This document shows, piece after piece, positions 1-64,000 of a DNA stretch of 64,000 nucleotides. The stretch is from positions 59,768,001-59,832,000 of the forward strand of contig NC_043010.1 of NCBI RefSeq assembly GCF_006345805.1. The letters run 5' to 3'. Position 1 is the stretch's first letter. Every line of letters begins with the position of its first letter. The position numbers and the translations under genes are program-made. Below the pieces are notes generated by a model. That model saw only the letters and a program-made list of their open reading frames with translations, searched no databases and was not told where the DNA came from. Source of the DNA: Octopus sinensis (taxonomy: Eukaryota).

Positions 1-220
1 ATCTGGTTATTCACCCAGTCAGCTGTAACACTGTGACAGAATTCAACAATGGTACCCCAGTAATCACTGATATCTTTCCATCTGCTAAGACAGCCCCTGG
101 ACAGCTCAGCTAGCAGTGTATATTATTAGTTAGATTTATGAATTACAAACTACTGAGGTAAATATTATTAACACTATCCACTTCTCTTGTACCGTAAGTG
201 AAAATTATCCTTATTATTAA

Positions 221-376
221 TCATCATCATCATTTAGCATCCGTTTTCCATGCTAGCATGGGTTGGACGGTTCAACTGGGGTCTGTGAAGCCAGAAGGCT
301 ACATCAGGCCCAGTCTGATCTGGCAGTGTTTCTACGGCCGGATGCCCTTCCTAACGCCAACCACTCCGCGAGTGTA
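221..376 (-). mobile_element. 3' fragment of an abundant SINE/LINE-tail repeat with (GAT)n tail
   Basis: (TCA)n followed by ...ccatgctagcatgggttggacgg...ggatgcccttcctaacgccaaccactc; reverse complement of the element at 61126-61447. Confidence 0.75.
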
Positions 377-501
377 TGTATTAATATTGTTAGAATTATC
401 ATTCCATGATTTTTTATTGTCATTTTGTGCTATCATTGCATAATTGAACACAGCATCATGTGTTTTGACTACATGCAATGTTTTACAAGTTGTATAATTA
501 G

Positions 502-745
502 GTGGTGAATTGGCAGAGCCATTACAGTGTCAAACCAAATGGTTTGTGGTATCAGTTGACTCTCTGCCCTCTGATGTCAAAGCCTGCCAAGGTCACCTTT
601 GTTTTCCATCCTTTTAAGGTTATTAAAAAGTACTGATTCAAGGCAATGGGTTGGCCGAACTGTAAGAATGTTGGACCATAAGTCCTCTGCTATTTGTTCT
701 GGCTCTTTGCTTTCTGAGTTCAGTTTGTGCTATAGTCTGCTTGGG
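502..745 (+). mobile_element. Degenerate tRNA-derived SINE remnants
   Basis: Weak similarity to the SINE family at 11696 and 27678 (gaattggcaga..., aaggtcacctttgttttccatcctttt, ttctgagttca). Confidence 0.45.
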
Positions 746-1602
746 TGATAGACGTAACCCCCTCACCCTATTTAGCTCTACCACTTGGCATCTTAGGTGC
801 CTTTAGCAAAGCCTACTTTGTTGCAAGCATTTAGGTCAGGAGCCAGCTGTGAGACTATCTTCCTCCCTCCCTCCCAGCAATAGCAGAGGCCCACTAACAT
901 GTCATCTCGACACTGCCTTTCCTCCTAACTATAATATTAAAAAAGAAAAAGACAATATAAGTCCAAGCATGTGCAGTGTTTGGTAGTGCTGTTGTCTGTA
1001 TGTTTGTGCTTGTCTAATTACTAAGATATTGATTATGAATTTGTCCACAACTTTTTAACCCTTTCCAAACTACCTGTTATTATGGGGATTGTTTCTGTTT
1101 TCAATCTCCACATTCTGATTATCTGTATTTCCAAATCTTTATGTTTATATAGTGAACACATTTCTTTTAAATATACACATCACTGTCTGTTTTAATATCT
1201 CCACTAATCTTGTACTGAAATATTTATGTCAACATGTCTAACTGAAATTGAAAGTATATTCTTGAAACTATCAAATTATATGAAGCAGTATAATATAAAA
1301 GGAATTTTAGAAGTTTTTTAATAAACTTAGCCTTCAAGCACAGTTATACATTCATCTAATTTGATCAGCTTGTGAACCAGAGAAGTCACTAAATGAACTG
1401 TATTTTATTTAACAATTCCAATCTAATTAAGATATCATCTCAATTATTTTAATTATTATTGTTGTTTTAATTTTATATTTTAGTTTAACTAACTGACTAT
1501 AATCTTATTCACTGAATGTTGTGGGCAAAAGATTGATTTCCAATTAATAAACTTTCTTTATGTAGAATATCTAAGTTTATTTGATGTATATATGTATTTC
1601 AG

Positions 1603-1724
1603 GAATCTATGGTGGTGCCCCACCCGATGTATCAAGCACCAGTGAGAGAGACCATTACCAAGACAGATATGTGAAACCTCCAGAGAGACAGTTACCTTCA
1701 ACACCAGATGTTGTTGTCAGTTAA
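1603..1724 (+). CDS. PCDH: Terminal coding exon (exon 4) of upstream protocadherin U0
   Basis: tttcag acceptor; phase-1 reading (G)IYGGAPPDVSSTSERDHYQDRYVKPPERQLPSTPDVVVS*; almost identical to 38021-38142. Symbol is family-level only. Confidence 0.85.
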
Positions 1725-2260
1725 GTGAGACTGAGAAAGGAACACAACAGAAATAATATCACCTTTAACATTCACACAACATTTAAAAATAACAGAAATA
1801 TATTAGTTACATAATAATATTATCTGCATATAATTGGATATATTCTTGTGTGTGTGTATATATATATATGGGATATTTCCTTAGAAGACTAATTTAGCAG
1901 CTTTGGATATGAACAATTTCAATCAAATTCTAACACTTTAATTGCATAGGCAAAAGAAATATTTTAAGAATTTAAAAATAAAAACTCAGACGAGGAAAAT
2001 AAAATCTAAAATTTAAACAGTTTGTTAAATTATGATAAATAATTTTCATATAGATATACTTTCCCTGTTTACATATCTTGTTTAAATTTTCCAAATCTAT
2101 ACTGAATAAGAGAGTTAGTTTAGAATAGGTCAGACACACACACTAACTGTTATTGTCAATATTGTATTTACATTTTAAATTACACACACATTAACAACAT
2201 CAGCCATATTTTGTTAATATAACCTCTCTGTTCTAAGGATTTCTATGTCAGTCTCTCTCC

Positions 2261-2392
2261 ACATCAGACATGTTGGTGTTATATAGACTTATCATGGCTG
2301 ACTGTTAGTGGAGCTGATTGTGTATCTTTTCCTTGCCTTTGAGAGGGAAACTGCATCTAGTTGGAATGAGGCTGAAGTAAGCATCACCCATC
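2261..2392 (+). promoter_or_regulatory. Conserved upstream blocks A+B, candidate promoter of U1
   Basis: ACATCAGACATGTTGGTGTTATATAGACTTATCATGGCTGACTGTTAGTGGAGCTGAT, then GAGGGAAA...GAGGCTGAAGTAAGCATCACCCATC; recurs upstream of every unit. Confidence 0.65.
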
Positions 2393-2500
2393 TCCCCCCT
2401 CTCTCTCTCCCTCTCTCACACACACATATACACTAAACATCACCCATCCTACTCCCTCTCCTTTTCTAAGTGTATATTACACACTCACTAAACATCACAC

Positions 2501-2677
2501 ATCCACAAAGGAAGACTGAGAGGGAACTGCTGGTTCCCACTGACTCACCACCAACACTATTCCATCAACATGAAGCCATTGTCACACCATAGCAGCAGTG
2601 ACACAGACAACCATTAACAACAGAACATTGGTACCAAGTCACAGTTTGTACAACAAAGGATTTTACACACAATGAAG
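2501..2677 (+). other. Non-coding leader exon (exon 1) of U1; true 5' end unknown
   Basis: ~177-nt block repeated 7 times, each ending at a GTAAG donor (here 2678); contains uORF 2570-2617. Confidence 0.75.
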
Positions 2678-3140
2678 GTAAGTTTATTGTTCAATATTAT
2701 TTATTCAAATCACGTGAAATAATGATTTCATATGTAGCCTTCCTGTAATATCAAAATGTAATATTCTGATGGTGGCCATATTAGATCTGTGTCAGTTCAT
2801 ATTGAATGTCTTCTTTTCCATAATGGCTATCAAATAATCTACTAACAGGAGAACATTAAAGAAATGGAATATTTATTTTGACTTAACTGTATATTTTAAA
2901 AATTATTTTGAGTACGTAGCAGTTTCCTGCTTCATATTTTACCCTGTCTATTATTATAGACTCAAGCAGTCATTTTCATTATATTCCTAGTAATTATGTT
3001 GTATGTAATCATTGAAGTATATGTGAGGTTTATTCTAATTAGTTTAAAAGTAAAATTTCTCATTGAAAGTATGACCATTGAGGTAGAGGCCAAGGAGTTT
3101 GTATGTATGTGTGTATATATATCTCATATTGTATATGTAA

Positions 3141-3180
<40 letters not shown>

Positions 3181-5226
3181 GAGTTTGTATGATTGTGTAG
3201 AGAGGGATATGTATTATTCCAAGAAATTCCAACTCTGTCTGTTTTTTATGTTTTATTTATATTCTTTATGATATTAATGTAGAATATAGGATATATAGTA
3301 TAAATAATATATATATAGTAAAATGTATATATTGATTGTCTTATTATATTGAAGTATTGATTGTCTTATTATATACATATATATATATATATATCATCAT
3401 CATCATCATTGTTTAATGTCCGTTTTCCGCGCTAGCATGTATAAACTGTTACATTTGCAATATGAGATCTAGAAATTTATGTCCCTGTGTGCATATGGAT
3501 ATTTAACAGCAATGCCTTTGAAATATTTATATTTTATTCCCAAAATCATAGGAGCACTAACCATATGGGTGGGTCACTTATGAAAAATCTAAACCTACAT
3601 TCTTGAACATTTAGGCTTGAACTAGCTTTCAATATTGATTTGTTAATTTTGAATAATTTATATGTATTTTATCATATAAAGCAATTTCAAAAGATATTTA
3701 CTTCATTTCCACTTTTAATTTAGACATTCTTTCCTTTTCTAGATTTTCATATTATTTTAGCCACAGTTCCTTTAATATATTGATTAGTTGTTATTCCTGC
3801 TGTTTCAAAACTAGAAATAAGTAATGTATTTTCTCTCTACTCCCTTCAATAGATTTAACTAAACATTTATTATAGGTTGCTCCTTAATTATTGCATTTTA
3901 TATCTTCCCTACATCATATTGTCAAAGCATTCTATAAATGACTGGAGATACATCTCTTATCAGTATCTTTGTAATTGACTTCTTCCATGAAAACAGTCAA
4001 TCAAAATGTTTGTGAATTCAACTGATATTTGTATTAAATAGGTAAGATGTTTTATCAGCATCAAGAATAATAATTCAAGTACTGAACATGTTAAAATAGG
4101 AGAATTAGATCTAATTTGATCAATCATAATTTACGTGTGTGTTACTATTAATGGGGACTGTATTGGCGCTAATATAACTGAATTTCTCTCATATCTCACA
4201 GCATTATGCTTATTCTTTCTTAATAGTTGGTGGAGACGTTTTTTCCTGAGAATATCTCTACAAAATGGTAACACTATAGATTAGATAAGTCAGCTATTTT
4301 GTAATGTAAGTTGGGATATAAAGCTGAGCCATGTTTCTTTGCATATACTGGCACCAGCGAATTAACTCAAGCTTTACTATGTATGACATGTGTATACATA
4401 ATTGTGATGAAAGAGAAGAAAAGTATTTGATACATCCACTGCTCTCTCTCTTTCTCTGTCTCTGGTACCTTACAGTCATACCAAAATATTAGACATAGAT
4501 TAATATCAGGTTAAGAAAAGCAATGTTTAGACAGTCAGGGATTTTCTGTTAATTGCCAAGAATGTGCACTGAAGCAGTTCCTTGTTATTGTCTGTTATGC
4601 TCTGCCTGAACAAGCATAGTTATGCAATGTCTCCTTATAATTCTGCTTGCATTTAAGCATGGCATGGAGTTGTTGAGAAATTATCTAAGATTAATTCACA
4701 ATTCTTATATGCGTCTTATGATACACTTTGCTTTAATCAGAGTCTATACCATAGATGTATATGCAGAGTGTGTTATTCTAGTTTGTGTATAAAAATCTAT
4801 GTTCCTAGAAGAGGCTGCATTCAAAGACAGTTTGGTTGGTATAAAAAGATCAGTTTGTTGGAATTTTAATATTTAACATTGCTGTAATTGTTGTTTCTTG
4901 TCTGCATCATATACCTTTTAAAAGAAATTCATTTGCATCATTTGAACAATAAAAAACTACATGTAAAGAGGGATGTGTTTCATATTGTAGCTTTTGTAAA
5001 TTTACATTGATTTCTCATTAATATACAAATAGATTAATAAGTATTTTATAATAAACATTTTTCATATGGAAACAACCAAAATAGAAAAGAATTTAGAGTA
5101 GATGAATAAACATTATGACCAGTTATGTTTCTTTTTTTTCTCAATATTGCAATGAATATTTCTATTTCAGACCGAACATTTGAAGCTGTCTTTCCCTTGG
5201 ATACTGTATTAACAACAAAACCAGAG

Positions 5227-7584
5227 ATGTTGCGACTTCTGTGTGTTTTACTGACTTTCTTCCATTGTTCCTTAAGTGAAGATATCACATACCATGTTGA
5301 AGAAGAGAATATTCCTCATACCTATGTAGGGGACATTGCTACTGACTTACAGAAAGCAGACAGCTCCTTCTTAAAGAATAAGGATTTAATTACATTTAGT
5401 CAACTCCAACAAAAGGGAGAACAGTTGTTCAATGTGACGAGAACAGGTAAACTGTACACTGTTGAGACATTGGATGCTGAGTCTGTGTGTAGTTATGAGA
5501 AAGAATGTTTTGAAATCGTTAAAGTTGCTGTTCACAAATCCAAGACATTTATGAAGATCTTAAAGATTAAGGTCATAATAGAAGACATCAATGACCACCA
5601 ACCTGAGTTTCCAACTGAAGAGGTCAGCATTCAGTTTTCTGAAACTGATGGTAAAGGCACGAAAAGATCAATACCCAATGCTGTTGATAATGATATGGGT
5701 CATAAGAACAGCTTGGTAACATATGAATTAAAAAAGGATAATGGACATTTCTCTTTATTAGTTGCCAAACAAGCTGATGGCATATCATCATTAGAAATTA
5801 TTTTAGAAGAGAAATTAGACAGAGAAACAAAAGACAGTTACAATATTGAAGTCATTGCTAAAGATGGGGGAACTCCACCAAAACAATCTATTTTAAAAGT
5901 GAAAATATCTGTAAAAGACGAAAATGATAACAGACCACAGTTTTCTCAAAGTATCTACAATGTTTCTATAGAACATAAACATAAAAAGAACATTCCAGTA
6001 GTCACATTATCTGCCAGTGATTTAGATATTGGCAGGAATGGTAAAATATCTTATTATTTCAGTAGAAAGACTGCAGAAAAAATGAAGAGATACTTTCATT
6101 TAGATAAAAGTACTGGAAAAATTTTCTTAGTACAATCTTTAGAGGTTGACACAAAAAATTCTTTAAAATTATACATTGAAGCCAGAGATGGAGGTATTCC
6201 TCCTCTCAGTACCATAGCAACTGTTAAGGTAAATGTCATCAACCAGCAGAACAATCCTCCAAATATTGATGTGAACTTTATTTCCACACAGAATCACAAC
6301 ACAGCTACCATTCTGGAAGACATCAAAGTTGGTAGTTTCATTGCTTATGTGATGGTCACTGACAATGATGTTGGACACAATGGAGAGGTGAACTGTCATA
6401 TCAAAGACGACACATTCAAACTACAGTCAATGGGATCGAAGGAATATAAAATAGTTCTAAAGAAAGCAGTAGACAGAGAGACACAGGAACATTATCACTT
6501 TACTGTGTCGTGTGAAGATAAAGGATTACCTGCTCTGAAAACTGATAAAGATCTGTCAATCCAAGTGTTGGATGTGAATGATGTAGAACCACACTTTACG
6601 AAAGACACATTCAAGTTCCTTACCTATGAGAATGACAAAGCTAATTTCCCTATTGGCTTTATCAATGCTACAGACCCAGATATTGGTAAGGGAGGTGAAT
6701 TGTCTTATTCTCTGAGAAATAAACAGCAATATCGTCTGCCATTCCAGATTATCAACTCTGGCTTTATTTCAACAAACCAGTCTTTAGACAGAGAACACAG
6801 AGATTTCTATGAGTTTGAGGTTTTTGTGAAAGACAATGGAAGCCCATCTCTGAATAACACAGTGAATGTTGAAGTGGAAGTATTGGATAGAAATGATAAT
6901 GCTCCATATTTTACATTTCCTAGTGTTGACCCTTTCACTCTTAATGTCCACTATCATCCGCAAAGTAAGAACGACATCACAGTTCTGAAAGCATCTGATA
7001 TAGACAGTCACATGAATGCTTTTCTCAGGTATGAAATCGTTTCAGGTAACGAGAGACAGTTATTTAAACTGGACTCTTTCACTGGTGTGTTATCTTACTC
7101 ACGCACAGTTTACCAAAATGATGCCGGATCATATGAGCTTGAGTTTGTTGTGAAAGACAGTGGTACTCCAGTTCTGTCGGCAACAACTAGTGTGTCTTTG
7201 ACACTGACTGTTAGTAACAAGACGTCACCAATGTTCACAGCTGTGCACCTACCAAGTGATAACACAATAGATGCGACATTGTTGATTATCATTGTAGTAG
7301 CAGCTGTGATAGTATCTATAGCTATTGTGGTTTCTATAACCCTGTGTATTGTGAGATGTAACAATGTGAGAAATAGCTCATCCGAAAGAACAGCAGAAGA
7401 GAAACAGGCATACCAATGTCGCAATGAGATGAGACAGTTGATCTATCAAGGTAACAACAGTGTACCTGTGATGTCAGGTAATCGAGGAGAGATGTCAGAG
7501 AGATATGGTCATTCGAGGAGCCATTACTATCCTGAAGACTGGAAGACATCCACAATGAGTCGGACACTTCAGAAGTCTATCAGG
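5227..7584 (+). CDS. PCDH: Protocadherin U1 large exon: signal peptide, EC1-EC6, TM, proximal tail
   Basis: Acceptor tttcag at 5170; ATG 5227 MLRLLCVLLTFFHCSLS; EC1 Cys-X5-Cys (CSYEKEC); DRE, DxD and DxNDN motifs; TM LLIIIVVAAVIVSIAIVVSITLCIV; phase-0 donor AGG/GTAAGC. Joining to 8949-9099 and 9186-9301 gives ~874 aa in frame. Confidence 0.95.
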
Positions 7585-8366
7585 GTAAGCTTTTTCACTG
7601 TTTTGTTACTATATTGTTGCTTTTCAAACACATCACCTTTGTCTTAATTAATTTTGGAAATAATAAAGAATTTACTAAAATAACTGTTGAATTAGGCTGG
7701 TGTTCGGGATATGAATGGACATGAAATTTTGTTGGAGAAGCTTTAATCTATATTGCTTTAACCCTTTCATTACTGTATTTATTTTGGGATGCTCTGTCTT
7801 TCTTTCGATTACTTTAAACATAACAAAAAATTTAGTAAAATAACTTTATTATCATTCAGCTAGTGTTAGGAACATAAATTGTGACTAAGGTTTGTTGGAA
7901 GATTTTAATTGAAAACTTATGAAAACAAGACATTTGTACTCAGAGCCAGAACTGGTTTCAGTCGGGTTGGTATCAAAAGTGTTAAAGCAGTAATTTTATT
8001 TCATGCAGCTATGTGTGGTGTCAGGTGGGATGGTATCGAAGGGGTTAATTTTATAATCTGTCAGTAAATAGTATTCTATGTCTTTTTCTATTTCCTCCTC
8101 TTATTTCAGTTTGTCATCATCATCATTACCTTTTCTTTGATTCTGCTTTAGTGTTGATTGGTAATTTTGCTTGAAATTTTTCTTTCATCAGAAATGGTAA
8201 AGCATGGGATTAATTATTTGACAGTATTTATATCTAGTTGTATACTGAATCAAAATGCTGCTGGAGTTTGCCTTTTATACCAGTTATGTATGGAGTGCAG
8301 TTCCATCGATTGTATTCTTTCCATAAAAAGGACCTTGTGCCTGCATAAGAAATTATTTTACAGTTC

Positions 8367-8513
8367 ATTATTTACATTATTTACATTCGACAGATATTTG
8401 TCCTCATCTTGTTTGCTGTTAACACAACGTTTCGGCTGATATACCCTCCAGCCTTCATCAGGTGTCTTGGGGAAATTTCGAACCTGGGTTCTCATTCCTT
8501 AGGTATTTTTCAA

Positions 8514-8556
<43 letters not shown>

Positions 8557-8790
8557 GTTCAGGTCACTGCTTGGAATCGAACTTGGAATCTTGAGGTTAG
8601 TAGCTCGCGCTCTTAACCTCAAGATTCTAACATCTAAAAATACCTAAGGAATGAGAACCCAGGTTCGAAATTTCCCCAAGGCATCTGAAGAAGGCTGGAG
8701 GGTATATCAGCCGAAACATTGTGTTAACAACAAACAAGATGAGGACAAATATCCATCAAATGTAAATAATGTACATAATTCTTCATCTCT
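8367..8790. mobile_element. Composite element: inverted Penelope-like terminal fragments around a (TAA)n tract and a tRNA-like core
   Basis: 8367-8515 is the reverse complement of ~8630-8780. Both arms carry CTGA(T/A)GAAGGCTG...CAGCCGAAAC. Core 8556-8618 reads ggttaagagcgcg...gttcgattcc on the minus strand. Confidence 0.6.
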
Positions 8791-8948
8791 TAAATAGAGA
8801 ACTGTATTATTTTACAGTTATTTTGCCAAACTGATTGATATTGGTAAAAAAGTAGGCAGTTGTTTTATACCAAAGATGGATGCATACAACTCCAGAGAAA
8901 GTATCAATTATATTATCTATATCTTGTTACTATTGTATTTTACAGCAG

Positions 8949-9099
8949 AAATATAGCCAACCGATTGAGGTGACATCTTATGGAGACAACAGACCATCCT
9001 CTAACTATCCCACTGACACACTGACCAGTCGTAAGAGCAGTGGACAGTGCTGGAGTGAGCGGTCAAGTAGACAGTATGAAGAAATACCAGCAATGTCAG
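8949..9099 (+). CDS. PCDH: U1 exon 3 (cytoplasmic tail; alternative start 8946)
   Basis: tacagCAG tandem acceptor; KYSQPIEVTSYGDNRPSSNYPTDTLTSRKSSGQCWSERSSRQYEEIPAMS; phase-1 GTAAGG donor. Confidence 0.9.
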
Positions 9100-9185
9100 G
9101 TAAGGGTAGTTTAAACTAAGAGAATAACAAGGATAAATATAATATACAAAACTGACTCTATGTATTACCATTGTATATGTTTCAG

Positions 9186-9301
9186 CTATCTATGGTATGC
9201 AACAGGACCCCACAGCCAACACTGAGAAACTGCCCCAGGACAGATATGTGAAACCTCCAGAAAGACAACTCCCTGCTACACCTGATGTTATAAACAACTG
9301 A
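9186..9301 (+). CDS. PCDH: U1 terminal exon 4
   Basis: tttcag acceptor; (A)IYGMQQDPTANTEKLPQDRYVKPPERQLPATPDVINN*. Confidence 0.85.
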
Positions 9302-9459
9302 TCAGTTACAATTATTACTCACAAACTCCTAACCTTTCACATTATATAAATTTGTAGTGAATCTTTAAGTCTTCAAAATATATTAAGAATGAGTAATGAA
9401 TGTTTTATTTTAATATCACTTGAATCATTTTCTGCTGGATTGGACAATGTTTCATCTCA

Positions 9460-9506
<47 letters not shown>

Positions 9507-9537
9507 TCAAATTTGTGTAAATGTATATAGAATAATA

Positions 9538-9769
9538 TATCAGTTGAATATAGTTAAAACATGGTCTGATTTTTACGTTTTTTATTATGGTCCTTTAACA
9601 TTAAAAAATATTTTGTAATGCTCATAATGTTAAATTAGCATTTTCATATATATAGTGTATGAAAGTGCTAATTTAACTTTATGAGCATTACAAAATATTT
9701 TTTTAATGTTAAAGTACCATAATAAAAATTGTGAAAACTAGACCATGTTTTAACTTTGTTCAGCTGATA
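9538..9769. repeat. Long fold-back inverted repeat (~110-bp arms, short loop)
   Basis: tatcagttgaatatagttaaaacatggtc...ctcataatgttaaattagcattttcata pairs with tatgaaagtgctaatttaactttatgag...gaccatgttttaactttgttcagctgata. Confidence 0.85.
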
Positions 9770-10191
9770 CGGATATATTAAAATAGCAATAAGGAAGTTT
9801 GGCAATTGATAAGTAGTGTCTTGAATGTTTATGTTTAAATAGACAATCAGAAAATAATATGATGAAAAATTAATTATGTAAGGCATTTAAGAAACAAGAA
9901 ATGACTTTCTTAAGAAGACTATTGTCTTACAGCATTTAGACATTTTTTTAAACATTCCTTCTGTGTTTATAAGGACAACTGATGGTTTTTTAGAAATTAG
10001 GTCATAAAATATAAATTATTTCAAAATATCCTCATTTGTAAACATATTTATCAGTATTTTCCATTATGAATTTTGTGTTACATCATAAGTTAGTAAATGT
10101 ATTTACTAACAACAATAATGTTTTGTTAATGTAAGATCTATATGAAACACTGAAAGTATATATATATATATATACACACCAGTCTTTTTCT

Positions 10192-10323
10192 ACATCAGAC
10201 ATATTGGTGTTGTATAGACTTAACATGGCTGACTGTTAGTGGGGCTGATATTCTGTATTCTTTCTTTCTTCTTCTGTGTGAGGGGAAATAGTCTGAGTGA
10301 AACTGGAATAAGCATCACCCATC
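10192..10323 (+). promoter_or_regulatory. Conserved upstream blocks A+B of U2
   Basis: Homologous to 2261-2392. Confidence 0.65.
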
Positions 10324-10377
10324 ACACACACACACACACACATTCGTATACTTACACATTCACATTAAACACCACAC

Positions 10378-10553
10378 ATCCACAGAGGAAGACTTGAGAG
10401 GGAACTGCTGGTTCCCACTGACTCACCACCAACACTATTCCATCAACATGAAGCCATTGTCACACCATAGCAGCAGTGACACAGACAACCATTAACAACA
10501 GAACATTGGGACCAAGTCACAGTTTATACAACAAAGGATTTTACACAATAAAT
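10378..10553 (+). other. Leader exon 1 of U2
   Basis: Conserved leader block; uORF 10448-10495; donor GTAAGT at 10554. Confidence 0.75.
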
Positions 10554-11695
10554 GTAAGTCTGTCATTAATATTATATTCCTGTATAATTTACATTATGAA
10601 ATTTATATATTTTCTTTATTACAAAACTAACAAATTTCTAAATTAGATTCTCATAAAGGAAAAATCTTTTGATTATATTTAGAATTTCCTTTGTCTTTTC
10701 CATTTTTTATTCCAAATGTTTCTGTGTTTCTCTATAGTTCTTCATGATGATACATTTCAACTTGCCACAAAATCCTTATTACTTATCCTAATATATCCAT
10801 AGTTTTATCTCTTTACAAATGGCCTTTTCTTTTTAGCTTTTCTTTCTCAGTCCTCAATTTGTAATATACTTTTATTAACTGAGATCCAAATATTTCAGTT
10901 ATTTTCAATACATACATTTGTTTTGTTGTATCCTCATGAGACACTTATTTGTTAAAGAGTTTAGCCTTGGTACGGAAGGAAACAGTCCATAAAGGAAATG
11001 GATTGCTGCTTTGTCATTTACTTTCCTAAACTGCTGTCTTCTATGAAGATTTAAATTTCTTAAATATAACAATTTCTTAGATTTTATCCATGTTTCAATT
11101 AGTAATAATTATTGACTGAAATAATTTAACCTAGATTTGAATAAATGTTTTAGTTTTTTTAATTTATGCTAACAATTTTAATTTTGCTGGTTAGTGTGTT
11201 ACTTATATTTGACTGAATCAACACCTGTATGTTTCTAGTGTTGTCTCTTCATACCTGTAATTAGGTAGAGTCAACTGTGGTGAAATTTGATTTGAAATTA
11301 AAGAATTTAGTTTGCTATTCTCCTGTTTTGGTTATTTCTTTATAAATTGAAACTATTAATTAGCAGATATGTCAGTGACGAGTGATGTCGTTCCATTACT
11401 AAGATTTTTATTTATTTTTGTGTATATTTGCTTTTATTTTACTCAATAATGGAGGTCAAATGTCTGAAGTTACATAATTAGGGGTATCCATCAATAGGTG
11501 ATTATTTCTATTGTCTTTATTGAAGAAAAAATATGGGATTTGTTAGGTTGTTCTAATGTTGTTAGAGATACAAGTAAATTGAAATTATTACCATCAGACT
11601 TCATTGTGACCATACCATACTCCATTTTCTTTATCACAACTATTTCTATGATGAACTAAGATTATTTTATTCTAAAAATTTAATATTACTATCAA

Positions 11696-11914
11696 GGCAG
11701 TGAGTTGGCAGAATTGTTAGCACACTCGGCAAAATGATTAGTGGCATTTTGTCTGCCTTCACATTCTGGGTTCAAATTCTGTTGAGGTCACCTTTGCCTT
11801 TCCTCTTTTCAGAATTGATAATATAAGTTGATTACATCCACCCCAGTAGATGTAATCAACTTACCCTGTACCCTAAAATTGCTGGCCTTGTGCCAAAATT
11901 TGAAATCAATATTT
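11696..11914 (+). mobile_element. tRNA-derived SINE
   Basis: ggcagaattgttagcac...gggttcaaattctgttgaggtcacctttgccttt...ggccttgtgccaaaatttgaaa; same family at 20673, 27678, 39590, 41745. Confidence 0.75.
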
Positions 11915-12067
11915 CTTTCTATTTTAAAATCTAAAAATGAAGTCTTGTCAGAGATAAATTATAATTCTGTGTTTTAATGTCAACCACATGAGTGCTTTTT
12001 ACATGTCACTGTCACAGGACTCTTGTAGGCCAGTCCTCTCCATCAGGGGTGGTGGCCTTAACACTTC

Positions 12068-12273
12068 TACTGTGGAGGATGGGTCTTCCGGAGTACAGCA
12101 AGGCACCAGATGTCTTGGTCTTTTGTCATCTCCAATGAAAGGTTCCGTGTTCTGAGGTTGTCCTTTGGTACTTCGTCCCATATCTTCCTGAGTCTCCCTC
12201 TTCCATGAGTTCCATCTATTTCGACTGATTAGTCCTTCTTTATCAGGCTGTCAATATCCATCTGCATCACATG
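12068..12273 (-). mobile_element. RTE-clade LINE ORF2 C-terminal remnant
   Basis: Minus-strand translation HVMQMDIDSLIKKD*SVEIDGTHGRGRLRKIWDEVPKDNLRTRNLSLEMTKDQDIWCLAVLRKT resembles the RTE G.R.RGRP...W...V..D...L......DR..W C-terminus. Confidence 0.65.
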
Positions 12274-12466
12274 GAAATATATGCTATTTAATTAATGATC
12301 AGCTATCAGAATCACAAACGCGCAAATTACAGTTAAACAATGATGATGATGATGATGATAACTAGCAAATATTTGTGTGATTGAAATGGCTTTTTCTGCA
12401 TATCAAAAGTATAGAAAAAATATGCTTACACACTTTTGTGTTACAACTAGGCTTCTTAATTTGTGT

Positions 12467-12860
12467 CATCATCATCCCCATCATTTAATGTTCATTTTTC
12501 CACTCATGCATTGGTCAGCTGGAATTTGTTGTGGCAGAATTTCTATAACTGGATGCTCTATTTGTTATCGACCCTCACCTGTTTCTCGGCAAAGTAACAT
12601 TTCCCATTGACCGGACATGCTTCATGAAATGAGCAACTCTGGCTATATAATGGTCACCCTTGTTTAGAACCACCTTGTGATATCTAGACATGAGTATACA
12701 TAAAACACACTTATATATAAGACAGGCTTCTTTCAGTTCCCATGTGCTAAAGCCACTCAGAAGGCTTTGGTCAGCCTGGGGCTGTAGTAGCAGACACTTA
12801 TCTAAGGTACCATGCCATGAAACTGAACCCAAAACCACAAATTTGAGAAGCAGCTAAACC
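12467..12860 (-). mobile_element. SINE with (GAT)n tail
   Basis: Reverse-complement similarity to 28200-28380 and 28760-28905. Confidence 0.6.
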
Positions 12861-13315
12861 TGATAGACATAGCATTTAATTCTTCCTCAAATCACATCGT
12901 TCATTGCCAGGTGCCTCTGCAGGTAGAATAATAGAATAAGTAATTATGAACAGTTTATATCACATACTTTGCTTTTGTCATGTACATGAACAATGTTGTG
13001 TAAGGAAATCTTATTTTATTTCACTTTTTATGAATGGAACTGTGACTTGTAGAGTGAACTGAACACTCTGTTTATTAATGATTACTGTTGGTTGTAGGTG
13101 TTTCTTTAGTGAACAACATATGATTTTTATTGAATATTTTTTGAAATTCTATTGTTTTGTGTGGTTAATCTTATGATGTGGGTGTTTAATGTTTCTTAAC
13201 TTTTTCATGAGGATTTGTAATAAAATTGTGAATATATATTCCTAATTAGATTTTATATTTTCATTTCAGGTGTGGTTTACATTTTTGTTTTCTATAGAAG
13301 TCCTTCTTCATCCAA

Positions 13316-15685
13316 ATGGCAGATATGTTTGTAGCAATTTGCATACTTCTCTCTTGTATGCATTGTAGTCTGTGTAAAGACATTACCTTTCATGTAAAGG
13401 AGGAGAATGTTCCTTACTATTTCATAGGTGACATTGCTACTGAAACTCTTGTCACCAAAACTCTTTTAACTGACGATGCCAGTCTCTTCACATTTAATCA
13501 ACTTAAACAGAAAGGAACTCAACTGTTTAATGTAACAAAAGAAGGAAAATTGTACACAGCTCAAACTTTGGATGCCGAAGTTTTGTGTCGATATAACACT
13601 GAATGTTACAGAACTGTGAAAGTTGCTATCCATAAACATAAAACATTTATGAAGATCTTAAAGATTAAAGTCATAATAGAAGACACCAATGACCACCAAC
13701 CTGAGTTTCCTCAGAAAGAAATCACTCTACATTTTAGGGAAGCAGATGGTAAAGGTATGAAGAAGGCTATACCTAATGCTGTTGATAAAGATGTTGGATA
13801 TCAGAACAGGCTGATTAATTATAAATTGAGAAATAATTCTGTGAAATTTGTGCTGTCTGTTTCTAAAAGAGTGGATGGAATATCCAGATTGGAAATTGTT
13901 TTGAATGAAAAATTAGACAGAGAGCAAAAAGATATCTATCATGTTCAGGTATCAGCTACAGATGGGGGATCCCCACCTAAAGAATGTGTCTTAAAGATAA
14001 CAATAATAGTAGAAGATGAGAATGATAATTTACCTCTTTTCTCAAATGACCTCTACAATATTTCTATTCAGAATACTTATCAAATATACAAACCGATATT
14101 AACTCCTTCTGCAAATGATAAGGATAGTGGTAAAAATGGGATGATTTCTTATTATTTTAGTCCAATGACTTCTGATATTGACAAAACATACTTTGGCCTG
14201 AATAAAACAACTGGAGATATATTTCTAATTGATGAAATTGATATTGATGAAGAGAGGATTATGTATACACTTTATATAGAAGCCAGGGATGGAGGTAATC
14301 CACCCCTGAGTTCCATAGCAGCTGTCCATGTAAATGTTATCAACGAACACAACAAACCCCCAAATATTGATGTGAACTTTATTTCTACACAGAATCACAA
14401 CACAGCTACCATTCTGGAAGACATCAAAGTTGGTAGTTTCATTGCTTATGTGATGGTCACGGACAATGATGTTGGACACAATGGAGAGGTGAACTGTCAT
14501 ATCAAAGACGACACATTCAAACTACAGTCAATGGGATCGAAGGAATATAAAATAGTTCTAAAGAAAGCAGTAGACAGAGAGACACAGGAACATTATCACT
14601 TTACTGTGTCGTGTGAAGATAAAGGATTACCTGCTCTGAAAACTGATAAAGATCTGTCAATCCAAGTGTTGGATGTGAATGATGTAGAACCACACTTTAC
14701 GAAAGACACATTCAAGTTCCTTACCTATGAGAATGACAAAGCTAATTTCCCTATTGGCTTTATCAATGCTACAGACCCAGATATTGGTAAGGGAGGTGAA
14801 TTGTCTTATTCTCTGAGAAATAAACAGCAATATCGTCTGCCATTCCAGATTATCAACTCTGGCTTTATTTCAACAAACCAGTCTTTAGACAGAGAACACA
14901 GAGATTTCTATGAGTTTGAGGTTTTTGTGAAAGACAATGGAAGCCCATCTCTGAATAACACAGTGAATGTTGAAGTGGAAGTATTGGATAGAAATGATAA
15001 TGCTCCATATTTTACATTTCCTAGTGTTGACCATTTCACTCTTAATGTCCACTATCATCCGCAAAGTAAGAACGACATCACAGTTCTGAAAGCATCTGAT
15101 ATAGACAGTCACATGAATGCTTTTCTCAGGTATGAAATCGTTTCAGGTAACGAGAGACAGTTATTTAAACTGGATTCGTTCACTGGTGTGTTATCTTACT
15201 CTCGCACAGTTTACCAAAATGATGCCGGATCATATGAGCTTGAGTTTGTTGTGAAAGACAGTGGTACTCCAGTTCTGTCAGCAACAACTAGTGTGTCTTT
15301 GGCACTGACTGTTAGTAACAAGACGTCACCAATGTTCACAGCTGTGCACCTACCAAGTGATAACACCATAGATGCGACATTGTTGATTATCATTGTAGTA
15401 GCAGCTGTGATAGTATCTATAGCTATTGTGGTTTCTATAACCCTGTGTATTGTGAGATGTAACAATGTGAGAAATAGCTCATCTGAAAGAACAGCAGAAG
15501 AGAAACAGGCATACCAATGTCGCAATGAGATGAGACAGTTGATCTATCAAGGTAACAACAGTGTACCTGTGATGTCAGGCAATCGAGGAGAGATGTCAGA
15601 CAGATACGGTCATTCGAGGAGCCATTATTATCCTGAAGACTGGAAGACATCAACAATGAGTCGGACACTTCAGAAGTCTACAAAG
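13316..15685 (+). CDS. PCDH: Protocadherin U2 large exon
   Basis: ORF MADMFVAICILLSCMHCSLC..., six EC repeats plus TM; phase-0 donor AAG/GTAAAT. Joining to 18864-19014 and 19386-19504 gives ~879 aa in frame. Confidence 0.95.
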
Positions 15686-15789
15686 GTAAATTGCTATTAT
15701 GATCTGTGTGTGTGTGTGTGTGTTGTCTCTGAGCACATGGAGCAGTGTTTTATCTAAACTCTGTTTATGTTGTATTACCTCCTGAAAGT

Positions 15790-16080
15790 GATGTTGAGGG
15801 AAGGGTGTGGGCAGGGTAGAAATAGAGGGAGCCAGGGAGGGCAGCAAGGGGTAGGGAGGGTTGGAAAAAGAGAAAGGAAGTTAGAAATGGAGAAAGAAAG
15901 AGGGAGAAGGAAGGCAGGAAGGGGGAAAAGAAGAAAAAGTAAAAGATAGAAAAGAAGGGTGGGGAGGAAGGATGAAAGAGAGAGGAGAGAGAAGAAAGAA
16001 ATGAGGAAGTAAGAATTGGAGGGTGGGTGGGAGGAAAGAAGAAAGGAAGGGATGGAAGGGGACAGGAAAAAGGGAATGCA
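15790..16080. repeat. Purine-rich (GA/GGA/AAG) low-complexity tract
   Basis: Directly visible. Confidence 0.85.
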
Positions 16081-17082
16081 TTGCCAATCTGTTTATATCT
16101 GTATAAATGTAATTAGACACCTACTACTGTTGGTAATTTTCTTTTCTTTCTTTGGACTTTTCCCTTTCTCCTTTCCAATGAAGAGCTATGCTCGAAACGT
16201 CAAACTCCCTCTTTTAATCGAGCATTTCTTGTGCACGTCCTCTTGTTATCGATTAATTTGACTTGTTTATTTGAATTGACTGTGTATATATATATATATG
16301 TATACTTCCAAGTAAGTTTATCTTAACATATATGTACATATATACACATACATACATTCATATACATATATATACATATACATATATTAGAAGAAATGAG
16401 GTACCCAGAAATCCGGATGGTTTTAGATTTACAGATATTTATTTGTATGTTACATGTTTTTATAAATCATACATCATATAATAGCGCTTTCTTCCACTCT
16501 AGTGGAGTCTTCAAATTGAACTAAGTTTTTCCAGGAGTTTTGACTCTTTTTATAGTATTATTGAGTGTGTCGTGGTGGAGGGAGATATAAGATAGTACAA
16601 GAGGGTGAGGAATGGGGAGAAAGTGAGAGAGATCATGTGTGTGTGTATGTGTGCGTGTGTGTGCCTGTGTGTGTGTATGTGTGTTTTTGTATCTGAAACG
16701 TGTGTTAAAGAAAAAGAAGGAAAGAAAGAAAAGGTAGAGAAAGAAGAAAAAATTTTTGTTGATCTCTTTGCAGCTGGTTAGGTTGTCAATAATAATTTAT
16801 TCTTGGCTTTTAGTAATGGCAAATCCAGCTGTTTACTCCAAGGGGGGCAAAATGTCACTTTTCAAAAAATTGTCTGGATTTCCTTTTTGTCATTGTCTTG
16901 TGAGAGAGTGTGTGTGTGTGTTTGTGCATGTGTGTGTGTGTTTGTATCTGAAAATGGTGTTAAAGAAAAAGAAAGAAAGGAAGAAGGAGAGAAAATTTGT
17001 GATTTACTTTGCATTGTTTTGGCCTTACCCATGATCTTTTATACAATATATTCTACACAATGCTTCACAGTAATTATTCCGT

Positions 17083-17087
<5 letters not shown>

Positions 17088-17128
<41 letters not shown>

Positions 17129-17225
17129 GTATATGTATGTATGTATATATATGTATATATATGTTTGTATATATATGTTTGTATATATATGTATATATGT
17201 ATGTGTATATATGTATGTATATATA

Positions 17226-17256
<31 letters not shown>

Positions 17257-17503
17257 GAATGTATATATATGTATGTATATATATATATATGTATATATGT
17301 ATGTATATATATATATATATGTATATATATATGTATATGTATATATATATATATGTATATGTATATGTATATGTATATATATATGTATATGTATATATAT
17401 ATGTATATGTATATATATATATATGTATATGTATATATATATGTATATGTATATATATGTATATGTATATATATATGTATATATATATATATATATGTAT
17501 ATG

Positions 17504-17552
<49 letters not shown>

Positions 17553-17618
17553 GTATATTTATATATATGTATATATATATGTATATTTATATATATGTAT
17601 ATATATATGTATATATAT

Positions 17619-17650
<32 letters not shown>

Positions 17651-17707
17651 TTATATATGTGTATATATATATATATATGTATATTTATATATATGTATAT
17701 ATATATG

Positions 17708-17771
<64 letters not shown>

Positions 17772-17850
17772 TATATCATCATCATCGTTTAACGTCCGCT
17801 TTCCATTGTATATATATATGTGTATATGTATATATATATATATGTGTGTG

Positions 17851-17890
<40 letters not shown>

Positions 17891-17910
17891 CTTGTATACA
17901 CACATACTGT

Positions 17911-17947
<37 letters not shown>

Positions 17948-17955
17948 GTACATAC
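17088..17955. repeat. Very long compound (TA)n/(TATG)n microsatellite
   Basis: ~870 bp of TA/TG dinucleotides, interrupted by a short (CAT)n SINE-tail fragment near 17775-17808. Confidence 0.95.
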
Positions 17956-18863
17956 ACACCATTAACCACCTCTTATATGATATCACCACTATCTACCCAT
18001 TTGTATACGGCATTAACCATATCTACCTGGTTATATCTGATATCCTTGCTAGTTGAAGAATGCTAGACAGATTCAGATTCTGTGTTGTAATTCTGGGGTC
18101 TTTTAGCTTAGAAAGGTCATACACTGTCAACATTAATGGGGAAATTCAATTTCCTGTTTGTATTGATATCTGGAAGTAATGGTGGAAGGGGAATAACTAT
18201 CTCTGCAAGGGAATGATGGGGAGGTGGGTGTGGACTGAATCAGCTGAAGATGTCCGAGGCAGGGTTAAGGGAAGGAAAATATGAGTCATACAAGGAATCT
18301 ATTAAATAGTTGTTAGAGGAAATTACTTATTTTACTGTGATTAGAGCTGCAGGAACTGTGGTTCTCTCTGTTGTCATTTCTCTAGTCTTAAATAAAGCTG
18401 AAGATAAGAAAACTGAAAAGTGAAGGGGAAAGGGCCTGGAATTGTTTCTCAAAAACGATTATTTTGTATTTAATGAATACAAATGATTATAAACGAATTA
18501 TTATATGGATTGCTAAACATGAGTCACTCCGATGAACTTATTAAGGATAGAAATAAGGAAGAAAAAGAACACTGTTGATCAGACTAAACTTTGGTCATTT
18601 CCATTCATTCTGAAGACACGGAATAAATCTACTGCAACAAAGAATTTTAGACAACACTCTCTAGTATTGCTTGCCACAGTGAATTTTGTAGGGTTGACCA
18701 TAGAAGTATCTGTTAAAATTAATATAATATTACTAATATTATCAATATTATTAACACAGTTTTTTTTTAATTTAATGGTGTGGTCTGGAAGTAGGGGCTG
18801 TGTTTACGGCCTATGTTTGTATTATGCCATACCCACTGATAAATGCCTTTTATTACTCATCAG

Positions 18864-19014
18864 AAATACAGTCAACCCATTGAGGTGACATCTTATGGAG
18901 ACAACAGACCGTCTTCTAACTATCCCACCGACACATTGACCAGTCGTAAGAGCAGTGGACAGTGCTGGAGTGAGCGGTCAAGTAGACAGTATGAAGAAAT
19001 ACCAGCAATGTCAG
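18864..19014 (+). CDS. PCDH: U2 exon 3
   Basis: catcag acceptor; same 50-codon tail peptide ending QYEEIPAMS; GTAAGA donor. Confidence 0.9.
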
Positions 19015-19385
19015 GTAAGAGACTTTGTAATTTCTTCTTTTCATATAAGTGGTATTACTAAAGAGTTTTTGAAAATTTTAAAGAAACATATTTTCTAGTC
19101 TCGTGTATTTTGTCTGTTTAATCTGTTTGAGAGTTCAGTGTAATATATATGATAGGTGTGTGTAAATTTCTAGGAGAAAATTAGGTTTTTTAAATTATAT
19201 TTAGAAATATAAATATACATTTATTAATATCATTATTTCCTTTTCATTTGTGTCATTGCCTCTTAGAAAGCATAAAAACTCATCTAAATTAAATAAAATA
19301 TCATAGAGTGGATTAAAATAATGAAATCTCAATTGAAATGTTTGGTGAAATGACCAATGGTGTTGATATATTTCTTATTTTTCAG

Positions 19386-19504
19386 GACATTACACTATCC
19401 AATCAGATATGTCAGCCAATAATGAAAGACAACTATACCAAGAGAGATATGTAAAAAACCCTGAGAGACAGTTGCCTTCACCACCAGATGTTGTAAATCA
19501 GTGA
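19386..19504 (+). CDS. PCDH: U2 terminal exon 4
   Basis: tttcag acceptor; (G)HYTIQSDMSANNERQLYQERYVKNPERQLPSPPDVVNQ*. Confidence 0.85.
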
Positions 19505-20007
19505 CATTTTAATTGGTAACCTGGCAACAGTAAAACAAATTGCCATCATTGAAAATATTGTTCTAAAGCATATTCAGTTTATTTAAGTTAGTTAAGTGAG
19601 AAAGTATTAATTAATGATAATGTATTAATAATTTGATTTCTAAGAAAAGAAATTTTCAAAAATATACTTTTGGTTAATTTCATTGAATTATTTTCTTTTT
19701 AACTTTAACAAAATGAATGGATCATAAATATTTCATTCATAGCTTTGAGCATTTTAGGCAAATCATATACAGGTGAATTAATATTTGAAAGGCAAATTAG
19801 AATACTTCTCTCAACATTCCTATCACTTACAGGAAATAATTCACATTTAGATTGTATAGAACTTCTGATTACATCATCAGTTAGGGATGTTTTACTAACA
19901 TTAGTTACACTGACTTACAATATCCTCTCCTAAATACTAAATACTTTTATTCTCTCTTTACACAAGTGGATATTCCCATGAAATGATCAAAGTTATCTTC
20001 TCTCTAT

Positions 20008-20139
20008 CATGTTGGTGTTATGTGGACCTTTTACAACTGACTCTTAAGGGAACAGATATTGTATGTTCCCCTTATCTTTTGCTCTATGTTTAGGGAAACA
20101 GAGCATTTACTCTGAGTGAGGCTGGAGTAAGCATCACTC
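20008..20139 (+). promoter_or_regulatory. Diverged upstream blocks A+B of U3
   Basis: catgttggtgttatgtggacc...ctgactcttaagggaacagatattg; gaggctggagtaagcatcac. Confidence 0.55.
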
Positions 20140-20204
20140 GAGTCTCTCTCACACAAACACACACTTATACACATTTACTCTCACACACTCTCAAGCCACC
20201 ACCC

Positions 20205-20380
20205 TTCCACAGAGGAAGACTGAGAGGGAACTGCTGGTTCCCACTGACTCACCACCAACACTATTCCATCAACATGAAGCCATTGTCACACCATAGCCGC
20301 AGTGACACAGACAACCATTAACAACAGAACATTGGGACCAAGTCACAATTTATAACAACAAAGGATTTTACACAATCAAT
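20205..20380 (+). other. Leader exon 1 of U3
   Basis: Conserved block; uORF 20274-20321; donor GTAAGT at 20381. Confidence 0.75.
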
Positions 20381-20672
20381 GTAAGTTTATATTTTCATAA
20401 ATATTTCCTTGCTTGTCAATATTTATTTTCATCTCCATATTCTGTTTTCAAATTACTCCAGAATCAACTTTGCCTTTCATCCCTCCTGAAGCAAGAGAAT
20501 AAATACAAGGTATTTACTCAAACCCAGTTCAATTGGCAGGACCTTCTCCTTTACATATATGGAGTCTTGTGACAATATAAGAAATTGATATTAGAAGTAT
20601 ATTTGAAGAATAACACAGAATTTCAAAAAATAAAATACAATCAATTCAGAGCATCTTTATGGAATTTATATT

Positions 20673-20918
20673 CTTTTCTGCTCTAGGCACAAGGTCCAAA
20701 ATTTGGTGGGAGGGGGTCAGTCGATTAGATCGACTCCTGTACACAACTGGTACTTAATTTATCGACTCCAGTATGCAACTGGTACTTAATCTATCAACCC
20801 CGAAAGGATGAAAGGCAAAGTTGACCTTGTCGAAATTTGAACTCAGAATGTAAAGGCAGACGAAATACTGCTAAGCATTTCGCCTGGCATGCTAACGTCT
20901 CTGTCAGCTCAGCACCTT
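20673..20918 (-). mobile_element. tRNA-derived SINE with 17-bp target-site duplication
   Basis: Flanked by direct repeats tttatggaatttatatt (20656-20672 and 20919-20935). Confidence 0.85.
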
Positions 20919-21567
20919 TTTATGGAATTTATATTATTGCAGACATCACACTCATCAATCCATAAATTTTGTGTAGAGATGTTTTTATATAAAGCATAAA
21001 TGTCATTTATGTGACTTAAGATTTTCATGTTGTAGATTGTCATCAATTAAAATTAATTAGTGATACATTTAAAAAGAAATACATGGATGCATTCATTTCT
21101 CAGCAGTTATTAAGATCATTCATTTCCCTATTCATAATTACTAAGCAGTCATGTTTCTTCTCTCTGAAAGTGCAATTTATCAACAAGAGATCAAAATGCA
21201 ATATTATTTCCACACAAAAAGATAATGTTGAGTTGACATTTTCTTCTTGCTGTTCTCTTTCGACACTTTAGAAAATCAGACACAACAGACAGAATATGAT
21301 TTCATTGTTATAATTGCTTCCCCTATTTACTCTTGCTGGTTAAATCATTTTCTATTACTTTGGTTCTGTATTTTCATATGTTGTTTAATTACAGAGCATT
21401 AAAGATATTAGCTGCAATATTAGTTGCTGTAGCTGTGACAAACATTATTATTATGATGAAATCATATTAATATAAAGGATAGATAGACATTAACATTTGC
21501 AACCGTGAAAAACAAAAATATAACGTTTGCTGCAGGAAGTTGAAACAACATTTATTGTACCATGGGA

Positions 21568-21700
21568 CAGGCAAGGCCGTGTGGTTAAGAAGTTCGTTTA
21601 CAATCACATAGGTCTGAGTTCAGTGCCTTTTTGTGGCACCCAAGGCAGCATCTTCTAGCAGAGCCTCAACCTGACCAGTTTCGTGAGTAAAGTTTGATAG
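21568..21700 (+). mobile_element. Degenerate SINE 5' part
   Basis: gccgtgtggttaagaagttcg...gagttcagtgcc...gtggcacc; similar to 28205-28360. Confidence 0.45.
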
Positions 21701-23317
21701 GTGGCAACATTCCTGTTCCTAGGTGGCAGACTTAATCATCCATTGTCTGCTTTAATACCACCTTCCATCTCTTGGGTTCCTCGATCAGAGTCCACTCTGC
21801 TGCAAGCTCTTAAGCCAGGCTCTCCCATCCAGCTGTTGAGCAGTCATGGGCACTGCCCTTCTTCCTCTCACAAATCTCTCTCCCAAGCTAAAGAGGTGAT
21901 TCCACCTCTTAGAGATACCATTAGTTGATCTCTGTGGTATAAACTATGAGTGAAACCAGAGATTGGGACAATTTAGCCAGTCCACGTTGCTCATTCTCAT
22001 TTGCCTACAATAAAATATTACTGAGGCACGGACCGTTCCCTTCCCGAAGCAATAAGAAACATGTCAGAATACAATCTAAGGGAGGTAACTCCAATACTTG
22101 ACTTTTTCCTCTTTAAATAATTTTTGTCGTGGTATCTTTATTTTGGTTTAAAACTTGACAAAAGAAACCTGTCTTTGTTTTATTGCTTATTCCTTATAGA
22201 AGATCAGCTCAACTGCTAAAAGAAAGAGAAGGGGTTAATCTTAGAGCAGAGCCTTGACCTATTAAAGATAAGTAAGGGCCATATGGCGGTATTAAATTGG
22301 GAGACACATTAAGTCCCCCACCACAAAAAAAAAAGAAGAAAAAATAGAAACTGCCCCACCGACGAGTTTCCATAGAGTTCCTGTCCACTAAATTCCACTG
22401 ACATGGCTTTGGTCGACCTGAGAACAGAGGAGGCCCAAGGTGTTGTGCTTGCGGGGCTAAATCCTAAACAAAATAGCTGTCAAGCAAACTGAACAAAATA
22501 GCCATGCTTACCTGCCATTGTATAAACCTCAGTTATTTCAGCTTTGAAGGTGACACTTTGTTGTTTTTCTTGTTATAGAGAGTGGTATTGGGAAATGGCT
22601 GAAGATGCAATGGTTTGGGGTAAGGTGGTGGTGGTGGGAGTAGTGATGACAGTCGAAGTTACGCTCAACTTGTTAACAAATTCTCATCCATATTTCATTA
22701 ACTTATAAATTAACCATTCTACCCCTAATAGTCCATATTAGATAATAAATTACAGCTGTGTAAATTAACAAAACTATCATTTTAACATGAAGGTGGTTCT
22801 CTTCCTTACCAATTGTTAAGATGTTGTCAGAGACAAACTATATTTTTGAGAAACACTGGAAACAGTTTTATTATATGGAAGAAAAGAAAAATGAGTTGAG
22901 TTTGATTTGATGGAAATGTAAAATAGGCAGAGAGCAAAATCAAGTTTCAGGATTTGGGACTTCACAGATGAGACGGCAGTGAGAAACCCCTGGTATAGAA
23001 ATGATAATAAAATACCTGTGTATGTAATCTTTTACAACTTCAGTTAAATTGTTGACTTGTGAATTAATGCATTGTGGCTGGATATTTTGCTTTCAATATT
23101 GAATCTAATTCTTAGTTTAGTAATACATGAACAAATATAGAACTCACATTCTACTCTATAAGTCTAATACTGTTATTTTGGAGCTATAAAATGTTATTCT
23201 TCAACTAATTTAAAAACATGGTCTCTTAATTTTCTTCTTACTATCTCATTTATCTTTTTCAGATGAAGACATTGTCTGCTGTAAAGTGCTGCCCTTTACA
23301 CTAACTTGAGACTAAAA

Positions 23318-25675
23318 ATGCTAACTTATTTATCTATCATCTTGGCTTTCTTCCACTGTTGCTACAATGAACTTATCTATGTAGTGGAGGAAGAAAATAC
23401 TGCTAACTCTTATATTGGAGATATTGCTGAAGATTCTGGTCTCTGGGACAGTTTAAAACACCATGAAAGACACTTACTCACATTCATCCAGCTACAGCAG
23501 AATGGAAGACATCTATTTAATATCACTAAACCAGGGAAAATGTTCACTGTTCATCCATTGGATGCTGAGACTCTCTGTATTCTTGAAAAACAGTGCATTC
23601 ATACAATCAACGTTGCAGCTCACAAAGGAAAAGAGTTTATAAAAATTCTAAAGATCAAAATCATTATTGAAGACATCAATGACCACTGGCCTACATTCCC
23701 TGTCGATCATATCATCTTACAGTTTTCTGAAATGGATGGCCAAGGCAGGAGAAGATCAATCCCAGACGCCACAGACAAGGATGTTGGCAGTCAAAATCGA
23801 TTAATTATGTACAAATTAAAGAAAAAACGAAATTATCCTTTTACTCTACAAGATTTTAAAAGAGCAGATGGAACTTCTCACCTAGATATCGTCTTGGAAG
23901 GTAAACTGGACAGAGAAATTAAAGCTGTTTACAATTTTGAAGTTATTGCTGAAGATGGTGGGAATCCTCCAAAACAAACAATTCTAAATGTTGAAATAAA
24001 TATCTCAGATGTTAATGATAATTCACCAGTTTTTTCTCAGAGAATTTACAGAATTAATATCAATGACACACATCCAAAACATAAGGCAATTGTTACATTA
24101 TCTGCTTACGACTTTGATATTGGTAACAATGGTGAAATATCTTACTATTTTAGTCCTATAACATCTGAAACATTGACTAAATATTTTACATTAAATAGAA
24201 AAAATGGAGAAATTTTATTGTCTACAAATTTAAATTTAGGTAAATTGGATACATCGAAAATATTCATAGAAGCCAGAGATAGGGGCAACCCTCCTCTCAG
24301 TTCCATAGCAACTGTTATGGTAAGTGTCATCAACCAACACAACAATCCTCCAAATATTGATGTGAACTTTATTTTTACACGGAATCACAACACAGCTACC
24401 ATTCTGGAAGACTTCAAAGTTGGTAGTTTCATTGCTTATGTGATGGTCACTGACAACGATGTTGGACACAATGGACAGGTGAACTGTCATATCAAAGACG
24501 ACACATTCAAACTACAGTCAATGGGATCGAAGGAATATAAAATAGTTCTAAAGAAAGCAGTAGACAGAGAGACACAGGAACATTATCACTTCACTGTGTC
24601 GTGTGAAGATAAAGGATTACCTGCTCTGAAAACTGATAAAGATCTGTCAATCCAAGTGTTGGATGTGAATGATGTAGAGCCACACTTTACGAAAGACACA
24701 TTCAAGTTCCTTACCTATGAGAATGACAAAGCTAATTTCTCTATTGGCTTTATCAATGCTACAGACCCAGATATTGGTAAGGGAGGTGAATTGTCTTATT
24801 CTCTGAGAAATAAACAGCAATATCGTCTGCCATTCCAGATTATCAACTCTGGCTTTATTTCAACAAACCAGTCTTTAGACAGAGAACACAGAGATTTCTA
24901 TGAGTTTGAGGTTTTTGTGAAAGACAATGGAAGCCCATCTCTGAATAACACAGTGAATGTTGAAGTGGAAGTATTGGATAGAAATGATAATGCTCCATAT
25001 TTTACATTTCCTAGTGTTGACCCTTTCACTCTTAATGTCCACTATCATCCGCAAAGTAAGAACGACATCACAGTTCTGAAAGCATCTGATATAGACAGTC
25101 ACATGAATGCTTTTCTCAGGTATGAAATCGTTTCAGGTAACGAGAGACAGTTATTTAAACTGGACTCGTTCATTGGTGTGTTATCTTACTCTCGCACAGT
25201 TTACCAAAATGATGCCGGATCATATGAGCTTGAGTTTGTTGTGAAAGACAGTGGTACTCCAGTTCTGTCAGCAACAACTAGTGTGTCTTTGACACTGACT
25301 GTTAGTAACAAGACGTCACCAATGTTCACAGCTGTGCACCTACCAAGCGATAACACAATAGATGCGACATTGTTGATTATCATTGTAGTAGCAGCTGTGA
25401 TAGTATCTATAGCTATTGTGGTTTCTATAACCCTGTGTATTGTGAGATGTAACAATGTGAGAAATAGCTCATCTGAAAGAACAGCAGAAGAGAAACAGGC
25501 ATACCAATGTCGCAATGAGATGAGACAGTTGATCTATCAAGGTAACAACAGTGTACCTGTGATGTCAGGTAATCGAGGAGAGATGTCAGACAGATTTGGT
25601 CATTCGAGGAGCCATTACTATCCCGAAGACTGGAAGACATCGACAATGAACAGAAGCTTACCAATAAACTTTAAG
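23318..25675 (+). CDS. PCDH: Protocadherin U3 large exon
   Basis: Acceptor ttttcag at 23262; ATG 23318 MLTYLSIILAFFHCCYN; six EC plus TM; phase-0 donor AAG/GTAAGT. Joining to 29488-29623 and 29716-29840 gives ~872 aa in frame. Confidence 0.95.
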
Positions 25676-25937
25676 GTAAGTTTGTTAATGTACCACACTT
25701 TTTCGATTTTTGTTCTCTATTTTTAGTAGCTTTAACATGTTCATTTTAGCTTTGCAACACATTGCTTGAATGAAATAACTCAAATGAAAGGTATCCAGCC
25801 TGATTGTAGAAATAATGTTTAGATTGATGATATTTACCTTATAATAATGTGTTTTTATTTTCCTACAATCTGTACAAATCTTTCGTTTTTGGATTTGGTT
25901 TGCAAGATTCTTTATATGAGTTCGTGTGTTGAAGCAT

Positions 25938-26130
25938 ATTCTGTTGTATCTGGGGAGAGTCATTTTCTTTTTGTGCCTTATAATGTAACACACTCACCGG
26001 TAAAATTTCCACTATATTCTTTTTTTTTTTTAATTTTTATAAAAATAAGAAATAAGTGGAAATTTTATCGGTGAGTGTGTTACATTATAAGGCACAAAAA
26101 GAAAATGACACTCCCCAGACAATACAGAAT
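25938..26130. repeat. Fold-back inverted repeat (~76-bp arms), MITE-like
   Basis: attctgttgtatctggggagagtcattttctttttgtgccttataatgtaacacactcaccggtaaaatttccact (25938-26013) pairs with 26055-26130. Confidence 0.85.
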
Positions 26131-26504
26131 GTACAAATGTTGAAATGATTTTATGTCAGCATATTTTTCAACGTGAAGAATACCTCAGCATTATTGCAGC
26201 GATGACAATAAGAGAGAACAGCATATATGATAAGTGAAACCTTTCTGCACATATCTACAGGTGATGAAATCTTGTATGAAAGTGTCTTTAATGATTGCAG
26301 TATTTTGAATCTTTTTGGCACCATGTACTTGACTGTGTGCCATGTTACACCACTGTATTTCACATACACAATGTACAGAGCTGCATCACTATTATTTAGA
26401 TAGATAGATAGAGTGAGAGAGAGAGAGAGAGAGAGGTCATCGAGGAGGGGATTGTGATTTTGGTATTATAATCTTGAAGCTCATTGTAGTCAAGGTTATG
26501 GGAT

Positions 26505-26910
26505 AGTTAAGTTAAGTTAATTTTTTGGCTCAAAAACCAAAAGGAAGACCATGTAGGGGGACATGGAGTTATGTACAGGGTGGTGTTCATGCAAAGAGTT
26601 CAGGCTATTTGTGGTCAAGGGAGACTTTGAACCGAACGGTTGTCGGCATCTTCACCATCTCGTCTGACAGCTTGTTCCACGGATCCGCAACCCGGACGAA
26701 GAAAGCCCCTCTCCTTCGATTGAGATGAAATTGTCGCAGATAGAGCTTTTCGGAATGACCCTGCAGCCAACGCTCTGGAGCAGGAGTGAAGAATAGCTCT
26801 TTCGAGAGGTTACACTTTCCGCTTATGATGTTGTGAGCAAGAATGAGATCATCACGGCATCGTCATTTTTCTAGAGAATAAAGGTCGAGCGTCTTCAGCC
26901 TTTCTTCATA
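26505..26910 (-). mobile_element. 5'-truncated CR1-clade LINE, older copy
   Basis: Reverse complement of 53470-53853; minus strand reads YEERLKTLDLYSLEK*RCRDDL...; (TTAAC)n tail; CpG-type decay. Confidence 0.85.
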
Positions 26911-27677
26911 ATGTCTTTGATGTTTTCTCACATGCAAATTACATTTGCCATAGACTTTTTGAATGTTCTGCAAAGCTGCAGTGAAACTATTTTATTTCTA
27001 ACTTGATACACTACAATTACTGACAGATTTTATTAAGAATATTAATAAGATTATTGTTATTGTTTCCTAATTAGTCTTGTGTCCAGATGGTTCTCCATTG
27101 AATCAAGCAGTTTCTATCTCAGAAGCTTCTGAGTGAAATGTAGGAGAAAGGAAGTGTGAATGAGTTTGTTATACAGACAGTTCCTGGATGGTAGATCTTG
27201 TTCATTACCCAGTTCAATATGACTTTTGAGAATCTTTAGTCGAGTCCACTCTGCTGGATAAATTGTATTGGGTCTCCAGTATGAAGAGACATGACACAAA
27301 TGCTATCGCAGACCTTCCTCCCAACATTCTTGGGGCCCAGAGAACAAGTCATGAATGTTGCCATTCTTCCTCTGACTTAAAGGTTAAAAAAAAAAAAAAA
27401 ATCAAAGTCCATATCAGCCCAGTTTCTCATAAATTAAGAAGTTTTGGGTTTTTAAAACTTCACAACTTACATTAGTTTTTTTTTTTTTTTTTGTTATTTA
27501 TAATGTTACAACCACAAAATGGTTGGCAGAGAGTAAATATCAGTTTTTCAATATTTGTCTCAGTTTTGAGAGACCTTAAATTACAATATGTGCAAATCAC
27601 CCTGTGTACCTTACACTATTACTACATCTATTTTTGAATTCACTTCCTATTATTTTCATTCTTTATTATTTTCTAAG

Positions 27678-28106
27678 GCAGCAAGCTGGCAGAAACATTA
27701 GCAGGCTGGGCAAAATGCTTAGCAGTATTTTGTCTGTCTTTATGTTCTGAGTTCAAATTCTGCCGAGGTCGACTTTGCCTTTCATCCTTTTAGGGTCGAT
27801 AAATTTAGTTCCAGTTGTGTACTGGAGTCGATCTAATCAACTGGCTCCCTCCCACCAAAATTTTGGGCTTTGTGCCTAGAGTAGAAAATATTGTTTATTA
27901 TTTTCTGGCAAAATGGTGAGATGGCAGAATCTTTAGCAAACCAGTCAAAATACTTATGCAGCACTTCATCTGTATTTATGTTCTGAGTTCAAATTCCACT
28001 CAGGTCAGCTTTGCCTTTCATCCTTTTGGGGTCAATGAAACAAGTACCAGTCAAGCACTGGGGTTCGATGTAATTGACTGTCCCCTCCATCCAAATTTCA
28101 GGCCTT

Positions 28107-28144
<38 letters not shown>

Positions 28145-29115
28145 GTAGTAGTAGTAGTAGTAGTAGTGTTATTATTCAGAAGGGTAATGGACAATAGACA
28201 CAGACATGGCTATGAGGCAAGAAGTTTACATCCTGGCTTGTAGCTGGAAACTTGTGGTTCTGGGATCAGTTCCACTGCGTGGCACCTTGGGCAAGTGTCA
28301 TCTACTATAGCCATGGGCGAACCAAGGCCTTGTGAGTGGATTTGGTTGACAGAAACTGAAAGGAGCCTATCATGTGTGTGTGTGTGTGTGTGTGTACGCA
28401 TGTTTATGTCTCCTTGTGTTAACATCACATGACGGTGATTGATTTCCAGTATTCTGCAAGAATGGAGGAGGTGAGCTGGCAGAACCGTTTTTGTGCCGGG
28501 CAAAATGCTTTGTGACATTCCGTCTGTCTTTACATTCTGAGTTCAAAATTCCTCTGAGGTTGACTTTGCCTTTCATCCTTTCAGGGTCAATTTTGCTTTT
28601 TATCCTTTTAGGGTTGACTTTGCCTTGCATCCTTTTGGGGTTGATAAAGTAATTACCAATTAAACACAGGATGTGATTAAATAATAGATTTAATCCCTTC
28701 TTCAGAATTGCTGGCCTTGTGCCAAAATTTGTAACCAATTTTCTGCAAGAACGTGTCTGGCCCTAGGGAAATATCACTTTGCTTGGAAACATGTGAAGAT
28801 TGGTAACAAGAAGGACATCCAGCTGTAGAAATCTATCTCAATAGACTCCATCTGACCCATGCTAGCATGAGAAAGTGGGCATTAAAATGATGATGATGAT
28901 GATGATAATGGTGGTGGTGGTGGTGCTGGACATCAGAGTCAGTAAAGTATCAAACAAAATGACTTACAGTCTTTGTTCTGAGTTCAAATTCTGCTGGGGT
29001 TAACTTTTCTTTTTATCCTTTAGGGGCCAATAAAATAAGTACCAATCAAATATCAGGATTGAATTAATTCCATCTGTGTTCTCTGCCTAAAGTCAGAGCT
29101 TGTAACAATATTAGA
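27678..29115 (+). mobile_element. Pile-up of at least five same-orientation SINE copies from two families
   Basis: Repeated ggcaga...ttctgagttcaaattc...gactttgcctttcatcc motifs at ~27678, 27910, 28470 and 28925, plus a second family at ~28200 and a (GAT)n tail ending ~28905. Confidence 0.75.
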
Positions 29116-29487
29116 AATGTTTATTTATAACATATCAACTGAAACTCTGTTTATCTTCTTTTAATATGAAACACTTGAAGTGTTCATGATGAAAATCTCT
29201 GCTGAGTCTGATATACTGAATAAGATTATCTACATGTGTGGTCTCAATCATCAAAGAATGTGACATTACAGTAAAACTACTTGACAACTATTAAACATTA
29301 CAAACACATTATAGATTAACTAAAAATATTTTAGCAGTTTTAATTGTACCTGAACTAAAAGTAATGTTATCTGGGTTTTTTTTAAAAAATATTCTTCTGA
29401 AATCCTTTAACTCTTTGCTATTTTTCAATTGAAATAATATACTTGATCTGGTATTTAATATTTCATATTTTATTATTTATTTCACAG

Positions 29488-29623
29488 CAAAACTATAGTC
29501 AGCCAGTAGCAGTGACATCATTTGAATACCCCCCTGGCATGTCGAGCAATCATAAAGATAGTGAACAGTGCTGGAGTGAAGGGTCAAGTACACACTATGA
29601 AGAAATACCAGCAGTATCATCAG
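29488..29623 (+). CDS. PCDH: U3 exon 3 (divergent)
   Basis: ttcacag acceptor; QNYSQPVAVTSFEYPPGMSSNHKDSEQCWSEGSSTHYEEIPAVSS; phase-1 GTAGAG donor. Confidence 0.85.
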
Positions 29624-29715
29624 GTAGAGAAGGGCTATTTTTCAATTGTAGTCTTGACGTCATATGAGGTACATTAAGGATTGCTCCATGTTTTCTATTG
29701 TCTGCTGTTTTGCAG

Positions 29716-29840
29716 GGCTTTGTGGTATACAGGCCAACACATCGACATGTAGTGAGGAGCTGCAAGAGAACCAAGAGAGGTATGTAACACCATCAGAAAA
29801 ACAATTGCCATCAACACCAGATGTTATAATACTTAACTGA
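29716..29840 (+). CDS. PCDH: U3 terminal exon 4
   Basis: ttttgcag acceptor; (G)LCGIQANTSTCSEELQENQERYVTPSEKQLPSTPDVIILN*. Confidence 0.85.
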
Positions 29841-30366
29841 CACTTGATCAATGTTAAAAGACTGAAACATTTAAAGACTGTCCTCAATCAACAACAACAA
29901 CACCAACAACATCAAAACACACCTTACCAAATACACATTAAATATTTTCCCCAAGACTTTAGCTTCCTTTGTCAACAAACTGACATTGATTATTCTGTAT
30001 CATAAACTTCACTTATCTACAGTCCTTAATAATTATAATTTCTCTTTCTGTTGAAGTAACCTTGTAATTTTAAAGTGTTTTTATATATCTAATGTTAAAA
30101 TATCTTTTTGTGTTTTCTCAATAAGACTTTTGATTATAATGATGGATAATCATAAATTTTTGTAAATAAAGATGTATTAAAAATATTTTTGCCATCCTTC
30201 CTTCTTTAATTGGGAGAATATTGAGAGAATTGGGAATTACTGCAAATGTAGGTCAAATATCCATTAACTGTGATAGAGTTTATTATCTTCTTAAATTCCT
30301 AGCAATATATTCTTATAATAGATCCTCTTTTTTAAAGTTAAAATATTTCAATTAAACTCTTTCTGT

Positions 30367-30486
30367 ATCTGACATGTTCGTATTATCTAGACTTATCAGG
30401 TAAAATTATTAGAGGAGTTGATATTGTTTCTCTTCACACTGAGAGAAAATACATCTAGCCTGACTTAGGCTGGAAGTAGCACTTAC
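30367..30486 (+). promoter_or_regulatory. Diverged upstream blocks A+B of U4
   Basis: atctgacatgttcgtattatctagacttatc...ttagaggagttgatattg; aggctggaagtagcac. Confidence 0.55.
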
Positions 30487-30513
30487 ACAGTCACACAGCT
30501 TTAAACATCCCCC

Positions 30514-30689
30514 ATCCACAGAGAAGAGTGAGAGGGAACTGCTGGTTCCCACTGACTCACCACCAACACTATTCCATCAACATGAAGCCATTGTCACACC
30601 ATAGCAGCAGTGACACAGACAACCATTAACAACAGAACATTGGGACCAAGTCACAGTTTATACAACAAAGGATTTTATGCACACTCAGT
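30514..30689 (+). other. Leader exon 1 of U4
   Basis: Conserved block; uORF 30582-30629; donor GTAAGT at 30690. Confidence 0.75.
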
Positions 30690-33387
30690 GTAAGTAGTCT
30701 CAGTTTTGTTAGTTTTCTTTTTTGTATTTCTTGTATTATAAATGAGAAATAGATATATTTTAAACATAGAACGTTTTTGTTTTTAGGAATTGTGAAAAGA
30801 AAACATTATGTGAAGATTTTTCATTTTATACATTATTATGTAATTCATTCTTAGATTCTGTTTATGTCAATATTATAGAAGCCTGTATGATAACATCTTG
30901 TGTTTCAGCATTTTAAAATATTAAAAAAAATCTTTTTCTCAAGAGTACTGTCAGGTTTCTGTTGTAGACTTTGCAGTAATTTTATATAAAATGGCCGGTC
31001 TGTTATAAAAAGATAATCAATAGAGAAAGTTATAGCAGTTTGTTTTACTTCATACTTTCTCCTCAATATTTGAAATACCTTTTATGTTCATATAATGATA
31101 TTATAAGATTATTGTCGTGTTTATTACAAATACAATGATGATAGAGTTTTAAAAGAATGTTTTGAAATTGTTTATCATTGATAATTGTAAGATGGCATAG
31201 AAAATATGTGGGTTTTTTTTATATGTATTTCCTTATTAGTGAAGTAAATATATTTTTTTCTGTTTGCTAAAAATATTTTTAATAATTGCAAATAATAATT
31301 AAATCTATCAAATTAATTTTAACAACCAAATGAATATATTTCAGAAATTATAAATTTTCAGCTGTTTTAATTCAATGTAATTACATGCCATTTCAAGTAC
31401 GATACGAAGAAGGTTGGCTTATCACTTTCATTATGAAGTGTCACACTGCTTGCGTAAGATTTTATAAGAAGATTATTTATTAAGGTTAACTTGTCAATTA
31501 CATCTGTGTATTTCTCTCCCAGAGGAAGTGATGGTACAATGGATATTACAAGAACATAGTTCTTGTAATATTTCAAATAAAAATGTCCAACTAGAAAAAC
31601 ATTCACTTGACATTCCACACATAACCATGCTGTCTTCTTTCCAGGCAAATTACCTTTTGGACTTGAATTTTCAAGCCATATTCCTTGCTTAGGACGAGGA
31701 AATTCTGAGGAAGATTTGGCTATTATTTTTGATAAGTCAGTTACATTTAAAACCTCATGGACACATGAAGAGTACAGTTTACTATTGTTGCAAGCTATTA
31801 CATGTTCCATCATTCTCAAACACCCAGACACATCTATAAAACTCTAGAAAACCATGACTCTACCATTCTTGGCACATTATGTTCCTGCTTTATCCCAGAT
31901 ACACACAAATGACGCCTTCTCCAAAGATGGTAGTGAAACCAATAACCTCTTTAATCCCAAACACTGTTGAGATGCATCAGCAAAGCTGTGTAGGAAACCC
32001 ATCACAGTCAAACTCTAAGTTCATGTGATTGGCCTTACCAGAACTTGGAGGAATACAATGGACACTGGAACAACGGTAATATTTCCAGACTGCTGCATTG
32101 CACTCCATACAATAAACCACTGAACGTCAATGATGGAATTTCTACATTGTTATTAGACCTACTAGAAATAGCAGCTAAATCTCCTTCCTATTACGCTTCA
32201 CTATCTTAAAAATGGCAAGACACATCTGGCAAGAGGATGGTCACAACTGGAATGTCTTTAATGGTAGGCCTATTGGATCATAGTTGATTTGAGGAATAAG
32301 CAATATCAACCAAAACAAATATATATACACCAAAATGCATGGTCCTCAATTAGGTGAGTGTTTGACCCCTTTAGATCAACAAGCTACATGCTGAATCAAA
32401 ACTGATAAAGGCTCCACAACAAATAATCTTTACTGGAAATAACATATTTATTTTCACTATATTAAGATATCTAGAACTATGATTTCTGTTTCTAAGTAAA
32501 TGAATGACTCTTACTGTTTATAGTGTTATAGAAAATCAATTTAATATCCTATAGACTCTTTTCTTTGCCAAGAAGGTTTCATTACTGAAAGATATATCAC
32601 TGGTATATAAAATTGTATGTTTATCAAACTGTGATTTCCTTTAATTGCATCCTCCAGTTAATTGCATAAGAATTACAATAAGTGAGACAATGTAATTAGA
32701 TGAAATTGACTTTAATAGTGTAAGAATACATCATCTTGTCAAACTCTGCTGTAGAATTGCAGACAATAAATGTTCAGATTCTCATGTCCTGTGGGGAGTG
32801 TTTAATGTTTTGTTTGGTTTTTCTTTCTCTCTCTCATTCCTCTGCTAGTAAACTAAGTTTTTGTCGCAATATATCAACCAATTTAGTTCACTCAATTGCT
32901 ATAATTAATTAGATAGATTTAATTAAATGTATCACCTTATTGCAATGGACGGAATTTGTAGATTGACTCACAAAATACTTTGTAGTGTTTAGTTGTGTAC
33001 CTTTCTGCTCCCGACTTCAAATCCTTCTGAGATTGACCTCCACTCTTTCATTCTTATGTCGCAGATAGAAGAAGTACCAGTCAAGTACTGGGGTCAAGGC
33101 CTTTTACTTATGTAAGAAATCAATATCTTATTGGAAAAGATTTCATATGTTGGTTAGATTTGATGAAAGATATCTAAGCTGTCAACTAGTTGTGATTATG
33201 ACTTTGCTTGTCAATCTAAGATGATGATATTTCATTTTAATCTCCACATGGTTACTAATATATGTCTGACACAAATCACTTTATAAAATTATAACAGAAT
33301 TCAGTTTCTATATATTGAGTTATTAAAACAAACAAATAATTCTAAATCCATTTTTATATTTCAGAATCTGCTGTTTGGTTTTTGTCA

Positions 33388-35766
33388 ATGCTTTCACTGA
33401 CAAAAGAAAATATGTTGAGCTTTTCAGTTTTGCTAACTTTCTTCTTCCCCTGCTGTCTCAGTTTTAATTTAATCTACAAGGTAAAGGAAGAGACAAACAC
33501 ACATACATTTGTTGGAGACATTACAGCTGATCCACAGTTTCAAGACGTAGTGCCATCTGGAGATATTGGTCATATTACGTTTAATCAACTGAAACTTAAA
33601 GGAACACAGATATTTAATGTTTCTGAAAGTGGGAAAATCTACACAATACAAACACTGGATGCTGAAGCCCTCTGTACTTTTGAAAAGGAATGTTTCCAGG
33701 AAGTTAAAGTTGCTGTTCACAAAGGAAAAAACTTCTTGAAAATCTTGAAAATTAAAGTAGTTATAGAAGACATCAATGACCACCAACCTGAGTTTCCAGA
33801 GAAAGAAATTACTATACGTTTCAGAGAAGGTGATGGTAAAGGAATGAAAAAGTCCATTCCAAATGCCATTGACAAAGATGTTGGAGTTTTAAATAGTGTA
33901 ATTAATTATCATTTAAAGGACAACAAGGAAATGTTTTCATTGTTAGTTTCTAAAAGAGCTGATGGAATATCTCGACTAGAGATTGTTCTAGAAAGTAAAT
34001 TAAATAGAGAAGTGAAAGATCACTATAGTCTGGAAGTCATTGCTAAGGATGGAGGAAGTCCATCCAAAGAAAGTATTTTAAAGGTAAACATAGAAGTTCA
34101 AGATGAAAATGATAATTTACCTGTATTTCAACAAAAACTATACAACATTTCTGTAAAGAAAACACAAGACAAAAACAAAGCTGTTGTTATTGTATCAGCT
34201 GAAGATCTGGATATCGGTAAAAATGGAGAGATTTCTTATTATTTTAGTCCAAAGACACTCGAGAAAAACAAACAATATTTCAAGTTAGATAAAATCACAG
34301 GAGAAATATTGTTCTCAAAAAATACAAACTTTAATGAAGAAACATTTAAATTATATATTGAAGCCAGAGATGGGGGCAACCCACCTCTCAGTTCCATAGC
34401 AACTGTTATGGTAAATGTCATCAACCAGCAGAACAATCCCCCAAATATTGATGTGAACTTTATTTCTACACAGAATCACAACACAGCTACCATTCTGGAA
34501 GACATCAAAGTTGGTAGTTTCATTGCTTATGTGATGGTCACTGACAACGATGTTGGACACAATGGAGAGGTGAACTGTCATATCAAAGATGACACATTCA
34601 AACTACAGTCAATGGGATCGAAGGAATATAAAATAGTTCTAAAGAAAGCAGTAGACAGAGAGACACGGGAACATTATCACTTTACTGTGTCGTGTGAAGA
34701 TAAAGGATTACCTGCTCTGAAAACGGATAAAGATCTGTCAATCCAAGTGTTGGATGTGAATGATGTAGAGCCACACTTTACGAAAGACACATTCAAGTTC
34801 CTTACCTATGAGAATGACAAAGCTAATTTCCCTATTGGCTTTATCAATGCTACAGACCCAGATATTGGTAAGGGAGGTGAATTGTCTTATTCTCTGAGAA
34901 ATAAACAGCAATATCGTCTGCCATTCCAGATTATCAACTCTGGCTTTATTTCAACAAACCAGTCTTTAGACAGAGAACACAGAGATTTCTATGAGTTTGA
35001 GGTTTTTGTGAAAGACAATGGAAGCCCATCTCTGAATAACACAGTGAATGTTGAAGTGGAAGTATTGGATAGAAATGATAATGCTCCATATTTTACATTT
35101 CCTAGTGTTGACCCTTTCACTCTTAATGTCCACTATCATCCGCAAAGTAAGAACGACATCACAGTTCTGAAAGCATCTGATATAGACAGTCACATGAATG
35201 CTTTTCTCAGGTATGAAATCGTTTCAGGTAACGAGAGACAGTTATTTAAACTGGATTCATTCACTGGTGTGTTATCTTACTCTCGCACAGTTTACCAAAA
35301 TGATGCCGGATCATATGAGCTTGAGTTTGTTGTGAAAGACAGTGGTACTCCAGTTCTGTCAGCAACAACTAGTGTGTCTTTGACACTGACTGTTAGTAAC
35401 AAGACGTCACCAATGTTCACAGCTGTGCACCTACCAAGTGATAACACAATAGATGCGACATTGTTGATTATCATTGTAGTAGCAGCTGTGATAGTATCTA
35501 TAGCTATTGTGGTTTCTATAACCCTGTGTATTGTGAGATGTAACAATGTGAGAAATAGCTCATCTGAAAGAACAGCAGAAGAGAAACAGGCATACCAATG
35601 TCGCAATGAGATGAGACAGTTGATCTATCAAGGTAACAACAGTGTACCTGTGATGTCAGGTAATCGAGGAGAGATGTCAGACAGATACGGTCATTCGAGG
35701 AGCCATTACTATCCTGAAGACTGGAAGACATCGACAATGAGCAGAACACTCCAGAAGTCTACAAAG
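33388..35766 (+). CDS. PCDH: Protocadherin U4 large exon (start may be ATG 33412)
   Basis: Acceptor tttcag at 33364; signal peptide MLSFSVLLTFFFPCCLS; six EC plus TM; phase-0 donor AAG/GTAAGT. Joins 36548-36698 and 38021-38142 in frame. Confidence 0.95.
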
Positions 35767-36547
35767 GTAAGTATTAAACATTCTGTAATTAATTTCTTAA
35801 TATTTAGACATTACCTGAAGTAAATAGTAACTCTGTATCATCCAACACCAGATTAATTATAGAACAATTATAATAATATAATTATATAGATGATACTGCA
35901 GAACAATTTTCATTTCAATCTATTTTCTTGAAGCTTCTGTTTAATAACAAAAAATTATGTGACCTGAATATTCTTCTAGAAATAAGATCTTAATCTTTTA
36001 TTCTTTCAGTTAATTTAGAAATTCCCTTACATTATAGCGAATTACATCATCTGTGTATGATGAAAGAAGCTGTAAGTTCTGAGTGATGTAGTTATAGCCT
36101 GTGTTGGGAGTTATTGAGGAAGGTTCTGCGTATCCTGATTCTCATTGCAAACCAATGTATTCCACTTTCAAACCGTTTGTACACATGAACGATTTTAGTT
36201 TATTCAAATTTCCTTTTGTTGTCTTTTCTGTTTAGTCTTAAATAATGGATAATGTGTTGGTCCTAAAACAGAGTCCAGTGTTTTATGCTTCATGCATGTT
36301 GACTATGTGTCAAACTATTACAATCTCTAAAATGTACCTGGTTAACCACATGTGTGATTTATAAAGTTAGGTTTTGTTGATGAAGGTGTCATATCTTGTG
36401 GTTGTTCATCCCAGATGTAATCAACATTTGATTCTGACTGTTCATATTATATAACCTTGTTAGATTCCCATCAGAGATGATGTAAACTATTCCTGGCAGG
36501 TGACAATGCATTTATGCTTATATAATGTTCTGTTTTGTCACCAGCAG

Positions 36548-36698
36548 AAATACAGTCAACCCATTGAGGTGACATCTTATGGAGACAACAGACCGTCTTC
36601 TCACTATCCCACTGACACATTGACCAGTCGTAAGAGCAGTGGACAGTGCTGGAGTGAGCGGTCAAGCAGACAGTATGAAGAAATACCAGCAATGTCAG
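36548..36698 (+). CDS. PCDH: U4 exon 3 (alternative start 36545)
   Basis: ccagCAG acceptor; tail peptide ending QYEEIPAMS; GTAAGG donor. Confidence 0.9.
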
Positions 36699-37469
36699 GT
36701 AAGGCTATTATTGTTCTTATTACTATCATCATCACCATTGTATGCAACAGCAGAATAATTAGATATTAAACAAAATATTTATGGTATTTAATTATGGGTC
36801 TGTATGTTCCAAGTTTAAATGTTGTGATCAACTTTACCTTTCATCTTTACCTTTCCTGTGTTTGATGAAATAAGCACCTGTCAAATTCTGGGGTTGCTTT
36901 AATGTATCCTCAGGGGGAACAGATTTATAACCAAAGACTAAAGCCTTCTTTCATTCTCATTGCTAATTCGTCCTTCTTTGTGTTATTGTTTATATGTGGT
37001 ATCATATGTACTAACAGGACCTGTGATTATATCGCAGAATTAATGGCAAACTTATTGAGTTATTTCTGAAAACTTTATCTAAAAATCCCGAAAGTGCAGC
37101 TTGTGTTGTGCCTGTATCAAAAGATAGTTGTTCATCTGCTAATCATTGAAGAGTGAAAGGAATTGGAATGCAATGACTACTTAATGCACTTTATATACAC
37201 ACTTTATATATTTTATTCACAATTCTATAGACTTAATATACAGCACTCTTAAATAAATATTCATTCTCATTTTCAAATATCCCCCATAAACTAAAATGAA
37301 AATATCCCATACATATAATATGACTTTCAGTTAAATGGCATATATCTGCCGCAAAAATAAGCATGAATATTTCACAGAATTGCTCTTATGCGTTAAGTGA
37401 TATAAAATGATATAAAAAAATCTTAGTTCAATTACAAATAAAAATACACTTATCACTATCCAATCACTA

Positions 37470-37895
37470 CCTCCATCATCTCTCTCCCCCTCTCTTTCTC
37501 CATCATCTCTCTTTCTCCTTCCTCTCTCTTTCTCTCTGCCTTTCTTTAATCTCACCATCAGAACATCACCCCTCTGCTATAATTATATTTTTAACTCTCC
37601 TCTATATCATCACTACCTTCAGCTAACTTTTTTAATCACATAATAAATATTACATTCCCCCGACCTTATGTCATGGATGCTTCTCTCTCCCTCTTTTTTT
37701 TCTCTCCTTCTTTTTCTTTCTCCCTCTATCTATCTCTTTGCACTATCCTCTCTTTTTCTTTCATTTTTCTTTCTCCTCTCTTTCCCATTAACTAATCATG
37801 TAAAATGTTTTACATTCCCTTTACCTCACACCATGGATGCTACTCTTTCCCTCTTTTTCTCTTTCCGTCTTTTCTCTCTCCCTCTTTTTCTCTAA
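37470..37895. repeat. Pyrimidine-rich (CT/CTT) low-complexity tract
   Basis: Directly visible. Confidence 0.75.
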
Positions 37896-38020
37896 TCATG
37901 TGAAACCGTTACTGATGGGCTAAGTAACGGAATGACAAGTAGAATTATTATAAGCTTAAAAATATTATCATGCATTTTAATTATTTTTTAACTCAAACTT
38001 TGTATTTCTCTGTATTTCAG

Positions 38021-38142
38021 GAATCTATGGTGGTGCCCCACCGGATGTATCAAGCACCAGTGAGAGAGACCATTACCAAGACAGATATGTGAAACCTCCA
38101 GAGAGACAGTTACCTTCAACACCAGATGTTGTTGTCAGTTAA
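38021..38142 (+). CDS. PCDH: U4 terminal exon 4
   Basis: tttcag acceptor; (G)IYGGAPPDVSSTSERDHYQDRYVKPPERQLPSTPDVVVS*. Confidence 0.85.
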
Positions 38143-38511
38143 ATCAGGTTACAATTATAGTTTCACTAAGATCAAGCAAATTTCATTTCTTTCTAAATAC
38201 CAAAGTACCAAAATAAATTTACAAATACAATTCACACAAAGAATCTTGCAAACCAGATCCAAAAACGAAATCTAAAATTCTTTCCTTGAATCTCTTTTTC
38301 TGTTAAAACCTTTAATTTTCACAAGTCCAAAGAAACATTGCAAATATATTTGACATAGTTTATTTAATTTGCCATTTTCCTTTAATATCTTCTTAAACTC
38401 ACATCTTAAAATATTATATGAAGGATTTATAGTTACACACATTAACAACATCAGCCATATTTTGTTAATATAACCTCTCTGTTCTAAGGATTTCTATGTC
38501 AGTCTCTCTCC

Positions 38512-38676
38512 ACATCAGACATGTTGGTGTTATATAGACTTATCATGGCTGACTGTTAGTGGAGCTGATAGTGTGTTACCCCCTCTCTCTCTCTCTCTCT
38601 CCCTCCCTCCCTGCTTCATCTGTGTGAGGAGAAACAACATATAGTTTGCATGAAGCTGGAGTAAGCATCACCCATC
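38512..38676 (+). promoter_or_regulatory. Conserved upstream blocks A+B of U5
   Basis: Block A identical to that of U1. Confidence 0.65.
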
Positions 38677-38746
38677 CTTCTCTCTCACCCTCTCACTCAC
38701 ACGCTCTCACACACACTCACACACTCACACTCACTAAACACCACAC

Positions 38747-38923
38747 ATCCACAAAGGAAGACTGAGAGGGAACTGCTGGTTCCCACTGACTCACCACCAA
38801 TACTATTCCATCAACATGAAGCCATTGTCACACCATAGCAGCAGTGACACAGACAACCATTAACAACAGAACATTGGGACCAAGTCACAGTTTATACAAC
38901 AAAGGATTTTACACACAATGAAG
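38747..38923 (+). other. Leader exon 1 of U5
   Basis: Conserved block; uORF 38816-38863; donor GTAAGT at 38924. Confidence 0.75.
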
Positions 38924-39462
38924 GTAAGTAGTTTTCATTTTCATTCTCTGATCCTCACTTATTTAATCAAATAAGGAAGAAGTATAACAAAGGAACAATT
39001 TGTATATGGACGATCTAGTTTTAACAATTGTGGGAACATTGACATATAATTATTGGCTTGAAAATTCATTATTTCTCTTTAATATTCTCTTTATTAGGAA
39101 ACTTTGTTTTCTTTGGTTTCCATTCTGAATAGAATATCTTCCATTTGTATCTTTTAAAATGGATTTTCAATAGAAGCTTTCCACTTAGGATGAAACATTT
39201 TCCTCCAAGTTGAACATCAATAGACAAGACTTCCCAAACCTAAAACAAAACTAAACAAGATGGAGGCAGCATGTCAGGATGTTGTTGACAGTGTGAAGCT
39301 GCAATCTCATCTTCTTAGATTTGAGGTAATTTGTTAGAGTCACACACAATACTATCACAAATGGAAACTTACTTTGGTTTAATATTTGCAATTTATCTGG
39401 AAAATAAAACAACACTGACATGAACTGGCACTGAAAATATCCCTCATTTAATGAAGAAATAT

Positions 39463-39465
39463 AAT

Positions 39466-39510
<45 letters not shown>

Positions 39511-39523
39511 GATGATGATGATG

Positions 39524-39563
<40 letters not shown>

Positions 39564-39580
39564 TGATGATGATGATAATA
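39463..39580. repeat. (AAT)n/(GAT)n compound microsatellite
   Basis: Directly visible. Confidence 0.9.
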
Positions 39581-39589
39581 AAAATGATT

Positions 39590-39800
39590 TCTGGTTTGGC
39601 ACAAAGCTAGCAGTTGAGTGGGAGGTGGTGGAGGGTTGTCAATTAAATCAACTCCAGTACTTAACTGGTACTTTATTTTATCAAGCCTGGAGGGATGAAA
39701 GATAAAGTTGACCTTGGTTGGAGTTGAACTCAGAATGATGTAAAAATCTGAAGAAACTAGTGCAAGGCATTTTTTCAGACACCAGTCATTCTGTCCGTTT
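39590..39800 (-). mobile_element. tRNA-derived SINE
   Basis: ggcacaaag...ccagtacttaactggtac...ggatgaaagataaagttgacc...gaactcagaa; same family as 20673. Confidence 0.7.
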
Positions 39801-39849
39801 CACACCCTACAAATAATTATGATAATAACGGTTTCACATTTCACCACAA

Positions 39850-39882
<33 letters not shown>

Positions 39883-41744
39883 TCCGTTTTGCAATTTTAT
39901 TTTATTTTTCCTTTCTCAATACTTCCTTCTGAAATTTCAAAATTACTAAAAATTTCTATTTTATGTCTGTCAAATATTGTTGCTTCTGTTCTATCTCTCA
40001 TTGATATGTAACAGAAGTCGATAGCTTGGTTGGTTGTGAGGGAATATAAACACATGTAATGGAGAATATGTCTTCAGATAACTATTTGTAGCAAAAAGAC
40101 TGTATAAAAGGCTGCAGAGTAATTTGTAATAATGTTTAATTTGGAACTAATTTTCATGGAATTTGTAGATTTTTACTAGAAGAGGTGACAAAATGTCTTC
40201 CCTATATCATTCTATATTGCTTTAATCTGAACTTCACAAAACAAATATCTTTATATATTATCTAATGGCATCTGTGTAGTAGACCTTAACACATACACAA
40301 ACTCCCTTTTTCTCTCACTCTCTCTTTATTTCTCTCTCCTTCCCTCTTTCTCCCCCCTTCTCTTTCTCTCTCTCTCTCACACACATGCATGCACAAGCCA
40401 CACTATGATATATGATTATCAAACATTAATTGTAAATGATATTATCAGATTAAGAAATGGACTATGAAAATATATTTCAGAGAAGACAAGTAATTTTGTT
40501 TCTGTATATGCATTAGCATATATTGTGGATGCTGGATGTTGTGGTGGTTGTGTACACAAGCATATTTATTATACGTATGTAATTTTGAAGTGTATATGAA
40601 ACTAGAATGTTACCCGTCATTAGACTGGTAACTTTGGAAGTATACTTCTGCCATCATGGGTAATATCAGAAAATAAGGCATATGTACAATAATTTTATCA
40701 AATTTCTTGGTGTGCGCACAAAATGATGAAATGATGCTAATTTTCAAAAGAAAAATATTTGTTACTCTTATTTTCTCTTCCTTGATTTTGTTTTCTGTGC
40801 GTGCGTGCGTTTGTGATTATTTTACTCATTGCCTGCCACCAAGCCTAGTATGCACACTCATCCTACTCTTCTTATTTCTCTATTTTCTCTTGCCACCTCT
40901 GTATACATTGTAAAGCATCACTGCAGAAATTAACGAACCAACCAACCAACATTTATTTCAATTATTATTACACATAGCTGCCATCGTGATGTCTGTTTAA
41001 ATACTGTACTATAATATTGTTTGTACATCTTATAACCTTTGCACATATCTTAAGAGATATTTCTATCTATGTATGTTACAGTGTTATGATATTTGCACAT
41101 ATATTTTTTTTATATATGGTAGAATAGGTGATATATTTGATTATATATGACTAAAAATTCTATAATATTGAACATATTATTGATTATCTTGAAAAAAAGA
41201 TTGGGGGAATAGTTCTTAAAGCAAAGTACAAACTAAGGAAGAAGGTGATGCAAAGCTTGAGTGATTGTAATTGATATTGGATATTTGTAGCATGGTGGCA
41301 GAGCTGAAGAAGCAGAGAGACAGAAATTTTATTCATTAAGACAGTCGTTCCTAATGCCACTCCTGTCTTGATTTTTGTGCATGTATTCCCACCGAGGGAG
41401 AGGCATTATATGTATTATCAAGATATCTGGTTATGCTATATTATGTCATTATTTTATCTGTAGTATCACTTTGAGGTTTTGATTTAGAATCTGATTATTT
41501 GTGTTTACAGTGAAAATATTTGTCCATTTTAAACAGAAGCTTATTACGTTACATAGAAACTGGTCTGTTTGACCATGTTGCTCAATTTTCTGTGATCCCT
41601 TCATTGAGGATCCAGCTGGGGCTGATGGCTCTCTGTGGTTGACCTCCTGATACCTGGTCACAGCAGATGAGATCCCCATCACATGATGATGGGGATTCAC
41701 TGTGACTGCTTTATGGGTTGCATATTCCCTGGGAATATACTTAT

Positions 41745-41925
41745 TTCTTTATTGCCCACAAGGGGCTAAACATAGAGGGGACAAATAAGGACAGACAAAG
41801 GGATTAAGTCGATTAGATCAACCCCAGTGCGTAACTGGTACTTAATTTATCGACCCCGAAAGAATGAAAGGCAAAGTCGACCTCGGCGGAATTTGAACTC
41901 AGAACGTAACAGCAGACGAAATACA
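41745..41925 (-). mobile_element. Young-looking SINE fragment
   Basis: gtcgattagatcaaccccagtgcgtaactggtacttaatttatcgaccccgaaagaatgaaaggcaaagtcgacctcggcggaatttgaactcagaacg, with CpGs retained. Confidence 0.8.
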
Positions 41926-43349
41926 CTGACAGATGTTATATGGTGAATGCAGCGACACATTGCAAAGGTGCACGTGCCCACACCTGAACTGGCCTAAAGA
42001 GAGTACCTCATCAAGCTGACAATATAATTAGTTTGATTTTTCAAATCATGTATCCATAATCTTATAACAACACAATCTCTGTTACCCACATTCTTGAGGC
42101 AAAGAAGAAAAATCTAAAAATTACTGTACGTACTTACAAGAGACAGAAAGTATATTGTTGTCACTAGTAACAATGAAAACATCTTTCATAGAAATATTTA
42201 GACAATTTTGATTTCTTTGAATGAGGAAATATTTTAGGAACCAGAGTCGAAAATAGGATTTTTTTACAAATTAGCCAATGTATATGATAACAGCAATTTA
42301 AGTGACGAAACAACTCGTCTGAGTAACAGAGATTTTGCCGTTATAAGATTATGGATCCATGATTTGAGAGATCAAATTAATTATTGTCAGCTTGATGATT
42401 TTCTCTCTGTTGTATGTAATGTGATGTGTGGTGACACAAGGCAATAGGCCCATGCTGTTAGTTCTCAGGGTGACTTCTTGCCTAAACTCCATCTTCAACT
42501 GCAACTTAAAATGCAAGGATTGTTATAGCCATTTAAATGGGGCTGCTTATCTATTGGCAGTGTCTCAGTCGTGTATAATAGAGTGAAAGGAGAGACAAGC
42601 AAACAACTGGTATTGGGTCAGTTTATGACATATACATTTATACAATACATATGGGGAAACAAATGTTTTAAGGGGTTCAAATTACAAGAGATCAATAATT
42701 ATTCTGGGAGTGTGCTATTAACATTTCTGAATTGAACTTTTATCAATCTCTTGTGATTTAAACTCCTTAAAAAATTTGTTTCTCCTTACATTTTGTATAA
42801 ATATACATACACACACACACACATCAATATCTCATGACCTGACCTGAAACCTGTTGTTTGCCTGTCTATCCTTTTATTTTATTATACACAGGTATGTGTG
42901 TGTATGTGTCCTTGGGAGCAAGGACCTACCTCTTAGTCTCTGCTATTCCAAGGTCTACTCTTCACCCAAAGTGGTAGCCCCTGCTAGGGTTCCAGCTATG
43001 TGTTAACTAGCATGTGTACTAAGGGGAGTGGAGGACTCCCAGTTCTTGTTCCTTCTACAAGAAGGTAAAGTCATATAAAAAAAAAATTTTTTTTAATTGG
43101 AGTGCTCAGAGCGAGCCCCTCTGGCTTGCATATGAAAAGCATGGAATGATGGTTTCTGGTCGTCTTGACCTCCTGTGTTGTGTCTTTGGTTTTATAACTG
43201 ATAGCACAGAAAAGTAGGTCCAGTGCTGCGCAACACATTACTCTCAGAACGATTGAATGGATTTAGTGAGTTTAGGAAGGGGCCTTACTTGGTCACGAGT
43301 TGACTTCCACCACGTATGTATATGTGCATGTGGGCATGTGTGTGTGTAG

Positions 43350-43595
43350 TGCCTTGTTGGGACATTGTATGAGAGTTGTAGAACAAAGGTCTTCATGCTA
43401 CATGTGGTTTTTACATGTTTCCAGTCTGTGAGAAACGTCTGATCATGGGGGAATATTACCTTGCTCGGAAACAAGTGTGGGTTGACAACATGAAGGACGG
43501 CTGGACATAGAAAATCTGCTTCTATGAGTTTCGTCTGACCTCTGCAAACACGGCCAAGTGGACATAGCAATGATGATGATGATGATGATGATTGT
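43350..43595 (+). mobile_element. SINE 3' part with (GAT)n tail
   Basis: gggaatattaccttgctcggaaac...tagaaaatctg...gtggacatagcaatgatgatgatg; similar to 28760-28905. Confidence 0.6.
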
Positions 43596-44328
43596 GAGTT
43601 TTCCAACAGTGAATCATTTTAGTCTTGTATGTCGGAGTTCGATTTTTGCTTCCATAATCTCTCCATTGTCGGAAAGGGAGGATACAAGGGATGTTTTTAT
43701 AAATAAGATAGAATATATTGTAAATGGTCAAATATAAACAAAAAGCAAAATAAAGGAGGCCATTACAAAAATCTAATTACTGATTCTTGGTGTAACGAAG
43801 TTATGTAGAAATGAACAGTATAGAAGGGAAGTAACTCTGCTTAGGCACCATCGCCTCGGGTTCGTTTATTTGGTACCTCGTGGTATTTTAATCCTTTGGT
43901 CTCTATCGTCCCTACTGGCCAATGATGATGACAACTGTTTCGTAGTGCTCCCTTCCTTTAAATTGTAAAGCTCTTTCATGTTTATTGTTATTTCAATATC
44001 TATTAGGTCTGATTTTGCTTTGGTTTCTTATCTTTGACTTTGCCTCGCTTGGTTATTGATTCAAGTTTGTAGGGATCAACATCACCATCATCATTATCAT
44101 CATCATCATCATCATCATTTAACGCCCCTTTGCTAGCATGGGTTGGACGGTTTGACAGGAGCTGGCAATCCTATTTCGTAAGATTTTCTGTCTCGTTAGC
44201 TCCTTGCATCACTTGTTTGAATTATAGAACTGTCTTCTCGTTAACTTATGAATCCAAAACGTGATTACTTGAAACAGTTAATTGATGAGTTGCTTTTTCG
44301 CATTTTATTTTCTTATTTTTACAGTGAT

Positions 44329-46999
44329 ATGTTAAAGATGTGGAGAATTCTGTGTCTGATGTCTTTACTAATCCAGTGCTATCACTGTCTGAACCTCACT
44401 TACCGGGTGAAAGAAGAAAACAGTCCCATTACATATATAGGTTCTATTGCATCCAGTAAACAATTTTTGAAGACCTTTTCATCAGAAGAACTGAAAGTAA
44501 TTACATTTAATCAACTCCAACAAAAGGAGGCAGAATTATTTAATGTCACAACAACAGGGAAACTCTACACTCTTCAAACAATAGATGCTGAATCACTGTG
44601 TAGATATAATAAGGAGTGTTCGAGAATTATTAAAGTAGCTGTTCACAAACAGAAAACTTTTGTAAGAATTTTAAAAGTCAAAATAATCATAGAAGACATC
44701 AATGACCACCAACCTGAGTTTCCAGACAAGGAAATAACTTTACATTTTGAAGAAGGAGATGGCAAAGGAATGAAAAAGTCCATTGCAAATGCCATTGACA
44801 AAGATGTTGGTTTTAAAAACAGATTAATTCATTACAAATTATCGCAATCTAATCACTCGTTTTCTCTGGAAGTATTCGAACATGCTGATGGTGTATCATA
44901 CCTTCAGATTGTTCTAGAAGAAAAGTTAGACAGAGAGGTAAAAGAATTATACAATGTAGAAGTTATTGCAGAAGATGGAGGAACTCCAGCCAAGCAGAGT
45001 GTGTTAAATGTTAAGATTGTAGTTGACGATGAAAATGATAATCGACCTGTTTTTTCAAAGAGAATATATAATGTGTCAGTAGCAAAAACACATAAAACCA
45101 ACATACCGGTCGTCATAGTGTCAGCACAGGATTCTGACAGTGGGGACAATAGGAAAATATCGTATCATTTTAGTCCAATGGAGTTGAACCGCGTAGACGC
45201 AGGGCCAGGGGGTAAGATGAAGACGAGTTTAGAAGTACAGTGTTGAAGAAGAGAAGAAGAGCAGAGATGGAGGAACTCAGCAAGCAGAGTGTGTTAAATG
45301 TTAAGATTGTAGTTGACGATGAAAATGATAATCGACCTGTTTTTTCAAAGAGAATATATAATGTGTCAGTAGCAAAAACACATAAAACCAACATACCGGT
45401 CGTCATAGTGTCAGCACAGGATTCTGACAGTGGGGACAATAGGAAAATATCGTATCATTTTAGTCCAATGACATCAGAAATGGATAGTAGACATTTCCAG
45501 TTGAAACCAGACACTGGGGAGATATTTCTAACAGAAACCTCAAGTCTACAAGAAAAAGTTATTTATGAGTTATTTATAGAGGCTAGAGATGGAGGGAAAC
45601 CTCCTCTCAGCTCCATAGCAACTGTTATGGTAAATGTCATCAACCAACACAACAATCCTCCAAATATTGATGTGAATTTTATTTCTGCACAGAATCACAA
45701 CACAGCTACCATTCTGGAAGACATCAAAGTTGGTAGTTTCATTGCTTATGTGATGGTCACTGACAATGATGTTGGACACAATGGCCAGGTGAACTGTCAT
45801 ATCAAAGACGACACATTCAAACTACAGTCAATGGGATCGAAGGAATATAAAAATAGTTCTAAAGAAAGCAGTAGTAGACAGAGAGACACAGGAACATATC
45901 ACTTTACTGTGTCGTGTGAAGATAAAGGTTACCTGCTCTGAAAACTGATAAAGATCTGTCAATCCAAGTGTTGGATGTGATGATGTAGAACCACACTTTA
46001 CGAAAGACACATTCAAGTTCCTTACCTATGAGAATGACAAAGCTAATTTCCCTATTGGCTTTATCAATGCCCACAGACCCAGATATTGGTAAGGGAGGTG
46101 AATTGTCTTATCTCTCTGAGAAATAAACAGCAATATCGTCTGCCATTCCAGATTATCAACTCTGGCTTTATTTCAACGAACGAACCAGTCTTTAGACAGA
46201 GAACACACAGAGATTTCTATGAGTTTGAGGTTTTGTGAAAGACAATGGAAGCCCATCTCTGAATAACACAGTGAATGTTGAAGTGGAAGTATTGGATAGA
46301 AATGATAATGCTCCATATTTTACATTTCCTAGTGTTGACCCTTTCACTCTATATGTCCACTATCATCCGCAAAGTAAGAACGACATCACAGTTCTGAAAG
46401 CATCTGATATAGACAGTCACATGAATGCTTTTCTCAGGTATGATGAATCGTTCAGGTAACGAGAGACAGTTATTCAAACTGGACTCGTTCAACTGTGTGT
46501 TATCTTACTCTCGTACAGTTACCAAAATGATGCTGGATCATATGAGCTTGAGTTTGTTGTGAAAGACAGTGGTACTCCAGTTCTGTCAGCAAAACAACTA
46601 GTGTGTCTTTGACACTGACTGTTAGTAACAAGACGTCACCAATGTTCACAGCTGTGCACCTACCAAGTGATAACACAATAGATGCGACATTGTTGATTAT
46701 CATTGTAGTAGCAGCTGTGATAGTATCTATAGCTATTGTGGTTTCTATAACCCGTGTGTATTGTGAGATGTAAAAATGAGTAGAAATAGCTCATCTGAAA
46801 GAACAGCAGAAGAGAAACAGGCATACCAATGTCGCAAGTGAGATGAGACAGTTGATCTATCAAGGTAACAACAGTGGTACTGTGATGTCAGGTTAATCGA
46901 GGAGAGATGTCAGACAGATATGGTCATTCAAGGAGCCATTACTATCCTGAAGACTGGAAGACGTCGACAATGAACAGAACACTCCAGAAGTCAACAAGG
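44329..46999 (+). pseudogene. PCDH: Protocadherin U5 large exon, apparently disrupted; pseudogene or (more likely) uncorrected assembly errors
   Basis: Intact signal peptide and EC1-EC2 from ATG 44329; ~210-bp duplication (44968-45180 and 45261-45470) with an 80-nt spacer; many 1-4 nt indels from ~45850 to ~46995; donor GTAAGT at 47000. Confidence 0.6.
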
Positions 47000-47830
47000 G
47001 TAAGTATTATTTTAGGTAAATATGTTGCAAACTTATTTTTATGTTTGAGTAATTTAGATTGTGGAATTATTGCTGTATGTTAAGTAAATCTGATACACTA
47101 AGACATGCATTAGAAGTGAATAGCAGACCGCGATAGATGGTCTCACTTTGCAAAACATCAAAAACAATGCTTTGTATCTTTACATTTCTGTTTCACATGC
47201 TATTTTCAAATATCTGTGGAGCCTGCTTTGAGGTTTTTTATCCCGTCATGGCTTTTAAAGTATACACCAAATAGTTCCAGGTGTCAGTGTAATTACATAG
47301 ACACTGCTCATTATGTAGTGGCCCTGCTACTCTTTGAGATCCCTGCAGAATTGAACACGATAAAATGGCTAGCATGATTTTAATAATCTTTTTGGAACAT
47401 CCAGAGAGATGCATTTTCAACATTATTACAATATTCTTTCCAAATGTTTACATTGTAAACATTTGAAGAGTTCTCATAAATATGAAGTTTGGAATTACAT
47501 CAAGGTTTACATAAAATATCTTTAACTCATATTCTGGGTTAATCATGTATTAGTCGTTAATGCAACTACCATATTCTATTATTAATCATTTGAGGTAATA
47601 TTTTCAAAATTAAACATATCACCATATATTTCTCCAGAACGAAACTACGATAATTTATTCAATATCAGATAAATACAGTATAATGAGTGATCATAACAAT
47701 GATTATTATGATTGTCATATGCTGCTGCTTTCTATAAATTCAGTGAAAGTAGGATGAGTTATTCATTAGCATTGTCAATCGTGAATGATATGTTTACATT
47801 AACCCTTGTTACTATTATACTTTACAGCAG

Positions 47831-47981
47831 AAATACAGTCAACCGATTGAGGTGACATCTTATGGAGACAACAGACCATCTTCTAACTATCCCACTGACA
47901 CATTGACCAGTCGTAAGAGCAGTGGACAGTGCTGGAGTGAGCGGTCAAGCAGACAGTATGAAGAAATACCAGCAATGTCAG
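47831..47981 (+). CDS. PCDH: U5 exon 3 (alternative start 47828)
   Basis: tacagCAG acceptor; intact tail peptide; GTAGGA donor. Confidence 0.85.
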
Positions 47982-48151
47982 GTAGGACAACAATTGATTC
48001 TCATTTAATATTACAGTAATTCATTACTAATTATTGTACTAATTATTGTTGTATACTCTGAGATGTAATTAGTTCTGTCTGTGTGTCCCTAGAGTATATC
48101 TGATGATGGTGATTGTTTCAGACATTGCTACATTAAAACAATGTTTTGCAG

Positions 48152-48270
48152 GGATCTATGGTAGCCAACAGGATACACCAGTGAACCCCGAAAGACAACA
48201 GTATCAAGACAGATATGTGAAACCTCCAGAGAGACAGTTACCTTCAACACCAGATGTCATTACTAACTGA
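48152..48270 (+). CDS. PCDH: U5 terminal exon 4
   Basis: ttttgcag acceptor; (G)IYGSQQDTPVNPERQQYQDRYVKPPERQLPSTPDVITN*. Confidence 0.85.
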
Positions 48271-48856
48271 CCACTGGTCATTTAACTAAATATTGACCCT
48301 TTACAATAATATTTCAAATAACCACCAACCCCCTTCACTCACACAAACTAATATAAATATAATAACTTCTCTCATTACCTCACAATTATAATATTATATT
48401 CCAACCTATGATAGAATATATGGACACTAACAGTGAAGTCAGCAACATTTCAAACCACCACACACACACACACACACACTTAATGTTTTAATATCGCTCC
48501 TCTTTTCTCTAATATTCTCAGTTAGGTGATTTTTATATTTCCCAAATATCTCTGGAATTAAATTAGAATACGTTTAAAATATATTTCTTTATTTTTACAA
48601 CAGTGTTATTAAAATCTAAGTCTTAGGAAATTATATTTAAAAATGGTACAAAAAAACCTGCTTGAAATTAGAATATCCTTCTCTATTTGTTCCTGCATCC
48701 TCCATTATAGGTTGGGTGTATATTTAGGTCAGACACATCTTAACCAGAACTGTTCTATATTAACATCATTTGTTAGTAATATATTTACCAATATCAGTGA
48801 TGTTTGTTAATATGAGATCCGTATGAAACACTGAATATATATATATATATCTATGC

Positions 48857-48888
<32 letters not shown>

Positions 48889-48890
<2 letters not shown>

Positions 48891-49035
48891 ATCAGACATG
48901 TTGGTGTTATATGGACTTCTTATGGCTGACTGTTAGTGGAGCTGATATTGTTTGTTCTCTTTCTTTCTTTCCCTCTTCTCTTTGAGGGAAACACAGCATC
49001 TTGTGTGTGTGAGGCTGGAGCAAGCATCACCCATC
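48889..49035 (+). promoter_or_regulatory. Conserved upstream blocks A+B of U6, preceded by (TA)n(CT)n
   Basis: Homologous to the other units. Confidence 0.65.
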
Positions 49036-49093
49036 CCTCCTCTCTCTCTCTCTCTTACACGCATATGCACACACACACACACTAAACATCACA

Positions 49094-49272
49094 ATCCACA
49101 AAGGAAGACTGAGAGGGACTGCTGGTTCCCACTGACTCACCACACAACACTATTCCATCAACATGAAGCCATTGTCACACCATAGCAGCAGTGACACACA
49201 GACAACCATTAACAACAGAACATTGGGACCAAGTCACAGTTTATACAACAAAGGATTTTACATACAATGAAG
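49094..49272 (+). other. Leader exon 1 of U6 (with a few small indels)
   Basis: Conserved block; donor GTAAGT at 49273. Confidence 0.7.
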
Positions 49273-50723
49273 GTAAGTCTATGAATGTTATTTGGTATTA
49301 TTAAGATATTTGACTGATGATTGTTAGAGAAACTTTCTTCAGCCATCTTTTACTATAGAATATAATAAATAGAAATTATGTCAGTAGACATTTAAATATG
49401 GTCTTTGCCAGTTACACGGTTTCTGTTGAGATTTATATGTTCATGATTCATATTTTGCTGTTAGGAAGTGTGAAATAATATTTAATTATGGTTATTTTCC
49501 AAGTGAAAATATTTAAATCCAGTCAGTGTTGTGTCTTATTTGCAGACATCTTCCTATTATTATCAGTATTGATAATGTATAATATATAACCAGAAGATGT
49601 TCTTTATTGTGTGTATTAAAAAAAAGAATCTGAGTGTTTCTTGTGAAGGATGTTTTGAGAGAGTCAAGTATCATTATTGTGTTTATATGTAAGAATGGGT
49701 TATATTAATATAAAATATTAAAGTGAAACTGGGAGAAGAGTTGACAAGATGGTGGTTTAGTGTCAACATAAATAATCAATATTGTGTTGTGGTATTATTT
49801 AAGTCTTTCTAAATTTAATATTGTATCAGATTTTATTGGTTTTCATGTATTTGCTGCCTTTAAGGTGAACTAGTATCATATTGGTTGTTTATAAATAATA
49901 TCTTATTTTTTTTAATATTTATTCATAGTACTATACTTCTGCTGAAATATCAATTCGTGTTTCTGCAGTAAATTAACTTATTTCAATGTACAGAAATTTC
50001 CTAGAATAATTTAACAGTCAACATTATCAAGAGAAGATAATGTTATTTAATTTTGGTGTAAGAAATTATCTTTAAAGTATTTTATATAAGTATACTATTG
50101 GAACAGTACTAAGTGACGTTAGAGGTAAGTGTGGTATGGCTGAATTCAGTCATTTTAAAGCATTTGATGTGAAACTACATCGAAAAGACATGGCATATCT
50201 GGACCATCACACCACCCCATCATCACTTAATGTCTCTCTTCAATAGTTAAATTTTGACAATTGCCAAGGCAACATCTATAGTTGTTACTTATTGTGCTCC
50301 AGCATGGACACAACCATTAACACAATGAAACTGTTGCAGTAATGACAGTGTAATGAAATCATATCAGTGATATGAATCCAGATGTGATTCTGCTTCATAG
50401 ATTCAGCCAGCTGTGCACCTCCTCCTCCCAAATCAAGCCATAATATTAACTAATATTCTTATTTGTTTCTCTACTAAACTCTGACTCATCCTGCCGTTCT
50501 CCTGCATCAGGCCAACTCATCTTGATGCTCTGCTAAGTTATGGGTGCAACCATTTCCCCTCCACCGATATACTATTCCACACTACAGAACATTCTAAGTT
50601 TCTTTTAATGTTTTACATATTATATTTCTATGTTTTACCAACGATAATTTATTGTTTCTTCACATATGAAAGACACTTTTCTCTCATAATTTCAGGTTAA
50701 TTGACTGGTATTTAACTCAACAA

Positions 50724-53073
50724 ATGAAGATGGTCTTAATAGCGATATGGATATTACAGTCTCTGCTCCACTGTTCTGTTTCTAAAGACATTGTTTACCA
50801 TGTGAAAGAAGAGAACAGTCCTGTTATCAACATAGGAGACATTACTGCTGATTCCCAGTTAAAGGACACTGCATTATTATCGTTCAGTCAGTTGCAACAG
50901 AAGGGAACACAGCTGTTTAATGTGACCACCACTGGGAAGATATACACCACACAAACACTGGATGCTGAGTCTCTGTGTACTTTTGAGAAAGAATGCTTTC
51001 ACACAATTAAGGTAGCCGTTCATAAAGCAGGTAAATTTATAAAGATATTGAAAATTAAGGTGATTATAGAAGACATCAATGACCATCAACCAGAGTTTCC
51101 TGTGGAAGATATAATTCTGCAATATTCTGAAACTGAAAGTAAAGGCACAAAACGGTCAATTCCCAATGCCATTGACAAAGATGTTGGATTGACAGAACAG
51201 ATTAGTGAATTATGAATTGAAGGGAAGTAACCAACAGTTTTCTTTGTCCACATTCAAAAGAGCAGACGGAGTATCTTTTCTTGAAATTATATTACAAGGA
51301 AAGTTGGATAGGGAGACGAAAGACAGCTATAATATAGAAGTGATTGCTAAGGATGGAGGAACTCCACCCAAACAGGGTGTCTTAAATGTGCACATAACTG
51401 TGAAAGATGAAAATGATAACAGACCAATTTTCTCTGAGAAAACATACAATGTCTCTATACAAAATAACCATGAAAAGAATAGACCAGTTGTTGTAATGAT
51501 GGCAGAAGACTCTGATATTGGAGAAAATGGTAAAGTTTCATATTATATCAGCCCAACAACGTCAACAGATTCAAAAGATAATTTTATTATAAATGAGAAA
51601 ACTGGAGAAATATTCTTAGCCAAAGAATCACAATTTGACAAAATGAAATCATTTAAATTATACATTGAAGCCAGAGATGGGGGCAACCCTCCTCTCAGTT
51701 CCATAGCCACGGTTATGGTAAATGTTATCAACCAGCAGAACAATCACCCAAATATTGATGTGAACTTTATTTCTACACAGAATCACAACACAGCCACCAT
51801 TCTGGAAGACATCAAAGTTGGTAGTTTCATTGCTTATGTGATGGTCACTGACAATGATGTTGGACACAATGGACAGGTGAACTGTCATATCAAAGACAAC
51901 ACATTCAAACTACAGTCAATGGGATCGAAGGAATATAAAATAGTTCTAAAGAAAGCAGTAGACAGAGAGACACAGGAACATTATCACTTTACTGTGTCGT
52001 GTGAAGATAAAGGATTACCTGCTCTGAAAACTGATAAAGATCTGTCAATTCAAGTGTTAGATGTGAATGATGTAGAACCACACTTTACGAAAGACACATT
52101 CAAGTTCCTTACCTATGAGAATGACAAAGCTAATTTCCCTATTGGCTTTATCAATGCTACAGACCCAGATATTGGTAAGGGAGGTGAATTGTCTTATTCT
52201 CTGAGAAATAAACAGCAATATCGTCTGCCATTCCAGATTATCAACTCTGGCTTTATTTCAACAAACCAGTCTTTAGACAGAGAACACAGAGATTTCTATG
52301 AGTTTGAGGTTTTTGTGAAAGACAATGGAAGCCCATCTCTGAATAACACAGTGAATGTTGAAGTGGAAGTATTGGATAGAAATGATAATGCTCCATATTT
52401 TACATTTCCTAGTGTTGACCATTTCACTCTTAATGTCCACTATCATCCGCAAAGTAAGAACGACATCACAGTTCTGAAAGCATCTGATATAGACAGTCAC
52501 ATGAATGCTTTTCTCAGGTACGAAATCGTTTCAGGTAACGAGAGACAGTTATTTAAACTGGACTCTTTCACTGGTGTGTTATCTTACTCTCGCACAGTTT
52601 ACCAAAATGATGCCGGATCATATGAGCTTGAGTTTGTTGTGAAAGACAGTGGTACTCCAGTTCTGTCAGCAACAACTAGTGTGTCTTTGACACTGACTGT
52701 TAGTAACAAGACGTCACCAATGTTCACAGCTGTGCACCTACCAAGTGATAACACAATAGATGCGACATTGTTGATTATCATTGTAGTAGCAGCTGTGATA
52801 GTATCTATAGCTATTGTGGTTTCTATAACCCTGTGTATTGTGAGATGTAACAATGTGAGAAATAGCTCATCTGAAAGAACAGCAGAAGAGAAACAGGCAT
52901 ACCAATGTCGCAATGAGATGAGACAGTTGATCTATCAAGGTAACAACAGTGTACCTGTGATGTCAGGTAATCGAGGAGAGATGACAGACAGATATGGTCA
53001 TTCGAGGAGCCATTACTATCCAGATGACTGGAAGATGTCTACAATGAACAGAACACTTCAGAAATCTACACGG
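50724..53073 (+). CDS. PCDH: Protocadherin U6 large exon with one apparent +1 frameshift at ~51191
   Basis: Acceptor tttcag at 50695; MKMVLIAIWILQSLLHCSVS; ORFs 50724-51215 and 51205-53154 join if the extra G in ggattGacagaac (U7: ggattacagaac) is removed; phase-0 donor CGG/GTAAGT. Confidence 0.85.
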
Positions 53074-53469
53074 GTAAGTATTATTTTCAGTATATTTGTT
53101 TTAATATTTTCTTCATGTTGTAATAATTTGACTGCTATAAATATTACTTGGTGACATATATCTGATAAATTTTCCTCTCAGAATTGTGTATCGTGTGTTT
53201 CGTATGTGATTTACTTGAAGACACTTTGTATAACCCAACACCATAGGCAGTAAATTGGTCAGAATGTGGCCATAGATATATAGCTTGGCAGTAGATTGTT
53301 GCAGTGGGGAATATGTATCTCTTAAATGACTTGTGTCAATTACTTTCACCTGTTTACATTAAAGCATGACTTTCTTTATCCGTTAGTGGATGACATAAGC
53401 ATCCTAGTATTGCCAGAATCAGTAGACGAAATACCTTGTTGTATTTATTCTGACTTCTTACCTTTTTAT

Positions 53470-53853
53470 TACCTTTTTCTCTTGAAAAACGCCGCCGCCG
53501 TGGTGATCTCATTCTCGCCCTCAACATCATAAGCGGAAAGCGTAACCTCTCGAAAGAGCTGTTCTTCACTCCTGCTCCAGAGCGTCGGCTGCGGGGTCAT
53601 TCCGAAAAGCTCTACCTGCGACGATTTCATCTCAATCGAAGGAGAGGAGCTTTCTCCGTCCGGGTTGCGGATCCGTGGAACAAGCTGCCAGACGAGATGG
53701 TGAAGATGCCGACGACCGCTTTGTTCAAAGCCTCCCTGGACCTCAAGTGGCCTGAACTCTTTACATGAACACCACTCTGTACTTAACTCCATGTCCCCCT
53801 ACATGGCCTTGCTATTTGCTTTTAAGCCAAATTAACTAATTAACTAACTAACT
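53470..53853 (+). mobile_element. Young 5'-truncated CR1-clade LINE
   Basis: Open frame LEKRRRRGDLILALNIISGKRNLSKELFFTPAPERRLRGHSEKLYLRRFHLNRRRGAFSVRVADPWNKLPDEMVKMPTTALFKASLDLKWPELFT* fits the CR1 ORF2 C-terminus; (TAAC)n tail; absent at the homologous U7 site (~61525). Confidence 0.9.
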
Positions 53854-53859
53854 ATCCTT

Positions 53860-55018
53860 TGAATCCACCTACATTTTTGGTGACCACTGCAGTGTAGGAC
53901 CAGAACCACTTATCTGCCTTCACTAAATTATCGTTATTCGCTTCAAGCAATATATGGGCAGTCATAAACGTTTGTGCATTTATATTTGGTATTGTGGAGA
54001 TGTTGATTAGTCTATCTTTCAACAATACACCAAACTTATCATATAATAATAATAATGAAATTATTGTATGCAGAGCTGAGGTGCACCACAACATGTCAAA
54101 AGTGCATATAAAACACTTAACCCATGGAATTTAAACCTGTCAGTCTGGAGGCCACATGTTTGTTATTACATAATTATAAAGGGTGTATGGAGGCCACATG
54201 TTTGTTATTACGTAATTAGAAAGAGTGTATGACATCCATTCGTGGGTTACATGGTCTTTGCGAGAAGGTGTTGAGACGAGCTGAAACACCTTCGATCTTC
54301 CACTGCATACTTCATTCATCCAGAACTTAACAACTATCTCCAGCACTTCAAACCACATCAATTCTAAGACTCTGTGGAAATATGTGAGGTGCTATGACAT
54401 TATCTTCATTACTAACCAGCCTTAAAACTCACAATTGCTGGAAACGGAATGTGCATTGCTCTTGCAACATCAGAAAGTAACAACATAGTCATCTGCCATT
54501 TCTCCTGTGAGACTTCTGACTTGGTGAAAGTTTTTTGCATCAGTGAGGAACCAAAGTACACTGTATTTGTGAGGGTTTTTAACCTCATTAAATAACCTCT
54601 TGGCACAGGTCAAATGATTTTCTTGGTTCTTTGGAGACAAGAATTAGCCTCTCCTCAGTACATAGGACAGGTGTCAAATGTGCTTGTGCACCTCAGTTCT
54701 GAGAGTCCATTCCAATGCTTGAATTTCCTTTACCATGGCCTCCTTTACTGGTTTTCTGGGATCATAATCAATAATGTTCTGAATCCATTGGATGAACTGC
54801 AGTGTCTTTCTAAAGTCTAAACATTTAGAAGAATTTAGTTCTCTTTAATACACTTCAAAAATTCTTGCTAGAGGCTTCCAATTCTACACAAACTTTGAGT
54901 ACAAAAGATCTTGCAGCATTTTACAAAGTTGGTAATATCTAAATTGCTGTGTTCCTCACTTATGTCAACAATAACTGCCTGTCTTTTTTTTTCATTTCTT
55001 TAGCATTTTATCTGACAT
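53860..55018 (-). mobile_element. Decayed Tc1/mariner-superfamily transposase
   Basis: Minus-strand fragments KRQAVIV, SYVLRRG*FLS, LWFLTDAKNF, MHIPFPAIV, VSNEDNVIAPHIFPQSLR, EVLEIVVKFW...VFQLVSTPS, WPP, VVTKNVGGF resemble the mariner DDD-transposase motifs WFFSDEK, FQQDSAP and WPPNSPDL. Confidence 0.7.
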
Positions 55019-55155
55019 AGTGTATCTGAAAAAATATACATCTTTTAATTGCTTCAAGTAATATACGGATAATTCAATATACTCAAAATACTTAATTACT
55101 CAAATTTATTCTATAACATTACAGTATAACTGGTTGCTGTTTTATTTTACAGCAG

Positions 55156-55306
55156 AAATACAGTCAACCGATTGAGGTGACATCTTATGGAGACAACAGA
55201 CCATCTTCTAACTATCCCACTGACACATTGACCAGTCGTAAGAGCAGTGGACAGTGCTGGAGTGAGCGGTCAAGCAGACAGTATGAAGAAATACCAGCAA
55301 TGTCAG
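55156..55306 (+). CDS. PCDH: U6 exon 3 (alternative start 55153)
   Basis: Identical peptide to U5 exon 3; GTAGGA donor. Confidence 0.9.
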
Positions 55307-55476
55307 GTAGGATAACAATCCATTCTCATTTAATATTACAGTAATTCATTACTAATTATTGTACTAATTATTGTTGTATACTCTGAGATGTAATTACTTC
55401 TGTCTGTGTGTCCCTAGAGTATATCTGATGATGGTGATTGTTTCAGACATTGCTACATTAAAACAATGTTTTGCAG

Positions 55477-55595
55477 GGATCTATGGTAGCCAACAGGATA
55501 CACCAGTGAACCCCGAAAGGCAACAGTATCAAGACAGATATGTGAAACCTCCAGAGAGACAGTTACCTTCAACACCAGATGTCATTACTAACTGA
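55477..55595 (+). CDS. PCDH: U6 terminal exon 4
   Basis: Same peptide as U5 exon 4. Confidence 0.85.
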
Positions 55596-56184
55596 CCACT
55601 GGTCATTTAACTAAATATTGACCCTTTACAATAATATTTCAAATAACCACCAACTCCCTTCACTCACACAAACTAATATAAATATAATAACTTCTCTCAT
55701 TACCTCACAATTACAATATTATATTCCAACCTATGATAGAATATATGGACACTAACAGTGAAGTCAGCAACATTTCAAACCACACACACACACACACACA
55801 CTTAATGTTTTATATACGCTCCTCTTTTCTCTAATATTCTCAGTTAGGTGATTTTTATATTTCCCAAATATCTCTGGAATTAAATTAGAATACGTTTAAA
55901 ATATATTTCTTTATTTTTTACAACAGTGTTATTAAAATCTAACACTTAGGAAATTATATTTAAAAATGGTACCAAAATAAACCTGCCTGAAAATTAGAAT
56001 ATCCCTTCTCTATTTGTTCCTGCATCCTCCATTATAGGTTGGGTGTATATTTAGGTCAGACACATCTTAACCAGAACTGTTCTATATTAACATCATTTGT
56101 TAGTAATATATTTACCAATATCAGTGATGTTTTGTTAATATGAGATCCGTATGAAACACTGAATATATATATATATATCTATGC

Positions 56185-56216
<32 letters not shown>

Positions 56217-56218
<2 letters not shown>

Positions 56219-56363
56219 ATCAGACATGTTGGTGTTATATGGACTTCTTATGGCTGACTGTTAGTGGAGCTGATATTGTTTGTTCTCTTTCTTTCTTTCC
56301 CTCTTCTCTTTGAGGGAAACACAGCATCTTGTGTGTGTGAGTCTGGAGCAAGCATCACCCATC
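56217..56363 (+). promoter_or_regulatory. Conserved upstream blocks A+B of U7
   Basis: Near-identical to U6 and U8. Confidence 0.65.
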
Positions 56364-56426
56364 CCTCCTCTCTCTCTCTCTCTCTTACACGCATATGCAC
56401 ACACACACACTCACTAAACATCACAC

Positions 56427-56603
56427 ATCCACAAAGGAAGACTGAGAGGGAACTGCTGGTTCCCACTGACTCACCACCAACACTATTCCATCAACATGAA
56501 GCCATTGTCACACCATAGCAGCAGTGACACAGACAACCATTAACAACAGAACATTGGGACCAAGTCACACTTTATACAACAAAGGATTTTACACACAATG
56601 AAG
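56427..56603 (+). other. Leader exon 1 of U7
   Basis: Conserved block; uORF 56496-56543; donor GTAAGT at 56604. Confidence 0.75.
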
Positions 56604-58465
56604 GTAAGTCTATGAATGTTTATTTGGTATTATTAAGATATTTGACTGATGATTGTTGTAGAAACTTTCTTCAGCCATCTTTTACTATAGAATATAACAA
56701 ATAGAAATTATGTCAGTAGACATTTAAATATGGTCTTTGCCAGTTACACGCTTTCTCTTGATATTTATATGTTCATGATTGATATTTTGCTGTTAGGAAG
56801 TGTGAAATAATATTTAATTATGGTTATTTTCCAAGTGAAATATATTTAAATCCAGTCAGTTTGTTGTCTCTTATTTGCAGACATCTTCCTATTATTATCA
56901 GTATTGATAATGTATAATATATAACCAGAAGATGTTCTTTATTGTGTGTATTTAAAAAAGAATCTGAGTGTTTCTTGTGAAGGATGTTTTGAGAGAGTCA
57001 AGTATCATTATTGTGTTTATATGTAAGAATGGGTTATATTAATATAAAATATTAAAGTGAAACTGGGAGAAGAGTTGACAAGATGGTGGTTTAGTGTCAA
57101 CATAAATAATCAATATTGTGTTGTGGTATTCTTTAAGTCTTTCTGAATTTAATATAAGATTTTATAGGTTTTAATCTGTTTGTTGTATTCATACTGAAAC
57201 AGTGTCCAATTTTGGTCTTGTTTAATGAATATCTTTTAATTAAATGCCGTTTATATAGATTTCCAGTATTGAATGAGGAAATTTTTCTGTCATTCAATAT
57301 TTCTTGGAAAAATGAAAGTAATTTCATTTTAATTTTTTGTAAAATATATTATTTCATTTAAAATGTAATAACTGTATTTTTGTAACTTAATTGCCATTTG
57401 TATATGGAAGTGAATATATAATGTTGCTAGCTTTCTGATTCGATATTTTTAATTAGAATTTCCAAAATTGATCCAATGCAACCATGAGAATTGTAGTAGA
57501 TAAATGAAGAATATTGACCAGTTTTAATTGTAAATTTTTTGTCTTTTCCTTAATTGCCAATTCTCTAAATTAATATGACCTCTTCATTGACAATCCTCTC
57601 TACGCTATTTCCCTAGTGATTTTAACTTTTCCCCAAATTATTAGTCATTATTAAATAAGATAAATGTTTAAAGTTATTGTGTGAAATATATATTCACCAT
57701 TACACACAGACATATTTTTTACTAGAAAGACCTTGTTTAAATACCTTATAGAGAAAAATACACCTTTTGTAGCAATTCCCAAGTTTTCCATTTATTTATG
57801 TTGCCTCTCAAATCTGTTTTATATCGTTTTAATGCCAGACTTTGAGGGGGGAAAGTAACTTTGTGTCATCCTTTGAACCATTGGCATGCTTCAATCTTGT
57901 TGCTTGATTTGCTGATAATAGCAACTACTTTACCCTCTGTCTAAAGATAGCAATGGATATTATGAAGCTTTGTTAAAGATTTTACATATATAATATCATC
58001 ACCAACACCATCATCTTCAGTAATGTCTCAGATATTATTATGGTTAATAAAGGCAAAGCAGAAAGAAATAGAAAGACAATAAAAGATGTCTTTTTTGATG
58101 TGTGTTAGGGATAAGACGATCAAGAGTTTTTTTCATCCAGTCACATCCTTCCTCGAATGTCAGTCTTTCTTCTGTGTGTGTTCTGGTTTGGGTTTTTATC
58201 TGATGGACAGTTCACTTTGTTTTGCTGATTGTTAAACTATACGTCTGATCCAAGTAAAATGAGTTTTTCTCTTCTTGTTGGGATGTAGTGGATTATATTT
58301 TTATTGTCTACAACTCAACTCCCAAATTACAATTAAAATTACAACATTATTGTGAATGAAATTCACGAAATAACTATTATAAATCTGTTATTTGTTTCTG
58401 TAATGTGACTGACAGTTGTGTACCTTTATATTTTCAGATCAATTGACTGGTATTTAACTCAACAA

Positions 58466-60814
58466 ATGAAGATGGTCTTAATAGCGATATGGATATTACA
58501 GTCTCTGCTTCACTGTTCTGTCTCTAAAGACATTGTTTACCATGTGAAAGAAGAGAACAGTCCTGTTATCAACATAGGAGACATTACTGCTGATTCCCAG
58601 TTAAAGGACACTGCATTATTATCGTTCAGTCAGTTGCAACAGAAGGGAACACAGCTGTTTAATGTGACCACCACTGGGAAGATATACACCACACAAACAC
58701 TGGATGCTGAGTCTCTGTGTACTTTTGAGAAAGAATGCTTTCACACAATTAAGGTAGCCGTTCATAAAGCAGGTAAATTTATAAAGATATTGAAAATTAA
58801 GGTGATTATAGAAGACATCAATGACCATCAACCAGAGTTTCCTGTGGAAGAAATTCAATTAACATTTGGAGAAGGAGAAAGAAACGGTATGAAAAAGTCC
58901 ATCCCCAATGCCATTGACAAAGATGTTGGATTACAGAACAGATTAGTGAATTATGAATTGAAGGGAAATAACCAACAGTTTTCTTTGTCCACATTCAAAA
59001 GAGCAGACGGAGTATCATTTCTTGAAATTATATTAGAAGGAAAGTTAGACAGAGAGACGAAAGACAGCTATAATATAGAAGTGATTGCTAAGGATGGAGG
59101 AACTCCACCCAAACAGGGTGTCTTAAATGTGCACATAACTGTGAAAGATGAAAATGATAACAGACCAATTTTCTCTGAGAAAACATACAATGTCTCTATA
59201 CAAAATAACCATCAAAGAAATATACCAGTTGTTGTAATGATGGCAAAAGATTCTGACATTGGAGAAAATGGTAAAGTTTCATATTATATCAGCCCAACAA
59301 CATCAACAGAATCAAAAGATAATTTTATTATAAATGAGAAAACTGGAGAAATATTCTTAAACAAAGAATCACAATTTGACAAAATGAAATCATTTAAATT
59401 ATACATTGAAGCCAGAGATGGTGGTAACTCCCCTCTCAGTTCCATAGCAACGGTTATGGTAAATGTCATAAATGAACACAACAATCCCCCAAATATTGAT
59501 GTGAACTTTATTTCTACACAGAATCACAACACAGCTACCATTCTGGAAGACATCAAAGTTGGTAGTTTCATTGCTTATGTGATGGTCACTGACAATGATG
59601 TTGGACACAATGGACAGGTGAACTGTCATATCAAAGATGACACATTCAAACTACAGTCAATGGGATCAAAGGAATATAAAATAGTTCTAAAGAAAGCAGT
59701 GGACAGAGAGACACAGGAACATTATCACTTTACTGTGTCGTGTGAAGATAAAGGATTACCTGCTCTGAAAACTGATAAAGATCTGTCAATCCAAGTGTTG
59801 GATGTGAATGATGTAGAACCACACTTTACGAAAGACACATTCAAGTTCCTTACCTATGAGAATGACAAAGCTAATTTCCCTATTGGCTTTATCAATGCTA
59901 CAGACCCAGATATTGGTAAGGGAGGTGAATTGTCTTATTCTCTGAGAAATAAACAGCAATATCGTCTGCCATTCCAGATTATCAACTCTGGCTTTATTTC
60001 AACAAACCAGTCTTTAGACAGAGAACACAGAGATTTCTATGAGTTTGAGGTTTTTGTGAAAGACAATGGAAGCCCATCTCTGAATAACACAGTGAATGTT
60101 GAAGTGGAAGTATTGGATAGAAATGATAATGCTCCATATTTTACATTTCCTAGTGTTGACCCTTTCACTCTTAATGTCCACTATCATCCGCAAAGTAAGA
60201 ACGACATCACAGTTCTGAAAGCATCTGATATAGACAGTCACATGAATGCTTTTCTCAGGTACGAAATCGTTTCAGGTAACGAGAGACAGTTATTCAAACT
60301 CGACTCATTCACCGGTGTGTTGTCTTACTCTCGCACAGTTTACCAAAATGATGCCGGATCATATGAGCTTGAGTTTGTTGTGAAAGACAGTGGCACTCCA
60401 GTTCTGTCAGCAACAACTAGTGTGTCTTTGACACTGACTGTTAGTAACAAGACGTCACCAATGTTCACAGCTGTGCACCTACCAAGTGATAACACAATAG
60501 ATGCGACATTGTTGATTATCATTGTAGTAGCAGCTGTGATAGTATCTATAGCTATTGTGGTTTCTATAACCCTGTGTATTGTGAGATGTAACAATGTGAG
60601 AAATAGCTCATCTGAAAGAACAGCAGAAGAGAAACAGGCATACCAATGTCGCAATGAGATGAGACAGTTGATCTATCAAGGTAACAACAGTGTACCTGTG
60701 ATGTCCGGTAATCGAGGAGAGATGACAGACAGATATGGTCATTCGAGGAGCCATTACTATCCAGATGACTGGAAGATGTCTACAATGAACAGAACACTTC
60801 AGAAATCTACACGG
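58466..60814 (+). CDS. PCDH: Protocadherin U7 large exon
   Basis: Acceptor ttttcag at 58437; ATG 58466; six EC plus TM; phase-0 donor CGG/GTAAGT. Joining to 62830-62980 and 63151-63269 gives ~872 aa in frame. Confidence 0.95.
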
Positions 60815-61125
60815 GTAAGTATTATTTGGAATATACATATTGTAAGTTTGTCTTCGTGTTGTAATAATTTCACTGCTGTAAATATTACTTGGTGACATAT
60901 ATCTGATAAATTTTCCTCTCAGAATTGTGTATCGTGTGTTTCGTATGTGATTTACTTGAAGACACTTTGTATAACCCAACACCATAGGCAGTAAATTGGT
61001 CAGAATGTGGCCATAGATATATAGCTTGGCAGTAGATTGGTGCAGTGGGGAATATGTATCTCTTAAATGACTTGTGTTAATTAGTTACACCTTTTTATGC
61101 TAAAAGATGACTTTCTTTATTCGTT

Positions 61126-61447
61126 CCTGACTTCCGTGCAAGTGGCATGTAGGAGGCACCATTCGAGCGGGATCATTACCAGCATCGCCTTACTGGCACC
61201 TGTGCCCTTAGTATATGTAAAAAATTCAAGCGAGCTTGTTGCCAGTACCGCCTGACTGGCTCCCATGCCGGTGGCACATAAAGGCACCCACTACACTCTT
61301 GGAGTGGTTGGCATTAGGAAGGGCATCCAAGTGTAGGAATTCTCCCAGATCAAGACTGGAGCCGGTGCAGCCACCTGGTTTGCCAGCCCACAGTCAAACC
61401 ACCCATGCTGGCAAGGAAAGCGGATGTTAAACAATGATGATGATGAT
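61126..61447 (+). mobile_element. SINE-like insertion with (GAT)n tail, specific to U7
   Basis: ...ttggagtggttggcattaggaagggcatcc...cccatgctggcaaggaaagcggatgttaaacaatgatgatg; absent at the homologous U6 site (~53385). Confidence 0.8.
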
Positions 61448-61534
61448 GATGATATAAGCATCCTAGAATTGCCAGAATCAGTAGATGAAATGCCCTGTTG
61501 TATTTATTCTGACTTCTTACCTTTTTATCCTTTG

Positions 61535-62692
61535 AATCCACCTACATTTTTGGTGACCACTGCAGTGTGGGACCAGAACCACTTGTCTGCCTTCACTAAA
61601 TTATCGTTATTCGCTTCAAGCAATATATGGGCAGTCATAAACGTTTGTGCATTTATATTTGGTATTGTGGAGATGTTGATTAGTCTATCTTTCAACAATA
61701 CACCAAACTTATCATATAATAATAATAATGAAATTATTGTATGCAGAGCTGAGGTGCACCACAACATGTCAAAAGTGCATATAAAACACTTAACCCATGG
61801 AATTTAAACCTGTCAGTCTGGAGGCCACATGTTTGTTATTACATAATTATAAAGGGTAGTATGTAGGCCACATGTTTGTTATTACGTAATTAGAAAGAGT
61901 GTATGACATCCATTCGTGGGTTACATGGTCTTTGCGAGAAGGTGTTGAGACGAGCTGAAACACCTTCGATCTTCCACTGCATACTTCATTCATCCAGAAC
62001 TTAACAACTATCTCCAGCACTTCAAACCACATCAATTCTAAGACTCTGTGGAAATATGTGAGGTGCTATGACATTATCTTCATTACTAACCAGCCTTAAA
62101 ACTCACAATTGCTGGAAACGGAATGTGCATTGCTCTTGCAACATCAGAAAGTAACAACATAGTCATCTGCCATTTCTCCTGTGAGACTTCTGACTTGGTG
62201 AAAGTTTTTTGCATCAGAGAGGAACCAAAGTACACTGTATTTGTGAGGATTTTTAACCTCGTTAAATAACCTCTTGGCACAGGTCAAATGATTTTCTTGG
62301 TTCTTTGGAGACAAGAATTAGCCTCTCCTCAGTACATAGGACAGGTGTCAAATGTGCTTGTGCACCTCAGTTCTGAGAGTCCATTCCAATGCTTGAATTT
62401 CCTTTACCATGGCCTCCTTTACTGGTTTTCTGGGATCATAATCAATAATGTTCTGAATCCATTGGATGAACTGCAGTGTCTTTCTAAAGTCTAAACATTT
62501 AGAAGAATTTAGTTCTCTTTAATACACTTCAAAAATTCTTGCTAGAGGCTTCCAATTCTACACAAACTTTGAGTACAAAAGATCTTGCAGCATTTTACAA
62601 AGTTGGTAATATCTAAATTGCTGTGTTCCTCACTTATGTCAACAATAACTGCCTGTCTTTTTTTTTCATTTCTTTAGCATTTTATCTGACAT
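61535..62692 (-). mobile_element. Second copy of the decayed Tc1/mariner transposase
   Basis: Near-identical to 53860-55018. Confidence 0.7.
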
Positions 62693-62829
62693 AGTGTATC
62701 TGAAAAAATATACATCTTTTAATTGCTTCAAGTAATATACGGATAATTCAATATACTCAAAATACTTAATTACTCAAATTTATTCTATAACATTACAGTA
62801 TAACTGGTTGCTGTTTTATTTTACAGCAG

Positions 62830-62980
62830 AAATACAGTCAACCGATTGAGGTGACATCTTATGGAGACAACAGACCATCTTCTAACTATCCCACTGACAC
62901 ATTGACCAGTCGTAAGAGCAGTGGACAGTGCTGGAGTGAGCGGTCAAGCAGACAGTATGAAGAAATACCAGCAATGTCAG
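62830..62980 (+). CDS. PCDH: U7 exon 3 (alternative start 62827)
   Basis: Identical to U6 exon 3. Confidence 0.9.
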
Positions 62981-63150
62981 GTAGGATAACAATCCATTCT
63001 CATTTAATATTACAGTAATTCATTACTAATTATTGTACTAATTATTGTTGTATACTCTGAGATGTAATTAGTTCTGTCTGTGTGTCCGTAGAGTATTTCT
63101 GATGATGGTGATTGTTTCAGACATTGCTACATTAAAACAATGTTTTGCAG

Positions 63151-63269
63151 GGATCTATGGTAGCCAACAGGATACACCAGTGAACCCCGAAAGGCAACAG
63201 TATCAAGACAGATATGTGAAACCTCCAGAGAGACAGTTACCTTCAACACCAGATGTCATTACTAACTGA
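63151..63269 (+). CDS. PCDH: U7 terminal exon 4
   Basis: Identical peptide to U5 and U6 exon 4. Confidence 0.85.
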
Positions 63270-63842
63270 CCACTGGTCATTTAACTAAATATTGACCCTT
63301 TACAATAATATTTCAAATAACCACCAACTCCCTTCACTCACACAAACTAATATAAATATAATAACTTCTCTCATTACCTCACAATTACAATATTATATTC
63401 CAACCTATGATAGAATATATGGACACTAACAGTGAAGTCAGCAACATTTCAAACCACACACTTAATGTTTTATATACGCTCCTCTTTTCTCTAATGTTCT
63501 CAGTTAGGTGATTTTTATATTTCCTAAATATCTCTGGAATTAAATTAGAATACGTTTAAAATATATTTCTTTATTTTTTACAGCAGTGTTATTAAAATCT
63601 AAGTCTTAGGAAATTATATTTAAAAATGATACCAAAATAAACCTGCCTGAAAATTAGAATATCCCTTCTCTATTTGTTCCTGCATCCTCCATTATAGGTT
63701 GGTTGTATATTTAGGTCAGACACATCTTAACCAGAACTGTTCTATATTAACATCATTTGTTAGTAATATATTTACCAATATCAGTGATGTTTTGTTAATA
63801 TGAGATCCGTATGAAACACTGAATATATATATATATCTATGC

Positions 63843-63874
<32 letters not shown>

Positions 63875-63876
<2 letters not shown>

Positions 63877-64000
63877 ATCAGACATGTTGGTGTTATATGG
63901 ACTTCTTATGGCTGACTGTTAGTGGAGCTGATATTGTTTGTTCTCTTTCTTTCTTTCCCTCTTCTCTTTGAGGGAAACACAGCATCTTGTGTGTGTGAGG
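63875..64000 (+). promoter_or_regulatory. Upstream blocks A+B of the next unit U8 (cut by the window edge)
   Basis: Near-identical to 56217-56340, showing the array continues. Confidence 0.65.

Follow-up and report, generated by a model that had tools for sequence, protein, structure and literature searches.

The 64,000-nt stretch of Octopus sinensis DNA analyzed here (the window) contains a head-to-tail array of octopus protocadherin (PCDH) genes, and a near-invariant leader block precedes the coding exons of each of the seven complete units. This block is likely to be the 3', homogenized part of each gene's non-coding first exon. Its uniformity indicates concerted evolution by gene conversion, since the EC1-3 synonymous sites of the paralogs are saturated and species-specific leader changes are common to all paralogs. 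Within the leader, only an 81-nt core (positions 2523 to 2603 in unit 1) looks to be under purifying selection. The leader is a real and fairly ordinary part of the build of the PCDH family, and probably of its regulation.

The earlier reading of the window as a cephalopod PCDH array is borne out by the Pfam domains, with a Cadherin_2 and five cadherin domains in every large open reading frame, and by the top protein matches, which are Octopus and Argonauta protocadherins. According to tblastn, the gene model of each unit comprises four exons: the leader, a large cadherin exon, and two small 3' exons, all on the + strand. In unit 1, exon 2 (5171 to 7584; acceptor tttcag/ACC, main ATG at 5227) codes for a signal peptide, Cadherin_2, five cadherin domains, the TM, and part of the cytoplasmic tail and is homogenized among the units from about 6160 on. 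Exon 3 (8949 to 9099) has about 50 codons and edges that bound the conservation, and exon 4, including the stop codon, spans 9185 to 9301. The counterparts of exon 2 lie at 13270 to 15685 (unit 2), 23263 to 25675 (unit 3), 33365 to 35766 (unit 4), 44325 to 46999 (unit 5), 50696 to 53073 (unit 6), and 58438 to 60814 (unit 7). The unit 5 copy is a pseudogene that is internally duplicated and interrupted by several frame breaks and by stops, and the unit 6 copy differs from that of unit 7 by 1 nt inserted near 51190, which shifts the frame. Exon 3 counterparts were placed by tblastn at the approximate ranges 18861 to 19016, 29482 to 29619 (diverged), 36548 to 36698, 47828 to 47983, 55153 to 55308, and 62827 to 62982, and the exon 4 stop codons of the other units are at 1722 to 1724 (unit 0), 19502 to 19504, 29838 to 29840, 38140 to 38142, 48268 to 48270, 55593 to 55595, and 63267 to 63269. 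Exons 3 and 4, together with a stop codon, are present separately in every unit instead of being constant exons shared by the whole array, and a vertebrate-type clustered Pcdh locus was rejected for this reason; the absence of constant exons shared across the cephalopod PCDH array has been reported as well (PMC9068888). Units 6 and 7 are recent duplicates (95 to 99.5% identical, introns included), and the array therefore holds six old lineages rather than seven. An eighth unit starts at the end of the window.

The seven near-invariant blocks of about 177 nt described in the earlier note correspond to exactly seven leader copies on the + strand, of 176 to 179 nt, with a mean pairwise identity of 96.6% and identities with copy 1 of 95.5 to 98.3%; no further copy, full or partial, was found on either strand of the 64 kb. 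They occupy 2501 to 2677 (unit 1, donor GT at 2678), 10378 to 10553 (unit 2), 20205 to 20380 (unit 3), 30514 to 30689 (unit 4), 38747 to 38923 (unit 5), 49094 to 49272 (unit 6), and 56427 to 56603 (unit 7). An invariant GTAAGT donor directly follows every leader, and the approximately 9 nt preceding it vary among copies (ACAATGAAG, ACAATAAAT, ACAATCAAT, and ACACTCAGT), so that similarity does end a few nucleotides before the donor, as had been noticed. The unit 1 leader contains GGGAAC-TGCTG-GTTCCC, a palindrome or hairpin (2522 to 2538), TGACTCA (2541 to 2547), and TGTCAC-12 nt-GTGACA (2580 to 2603), confirming the presence of both previously described stem sequences and of the AP-1 site, together with an upstream ORF (uORF1, 2570 to 2617, MKPLSHHSSSDTDNH followed by a stop) and a terminal upstream ATG (2672 to 2674). 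The terminal ATG is gone in units 2 (ATAAAT), 3 (ATCAAT), and 4 (CTCAGT). Unit 3 has four private changes and unit 6 three private indels, one of which lengthens uORF1 to 35 codons; unit 5 has one private change only, despite its pseudogene coding exon. Seven of the nine TGACTCA sites on the + strand of the window fall in leaders.

A second conserved, promoter-like module precedes the leader (2261 to 2391 in unit 1, + strand). Its block A (2261 to 2318, ACATCAGACATGTTGGTGTTATATAGAC...GCTGAT) is TATA-like, about 60 nt long, and near-invariant, lies about 240 nt 5' of the leader, and is 93 to 100% identical in 6/8 units located; block B (2343 to 2391) ends in GGCTGAAGTAAGCATCACCCAT. In the other units, block A is found on the + strand at 10192 to 10252, 30371 to 30398, 38512 to 38570, 48889 to 48951, 56217 to 56279, and, in unit 8, 63875 to 63937. 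Variable (CT)n/(CA)n tracts separate block A from block B and the module from the leader, and the shared module of both blocks and the leader amounts to about 420 nt.

Several observations argue for the leader as part of a first exon. Across five genomes, all 24 copies are followed by GTAAGT, and a pyrimidine tract with an AG acceptor lies 4 to 56 nt 5' of the main ATG in all seven units, which gives each leader a consensus donor and, beyond an intron of 1.4 to 5.4 kb, an acceptor ahead of the next exon's start codon. Two RefSeq coding sequences, P0017 of Octopus vulgaris and P0006 of O. sinensis, start at the terminal ATG of the leader and join ATGAAG/gtaagt to ttttacag/ATT and to ctgttccag/TGT, respectively; these gene models are automated predictions, and their support reaches only the last bases (ATGAAG) of the leader exon. 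In the Logan contigs L012 and L013, which belong to a sister subfamily and are intron-less and transcript-like, a homologous leader (TTGTCACAC.ATAGCAGCAGT ... GGAATTTAACAATGCAG) abuts the 5' end of exon 2, and the related genomic contig L005 has an intron where the two are joined. The ORF of L012 is truncated, and this contig could be a retrocopy. The exon probably starts upstream of 2501, because the TATA-like block A lies about 240 nt upstream and because L012 and L013 also extend upstream. The leader is linked to PCDH units at every locus examined in the five genomes, an inverted unit included. The proposal of a shared 5' UTR module imposing common control is partly supported, in that the block behaves as a non-coding first exon; its near-invariance alone is no evidence of shared control, because the leader is one of several tracts homogenized by gene conversion.

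These tracts are set in a strongly diverged background. In a MAFFT profile of the seven units, EC1-3 are 50 to 74% identical and the introns are practically unalignable (mean column identity of 0.0 to 0.3), in line with the high divergence reported previously. In contrast, the last 1.4 kb of the coding exon shows 91 to 99% identity among units, with a 213-nt stretch that is identical in five copies and 99% identical in two others, and exon 3 is about 97% identical, the edges of its conserved tract being the exon boundaries. Among the intact units, identity at four-fold sites is 0.38 to 0.45 in codons 0 to 300 and 0.90 to 1.00 in codons 350 to 750, the switch from diverse to homogenized sequence lying at about codon 340. 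The near-invariance of the leader is therefore real but not unique, as the 3' coding exon, exon 3, and the upstream block are equally uniform. Four-fold divergence in the homogenized half is 2 to 5% within species, and it reaches 14% when the consensus sequences of Octopus and Argonauta are compared. Two 1-nt leader indels are present in all five O. bimaculoides copies and absent from all 15 copies found in the three other Octopus genomes. Unit 5 of the window is the ortholog of the inverted O. bimaculoides unit (93.7% identity in EC1-3 and 92.5% in intron 1, versus 72% or less to any other unit), so that in the leader tract paralogs are closer to each other than orthologs are, with old divergence elsewhere. 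The leader stays near-invariant on two probable pseudogenes (units 5 and 6), and that of unit 5 is still about 99% consensus-like.

Divergence between genera distinguishes parts of the leader. Across its whole length, Octopus and Argonauta differ by 13% substitutions plus indels, which is about the synonymous rate, and most of the leader may therefore be unconstrained. The 81-nt core has 4 mismatches in 80 positions (5%), compared with 19 in 90 in the leader flanks (Fisher P = 0.003) and a four-fold-site divergence of 14.2% (binomial P = 0.008); its divergence is lower than that of four-fold sites by a factor of about 3 and lower than that of the flanks by a factor of about 4. No substitution is fixed between the leader consensus sequences of the window and of O. 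bimaculoides, against about 7% at orthologous intron and EC1-3 sites, a neutral baseline taken from one ortholog pair. Within the core lie the GGAAC-N5-GTTCC palindrome, TGACTCA(C), and the 15- to 16-codon uORF from its start to approximately its 11th codon.

Taken together, these data suggest a model in which each unit would have its own promoter-like module, with block A and its TATA-like motif followed by block B and the leader. Ongoing gene conversion would keep the module, the leader, the 3' half of the coding exon, and exon 3 nearly identical, and purifying selection on the core would act on top of it. The leader may thereby give the whole subfamily the same promoter-proximal and 5'-UTR control. 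A less favored explanation, unlikely though worth weighing, is that the uniformity is a passive by-product: a first exon that needs only a transcription start site and a donor would be hitch-hiking on conversion and carry no shared regulatory information by design. In its favor, the other tracts, synonymous sites included, are equally uniform; the uniformity of the leader on pseudogenes, its overall Argonauta divergence close to the synonymous rate, the missing RNA-structure signal, and a subfamily without uORF and TGACTCA (L010, described below) point the same way. What such hitch-hiking does not account for is the reduced divergence of the core relative to four-fold sites and flanks, the zero fixed substitutions against O. 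bimaculoides, and the survival of a 25-nt motif, TTGTCACAC.ATAGCAGCAGT, in subfamilies that are only 54 to 60% identical in protein. Moreover, the adjacent introns are not homogenized, and therefore something keeps the leader tract alignable.

Upstream ORFs in 5' leaders can dampen translation of the main ORF, a general mechanism in eukaryotes. For the shared control, the most likely mechanism would be such dampening by uORF1, to which a second mini-uORF from the terminal ATG may add in many copies. uORF1 has 15 to 16 codons in 22 of 24 copies, with A at -3; it is 3 nt longer, in frame, in Argonauta, and in L012 and L013 a uORF of 25 codons covers LSH.SSS in the same frame. Its presence, frame, and length are retained across copies, species, and the sister subfamily, as in other uORF leaders. 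Since synonymous positions are conserved too, the constraint may act on the nucleotide sequence. Unlike in the typical uORF case, one related subfamily lacks the start: the L010 leader keeps CCATTGTCACACCAT, has no uORF1 ATG, and has TGACGTG in place of TGACTCA, so that not every subfamily has the uORF or the AP-1 site.

The two small stems did not hold up as RNA structures. The minimum free energy of the leader (-28.2 kcal/mol) shows no excess stability over shuffles (-29.5 kcal/mol; z = +0.36), alifold gave -5.3 kcal/mol with no covariation (0 of 17 pairs with double changes), stem 2 (TGTCAC-12 nt-GTGACA) is broken in L012 and L013 though its sequence is kept, and an Rfam search of the leader matched no family. 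A structured cis-regulatory RNA element was rejected, given no folding energy beyond shuffles and no compensatory pairs. A bZIP (AP-1-like) site or the palindrome may be functional as DNA, and the 5' part of the leader (palindrome and TGACTCA) could be promoter DNA, not RNA. Extended to the whole 5' half, with transcription starting inside the block, for example after TGACTCA, only the 3' half being 5' UTR and factors binding the palindrome and the AP-1-like site, this reading has a rather low probability. All 24 copies keep TGACTCA(C) unchanged, even a degenerate Argonauta copy without the palindrome, the corresponding site of the L010 leader is the bZIP-like TGACGTG, GGAAC-N5-GTTCC forms a perfect palindrome at the DNA level and shows no RNA covariation, and the annotation evidence is confined to the last bases of the exon, all of which would suit promoter DNA. 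However, the sequence of L012 and L013 continues far 5' of the leader core and takes in a homolog of block B, and the TATA-like block A further upstream is the better promoter candidate, both of which speak against this reading.

It had also been suggested that interchangeable leaders could be spliced to the coding exon of a downstream unit. Such a vertebrate-Pcdh-like or spliced-leader-like system appears very improbable. All copies have the same donor, the next unit's block A, in the cases in which it was placed, follows a stop codon after only 370 to 890 nt, the P0017 model takes exons 3 and 4 from downstream units, and some O. bimaculoides PCDH gene ranges span 82 to 135 kb. Nevertheless, the cross-unit junctions in the models occur only at near-identical 3' exons, which are easy to mis-assign through mapping ambiguity, and the splicing of several first exons onto common exons is reported not to occur in cephalopods (PMC9068888). 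As in spliced-leader (SL) trans-splicing, an identical 5' sequence with a consensus donor would sit on many different mRNAs; SL exons, however, are short (tens of nucleotides) and come from dedicated small-RNA genes, whereas the octopus leader measures 177 nt or more, with one copy in each gene. Ordinary cis-splicing explains the leader, because each copy has its own acceptor 1.4 to 5.4 kb downstream, and an SL RNA gene was rejected on the basis of this acceptor, the length, the single copy per PCDH unit, and the lack of an Rfam match. Least probable of all is a dispersed repeat (a SINE or other transposable-element fragment) exonized upstream of PCDH genes, for which nothing direct speaks beyond a short, CA-rich, microsatellite-flanked block, and against which stand the exact match in number of seven leaders to seven complete units within 64 kb, with each leader placed and oriented alike relative to its unit, the same arrangement in four other genomes (inverted unit included), the lack of any copy in another PCDH region of O. 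bimaculoides (102 kb), an O. vulgaris sister subfamily with only a diverged homolog followed by a GTAAGT donor, and no Rfam match, in searches that covered PCDH loci.

Among the closest known counterparts of the octopus module is the conserved sequence element (CSE) of vertebrate clustered Pcdh variable-exon promoters, an element of about 22 bp that is bound by CTCF (PMC3333863). In both cases, tandem PCDH units each have their own promoter with a sequence common to all units, which could plausibly make the promoters equivalent and allow each to be selected individually. In vertebrates, the 5' UTR is part of the variable exon, and a separate spliced non-coding leader is absent; the vertebrate element is about 22 bp of promoter DNA, compared with about 420 nt for the octopus module. 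A simple motif scan for the CTCF core CCASYAGRKGGCR with up to 2 mismatches, which is compatible with a divergent site, gave 11 matches against 6.8 expected, none of them in the leader, block A, or block B; a vertebrate CSE/CTCF-bound element was rejected, as no CTCF-core match recurs in the module. Region-restricted gene conversion occurs in vertebrate Pcdh clusters (Noonan et al. 2004, as cited in PMC6339937), and gene conversion has been proposed for cephalopod PCDH arrays (PMC9068888). Among the papers retrieved, none describes for cephalopods a homogenized non-coding first exon and promoter block, or conversion tracts that end at exon edges. As in vertebrate Pcdh conversion, the membrane-proximal ectodomain, TM, and cytoplasmic parts are homogenized and the specificity-determining N-terminal EC domains are diverse. 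Unlike in the reported Pcdh conversion, the octopus homogenization includes the non-coding first exon and the promoter block, and the edges of its tracts are exon edges.

The window carries a head-to-tail protocadherin (PCDH) gene array with seven long ORFs on the + strand, two of which are split. Each long ORF encodes a Cadherin_2 domain and five cadherin domains, and the closest proteins are protocadherins of O. sinensis (90 to 92%), Argonauta hians (~87%), O. vulgaris (85%), and O. bimaculoides. In tblastn searches with related proteins, the same four-part model was recovered for every unit: the leader (a near-invariant, non-coding block of ~177 nt, first copy at 2501 to 2677, + strand) followed by an intron of 1.4 to 5.4 kb, an exon 2 of ~2.4 kb that begins at a pyrimidine tract and AG 4 to 56 nt before the main ATG, and a 151-nt exon 3 with a short exon 4 carrying the stop codon. 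Neutral sites of the window differ from those of O. vulgaris and O. sinensis by about 1 to 2%. None of the intronic ORFs of at least 100 aa contained a Pfam domain, and no transposable-element coding sequence was recognized. Units 6 and 7 (48394 to 55726 and 55727 to 63400) are recent whole-unit tandem duplicates, 95 to 99.5% identical including introns and intergenic DNA, and the unit 6 coding region (50696 to 53073) carries one extra nucleotide near 51190 compared with unit 7. Unit 5 (44325 to 46999) is a pseudogene: ~290 nt are duplicated in tandem within it, and its reading frame shows several breaks and stops. A 391-aa product is annotated for the O. bimaculoides ortholog of this unit.

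The seven leader blocks listed in the earlier note proved real. When the seven sites were aligned together with flanks of 100 nt, ~175 consecutive columns were nearly all invariant, beginning near ATCCACAAAGG and stopping a few bases 5' of an invariant GTAAGT. The copies, with 3' ends at 2677, 10553, 20380, 30689, 38923, 49272, and 56603, are 176 to 179 nt long and 95.5 to 98.3% identical to copy 1 (mean pairwise identity, 96.6%). The final ~9 nt before the donor are variable, with ACAATGAAG in four copies and ATAAAT, ATCAAT, or CTCAGT in the others. A fuzzy core search and word-7 BLAST returned no eighth copy or fragment on either strand of the window. The idea that the leader might be a dispersed repeat unlinked to PCDH genes found no sign in its favor in the ~290 kb of sequence examined. 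At the locus L011, no sequence resembling the leader occurs less than 10 kb from the coding exon.

That the leader is a non-coding first exon is strongly indicated, although not proven. The donor is retained in 24 of 24 leader copies (7 from the window, 5 from O. vulgaris, 3 from O. sinensis, 5 from O. bimaculoides, including one inverted unit, and 4 from Argonauta). Two RefSeq coding models start exactly at the terminal ATG near the leader 3' end (position 10001 in the loci L001 and L002). In the model of the O. vulgaris protein P0017, ATGAAG/gtaagt is joined to ttttacag/ATTAAT, and in that of the O. sinensis protein P0006, the leader junction passes via an extra small exon. An EC1-3 protein search yielded no transcript of the window subfamily, with no Logan contig above 60% identity; the contigs L005 to L009 are genomic and lack the leader, and only sister-subfamily contigs were usable for checking the junction. 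Two such intron-less contigs, L012 and L013 (from either an RNA or a DNA library), encode a protocadherin of another subfamily (EC1-3 54% identical), and their 5' region is homologous to the leader, reading TTGTCACAC.ATAGCAGCAGT.ACA and then GGAATTTAACAATGCAG, the counterpart of which in the window is GGATTTTACACACAATGAAG. In both, the leader directly abuts the homolog of the exon 2 start; a related genomic contig is interrupted by an intron at this point. Since L012 and L013 reach upstream through a homolog of block B, one of two promoter-like blocks 5' of the leader, the first exon probably exceeds 177 nt. The terminal ATG opens a mini-uORF of 2 to 15 codons in units 1, 5, 6, and 7 and is missing in units 2 to 4; in some genes of O. 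vulgaris and O. sinensis, it shares the reading frame of the main ORF. It does not constitute a conserved N-terminal extension.

The other upstream block, block A, is ~60 nt long, lies about 240 nt 5' of the leader, contains a TATA-like TTATATAG, and is 93 to 100% identical in six of the eight units located. Its copies lie at 2261 to 2318, 10192 to 10252, 30371 to 30398, 38512 to 38570, 48889 to 48951, 56217 to 56279, and 63875 to 63937; because of the last copy, an eighth unit must start at the window end. In units with a located block A, 370 to 890 nt separate it from the stop codon of the preceding gene. Block B (2343 to 2391 in unit 1 and, e.g., 56321 to 56362 in unit 7) lies between block A and the leader, separated by variable (CT)n/(CA)n tracts. 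It ends in a donor-like GA/GTAAGC, and the leader 5' edge resembles an acceptor, with a CT/CA tract, CACTAAAC, and then AAAG/G. An extra microsatellite mini-intron of ~100 nt may separate block B from the leader (2392 to 2500 and equivalents); in units 6 and 7, however, the donor-like GT has C in place of T, and L012 and L013 retain the homologous region unspliced.

Near-invariance is not unique to the leader, as other tracts of the array are equally uniform. In an identity profile over the seven aligned units, the leader stands at ~0.95, the ~270 nt upstream of it at 0.45 to 0.62, the introns at 0.0 to 0.3, the 5' third of exon 2 at 0.5 to 0.74, and the 3' 1.4 kb of exon 2 at 0.91 to 0.99; within exon 2, a stretch of 213 nt shows no difference among five copies and is 99% identical in the other two. 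Exon 3 is ~97% identical, its similarity beginning and ending at the splice sites. At four-fold degenerate sites of the five intact units, identity is 0.38 to 0.45 over codons 0 to 300, which is saturated, and 0.90 to 1.00 over codons 350 to 750. The uniformity of the leader, the exon 2 3' half, exon 3, and block A against saturated EC1-3 thus indicates old duplicates of which selected tracts have been homogenized. In the exon 2 3' half, four-fold sites diverge by 2 to 5% within species, whereas the consensus sequences of Octopus and Argonauta differ there by 14%. The leader reads GGAAC..GTTCCCC in all five O. bimaculoides copies and GGGAAC..GTTCCC in every one of the 15 copies from the other three Octopus genomes, even though window unit 5 is clearly orthologous to the inverted O. 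bimaculoides unit (EC1-3, 93.7%; intron 1, 92.5%; at most 72% to others). Both observations show that homogenization continued after speciation. The leader is still consensus-like on the multiply broken pseudogene, unit 5, and has three private indels in unit 6, which is frameshifted by 1 nt. Gene conversion in cephalopod PCDH arrays has already been proposed at the level of protein trees (PMC9068888; PMC6339937); neither the leader nor the promoter blocks are mentioned in the literature found on cephalopod PCDH genes. The aligned sequences present a clear case of mosaic concerted evolution, with conversion tracts that coincide with exon edges and take in a non-coding exon.

Under neutral concerted evolution, the consensus of a family is expected to diverge at the neutral rate. 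Between the window and O. bimaculoides, the leader consensus shows no fixed substitution and two 1-nt indels over ~165 nt, and ~7% of orthologous intron and EC1-3 sites differ (one ortholog pair). Compared with the two good Argonauta copies, the whole Octopus leader differs by 13% substitutions and ~4 indels, close to the four-fold value of 14.2%. This divergence is uneven: the core GGAACTGCTGGTTCCCACTGACTCAC...ATCAACATGAAGCCATTGTCAC..CACCATAGCAGCAGTGACA (2523 to 2603 in unit 1, + strand) has 4 mismatches in 80 positions versus 19 in 90 for the flanks (core versus four-fold, binomial P = 0.008; core versus flank, Fisher P = 0.003), and the constrained part is therefore the ~81 nt of this slowly diverging core. 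Outside it, the within-species uniformity of the leader is mainly the work of conversion.

The two small inverted repeats and the TGACTCA described in the earlier note are present where that note placed them and belong to the core, but a two-stem RNA structure is unsupported. GGAAC-N5-GTTCC would give a hairpin of 6 to 7 bp if transcribed into RNA; the whole leader folds no better than shuffled sequence (z = +0.36), and the alignment yields a weak fold (-5.3 kcal/mol) that lacks compensatory double changes. The second stem, TGTCAC/GTGACA, is broken in L012 and L013 with its primary sequence retained, which disfavors a structural role for it. A two-stem RNA structure was thus dropped, both single-sequence and alignment folding being without signal. 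GGAAC-N5-GTTCC may equally be a palindromic protein-binding site. All 24 copies have an unchanged TGACTCA(C), even one degenerate copy from Argonauta that is without the palindrome; this pattern is consistent with a predicted bZIP-type DNA site.

The leader also contains a short upstream ORF, uORF1 (2570 to 2617), which starts within the core, encodes MKPLSHHSSSDTDNH followed by a stop, and has A at -3. Its length is 15 to 16 codons in 22 of the 24 copies. An additional in-frame His codon is present in Argonauta, where a single strongly diverged copy retains a uORF of 16 codons that encodes another peptide. In L012 and L013, the uORF spanning LSH.SSS is in the same frame and 25 codons long. 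In an O. vulgaris sister-subfamily locus ~400 kb from L001 (L010, 13960 to 14137), a diverged leader homolog with a GTAAGT donor keeps CCATTGTCACACCAT, has TGACGTG in place of TGACTCA, and is without the uORF1 ATG. From this homolog, leaders appear to be subfamily-specific forms of a single ancestral exon. In unit 3, the start of exon 2 (23263 to 23304) reads ATGAAGACATTGTC..., resembles the uORF1 start ATGAAGCCATTGTC, and opens its own 13-codon uORF (MKTLSAVKCCPLH, then a stop) 5' of the main ATG.

The leader is not a new class of element. It was rejected as an SL RNA or Rfam family; neither the whole window (gathering thresholds) nor the leader region (E ≤ 1) gave a meaningful Rfam match. 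Among known systems, the vertebrate clustered-Pcdh promoters, which share a conserved sequence element (CSE) of ~22 bp bound by CTCF (PMC3333863), come closest, and the region-restricted gene conversion of vertebrate Pcdh clusters is a close likeness. Unlike the vertebrate genes, the octopus units have a separate spliced leader and each have their own 3' exons (PMC9068888). The common octopus module (~420 nt of promoter and leader) is also far longer than the CSE, and no CTCF core is detectable in it, a scan for this motif having returned no recurrent site.

The interpretation of the leader as a shared control module is upheld in part: the exon architecture, the linkage to PCDH genes, and the constraint on the 81-nt core speak for it, whereas the near-invariance is mainly a product of conversion and the stem structure falls away. 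On the favored reading, each unit is a gene in its own right, with a promoter module and a spliced non-coding leader of its own; conversion spreads and maintains a single module version across the subfamily, and selection maintains the core. Common promoter-proximal and translational control is the most likely function of the module, in the form of uORF-mediated dampening with possible binding of a bZIP or palindrome factor. The data establish the copy structure, the PCDH linkage, the donor and acceptor architecture, splicing at annotation level, concerted evolution, and the constraint on the core; the transcription start sites, uORF translation, factor binding, and any role in promoter choice are inferred. 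A bolder and rather improbable reading is that blocks A and B together with the leader (~420 nt) form an independent octopus counterpart of the vertebrate CSE system, in which conversion and selection keep the units equivalent for stochastic or activity-dependent (bZIP/AP-1) choice and the shared uORF sets a common translational ceiling. If this were true, the regulatory logic of neuronal barcoding would have evolved convergently in cephalopods and vertebrates. In a 2023 review, the large protocadherin clusters of cephalopods are described as "still-enigmatic", and functional cohesin data are said to be lacking for spiralians (PMC10658181). The ~420-nt module of each unit, with its selected 81-nt core, conserved uORF, and invariant bZIP-type site, offers a concrete sequence handle on octopus PCDH regulation.

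The homogenized exons also bear on annotation and expression analyses. The P0017 model (L001, 10001 to 34167) takes exon 3 (24996 to 25154) and exon 4 (34039 to 34164) from downstream units, and two PCDH genes of O. bimaculoides have ranges of 82 and 135 kb. Such unit-crossing models could reflect either read-through splicing or misassignment among near-identical exons; the cross-unit junctions fall in homogenized exons, where short reads do not identify the unit. Reads from the leader, the exon 2 3' half, and exon 3 are likewise not assignable to a unit, and long reads are required for models crossing units and for per-gene counts.

The exon 3 acceptor (8943 to 8951 and equivalents) is a tandem CAGCAG (NAGNAG), which permits isoforms one glutamine apart. 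Exon 4 is of at least three sequence types: one (...GGAPPDVSSTSERDHYQ...VVVS, then a stop) is common to the unit upstream of the window start (1593 to 1724) and unit 4 (38021 to 38142), and another is common to units 5 to 7 (48142 to 48270, 55467 to 55595, and 63141 to 63269). Exons 3 and 4 of unit 3 are divergent outliers, despite the homogenized leader of that unit. Intron 2 of unit 2 holds a (TA)n/(TG)n microsatellite of ~1.3 kb (~16800 to 18100; GC, 0.24) that yields spurious long ORFs.

Follow-up and report, generated by a model that had tools for sequence, protein, structure and literature searches.

How do tandem gene copies come to be dissimilar over one part of a single exon and nearly identical, silent sites included, over the rest of it? 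This question is raised by a 64,000-nt stretch of Octopus sinensis chromosome CM016872.1 (~59.768-59.832 Mb; hereafter the window), which is a 100% match to GCA_006345805.1 and contains seven protocadherin genes (U1-U7), all on the plus strand and spaced 6-11 kb apart. Three further units are located just upstream, and the window covers one portion of a long tandem array.

Gene identity and layout of the units

Within one 2.35-kb exon of each unit, we identified six ECs, delimited by five interdomain linker motifs and followed by a hydrophobic TM segment; Pfam detects Cadherin_2 and five Cadherin stretches in this exon (E 7e-72) and, in U1, places EC1 at aa 20-100 and EC3 at aa 244-337. The combination of multiple EC repeats, a single TM segment and an ectodomain encoded in one large exon identifies the genes as protocadherins, and the top database matches are octopus 'protocadherin beta-15-like' proteins. 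A polypyrimidine/CAG acceptor lies just 5' of the ATG in every large exon. The predicted gene comprises four exons, namely a non-coding leader, the large exon, a 154-nt cytoplasmic exon and a short terminal coding exon, among which the large one would encode the signal peptide, EC1-EC6, the TM segment and the juxtamembrane region. The predicted spliced products are 873-880 aa long, the same length as annotated relatives; the NCBI model P0029 corresponds to U7. The motif PNIDVNF, not expected even once by chance, anchors each unit (6259, 14360, 24350, 34441, 45660, 51748 and 59489), as the initial annotation had reported, and the span delineated there runs exactly from the ATG of U1 (5227) to the last base of the U7 large exon (60814).

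5227..6258, + strand: U1 large exon, variable half (signal peptide, EC1-EC3), with ATG and reading frame
6259..7584, + strand: U1 large exon, homogenised half (EC4-EC6, TM, juxtamembrane region), ending at an AGG/GTAAG donor
13316..15685, + strand: U2 large exon (variable 13316-14359, homogenised 14360-15685)
23318..25675, + strand: U3 large exon (variable 23318-24349, homogenised 24350-~25590; final ~30 codons diverged)
33412..35766, + strand: U4 large exon (variable 33412-34440, homogenised 34441-35766)
44329..46999, + strand: U5 large exon, disrupted in the assembly (homogenised part 45660-46999)
50724..53073, + strand: U6 large exon, frameshifted (variable 50724-51747, homogenised 51748-53073)
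58466..60814, + strand: U7 large exon (variable 58466-59488, homogenised 59489-60814)

In this assembly, only five of the seven are intact. The variable part of U5 is open for 918 nt, a ~290-bp internal duplication is present (44968-45180 = 45261-45470), and there are 17 small indels in the homogenised part (45660-46999); U5 could be either a pseudogene or the product of an assembly or polishing error. In U6, a 1-nt insertion near 51192 shifts the frame. The disruptions of both units are possibly assembly errors.

Divergent and homogenised halves of the large exon

Among the five intact window units, Nei-Gojobori estimates for the variable half are dS 1.5 to saturated (1.5-2.3 for U1 versus the other units) and dN 0.27-0.43, compared with dS 0.046-0.089 and dN 0.003-0.019 for the constant half. 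Silent-site divergence is 20-40 times lower in the constant half than in EC1-EC3. The constant half extends for ~1.25 kb at 97-99% identity, silent sites included, with a run of 120 consecutive codons without any difference among these five units, and the near-identical tract of ~1.3 kb originally described is thereby borne out. Between U1 and U2, for which ~14 differences had been counted by eye, the actual number is 18 (13 synonymous, 5 not). The divergence of the first ~1.0 kb likewise holds between types and fails for U6 and U7, which are recent whole-unit duplicates, ~96-98% identical over 7.7 kb; their silent-site difference is about twofold higher in the variable half (pS 0.09 vs 0.045), with the differences concentrated in a few short variable-half patches, notably at the start of EC2.

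Averaged over pairs of units, 100-nt windows are 57-73% identical throughout the first ~1 kb of the exon, 86% just 5' of PNIDVNF, and then 93-99.7%, in most cases >97%, along ~1.25 kb; the value falls to 64% at the end of the exon, the last ~90 nt of which lie outside the homogenised tract, and to background level beyond. The 30 codons preceding PNIDVNF specify conserved amino acids by 2-5 codon variants; starting with the motif itself, the eight intact O. sinensis units agree in almost all codons. The GC3 of the constant half exceeds that of the variable half in the O. sinensis and O. vulgaris units (0.36-0.38 vs 0.25-0.33) and, in the same direction, in those of Argonauta (0.32-0.33 vs 0.24-0.30).

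A search for positive selection in the variable half revealed no window with dN/dS >1, the values for EC1-EC3 being 0.15-0.28; the term 'hypervariable', which had been applied to these domains, is therefore misleading. The EC1-EC3 segments are old paralogs that escaped homogenisation rather than fast-evolving tips. Within the U1-type subfamily, pS is 0-0.19 in EC1, 0.2-0.6 in EC2-EC3 and ~0.05-0.11 over the ~55 initial codons of EC4; in this subfamily EC1 is homogenised too, and EC2-EC3 is left as the diverse core.

Leader, promoter-proximal element, 3' exons and flanks

The initial annotation described an array built inside a single exon, with unrelated flanking introns. The first part of this description does not hold and the second does so for the most part: the homogenised blocks are separated mostly by introns of unrelated sequence, and introns are not alignable between types; the exceptions are a leader exon, a promoter-proximal element, the 154-nt cytoplasmic exon (exon A) and a ~2-kb flank common to U5-U7.

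2479..2687, + strand: putative leader exon of U1, conserved and non-coding, ending in a GGTAAGT donor
10354-10561, 20183-20390, 30502-30677, 38726-38929, 49073-49282 and 56405-56613, + strand: other copies of the leader exon
2262..2288, + strand: promoter-proximal element with TATA-like core CATCAGACATGTTGGTGTTATATAGAC, ~215 nt 5' of the U1 leader
10193-10219, 38513-38539, 48890-48916, 56218-56244 and 63876-63902, + strand: other copies of the element
8946..9099, + strand: exon A of U1, 154 nt, homogenised, cytoplasmic (QKYSQPIEV...EEIPAMS)
18861-19014, 36545-36698, 47828-47981, 55153-55306 and 62827-62980, + strand: other copies of exon A
29488..29623, + strand: diverged exon A of U3 (136 nt, 51% aa identity to the other copies)
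9186..9301, + strand: exon C of U1, the last coding exon, unit-specific, with stop codon
19386-19504 (U2), 29716-29840 (U3) and 38021-38142 (U4), + strand: exon C
48152-48270 (U5), 55477-55595 (U6) and 63151-63269 (U7), + strand: exon C
1603-1724, + strand: exon C of the upstream unit U0
47805..49853, + strand: ~2-kb 3' flank of U5, common with 55130-57182 (U6) and 62804-64000 (U7) at 96-97.5%

The ~200-nt block that we interpret as the leader exon is present in every unit at 92-99% identity, contains stops in all frames and varies by indels that are not multiples of 3. The promoter-proximal element, with 6 matches against 0 expected, is recognisable at six of the eight leader-exon positions, being degenerate 5' of U3 and U4, and belongs to a conserved block of ~65 nt that could be a promoter. 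Exon A is conserved in all units except U3; it is sharply delimited by AG...GT, the intron sequences on either side being unrelated, and its peptide is 98-100% identical among copies. The Argonauta ortholog of U3 (P0032) likewise has a diverged exon A.

Exon C, by comparison, shows 50-64% aa identity between types, with a common QDRYVKPPERQLPSTPDV motif, and is identical among U5, U6 and U7 and between U0 and U4. Because neither the last ~90 nt of the large exon nor exon C is homogenised, the C-terminal tail differs between units. No constant exons are shared: exon A and a stop-bearing terminal exon are present separately in every unit. The flank common to U5, U6 and U7 includes exon A, an intron, exon C, intergenic DNA, the next promoter and leader, and the start of the next intron, despite which the variable half of U5 is only ~72% identical to those of U6 and U7; non-coding DNA was homogenised along with the exons.

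Comparison with Argonauta hians and Octopus vulgaris

The two halves of the large exon have conflicting histories. In neighbor-joining trees that include Octopus and Argonauta units, the variable halves form type clades across species (bootstrap 100%, species clade 0%), and the constant halves form species clades (100%, type clades 0%), the 15 Octopus copies being separated from the 3 Argonauta copies by 45 fixed nucleotide differences. Separate trees of the two parts, suggested along with the original proposal, are thus in complete conflict. Consistent with this, the dS of variable halves is 0.85-1.2 between O. sinensis and Argonauta orthologs and at least 1.5 between paralogs within species, and variable-half proteins are 71-77% identical to the Argonauta ortholog compared with 53-63% to window paralogs. 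For the constant half the relation is reversed (dS 0.03-0.11 within species and 0.21-0.27 between O. sinensis and Argonauta; protein identity 98-99.5% to window paralogs and 89-94% to the Argonauta ortholog). Within-species paralogs are closer than orthologs in the homogenised part only. Moreover, the order of gene types is collinear between Octopus and Argonauta, the codon profile around PNIDVNF is repeated in Argonauta, and the 5' edge of the main tract falls at the same codon of the EC3/EC4 linker in both octopod lineages. The gene types, as defined by EC1-EC3, appear to predate the Octopus/Argonauta split. An independent O. vulgaris assembly, built from ONT reads with Illumina polishing (PMC10700109), shows the same partition, with 0.45-1.6% between five units; the O. 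sinensis assembly also consists of long reads polished with short reads, and polishing can over-homogenise 1.3-kb repeats, so that exact figures of 1-2% are soft.

Concerted evolution and the alternatives

The low dS, the conflicting trees of the two halves and the own terminal exon of each unit support the original proposal, namely that concerted evolution, and not splicing to shared exons, maintains the similarity of the constant halves; the dS of the constant half, which could have matched that of EC1-EC3, is far below it. Signatures of exchange are also evident. The four-gamete test finds 185 of 406 informative site pairs incompatible, indicating mosaic sharing of variants, the non-coding flank is co-converted, and several neighbouring family members (P0036, P0035, P0028/P0033) have only part of the tract in common. 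We consider it highly probable that exchange overwrites defined blocks and that the EC1-EC3 types are kept old and distinct. Under the mechanism that we propose, non-reciprocal exchange between neighbouring units, in the form of gene conversion and probably also of unequal crossing-over within shared sequence, would repeatedly overwrite the leader exon, the region from EC4 through the juxtamembrane segment, and the 154-nt exon, and would therefore place nearly the same 'stalk' on all types within each species. Tracts entering EC3 would alter binding specificity and would most likely be purged by selection, so that selection may set the tract boundary; the end of homology at the EC3/EC4 linker could also limit further exchange. 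Part of the identity of the 154-nt exon, a short conversion substrate amid unrelated introns, may be owed to selection.

Conversion and unequal crossing-over would each be expected to yield the pattern seen in these sequences, and the possibility that the driver is the birth and death of units through crossing-over with breaks inside the stalk, instead of short-tract conversion, is a variant of the favoured explanation and not an alternative to concerted evolution. It is suggested by the whole-unit duplicates U6 and U7, by long common 3' blocks joined to unlike variable halves (U5 with U6/U7), by the 99% identity of U0 and U4 over exon C and the next leader, and by intron 2 of U4, for which a 95% match is found in an O. 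vulgaris unit that has an unlike variable half. However, the order of gene types kept between Octopus and Argonauta speaks against frequent unit turnover, patchy short tracts fit better with the unrelated introns between homogenised blocks, and the clustering of the U6/U7 differences in a few short patches points the same way; we regard crossing-over as the main driver as possible and somewhat doubtful.

It is very unlikely that there was no exchange and that identity results from very strong purifying selection extending to silent sites, owing to RNA editing, splicing or regulation. Such selection would account for the identity of the 154-nt exon ending exactly at the splice sites, RNA editing is reported to be enriched in cephalopod protocadherins (bioRxiv 10.1101/714394), and between species the constant half has a dS 4-5 times lower than the orthologous variable halves. 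As the sole cause, however, it is contradicted by the conflicting trees: it predicts orthologs at least as similar as paralogs, and the constant halves group by species. The co-homogenised non-coding flanks and mosaic variants also argue against it, and the constant half is not predicted to form stronger local RNA structures (z -0.5 to -0.9) than the variable half (-1.1 to +0.35). Purifying selection on silent sites may nevertheless be a contributing force. Because the low between-species dS is not predicted by neutral concerted evolution, some extra constraint or bias appears to act on the silent sites of the constant half, and conversion would not be the whole story.

That the constant halves truly differ and were collapsed or over-polished to a consensus is slightly less probable still. 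In addition to the noisy long reads and short-read polishing behind the O. sinensis and O. vulgaris assemblies, an artefact is suggested by the short-read-based O. bimaculoides assembly, whose gaps fall precisely within the constant halves (4931 N in L002), and by the indels of U5, whose lesions are limited to the repeated part; but the same partition and boundary recur in three assemblies of three species produced by different methods, the copies are not identical and carry structured, shared variants, the 45 differences from all Octopus copies are common to the Argonauta copies, and polishing cannot bring a dS near 2 to 98-99% identity. The least credible scenario, in which the units are recent duplicates whose EC1-EC3 then diverged fast by positive selection or local hypermutation, fits the twofold excess of silent differences in the variable half of the recent pair U6/U7 and is contradicted by the variable-half tree, the saturation of EC1-EC3 silent sites between types, the low dN/dS, the Argonauta ortholog of each type at the same relative position and the unalignable between-type introns.

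Relation to known systems and functional implications

Domain-restricted gene conversion is established for vertebrate clustered protocadherins and was remeasured in the Xenopus, mouse and zebrafish clusters, according to the sections of PMC4978886 (citing Noonan 2004) that are drawn on here, and conversion or recent duplication has been suggested, in general terms, as the source of similarity among cephalopod protocadherins (PMC9068888, PMC6339937); hence the general idea is not novel. As in vertebrate Pcdh alpha, beta and gamma, the octopus units are tandem and on the same strand; as in the vertebrate clusters generally, the large exon encodes six EC repeats and a TM segment, each unit would have its own promoter (putative, from the conserved element), dS is low in membrane-proximal ectodomains and high in EC2-EC3, and in the U1 type EC1 is homogenised around a diverse EC2-EC3 core. 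Unlike the vertebrate genes, the octopus units are complete genes, with their own 3' exons and stop codons, which agrees with the published conclusion that cephalopod protocadherins lack shared constant exons (PMC9068888); the homogenised set takes in the non-coding leader and the small cytoplasmic exon, and the extreme C-terminus is unit-specific rather than constant. The dS ratio of ~20-40 is much sharper than the 2.5-5.4 given for Xenopus in those sections of PMC4978886. In the vertebrate clusters each promoter carries a CTCF-bound CSE and promoter choice is stochastic; in the octopus array, the conserved ~65-nt element with a TATA-like core is recognised from its sequence.

Given that the cephalopod expansion is independent of the vertebrate one (PMC9068888), the octopus array is a convergent variant of vertebrate domain-restricted conversion that evolved separately. 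By analogy, the variable tip may confer homophilic specificity, the shared stalk could plausibly serve common cis-assembly, membrane or signalling functions, and a role of the array as a neuronal barcode, which would entail homophilic trans binding specific to each isoform, promiscuous cis assembly and stochastic combinatorial expression in neurons, is plausible. A broader and more tentative proposal is that octopods independently reached the logic of the vertebrate clusters: the EC2-EC3 (or EC1-EC3) recognition tip would be shielded from exchange, conversion would maintain one common EC4-EC6/TM/juxtamembrane module throughout the species, the tract edge having stayed at the EC3/EC4 linker from a time before Octopus and Argonauta diverged, and the uniformity of the stalk would itself be selected, for instance for cis co-assembly of all isoforms, with its slow silent-site evolution reflecting a further nucleotide-level function, such as that of RNA editing substrates.

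In the cephalopod literature searched (to which Albertin 2015 and Wang & Ragsdale 2017 do not belong), we found no domain-level analysis, EC3/EC4 boundary, silent-site contrast or trees of variable versus constant parts. The array resembles the published cephalopod expansions (Albertin 2015, as quoted in PMC6339937; Albertin 2022, PMC9068888; Styfhals 2019, PMC6339937) in being a same-orientation sub-array of closely related multi-exon genes of the same family. With classical concerted evolution of tandem families it shares paralogs that are closer within species than orthologs between species, mosaic variant sharing, a modestly raised GC3, and tract edges that match the end of homology or selected regions. 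Unlike in the classical cases, the octopus tract edge lies within one exon, where it coincides with a linker between protein domains, and two octopod lineages have it at the same codon.

Partition of the big exon

The window corresponds to chromosome CM016872.1 of GCA_006345805.1, approximately positions 59,768,001-59,832,000, and contains no Ns. A degenerate PNIDVNF pattern has seven matches on its plus strand, with 0 expected by chance, and these fall on the seven positions assigned to the motif in the initial annotation. Five of the protocadherin units (U1, U2, U3, U4 and U7) have intact open reading frames of about 800 aa and two (U5 and U6) are broken. The array continues upstream of the window, where locus L001 (59,743,556-59,767,982), which ends 18 bases before the window start, contains three further units, which brings the array to ten units or more. 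At the other end, locus L005 corresponds to window positions 55472-64000, with 100% identity over 8529 bases.

Mean pairwise identity of the big exons, computed in 100-nt windows, is 57-73% across the first kilobase, 86% just 5′ of PNIDVNF and then 93-99.7% over about 1.25 kb, before falling to 64% at the exon end and to background further 3′. In the five intact units, Nei-Gojobori estimates for the signal peptide to EC3 range from a dS of 1.5 to saturation, with a dN of 0.27-0.43, as opposed to a dS of only 0.046-0.089 and a dN of 0.003-0.019 from PNIDVNF to the donor, a segment that includes 120 consecutive codons without a single difference. Constant-half dS is thus clearly far below that of EC1-EC3. 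These values confirm the division into a variable and a constant half originally noticed by eye; the differences between the constant halves of U1 and U2 are indeed few, although we count 18 sites rather than about 14.

Pfam searches with U1 place EC1 at residues 20-100 and EC3 at residues 244-337, and PNIDVNF (residues 345-351) is the EC3/EC4 linker. Codon use on the two sides of this motif provides a built-in control. Across eight O. sinensis units, the residues encoded by the 30 codons 5′ of PNIDVNF are conserved and yet are specified by 2-5 different codons, whereas starting with the first codon of PNIDVNF almost all columns contain a single codon. Ordinary constraint at the protein level leaves silent variation, of which the stalk has almost none. 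Codon diversity rises again across the last ~30 codons of the exon.

Gene structure outside the big exon

Self-comparison of the window identified additional conserved blocks in each unit. Exon A is a 154-nt cytoplasmic exon with clean AG and GT borders, the peptide of which (QKYSQPIEV...EEIPAMS) is 98-100% identical across six units. Located 90-1300 nt further 3′ is the terminal exon C, which is unit-specific and supplies each unit with a separate stop codon; exons C of different types are 50-64% identical and have the motif QDRYVKPPERQLPSTPDV in common. Splicing of the big exon, A and C yields predicted proteins of 873-880 aa, compared to 876-879 aa in annotated relatives. Shared constant exons are rejected because, when the C-terminal peptide of the relatives was sought in the window, each unit was found to possess its own copy with a stop codon; cephalopod protocadherins have been described as devoid of shared constant exons (Albertin et al., 2022; PMC9068888).

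Block B, about 200 nt long and 92-99% identical between units, is located 1.6-5.5 kb 5′ of each big exon and terminates in GGTAAGT; an acceptor is found just 5′ of the ATG in each big exon. Given the stops in all frames, the frame-breaking indels and the conserved donor, we reject a coding or 3′ exon and read block B as a putative non-coding 5′ leader exon. Block B (e.g., window 56405-56613) includes a short ATG...TAG upstream reading frame, ATGAAGCCATTGTCACACCATAG, which is identical in 7/7 window copies and may represent a regulatory uORF. A conserved promoter-proximal element of ~65 nt with a TATA-like core is found ~215 nt 5′ of block B, and next to it on the 3′ side is a (CT)n/(CA)n microsatellite. 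This element is degenerate upstream of U3 and U4, and its conserved sequence is present at the following window positions:

2262-2288, promoter-proximal element
10193-10219, promoter-proximal element
38513-38539, promoter-proximal element
48890-48916, promoter-proximal element
56218-56244, promoter-proximal element
63876-63902, promoter-proximal element (the eleventh of the array)

The last of these shows that an eighth window unit starts at the window end.

This anatomy of conserved blocks does not fit the original picture of an arrangement built inside a single exon. Homogenisation extends to the leader exon, the part of the big exon from EC4 to the juxtamembrane region, and exon A; it does not include the variable half, most of the intronic DNA, the 3′ end of the big exon or the unit-specific last exon. 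At the acceptor of U2 exon A (window 18849-18863), CAT is found in place of CAG; a CAG 3 nt downstream probably serves as the acceptor, which would remove one Gln. The same Gln is also absent from the annotated protein models P0002, P0006 and P0012 of relatives.

Concerted evolution in two lineages

Identity of 98.5-99.3% is seen to L001, which belongs to the same genome, and to L003 from the sister species O. vulgaris; L003 and the window are not orthologous to each other. The informative comparison between species is with Argonauta hians (L004, L006 and L007), in which the gene types follow the order seen in the window, namely U1-like, U3-type, U5-type and two U6/7-type units.

Table. Synonymous divergence (dS) in the two halves of the big exon
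Comparison; variable half; constant half
O. sinensis/Argonauta orthologs; 0.85-1.2; 0.21-0.27
Different-type paralogs, within either species; 1.5 or more; 0.03-0.11

Divergence among constant halves amounts to 0.9-3.8% in O. sinensis, 0.45-1.6% in O. vulgaris and 0.9-1.7% in Argonauta, and to 5.6-7.5% between the two genera, with 45 fixed differences; for O. bimaculoides, represented only by fragments, a weak test gives 5 fixed differences in 634 columns. Neighbour-joining trees (200 bootstraps) of the two halves are in outright conflict. In the variable-half tree, clades that unite a gene type across species have 100% support and the Argonauta species clade has 0%, and the constant-half tree is the exact reverse, with 100% for the Argonauta clade and 0% for the type clades. 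Protein identities agree with the two conflicting trees, and the tract edge in Argonauta is at the same codon as in O. sinensis. Taken together, gene order, dS, fixed differences, tree conflict and the common edge indicate that the gene types are older than the split of the Octopus and Argonauta lineages, and that the stalks were homogenised separately in each lineage, i.e., by concerted evolution. The separate trees proposed in the initial annotation, along with dS and the fixed differences, thus bear out its inference of concerted evolution.

Neutral concerted evolution would be expected to result in neutral-rate stalk divergence between species, but at silent sites the stalks of Octopus and Argonauta have diverged 4-5 times less than the orthologous variable halves. 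Biased conversion and selection for stalk uniformity are both candidate causes of this slow rate. Constraint from RNA editing could also be involved, given that editing is reported to be enriched in cephalopod protocadherins (bioRxiv 10.1101/714394); however, the stalk is not predicted to fold locally any more strongly than the tip. Folding z-scores being alike in both halves, albeit in a weak test, RNA structure is not supported as the cause of silent-site conservation.

Signs of exchange, and dN/dS in the tip

Among 14 Octopus stalk copies, 29 informative sites are shuffled between units, and 185/406 site pairs fail the four-gamete test. In relatives outside the window the stalk is shared in part, and the limits of the shared portion vary: in P0036 it is common from EC5 onward, P0035 switches within EC6, and P0028 and P0033 diverge downstream of the TM segment. 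GC3 in O. sinensis and O. vulgaris is 0.36-0.38 in the stalk vs 0.25-0.33 in the variable half; in Argonauta, the respective values are 0.32-0.33 and 0.24-0.30, and the stalk is higher in every unit compared.

Similar signs are apparent beyond the stalk. U5, U6 and U7 have some 2 kb of 3′ flank, most of it non-coding, in common at 96-97.5% identity, with the U5 variable half only ~72% like those of U6/U7, and exon C with the following leader is 98-99% identical between U4 and U0, the unit upstream of U1. The part of the U4 intron 5′ of exon A (window 35991-36544) has no match among the other window units and is 95% identical to the intron of an O. vulgaris unit (L003 42915-43460), whereas the variable half of that O. 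vulgaris unit is only 73% like U4, which suggests re-pairing of variable halves with different 3′ parts. U6 and U7 are recent whole-unit duplicates, the differences between which are bunched in a small number of short variable-half patches, above all where EC2 starts (window 51100-51200 in U6; 58840-58935 in U7). Here, the translated U6 sequence SETESKGTKRSI resembles U1 SETDGKGTKRSI, and U7 has GEGERNGMKKSI; judging from this patch, small conversion tracts may also act inside the variable half. The 1-nt frameshift of U6 adjoins the same patch.

The U1-type subfamily (eight units from O. sinensis and O. vulgaris) has an almost uniform EC1, including one 30-codon window without change:

Big exons of L001, L003 and U1 (window 5227-5620), U1-type EC1 homogenisation, pS 0-0.19

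With pS of 0.2-0.6 in EC2 and EC3, the diverse core of this subfamily is EC2-EC3, and there is a second, nested tier of homogenisation. The same pattern of an EC2-EC3 diverse core is reported for vertebrate clusters (PMC4978886).

Variable-half dN/dS is 0.15-0.19 for orthologs, 0.2-0.26 for U1-type paralogs and 0.28 for U6 vs U7. There is no sign of diversifying selection on EC1-EC3, where no sliding 30-codon window has a dN/dS above 1 (maximum ≤0.53). Hence, 'hypervariable', the term originally applied to this half, is the wrong word: EC1-EC3 are old sequences that were not overwritten.

Relation to known protocadherin clusters

In vertebrate clustered protocadherins, recognition (EC1-EC4) is kept apart from the assembly and signalling functions common to all isoforms through constant-exon splicing combined with conversion of membrane-proximal domains. 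The octopus array, in contrast, belongs to an invertebrate family that expanded independently, and employs only exchange between complete genes. For the vertebrate clusters, conversion restricted to certain domains and sparing EC2-EC3 is established (Noonan, 2004, as cited in PMC4978886). For cephalopods, 'recent duplications or gene conversions' (PMC6339937, quoting Albertin, 2015) and 'homogenization through gene conversion' (PMC9068888) have been mentioned. A domain-level analysis of cephalopod protocadherins was found neither in PMC6339937 and PMC9068888 nor in the further literature searched, a coverage that excludes Albertin 2015 and Wang & Ragsdale 2017, so that an earlier description may exist in a supplement. 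The evidence supports octopus stalk homogenisation as a convergent counterpart of the known domain-restricted conversion, such that a similar split between recognition and assembly was reached by an independent invertebrate expansion, with the same domain boundary in two octopod lineages.

The functional reading of the array as a candidate neuronal barcode is a reasonable analogy, slightly weakened by the unit-specific C-terminal exon. The barcode idea becomes concretely testable in cephalopods because the array indicates which domains an exchange should involve (EC1-EC3, or for the U1 type EC2-EC3) and which should be left unchanged.

Assembly quality and gene models

The O. sinensis assembly is presumably PacBio-based. 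That of O. vulgaris is ONT-based with Illumina polishing (PMC10700109), and the exact stalk identity percentages are soft, given that polishing with short reads can mask differences among repeats of 1.3 kb. Three assemblies agree on the partition, on its boundary and on the differences specific to each genus, none of which can stem from polishing. In the short-read-based O. bimaculoides assembly (L002), gaps are located in the stalks, the expected effect of near-identical repeats. U5 carries 17 small indels and a 290-bp duplication, all in the repeated part, with its 918-nt variable ORF intact; this distribution makes an assembly error no less probable than a true pseudogene. The single-base frameshift of U6 may likewise be either an error or a real lesion.

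Near-identical 1.3-kb stalks break short-read assemblies and mislead gene models. A 3535-aa O. sinensis model (L005 1-124, about window 55472-55595) fuses several units, the P0029 model, which corresponds to U7, skips part of the stalk, and P0034 joins two O. bimaculoides units into one model over gaps in the assembly. Because the NCBI models differ in such ways, the spliced proteins predicted here had no exact match when looked up. Gene counts and full-length trees already published for this family are probably affected. Counts and trees of cephalopod protocadherins based on full-length sequences mix two histories, and trees are best built from EC1-EC3 only.

U2 is 97% identical to P0042. The intron 3′ of the U2 big exon contains a ~1.3-kb low-complexity tract (window 16800-18100), a TA/TG/CA-rich microsatellite that yields spurious ORFs of 150-315 aa consisting of Y/I/C/M repeats. 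Introns and intergenic DNA also contain inverted-repeat pairs with 86-93% identity, which are probably remnants of transposable elements:

8367-8518 and 8628-8779, inverted-repeat pair
26504-26885 and 53471-53850, inverted-repeat pair
41998-42088 and 42320-42408, inverted-repeat pair

Follow-up and report, generated by a model that had tools for sequence, protein, structure and literature searches.

A conserved YEEIP motif and a subfamily-restricted RQLPxxP motif in octopod protocadherin tails as candidate Src-family docking sites

The cytoplasmic tails encoded by an array of Octopus sinensis protocadherin (PCDH) genes carry a YEEIP motif that is conserved in octopod protocadherin tails well beyond this array, together with an RQLPxxP motif characteristic of the subfamily to which the array belongs. 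The array lies in a 64,000-nt stretch of genomic DNA, referred to here as the window. The motifs themselves, originally predicted from the DNA, are confirmed; the accompanying interpretation, that these proteins are docking or activating receptors for Src-family kinases, convergent with vertebrates, is partly supported. The best-supported reading, to which we give about an even chance, is that YEEIP, joined by RQLPxxP in the window's subfamily, may serve as a docking site for Src-family kinases. No earlier report of either motif in these protocadherin tails was found in the literature.

Results

The window holds eight tandem protocadherin units (U0 to U7), with all motifs on the plus strand. 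Exon 1 of U1, U2, U3, U4 and U7 matches Pfam Cadherin (E values of 1e-60 to 1e-73, five matched stretches) and Cadherin_2, a transmembrane (TM) helix is predicted, and the closest database matches are octopod protocadherins. The array genes are protocadherins, as had been proposed; members of this class of non-classical cadherins have Cadherin_2 at the N-terminus, followed by five or six cadherin repeats and one TM segment, for the most part within a single large exon. The features are listed below, with a slash marking exon boundaries.

1603..1724, plus strand: U0 last coding exon, encoding ...RYVKPPERQLPSTPDVVVS and the stop; RQLPSTP at 1686-1706; acceptor tatttcag/GA; upstream exons outside the window
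5125..7584, plus strand: U1 exon 1, encoding signal peptide, cadherin repeats, TM and juxtamembrane segment; Pfam Cadherin 5.8e-72 and Cadherin_2; donor AGG/GTAAG, phase 0; O. sinensis XP_029645048.2 contains a 100% identical segment
8946..9099, plus strand: U1 coding exon 2, QKYSQPIEVTS...SSRQYEEIPAMS; YEEIP at 9075-9089; CAG/CAG tandem acceptor; TCAG/gtaagg donor
9186..9301, plus strand: U1 coding exon 3, encoding ...RYVKPPERQLPATPDVINN and the stop; RQLPATP at 9263-9283
13316..15685, plus strand: U2 exon 1; Pfam Cadherin 1.2e-67; donor AAG/GTAAA
18864..19014, plus strand: U2 coding exon 2, without the leading Gln because of a single CAG acceptor; YEEIP at 18990-19004
19386..19504, plus strand: U2 coding exon 3, encoding ...RYVKNPERQLPSPPDVVNQ and the stop; RQLPSPP at 19466-19486; YxxP lost (YVKN)
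23318..25675, plus strand: U3 exon 1; Pfam Cadherin 1.9e-60; donor AAG/GTAAG
29488..29623, plus strand: U3 coding exon 2, divergent, ...SEQCWSEGSSTHYEEIPAVSS; YEEIP at 29596-29610
29716..29840, plus strand: U3 coding exon 3, encoding ...RYVTPSEKQLPSTPDVIILN and the stop; KQLPSTP at 29799-29819
33388..35766, plus strand: U4 exon 1; Pfam Cadherin 3.2e-64; donor AAG/GTAAG
36545..36698, plus strand: U4 coding exon 2; YEEIP at 36674-36688
38021..38142, plus strand: U4 coding exon 3, encoding ...RYVKPPERQLPSTPDVVVS and the stop; RQLPSTP at 38104-38124
44329..46999, plus strand: U5 exon 1 remnant, a decayed pseudogene; in tblastn, U7 matches it piecewise (frames 2, 1, 3, 2 and 3; 57-70% identity), and there are stops in the TM/juxtamembrane part
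47828..47981, plus strand: U5 coding exon 2, intact although exon 1 is broken; YEEIP at 47957-47971
48152..48270, plus strand: U5 coding exon 3, RQLPSTPDVITN and the stop, intact; RQLPSTP at 48232-48252
50724..53073, plus strand: U6 exon 1; its reading frame is broken once, near 51160-51224, by what could be a pseudogene mutation or an assembly error; U7 residues 1-167 match in frame 1 and U7 residues 146-783 in frame 2 (tblastn, 96% identity)
55153..55306, plus strand: U6 coding exon 2; YEEIP at 55282-55296
55477..55595, plus strand: U6 coding exon 3, RQLPSTPDVITN and the stop; RQLPSTP at 55557-55577
58466..60814, plus strand: U7 exon 1; Pfam Cadherin 1.6e-73; donor CGG/GTAAG
62827..62980, plus strand: U7 coding exon 2; YEEIP at 62956-62970
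63151..63269, plus strand: U7 coding exon 3, RQLPSTPDVITN and the stop; RQLPSTP at 63231-63251; O. sinensis XP_029645059.1 (P0002) has the same tail as U7

Each gene has only three coding exons, and NCBI models splice exon 1 straight onto the YEEIP exon; the exons originally numbered 3 and 4 are thus coding exons 2 and 3. The splicing predicted for the tail exons agrees with NCBI models from O. sinensis (including a model of this locus), O. bimaculoides, O. vulgaris and Argonauta hians. Canonical splice signals accompany every small exon that carries YEEIP or RQLPxxP: exon 1 ends in AAG/GTAAG (phase 0), the YEEIP exon has a polypyrimidine tract, a CAG/CAG acceptor (phase 0) and a TCAG/GTAAG donor (phase 1), and the last-exon acceptor is ttt(c or g)cag. 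A vertebrate-type clustered locus, with variable exons spliced to shared constant exons, was ruled out; the two tail exons of each unit belong to that unit alone, complete with splice sites and a stop codon, in agreement with the separate tail exons per gene described previously (PMC9068888). Two of the seven YEEIP units are damaged, U5 by decay of exon 1 and U6 by its frame disruption. The original prediction spanned 8949, the start of the U1 YEEIP exon at the second AG of the tandem acceptor, to 63269, the U7 stop codon; an eighth RQLP exon (1603-1724) lies upstream of this range.

A six-frame scan of the window returned exactly seven matches to YEEIP, all on the plus strand (9075, 18990, 29596, 36674, 47957, 55282 and 62956), and exactly eight to [RK]QLP[SA][TP]P (1686, 9263, 19466, 29799, 38104, 48232, 55557 and 63231), with no stray copy of either elsewhere in the window or on the minus strand. 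Apart from the exon numbers, the predicted motif content holds: YEEIP is encoded in 7/7 penultimate exons, with U3 reading THYEEIPAV, and RYVxxxE(R/K)QLP(S/A)(T/P)PDV in 8/8 last exons.

We next consider conservation outside the window. YEEIP is present in 74 of 120 octopod tails, and Y[ED][ED][ILVM] in 90. In a non-redundant set of 33 octopod tails, less than 55% identical, YEEIP ranks first in conservation among all 5-residue windows of the cytoplasmic domain (Y 25/30, E 25/29, E 24/29, I 20/29, P 23/30), and Tyr is its most conserved residue. Neither motif is due to chance: Y[ED]E[ILV] is found in 23/33 of these tails (0.18 expected) and [RK]xLPxxP in 9/33 (0.16 expected), values that 0/2000 composition-preserving shuffles reached in either case. 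The YEEI and RxLPxxP consensus patterns are both short and degenerate.

Among seven divergent paralogs from three genomes, the YEEIP codons differ by 11 synonymous changes versus a single E>D replacement, which points to purifying selection on the peptide and rules out a purely nucleotide-level cause. When U3 coding exon 2 is compared with the other units, dS is 0.75-0.84 and dN 0.23; the YEEIP codons are nonetheless unchanged. Positions +1 to +3 after the Tyr are all held, as in SH2 recognition of pY+1 to pY+3. The Pro at +4 is conserved like the YEEI core, and SH2 recognition gives no account of it.

The expectation that the motif would persist in relatives was borne out for octopod orthologs and very divergent paralogs but not for the Tyr in more distant species. 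In the cuttlefish A. pharaonis (P0140) and in decapodiform-like transcripts, I, R or S occupies the homologous position; these cuttlefish-like homologs keep the acidic-acidic-hydrophobic-Pro part, as DSGHGWSEGDTGH-x-(D/E)E(M/V)P, suggesting that the ancestral function of the block may not need the Tyr. On the other hand, Y(Q/E/R)EI occurs about 40 residues upstream of the homologous site in 10/15 spliced cuttlefish-like tails, and this recurrence of YxEI at another position suggests selection for a type of motif rather than for a site.

The last exons tell a comparable story for RQLPxxP on a narrower scale. Their dS is saturated (0.43 to above 2), yet R/K, Q, L, P, P, D and V are invariant, with synonymous variation at Leu, Gln, Pro, Arg, Val and Glu codons. 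Judged from these substitution patterns, RQLPxxP is constrained at the protein level only within the window's subfamily, where the block is kept across Octopus spp. and Argonauta. Other subfamilies have no such block at this position, and the old P0036/P0320/P0322 paralog lineage (three Octopus species) has lost PxxP and YxxP and kept YEEIP.

The class-I consensus R/K-x-L-P-x-x-P is matched in 8/8 last exons. RQLPSTP and RQLPSPP agree with FAK RALPSIP at 5/7 positions, and RQLPSPP of U2 is one position off p130Cas RPLPSPP (6/7). The "perfect" SH2 ligand and the class I SH3 ligand of the original prediction are consensus matches, the latter close to proven Src SH3 ligands. At P+2, where the RPLPPLP-type optimum is hydrophobic, seven copies of the proline motif have T and one has P. 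A P+2 of T or P is sub-optimal for Src SH3; FAK has I there and Cas has P.

In octopod tails [RK]xLPxxP recurs at three different positions in three subfamilies, as RQLPSTP, as RRLPPVP/RKLPPVP/RRLPPLP and as KPLPAVP. In the window's subfamily (R/K)QLPxxP lies 34-37 residues downstream of YEEIP, that is, in the order pY then PxxP, and in the RRLPPVP subfamily PxxP lies 48-49 residues upstream of YDEIP, the order found in Cas and FAK. The two motifs proposed as a tandem SH2+SH3 ligand are both present in the window's subfamily, but 15/23 non-redundant tails bearing the Y motif have no class-I motif, and the tandem design is not general among YEEIP tails.

The cytoplasmic tail comprises roughly 165 residues. 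By single-sequence prediction it is unstructured beyond residue 60 (pLDDT <50), with no secondary structure around YEEIP. There are two YxxP sites per octopus tail (YSQP and YVKP); YVKP/YVTP is present in all units but U2, where it reads YVKN, a loss that had been correctly predicted.

Discussion

Each gene of the array encodes a single-pass protocadherin in which a juxtamembrane helix is followed by a tyrosine-rich tail, predicted to be unstructured, that forms a string of short linear motifs. If the motifs do dock a Src-family kinase, receptor engagement or clustering would lead to phosphorylation of the YEEIP tyrosine, and pYEEI could then dock a group-I SH2 domain, for which a Src-family kinase is the best candidate. 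In the window's subfamily (R/K)QLPxxP could bind that kinase through its SH3 domain, so that the two sites would form a bipartite ligand holding the kinase open, like FAK RALPSIP/pY397 and p130Cas RPLPSPP/pYDYV. The docked kinase could phosphorylate the neighbouring YxxP sites (KYSQP, RYVKP), and phospho-YxxP may in turn recruit Crk-, Nck- or Abl-type adaptors, coupling adhesion to actin. In Aplysia neurons, canonical Src1 and Src2 with C-terminal tyrosine regulation are found at growth-cone edges (PMC6727743).

In the FAK linker, RALPSIP (368-374) and pY397, a few tens of residues apart, provide bipartite docking for Src SH3 and SH2 (PMC6528292). RQLPSTP has R, L, P, S and P in common with RALPSIP; however, the octopus order is reversed, with the 34- to 37-residue spacing given above, and FAK phosphorylates its tyrosine itself; the octopus tail lacks a kinase domain. 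In p130Cas (BCAR1), a class-I RPLPSPP and a nearby pYDYV in an unstructured region dock and activate Src, and flanking phospho-YxxP sites recruit Crk/Nck (PMC2956669). The octopus tails resemble Cas in the near identity of the U2 proline motif and in their own YxxP sites. Cas differs in being a cytosolic adaptor and in having 15 YxxP sites against two in the octopus protein, a transmembrane adhesion receptor in which the candidate pY site comes first and is YEEI instead of YDYV. The Y-E-E-I-P core is shared with the high-affinity pYEEI of hamster polyomavirus middle-T and the library-derived Src-family SH2 optimum; these are viral or library-derived optima, whereas octopus YEEIP is a putative phosphosite in an endogenous neural adhesion receptor family, whose genes are expressed in the optic lobe and axial nerve cord.

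The same tyrosine could instead belong to a YxxPhi sorting signal, read in its unphosphorylated form by AP-2 mu or another AP complex and controlling endocytosis or surface delivery, with phosphorylation, if any, only switching sorting off. YEEI has the requisite Tyr followed at +3 by a bulky hydrophobic side chain. Of the 8-12 tyrosines in the tail it alone fits Yxx[LIMVF], and it lies in a cytoplasmic region predicted to be unstructured. The cytoplasmic domains of vertebrate clustered protocadherins control surface delivery, and other receptors have dual SH2/AP-2 motifs. We consider this reading unlikely, however: YxxPhi requires the Tyr and the hydrophobic residue only, whereas in octopus both Glu residues and the Pro at +4, unneeded for sorting, are conserved like Y and I; mu2 is not known to prefer acidic residues at +1 and +2; and the recurrent class-I proline motifs would be left unexplained.

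A similarly low probability attaches to a partner other than a Src-family kinase. It could be another SH2 protein recognizing pY-E-x-I/V (Fer/Fes, Syk/Shark-like, Tec or Shc), several SH2 classes accepting pYExI, or a Tyr-independent reader of the acidic-acidic-hydrophobic-Pro core, in which case the octopod Tyr would be a lineage-specific addition or irrelevant. The conserved Pro at +4 and the cuttlefish-like (D/E)E(M/V)P homologs with I, R or S for Tyr fit this possibility. Against it, Tyr tops the conservation of the block in octopods (25/30), decapodiform-like tails have a separate YxEI nearby, and the proline motifs best match proven Src SH3 ligands.

As for the proline motif, (R/K)QLP(S/A)TP could be mainly a target of proline-directed Ser/Thr kinases (PxTP, MAPK/CDK5-type) or be bound by WW/Pin1 in a phospho-dependent way, roles compatible with SH3 binding, which phosphorylation could gate. 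The PSTP, PATP, PTTP and PITP sequences of the subfamily all fit Px[ST]P, and Thr is retained in 7/8 window copies. As the main function we find this quite improbable, because the PxTP register is missing from LPSPP in U2 and P0038, octopod tails show no enrichment of Px[ST]P (4/33 versus 4.3 expected), and the invariant R/K, L and two Pro are the SH3 class-I signature.

A further possibility is that neither motif functions in the protein, the copies being identical through recent duplication, gene conversion or nucleotide constraint such as a purine-rich GAAGAA splicing enhancer near the donor. This view draws on the identical TATGAAGAAATACCA spelling YEEIP in 7/7 window copies and on signs of homogenisation (dS in the YEEIP exon and TM/juxtamembrane segment 3-5 times below ectodomain dS), but it is hardly credible, being largely refuted by the synonymous changes in divergent paralogs, the retention of YEEIP in U3 at an exon dS of ~0.8, the codon variation within the RQLPxxPDV block at saturated last-exon dS, and the conservation maximum at YEEIP in the non-redundant set. 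Consistent with homogenisation, U5 47794-48450 and U7 62793-63449 are 97.4% identical, intron included, and gene conversion has been proposed for cephalopod PCDH arrays (PMC9068888).

Returning to Src-family docking, we tentatively suggest, as a rather doubtful extension, that coleoid protocadherins may be Cas-like transmembrane scaffolds. Each of hundreds of paralogs would have a private "constant" signalling module, whose uniformity would be maintained by gene conversion and not by shared exons. The core of this module would be a Src-family-type pY site that has changed place between the two groups: octopods have it as YEEIP where coding exon 2 ends, decapodiforms as YxEI at the junction of exons 1 and 2. 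Class-I SH3 ligands would have been added to it on three separate occasions. Were this so, homophilic recognition by any ectodomain would feed one common output through Src, then Crk/Abl, then actin.

Vertebrate clustered protocadherins likewise form tandem arrays that vary in their ectodomains and hardly at all in their cytoplasmic module, but there variable exons are joined to shared constant exons, whereas the octopus genes have their own, homogenised tail exons. The vertebrate proteins are linked to non-receptor tyrosine kinases, Fyn having been reported for Pcdh-alpha, as cited in PMC6339937. The proposed convergence with vertebrates is weak: the later literature links these proteins to FAK/Pyk2, which their tails inhibit, rather than to Src docking via YEEI, and a 2020 review of PCDH signalling names FAK/Pyk2 without Fyn or Src (PMC7339444). 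The octopus tails have no sequence similarity to vertebrate clustered PCDH tails; the window tails contain no [RK][VI]xF (PP1 site) and no CM1-3, and the literature likewise records no vertebrate motifs in cephalopod PCDH tails (PMC6339937). Phe is absent from 4/5 intact tails, and U3 alone has a WIRS-like sequence, VTSFEY.

Organization of the tail-encoding exons

Over its 64 kb the window is AT-rich (~34% GC) and carries protocadherin (PCDH) genes arrayed head-to-tail, all on the + strand. Five large open reading frames (ORFs) match Pfam Cadherin at E values of 1e-60 to 1e-73, with five matched repeats, as well as Cadherin_2, and units U1-U4 match segments of a single Octopus sinensis RefSeq model, XP_029645048.2, at 99.9-100% identity. 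Each unit is built from three coding exons.

Coding exons of a PCDH unit
Exon 1, ~2.4 kb, + strand: signal peptide, ectodomain, transmembrane (TM) segment and ~100 juxtamembrane residues; ends AAG/GTAAG, phase 0
Coding exon 2 (YEEIP exon), 136-154 nt, + strand: polypyrimidine tract, CAG/CAG tandem acceptor, TCAG/GTAAG donor (phase 1)
Last exon (coding exon 3, RQLP exon), 116-125 nt, + strand: encodes ...RYVKPPERQLPSTPDVxxx, then stop

Coding exon 2 specifies the peptide (Q)KYSQPIEVTS...SSRQYEEIPAMS and the last exon the PxxP peptide PPERQLPSTPDV. In O. bimaculoides, O. sinensis and Argonauta hians, short NCBI models connect exon 1, the YEEIP exon and the RQLP exon directly, and the fused NCBI model of the window locus contains the tail exons of all four of its units, spliced exactly as predicted. 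The splicing of the exons to which the original prediction assigned the two motifs is thus independently supported; those it numbered 3 and 4 are coding exons 2 and 3. The interval it delimited runs from the first YEEIP exon to the last stop codon, and an eighth RQLP exon, belonging to U0, lies upstream of that range at 1603-1724.

The acceptor before the YEEIP exon is of the NAGNAG type (CAGCAG) at 8943-8948, 36542-36547, 47825-47830, 55150-55155 and 62824-62829; its U3 counterpart is CAGCAA (29485-29490), and U2 has a single CAG. One Gln is the entire difference between NCBI isoforms X1 and X2, and the short NCBI model P0002 uses the distal (second) AG. XP_029645048.2 (P0310), a 3,535-aa "uncharacterized protein," spans U1-U4 (5125-38142) and runs through four complete genes with their stop codons spliced out. 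Comparable fused models are P0299 (4,439 aa), P0319 (2,561 aa, "dachsous-like") and P0172 (1,701 aa, "Fat 1-like"). Such models are probably artefacts of annotation across tandem paralogs, inflating protein lengths and misleading naming.

YEEIP is conserved as a peptide across octopod tails

In a six-frame scan of the window, YEEIP occurs seven times and [RK]QLP[SA][TP]P eight times, all within tail exons and none elsewhere, which confirms the original observation of both motifs in these exons. The earlier readings of THYEEIPAV in U3, and of YVKP or YVTP in every unit except U2 (YVKN), were likewise borne out. To place these copies in a wider family, a full-length query was needed, since the word prefilter held a tail-only query to 4 proteins; searching with the whole protein collected 120 octopod protocadherins at 95% to 49% identity. 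YEEIP is present in 74 of the 120 tails and Y[ED][ED][ILVM] in 90, including tails otherwise unrecognisable as kin of those in the window (...GDMKHYEEIPGVSD, ...NLGLYEEIPR-stop and ...DSGEYEEIPDSC). In a non-redundant set of 33 tails, less than 55% identical, YEEIP is the best 5-residue window of the entire cytoplasmic domain by both fraction identical and information content (Y 25/30, E 25/29, E 24/29, I 20/29, P 23/30), and the Y motif occurs in 23 of 33 tails, against 0.18 expected from composition-preserving shuffles.

All seven copies in the window are encoded by the same string, TATGAAGAAATACCA, which includes a purine-rich GAAGAA a few codons from the donor, and a nucleotide-level cause was therefore tested. 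Seven divergent paralogs, drawn from O. bimaculoides, O. sinensis and O. vulgaris, use differing codons for YEEIP (TAT/TAC, GAA/GAG, ATA/ATT, CCA/CCT), with 11 synonymous substitutions and a single conservative E>D; a further homologue, P0043, was not located in the assemblies. This synonymous variation largely rules out conservation of YEEIP as a GAAGAA splicing enhancer or as a gene-conversion artefact: the constraint acts on the peptide. Together with its rank as the top window of 33 tails, it upholds the view that YEEIP is conserved beyond shared ancestry. A five-residue conservation peak that is family-wide in octopods offers a concrete and cheap experimental handle.

The proline motif is confined to subfamilies

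Within the final 16 codons, R, Y, V, E, R/K, Q, L, P, P, D and V are retained despite saturated synonymous divergence (dS), and silent differences occur in codons for Arg, Val, Glu, Gln, Leu (TTA/TTG/CTC) and Pro; the RQLPxxP block is likewise under protein-level constraint. The block is limited to the window's subfamily (~68% identity and above, Argonauta included) and leaves no signal in the family-wide tail profile. In a second subfamily the end of exon 1 encodes RRLPPVP, RKLPPVP or RRLPPLP, and YDEIP follows 48-49 residues downstream; a third has KPLPAVP, KPLPALP or KPLPAIP 74-114 residues downstream of YEEL/YETLP. Over the non-redundant set, [RK]xLPxxP is found in 9 of 33 tails (0.16 expected), and of the 23 tails carrying the Y motif, 15 lack a class I motif. 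The candidate SH2-plus-SH3 tandem of the original prediction occurs as a pair of motifs in the window's subfamily and does not extend to the family.

In the lineage of P0036, P0320, P0322 and P0039, with orthologs in O. vulgaris, O. sinensis and O. bimaculoides, RQLSLTP and RFLKP mark the loss of both PxxP and YxxP, and GYYEEIPAL is kept; the lineage is a natural separation-of-function variant. A long-tail subfamily (P0085, P0111, P0112, P0114, P0117, P0118 and P0131) carries a conserved C-terminal module, ...DVIDLKS...(W)NLPMRNSFTSY(A/T)KPLPAVPK, unrelated to the window's last exon. Residue P+2 of the window's proline motif is T or P, and a reading of RQLPSTP as primarily a MAPK PxTP site found no support at the family level.

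The homologous site in decapodiform-like relatives

When 1.84 billion representative proteins were searched with a profile built from 22 diverse tails, 28 matched, every one of them cephalopod or cephalopod-like; there was no match outside cephalopods. Most decapodiform entries are exon-1-only read-through calls, unusable for tails. A fragment from the cuttlefish Acanthosepion pharaonis and transcript assemblies closest, among named proteins, to cuttlefish PCDHs align unambiguously across the block, which reads ...SSHADFGHGWSEGDSGEYEEIPD in octopods and ...SYHTDSGHGWSEGDTGHIDEMPD or ...SSHADSEHGWDKGNTAHREEMSD in the decapodiform-like proteins. With the same anchor, the Tyr position is Y in 21 of 21 octopod tails and I (7), R (2) or S (1) in the decapodiform-like relatives, so that the cuttlefish-like site homologous to YEEIP is H-(I/R/S)-(D/E)-E-(M/V)-P, with the acidic-hydrophobic-Pro core kept. 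With no outgroup among the matches of the profile search, the Tyr difference may reflect either gain or loss. About 40 residues upstream, across the exon 1/2 junction, 10 of 15 spliced decapodiform-like tails have Y(Q/E/R)EI(G/E/D), exon 1 ending in ...(V/I)YQ followed by gt. The PCDHs concerned are P0140, P0147, P0171, P0176-P0178, P0204, P0206, P0238 and P0263. This contrast, with the homologous Tyr absent and YxEI nearby, is a natural evolutionary experiment.

A candidate Src-family docking module

The sequence pY-E-E-I is the library-derived optimum of Src-family SH2 domains and forms the core of the middle-T phosphopeptide of hamster polyomavirus. A YxxPhi sorting signal, by comparison, requires only Tyr and a hydrophobic residue. 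In the octopod tails positions +1, +2 and +3 are all held, which fits SH2 recognition better than YxxPhi. Judged from the sequences, docking of a Src-family, or closely related group-I, SH2 domain would be the best single explanation of YEEIP, a reading to which we give about an even chance. Against it, SH2 recognition does not explain the Pro at +4, and decapodiform-like relatives lack the Tyr at the corresponding position but keep the acidic-hydrophobic-Pro core. The independent appearance of class I motifs at three tail positions, and of YxEI elsewhere in the tails of the sister lineage, is what would be expected if selection favoured motif type over site.

In the window's subfamily, an added SH3 contact would make the tail a Cas/FAK-like bipartite ligand. 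RQLPSTP shares five of seven residues with RALPSIP of FAK (PMC6528292), and RQLPSPP of U2 shares six of seven with RPLPSPP of p130Cas (PMC2956669). Both are experimentally established Src SH3 ligands, which dock and activate Src with a nearby phosphotyrosine (PMC6528292; PMC2956669), although the order of the two motifs is reversed in the window's subfamily. Canonical Src kinases exist in molluscan neurons, Aplysia Src1 and Src2 being located at growth-cone edges (PMC6727743). The proposed convergence with vertebrates is weak: the link of Fyn to Pcdh-alpha goes back to an old report (cited in PMC6339937), and a 2020 review of PCDH signalling gives inhibition of FAK/Pyk2 and leaves Fyn and Src unmentioned (PMC7339444).

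Other features of the tail are compatible with a disordered region carrying short linear motifs. AlphaFold2, run on the TM segment and tail as a single sequence without alignment, predicts helices for the TM segment and the juxtamembrane region (residues 36-58) and no further secondary structure beyond them, with pLDDT <50 over residues 61-161. Each tail has 8-12 tyrosines, among which the only Yxx[LIMVF] is YEEI, and two YxxP motifs, YSQP and YVKP/YVTP. No PP1 motif was found in the five tails, four of which are devoid of Phe. In U3 coding exon 2 (29530-29547), VTSFEY fits the WIRS pattern Phi-x-[ST]-F-x-x, where the others have VTSYGD in Phe-free tails; the match is probably chance. Scanning the tail with Pfam yielded no meaningful match. 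PF28399 and PF28393, listed for the homologues and considered as candidate tail domains, are faint matches to the ectodomain (Ig_CLSTN and Ig_Cad99C_N). On inspection, an ITIM or ITAM was dismissed, as the -2 residue is R, H, Q, L or P rather than I/V/L/S and a second YxxL/I at ITAM spacing is absent, and so was a C-terminal PDZ ligand, the termini being variable (VVS, INN, VNQ, ILN, ITN).

Cephalopod protocadherins have independently expanded to 168-288 genes, and to our knowledge nothing is known of how they signal. We found no literature on a protocadherin with YEEI or on a cephalopod protocadherin with SH2. Vertebrate-like intracellular motifs were not found by Styfhals 2019, and YEEIP and RQLPxxP are absent from the octopus motif list in that paper (EC1, EC5, EC6, TM, [RK][VI]xF), which follows Albertin 2015. 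The 2022 genome papers do not discuss the tails, Albertin 2022 making no functional claim. The genes are known and annotated, and the tail motifs appear undescribed so far, with an earlier mention possible in Albertin 2015 or Wang & Ragsdale 2017. We regard the tails of this invertebrate protocadherin family as carrying a candidate SH2/SH3 docking module in the style of Cas and FAK. YEEIP supplies a specific hypothesis, in which recognition would be tied to cytoskeletal control via Src-family docking.

Probable homogenization of tail exons

Exon 1 of U5 is a decayed pseudogene, with at least 5 frame changes and 57-70% identity to U7, and U6 has a single frame disruption near 51160-51224; the tail exons of both damaged units are intact. 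The tail exons and intervening intron of U5 (unit at 44329-48270) are 97% identical to those of U7 over 657 bp, reflecting either recent overwriting by gene conversion or retention through use by neighbouring transcripts. Over 1.9 kb of their 3' regions, covering intron 1, the tail exons and downstream sequence (53853-55776 and 61526-63450), U6 and U7 share 99.5% identity, which points to a very recent duplication or conversion event.

Synonymous divergence by segment (per-segment Nei-Gojobori, five intact units)
Ectodomain: dS 0.45-0.55; dN/dS ~0.3
TM + juxtamembrane: dS 0.10-0.22
YEEIP exon: dS 0.07-0.27; against U3, 0.75-0.84
Last exon: dS 0.43 to >2, saturated

The TM/juxtamembrane segment is near-identical across all intact units, U3 included. 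This pattern suggests segment-specific homogenization, in effect creating a "constant region" although no exons are shared. Such mosaic homogenization of tail exons would be a second way of pairing variable ectodomains with a constant tail, the vertebrate way being shared exons.

Elsewhere in the window, intron 1 of U2 holds an imperfect (TATA/TGTA)n microsatellite of ~865 bp (17083-17947), which accounts for a dip in GC to 0.24 and for spurious "YIYIYI" ORFs on both strands; stray ORFs of the window had no family matches. An inverted match at 77% identity links 220-376 with 61292-61444 and is probably an interspersed repeat.
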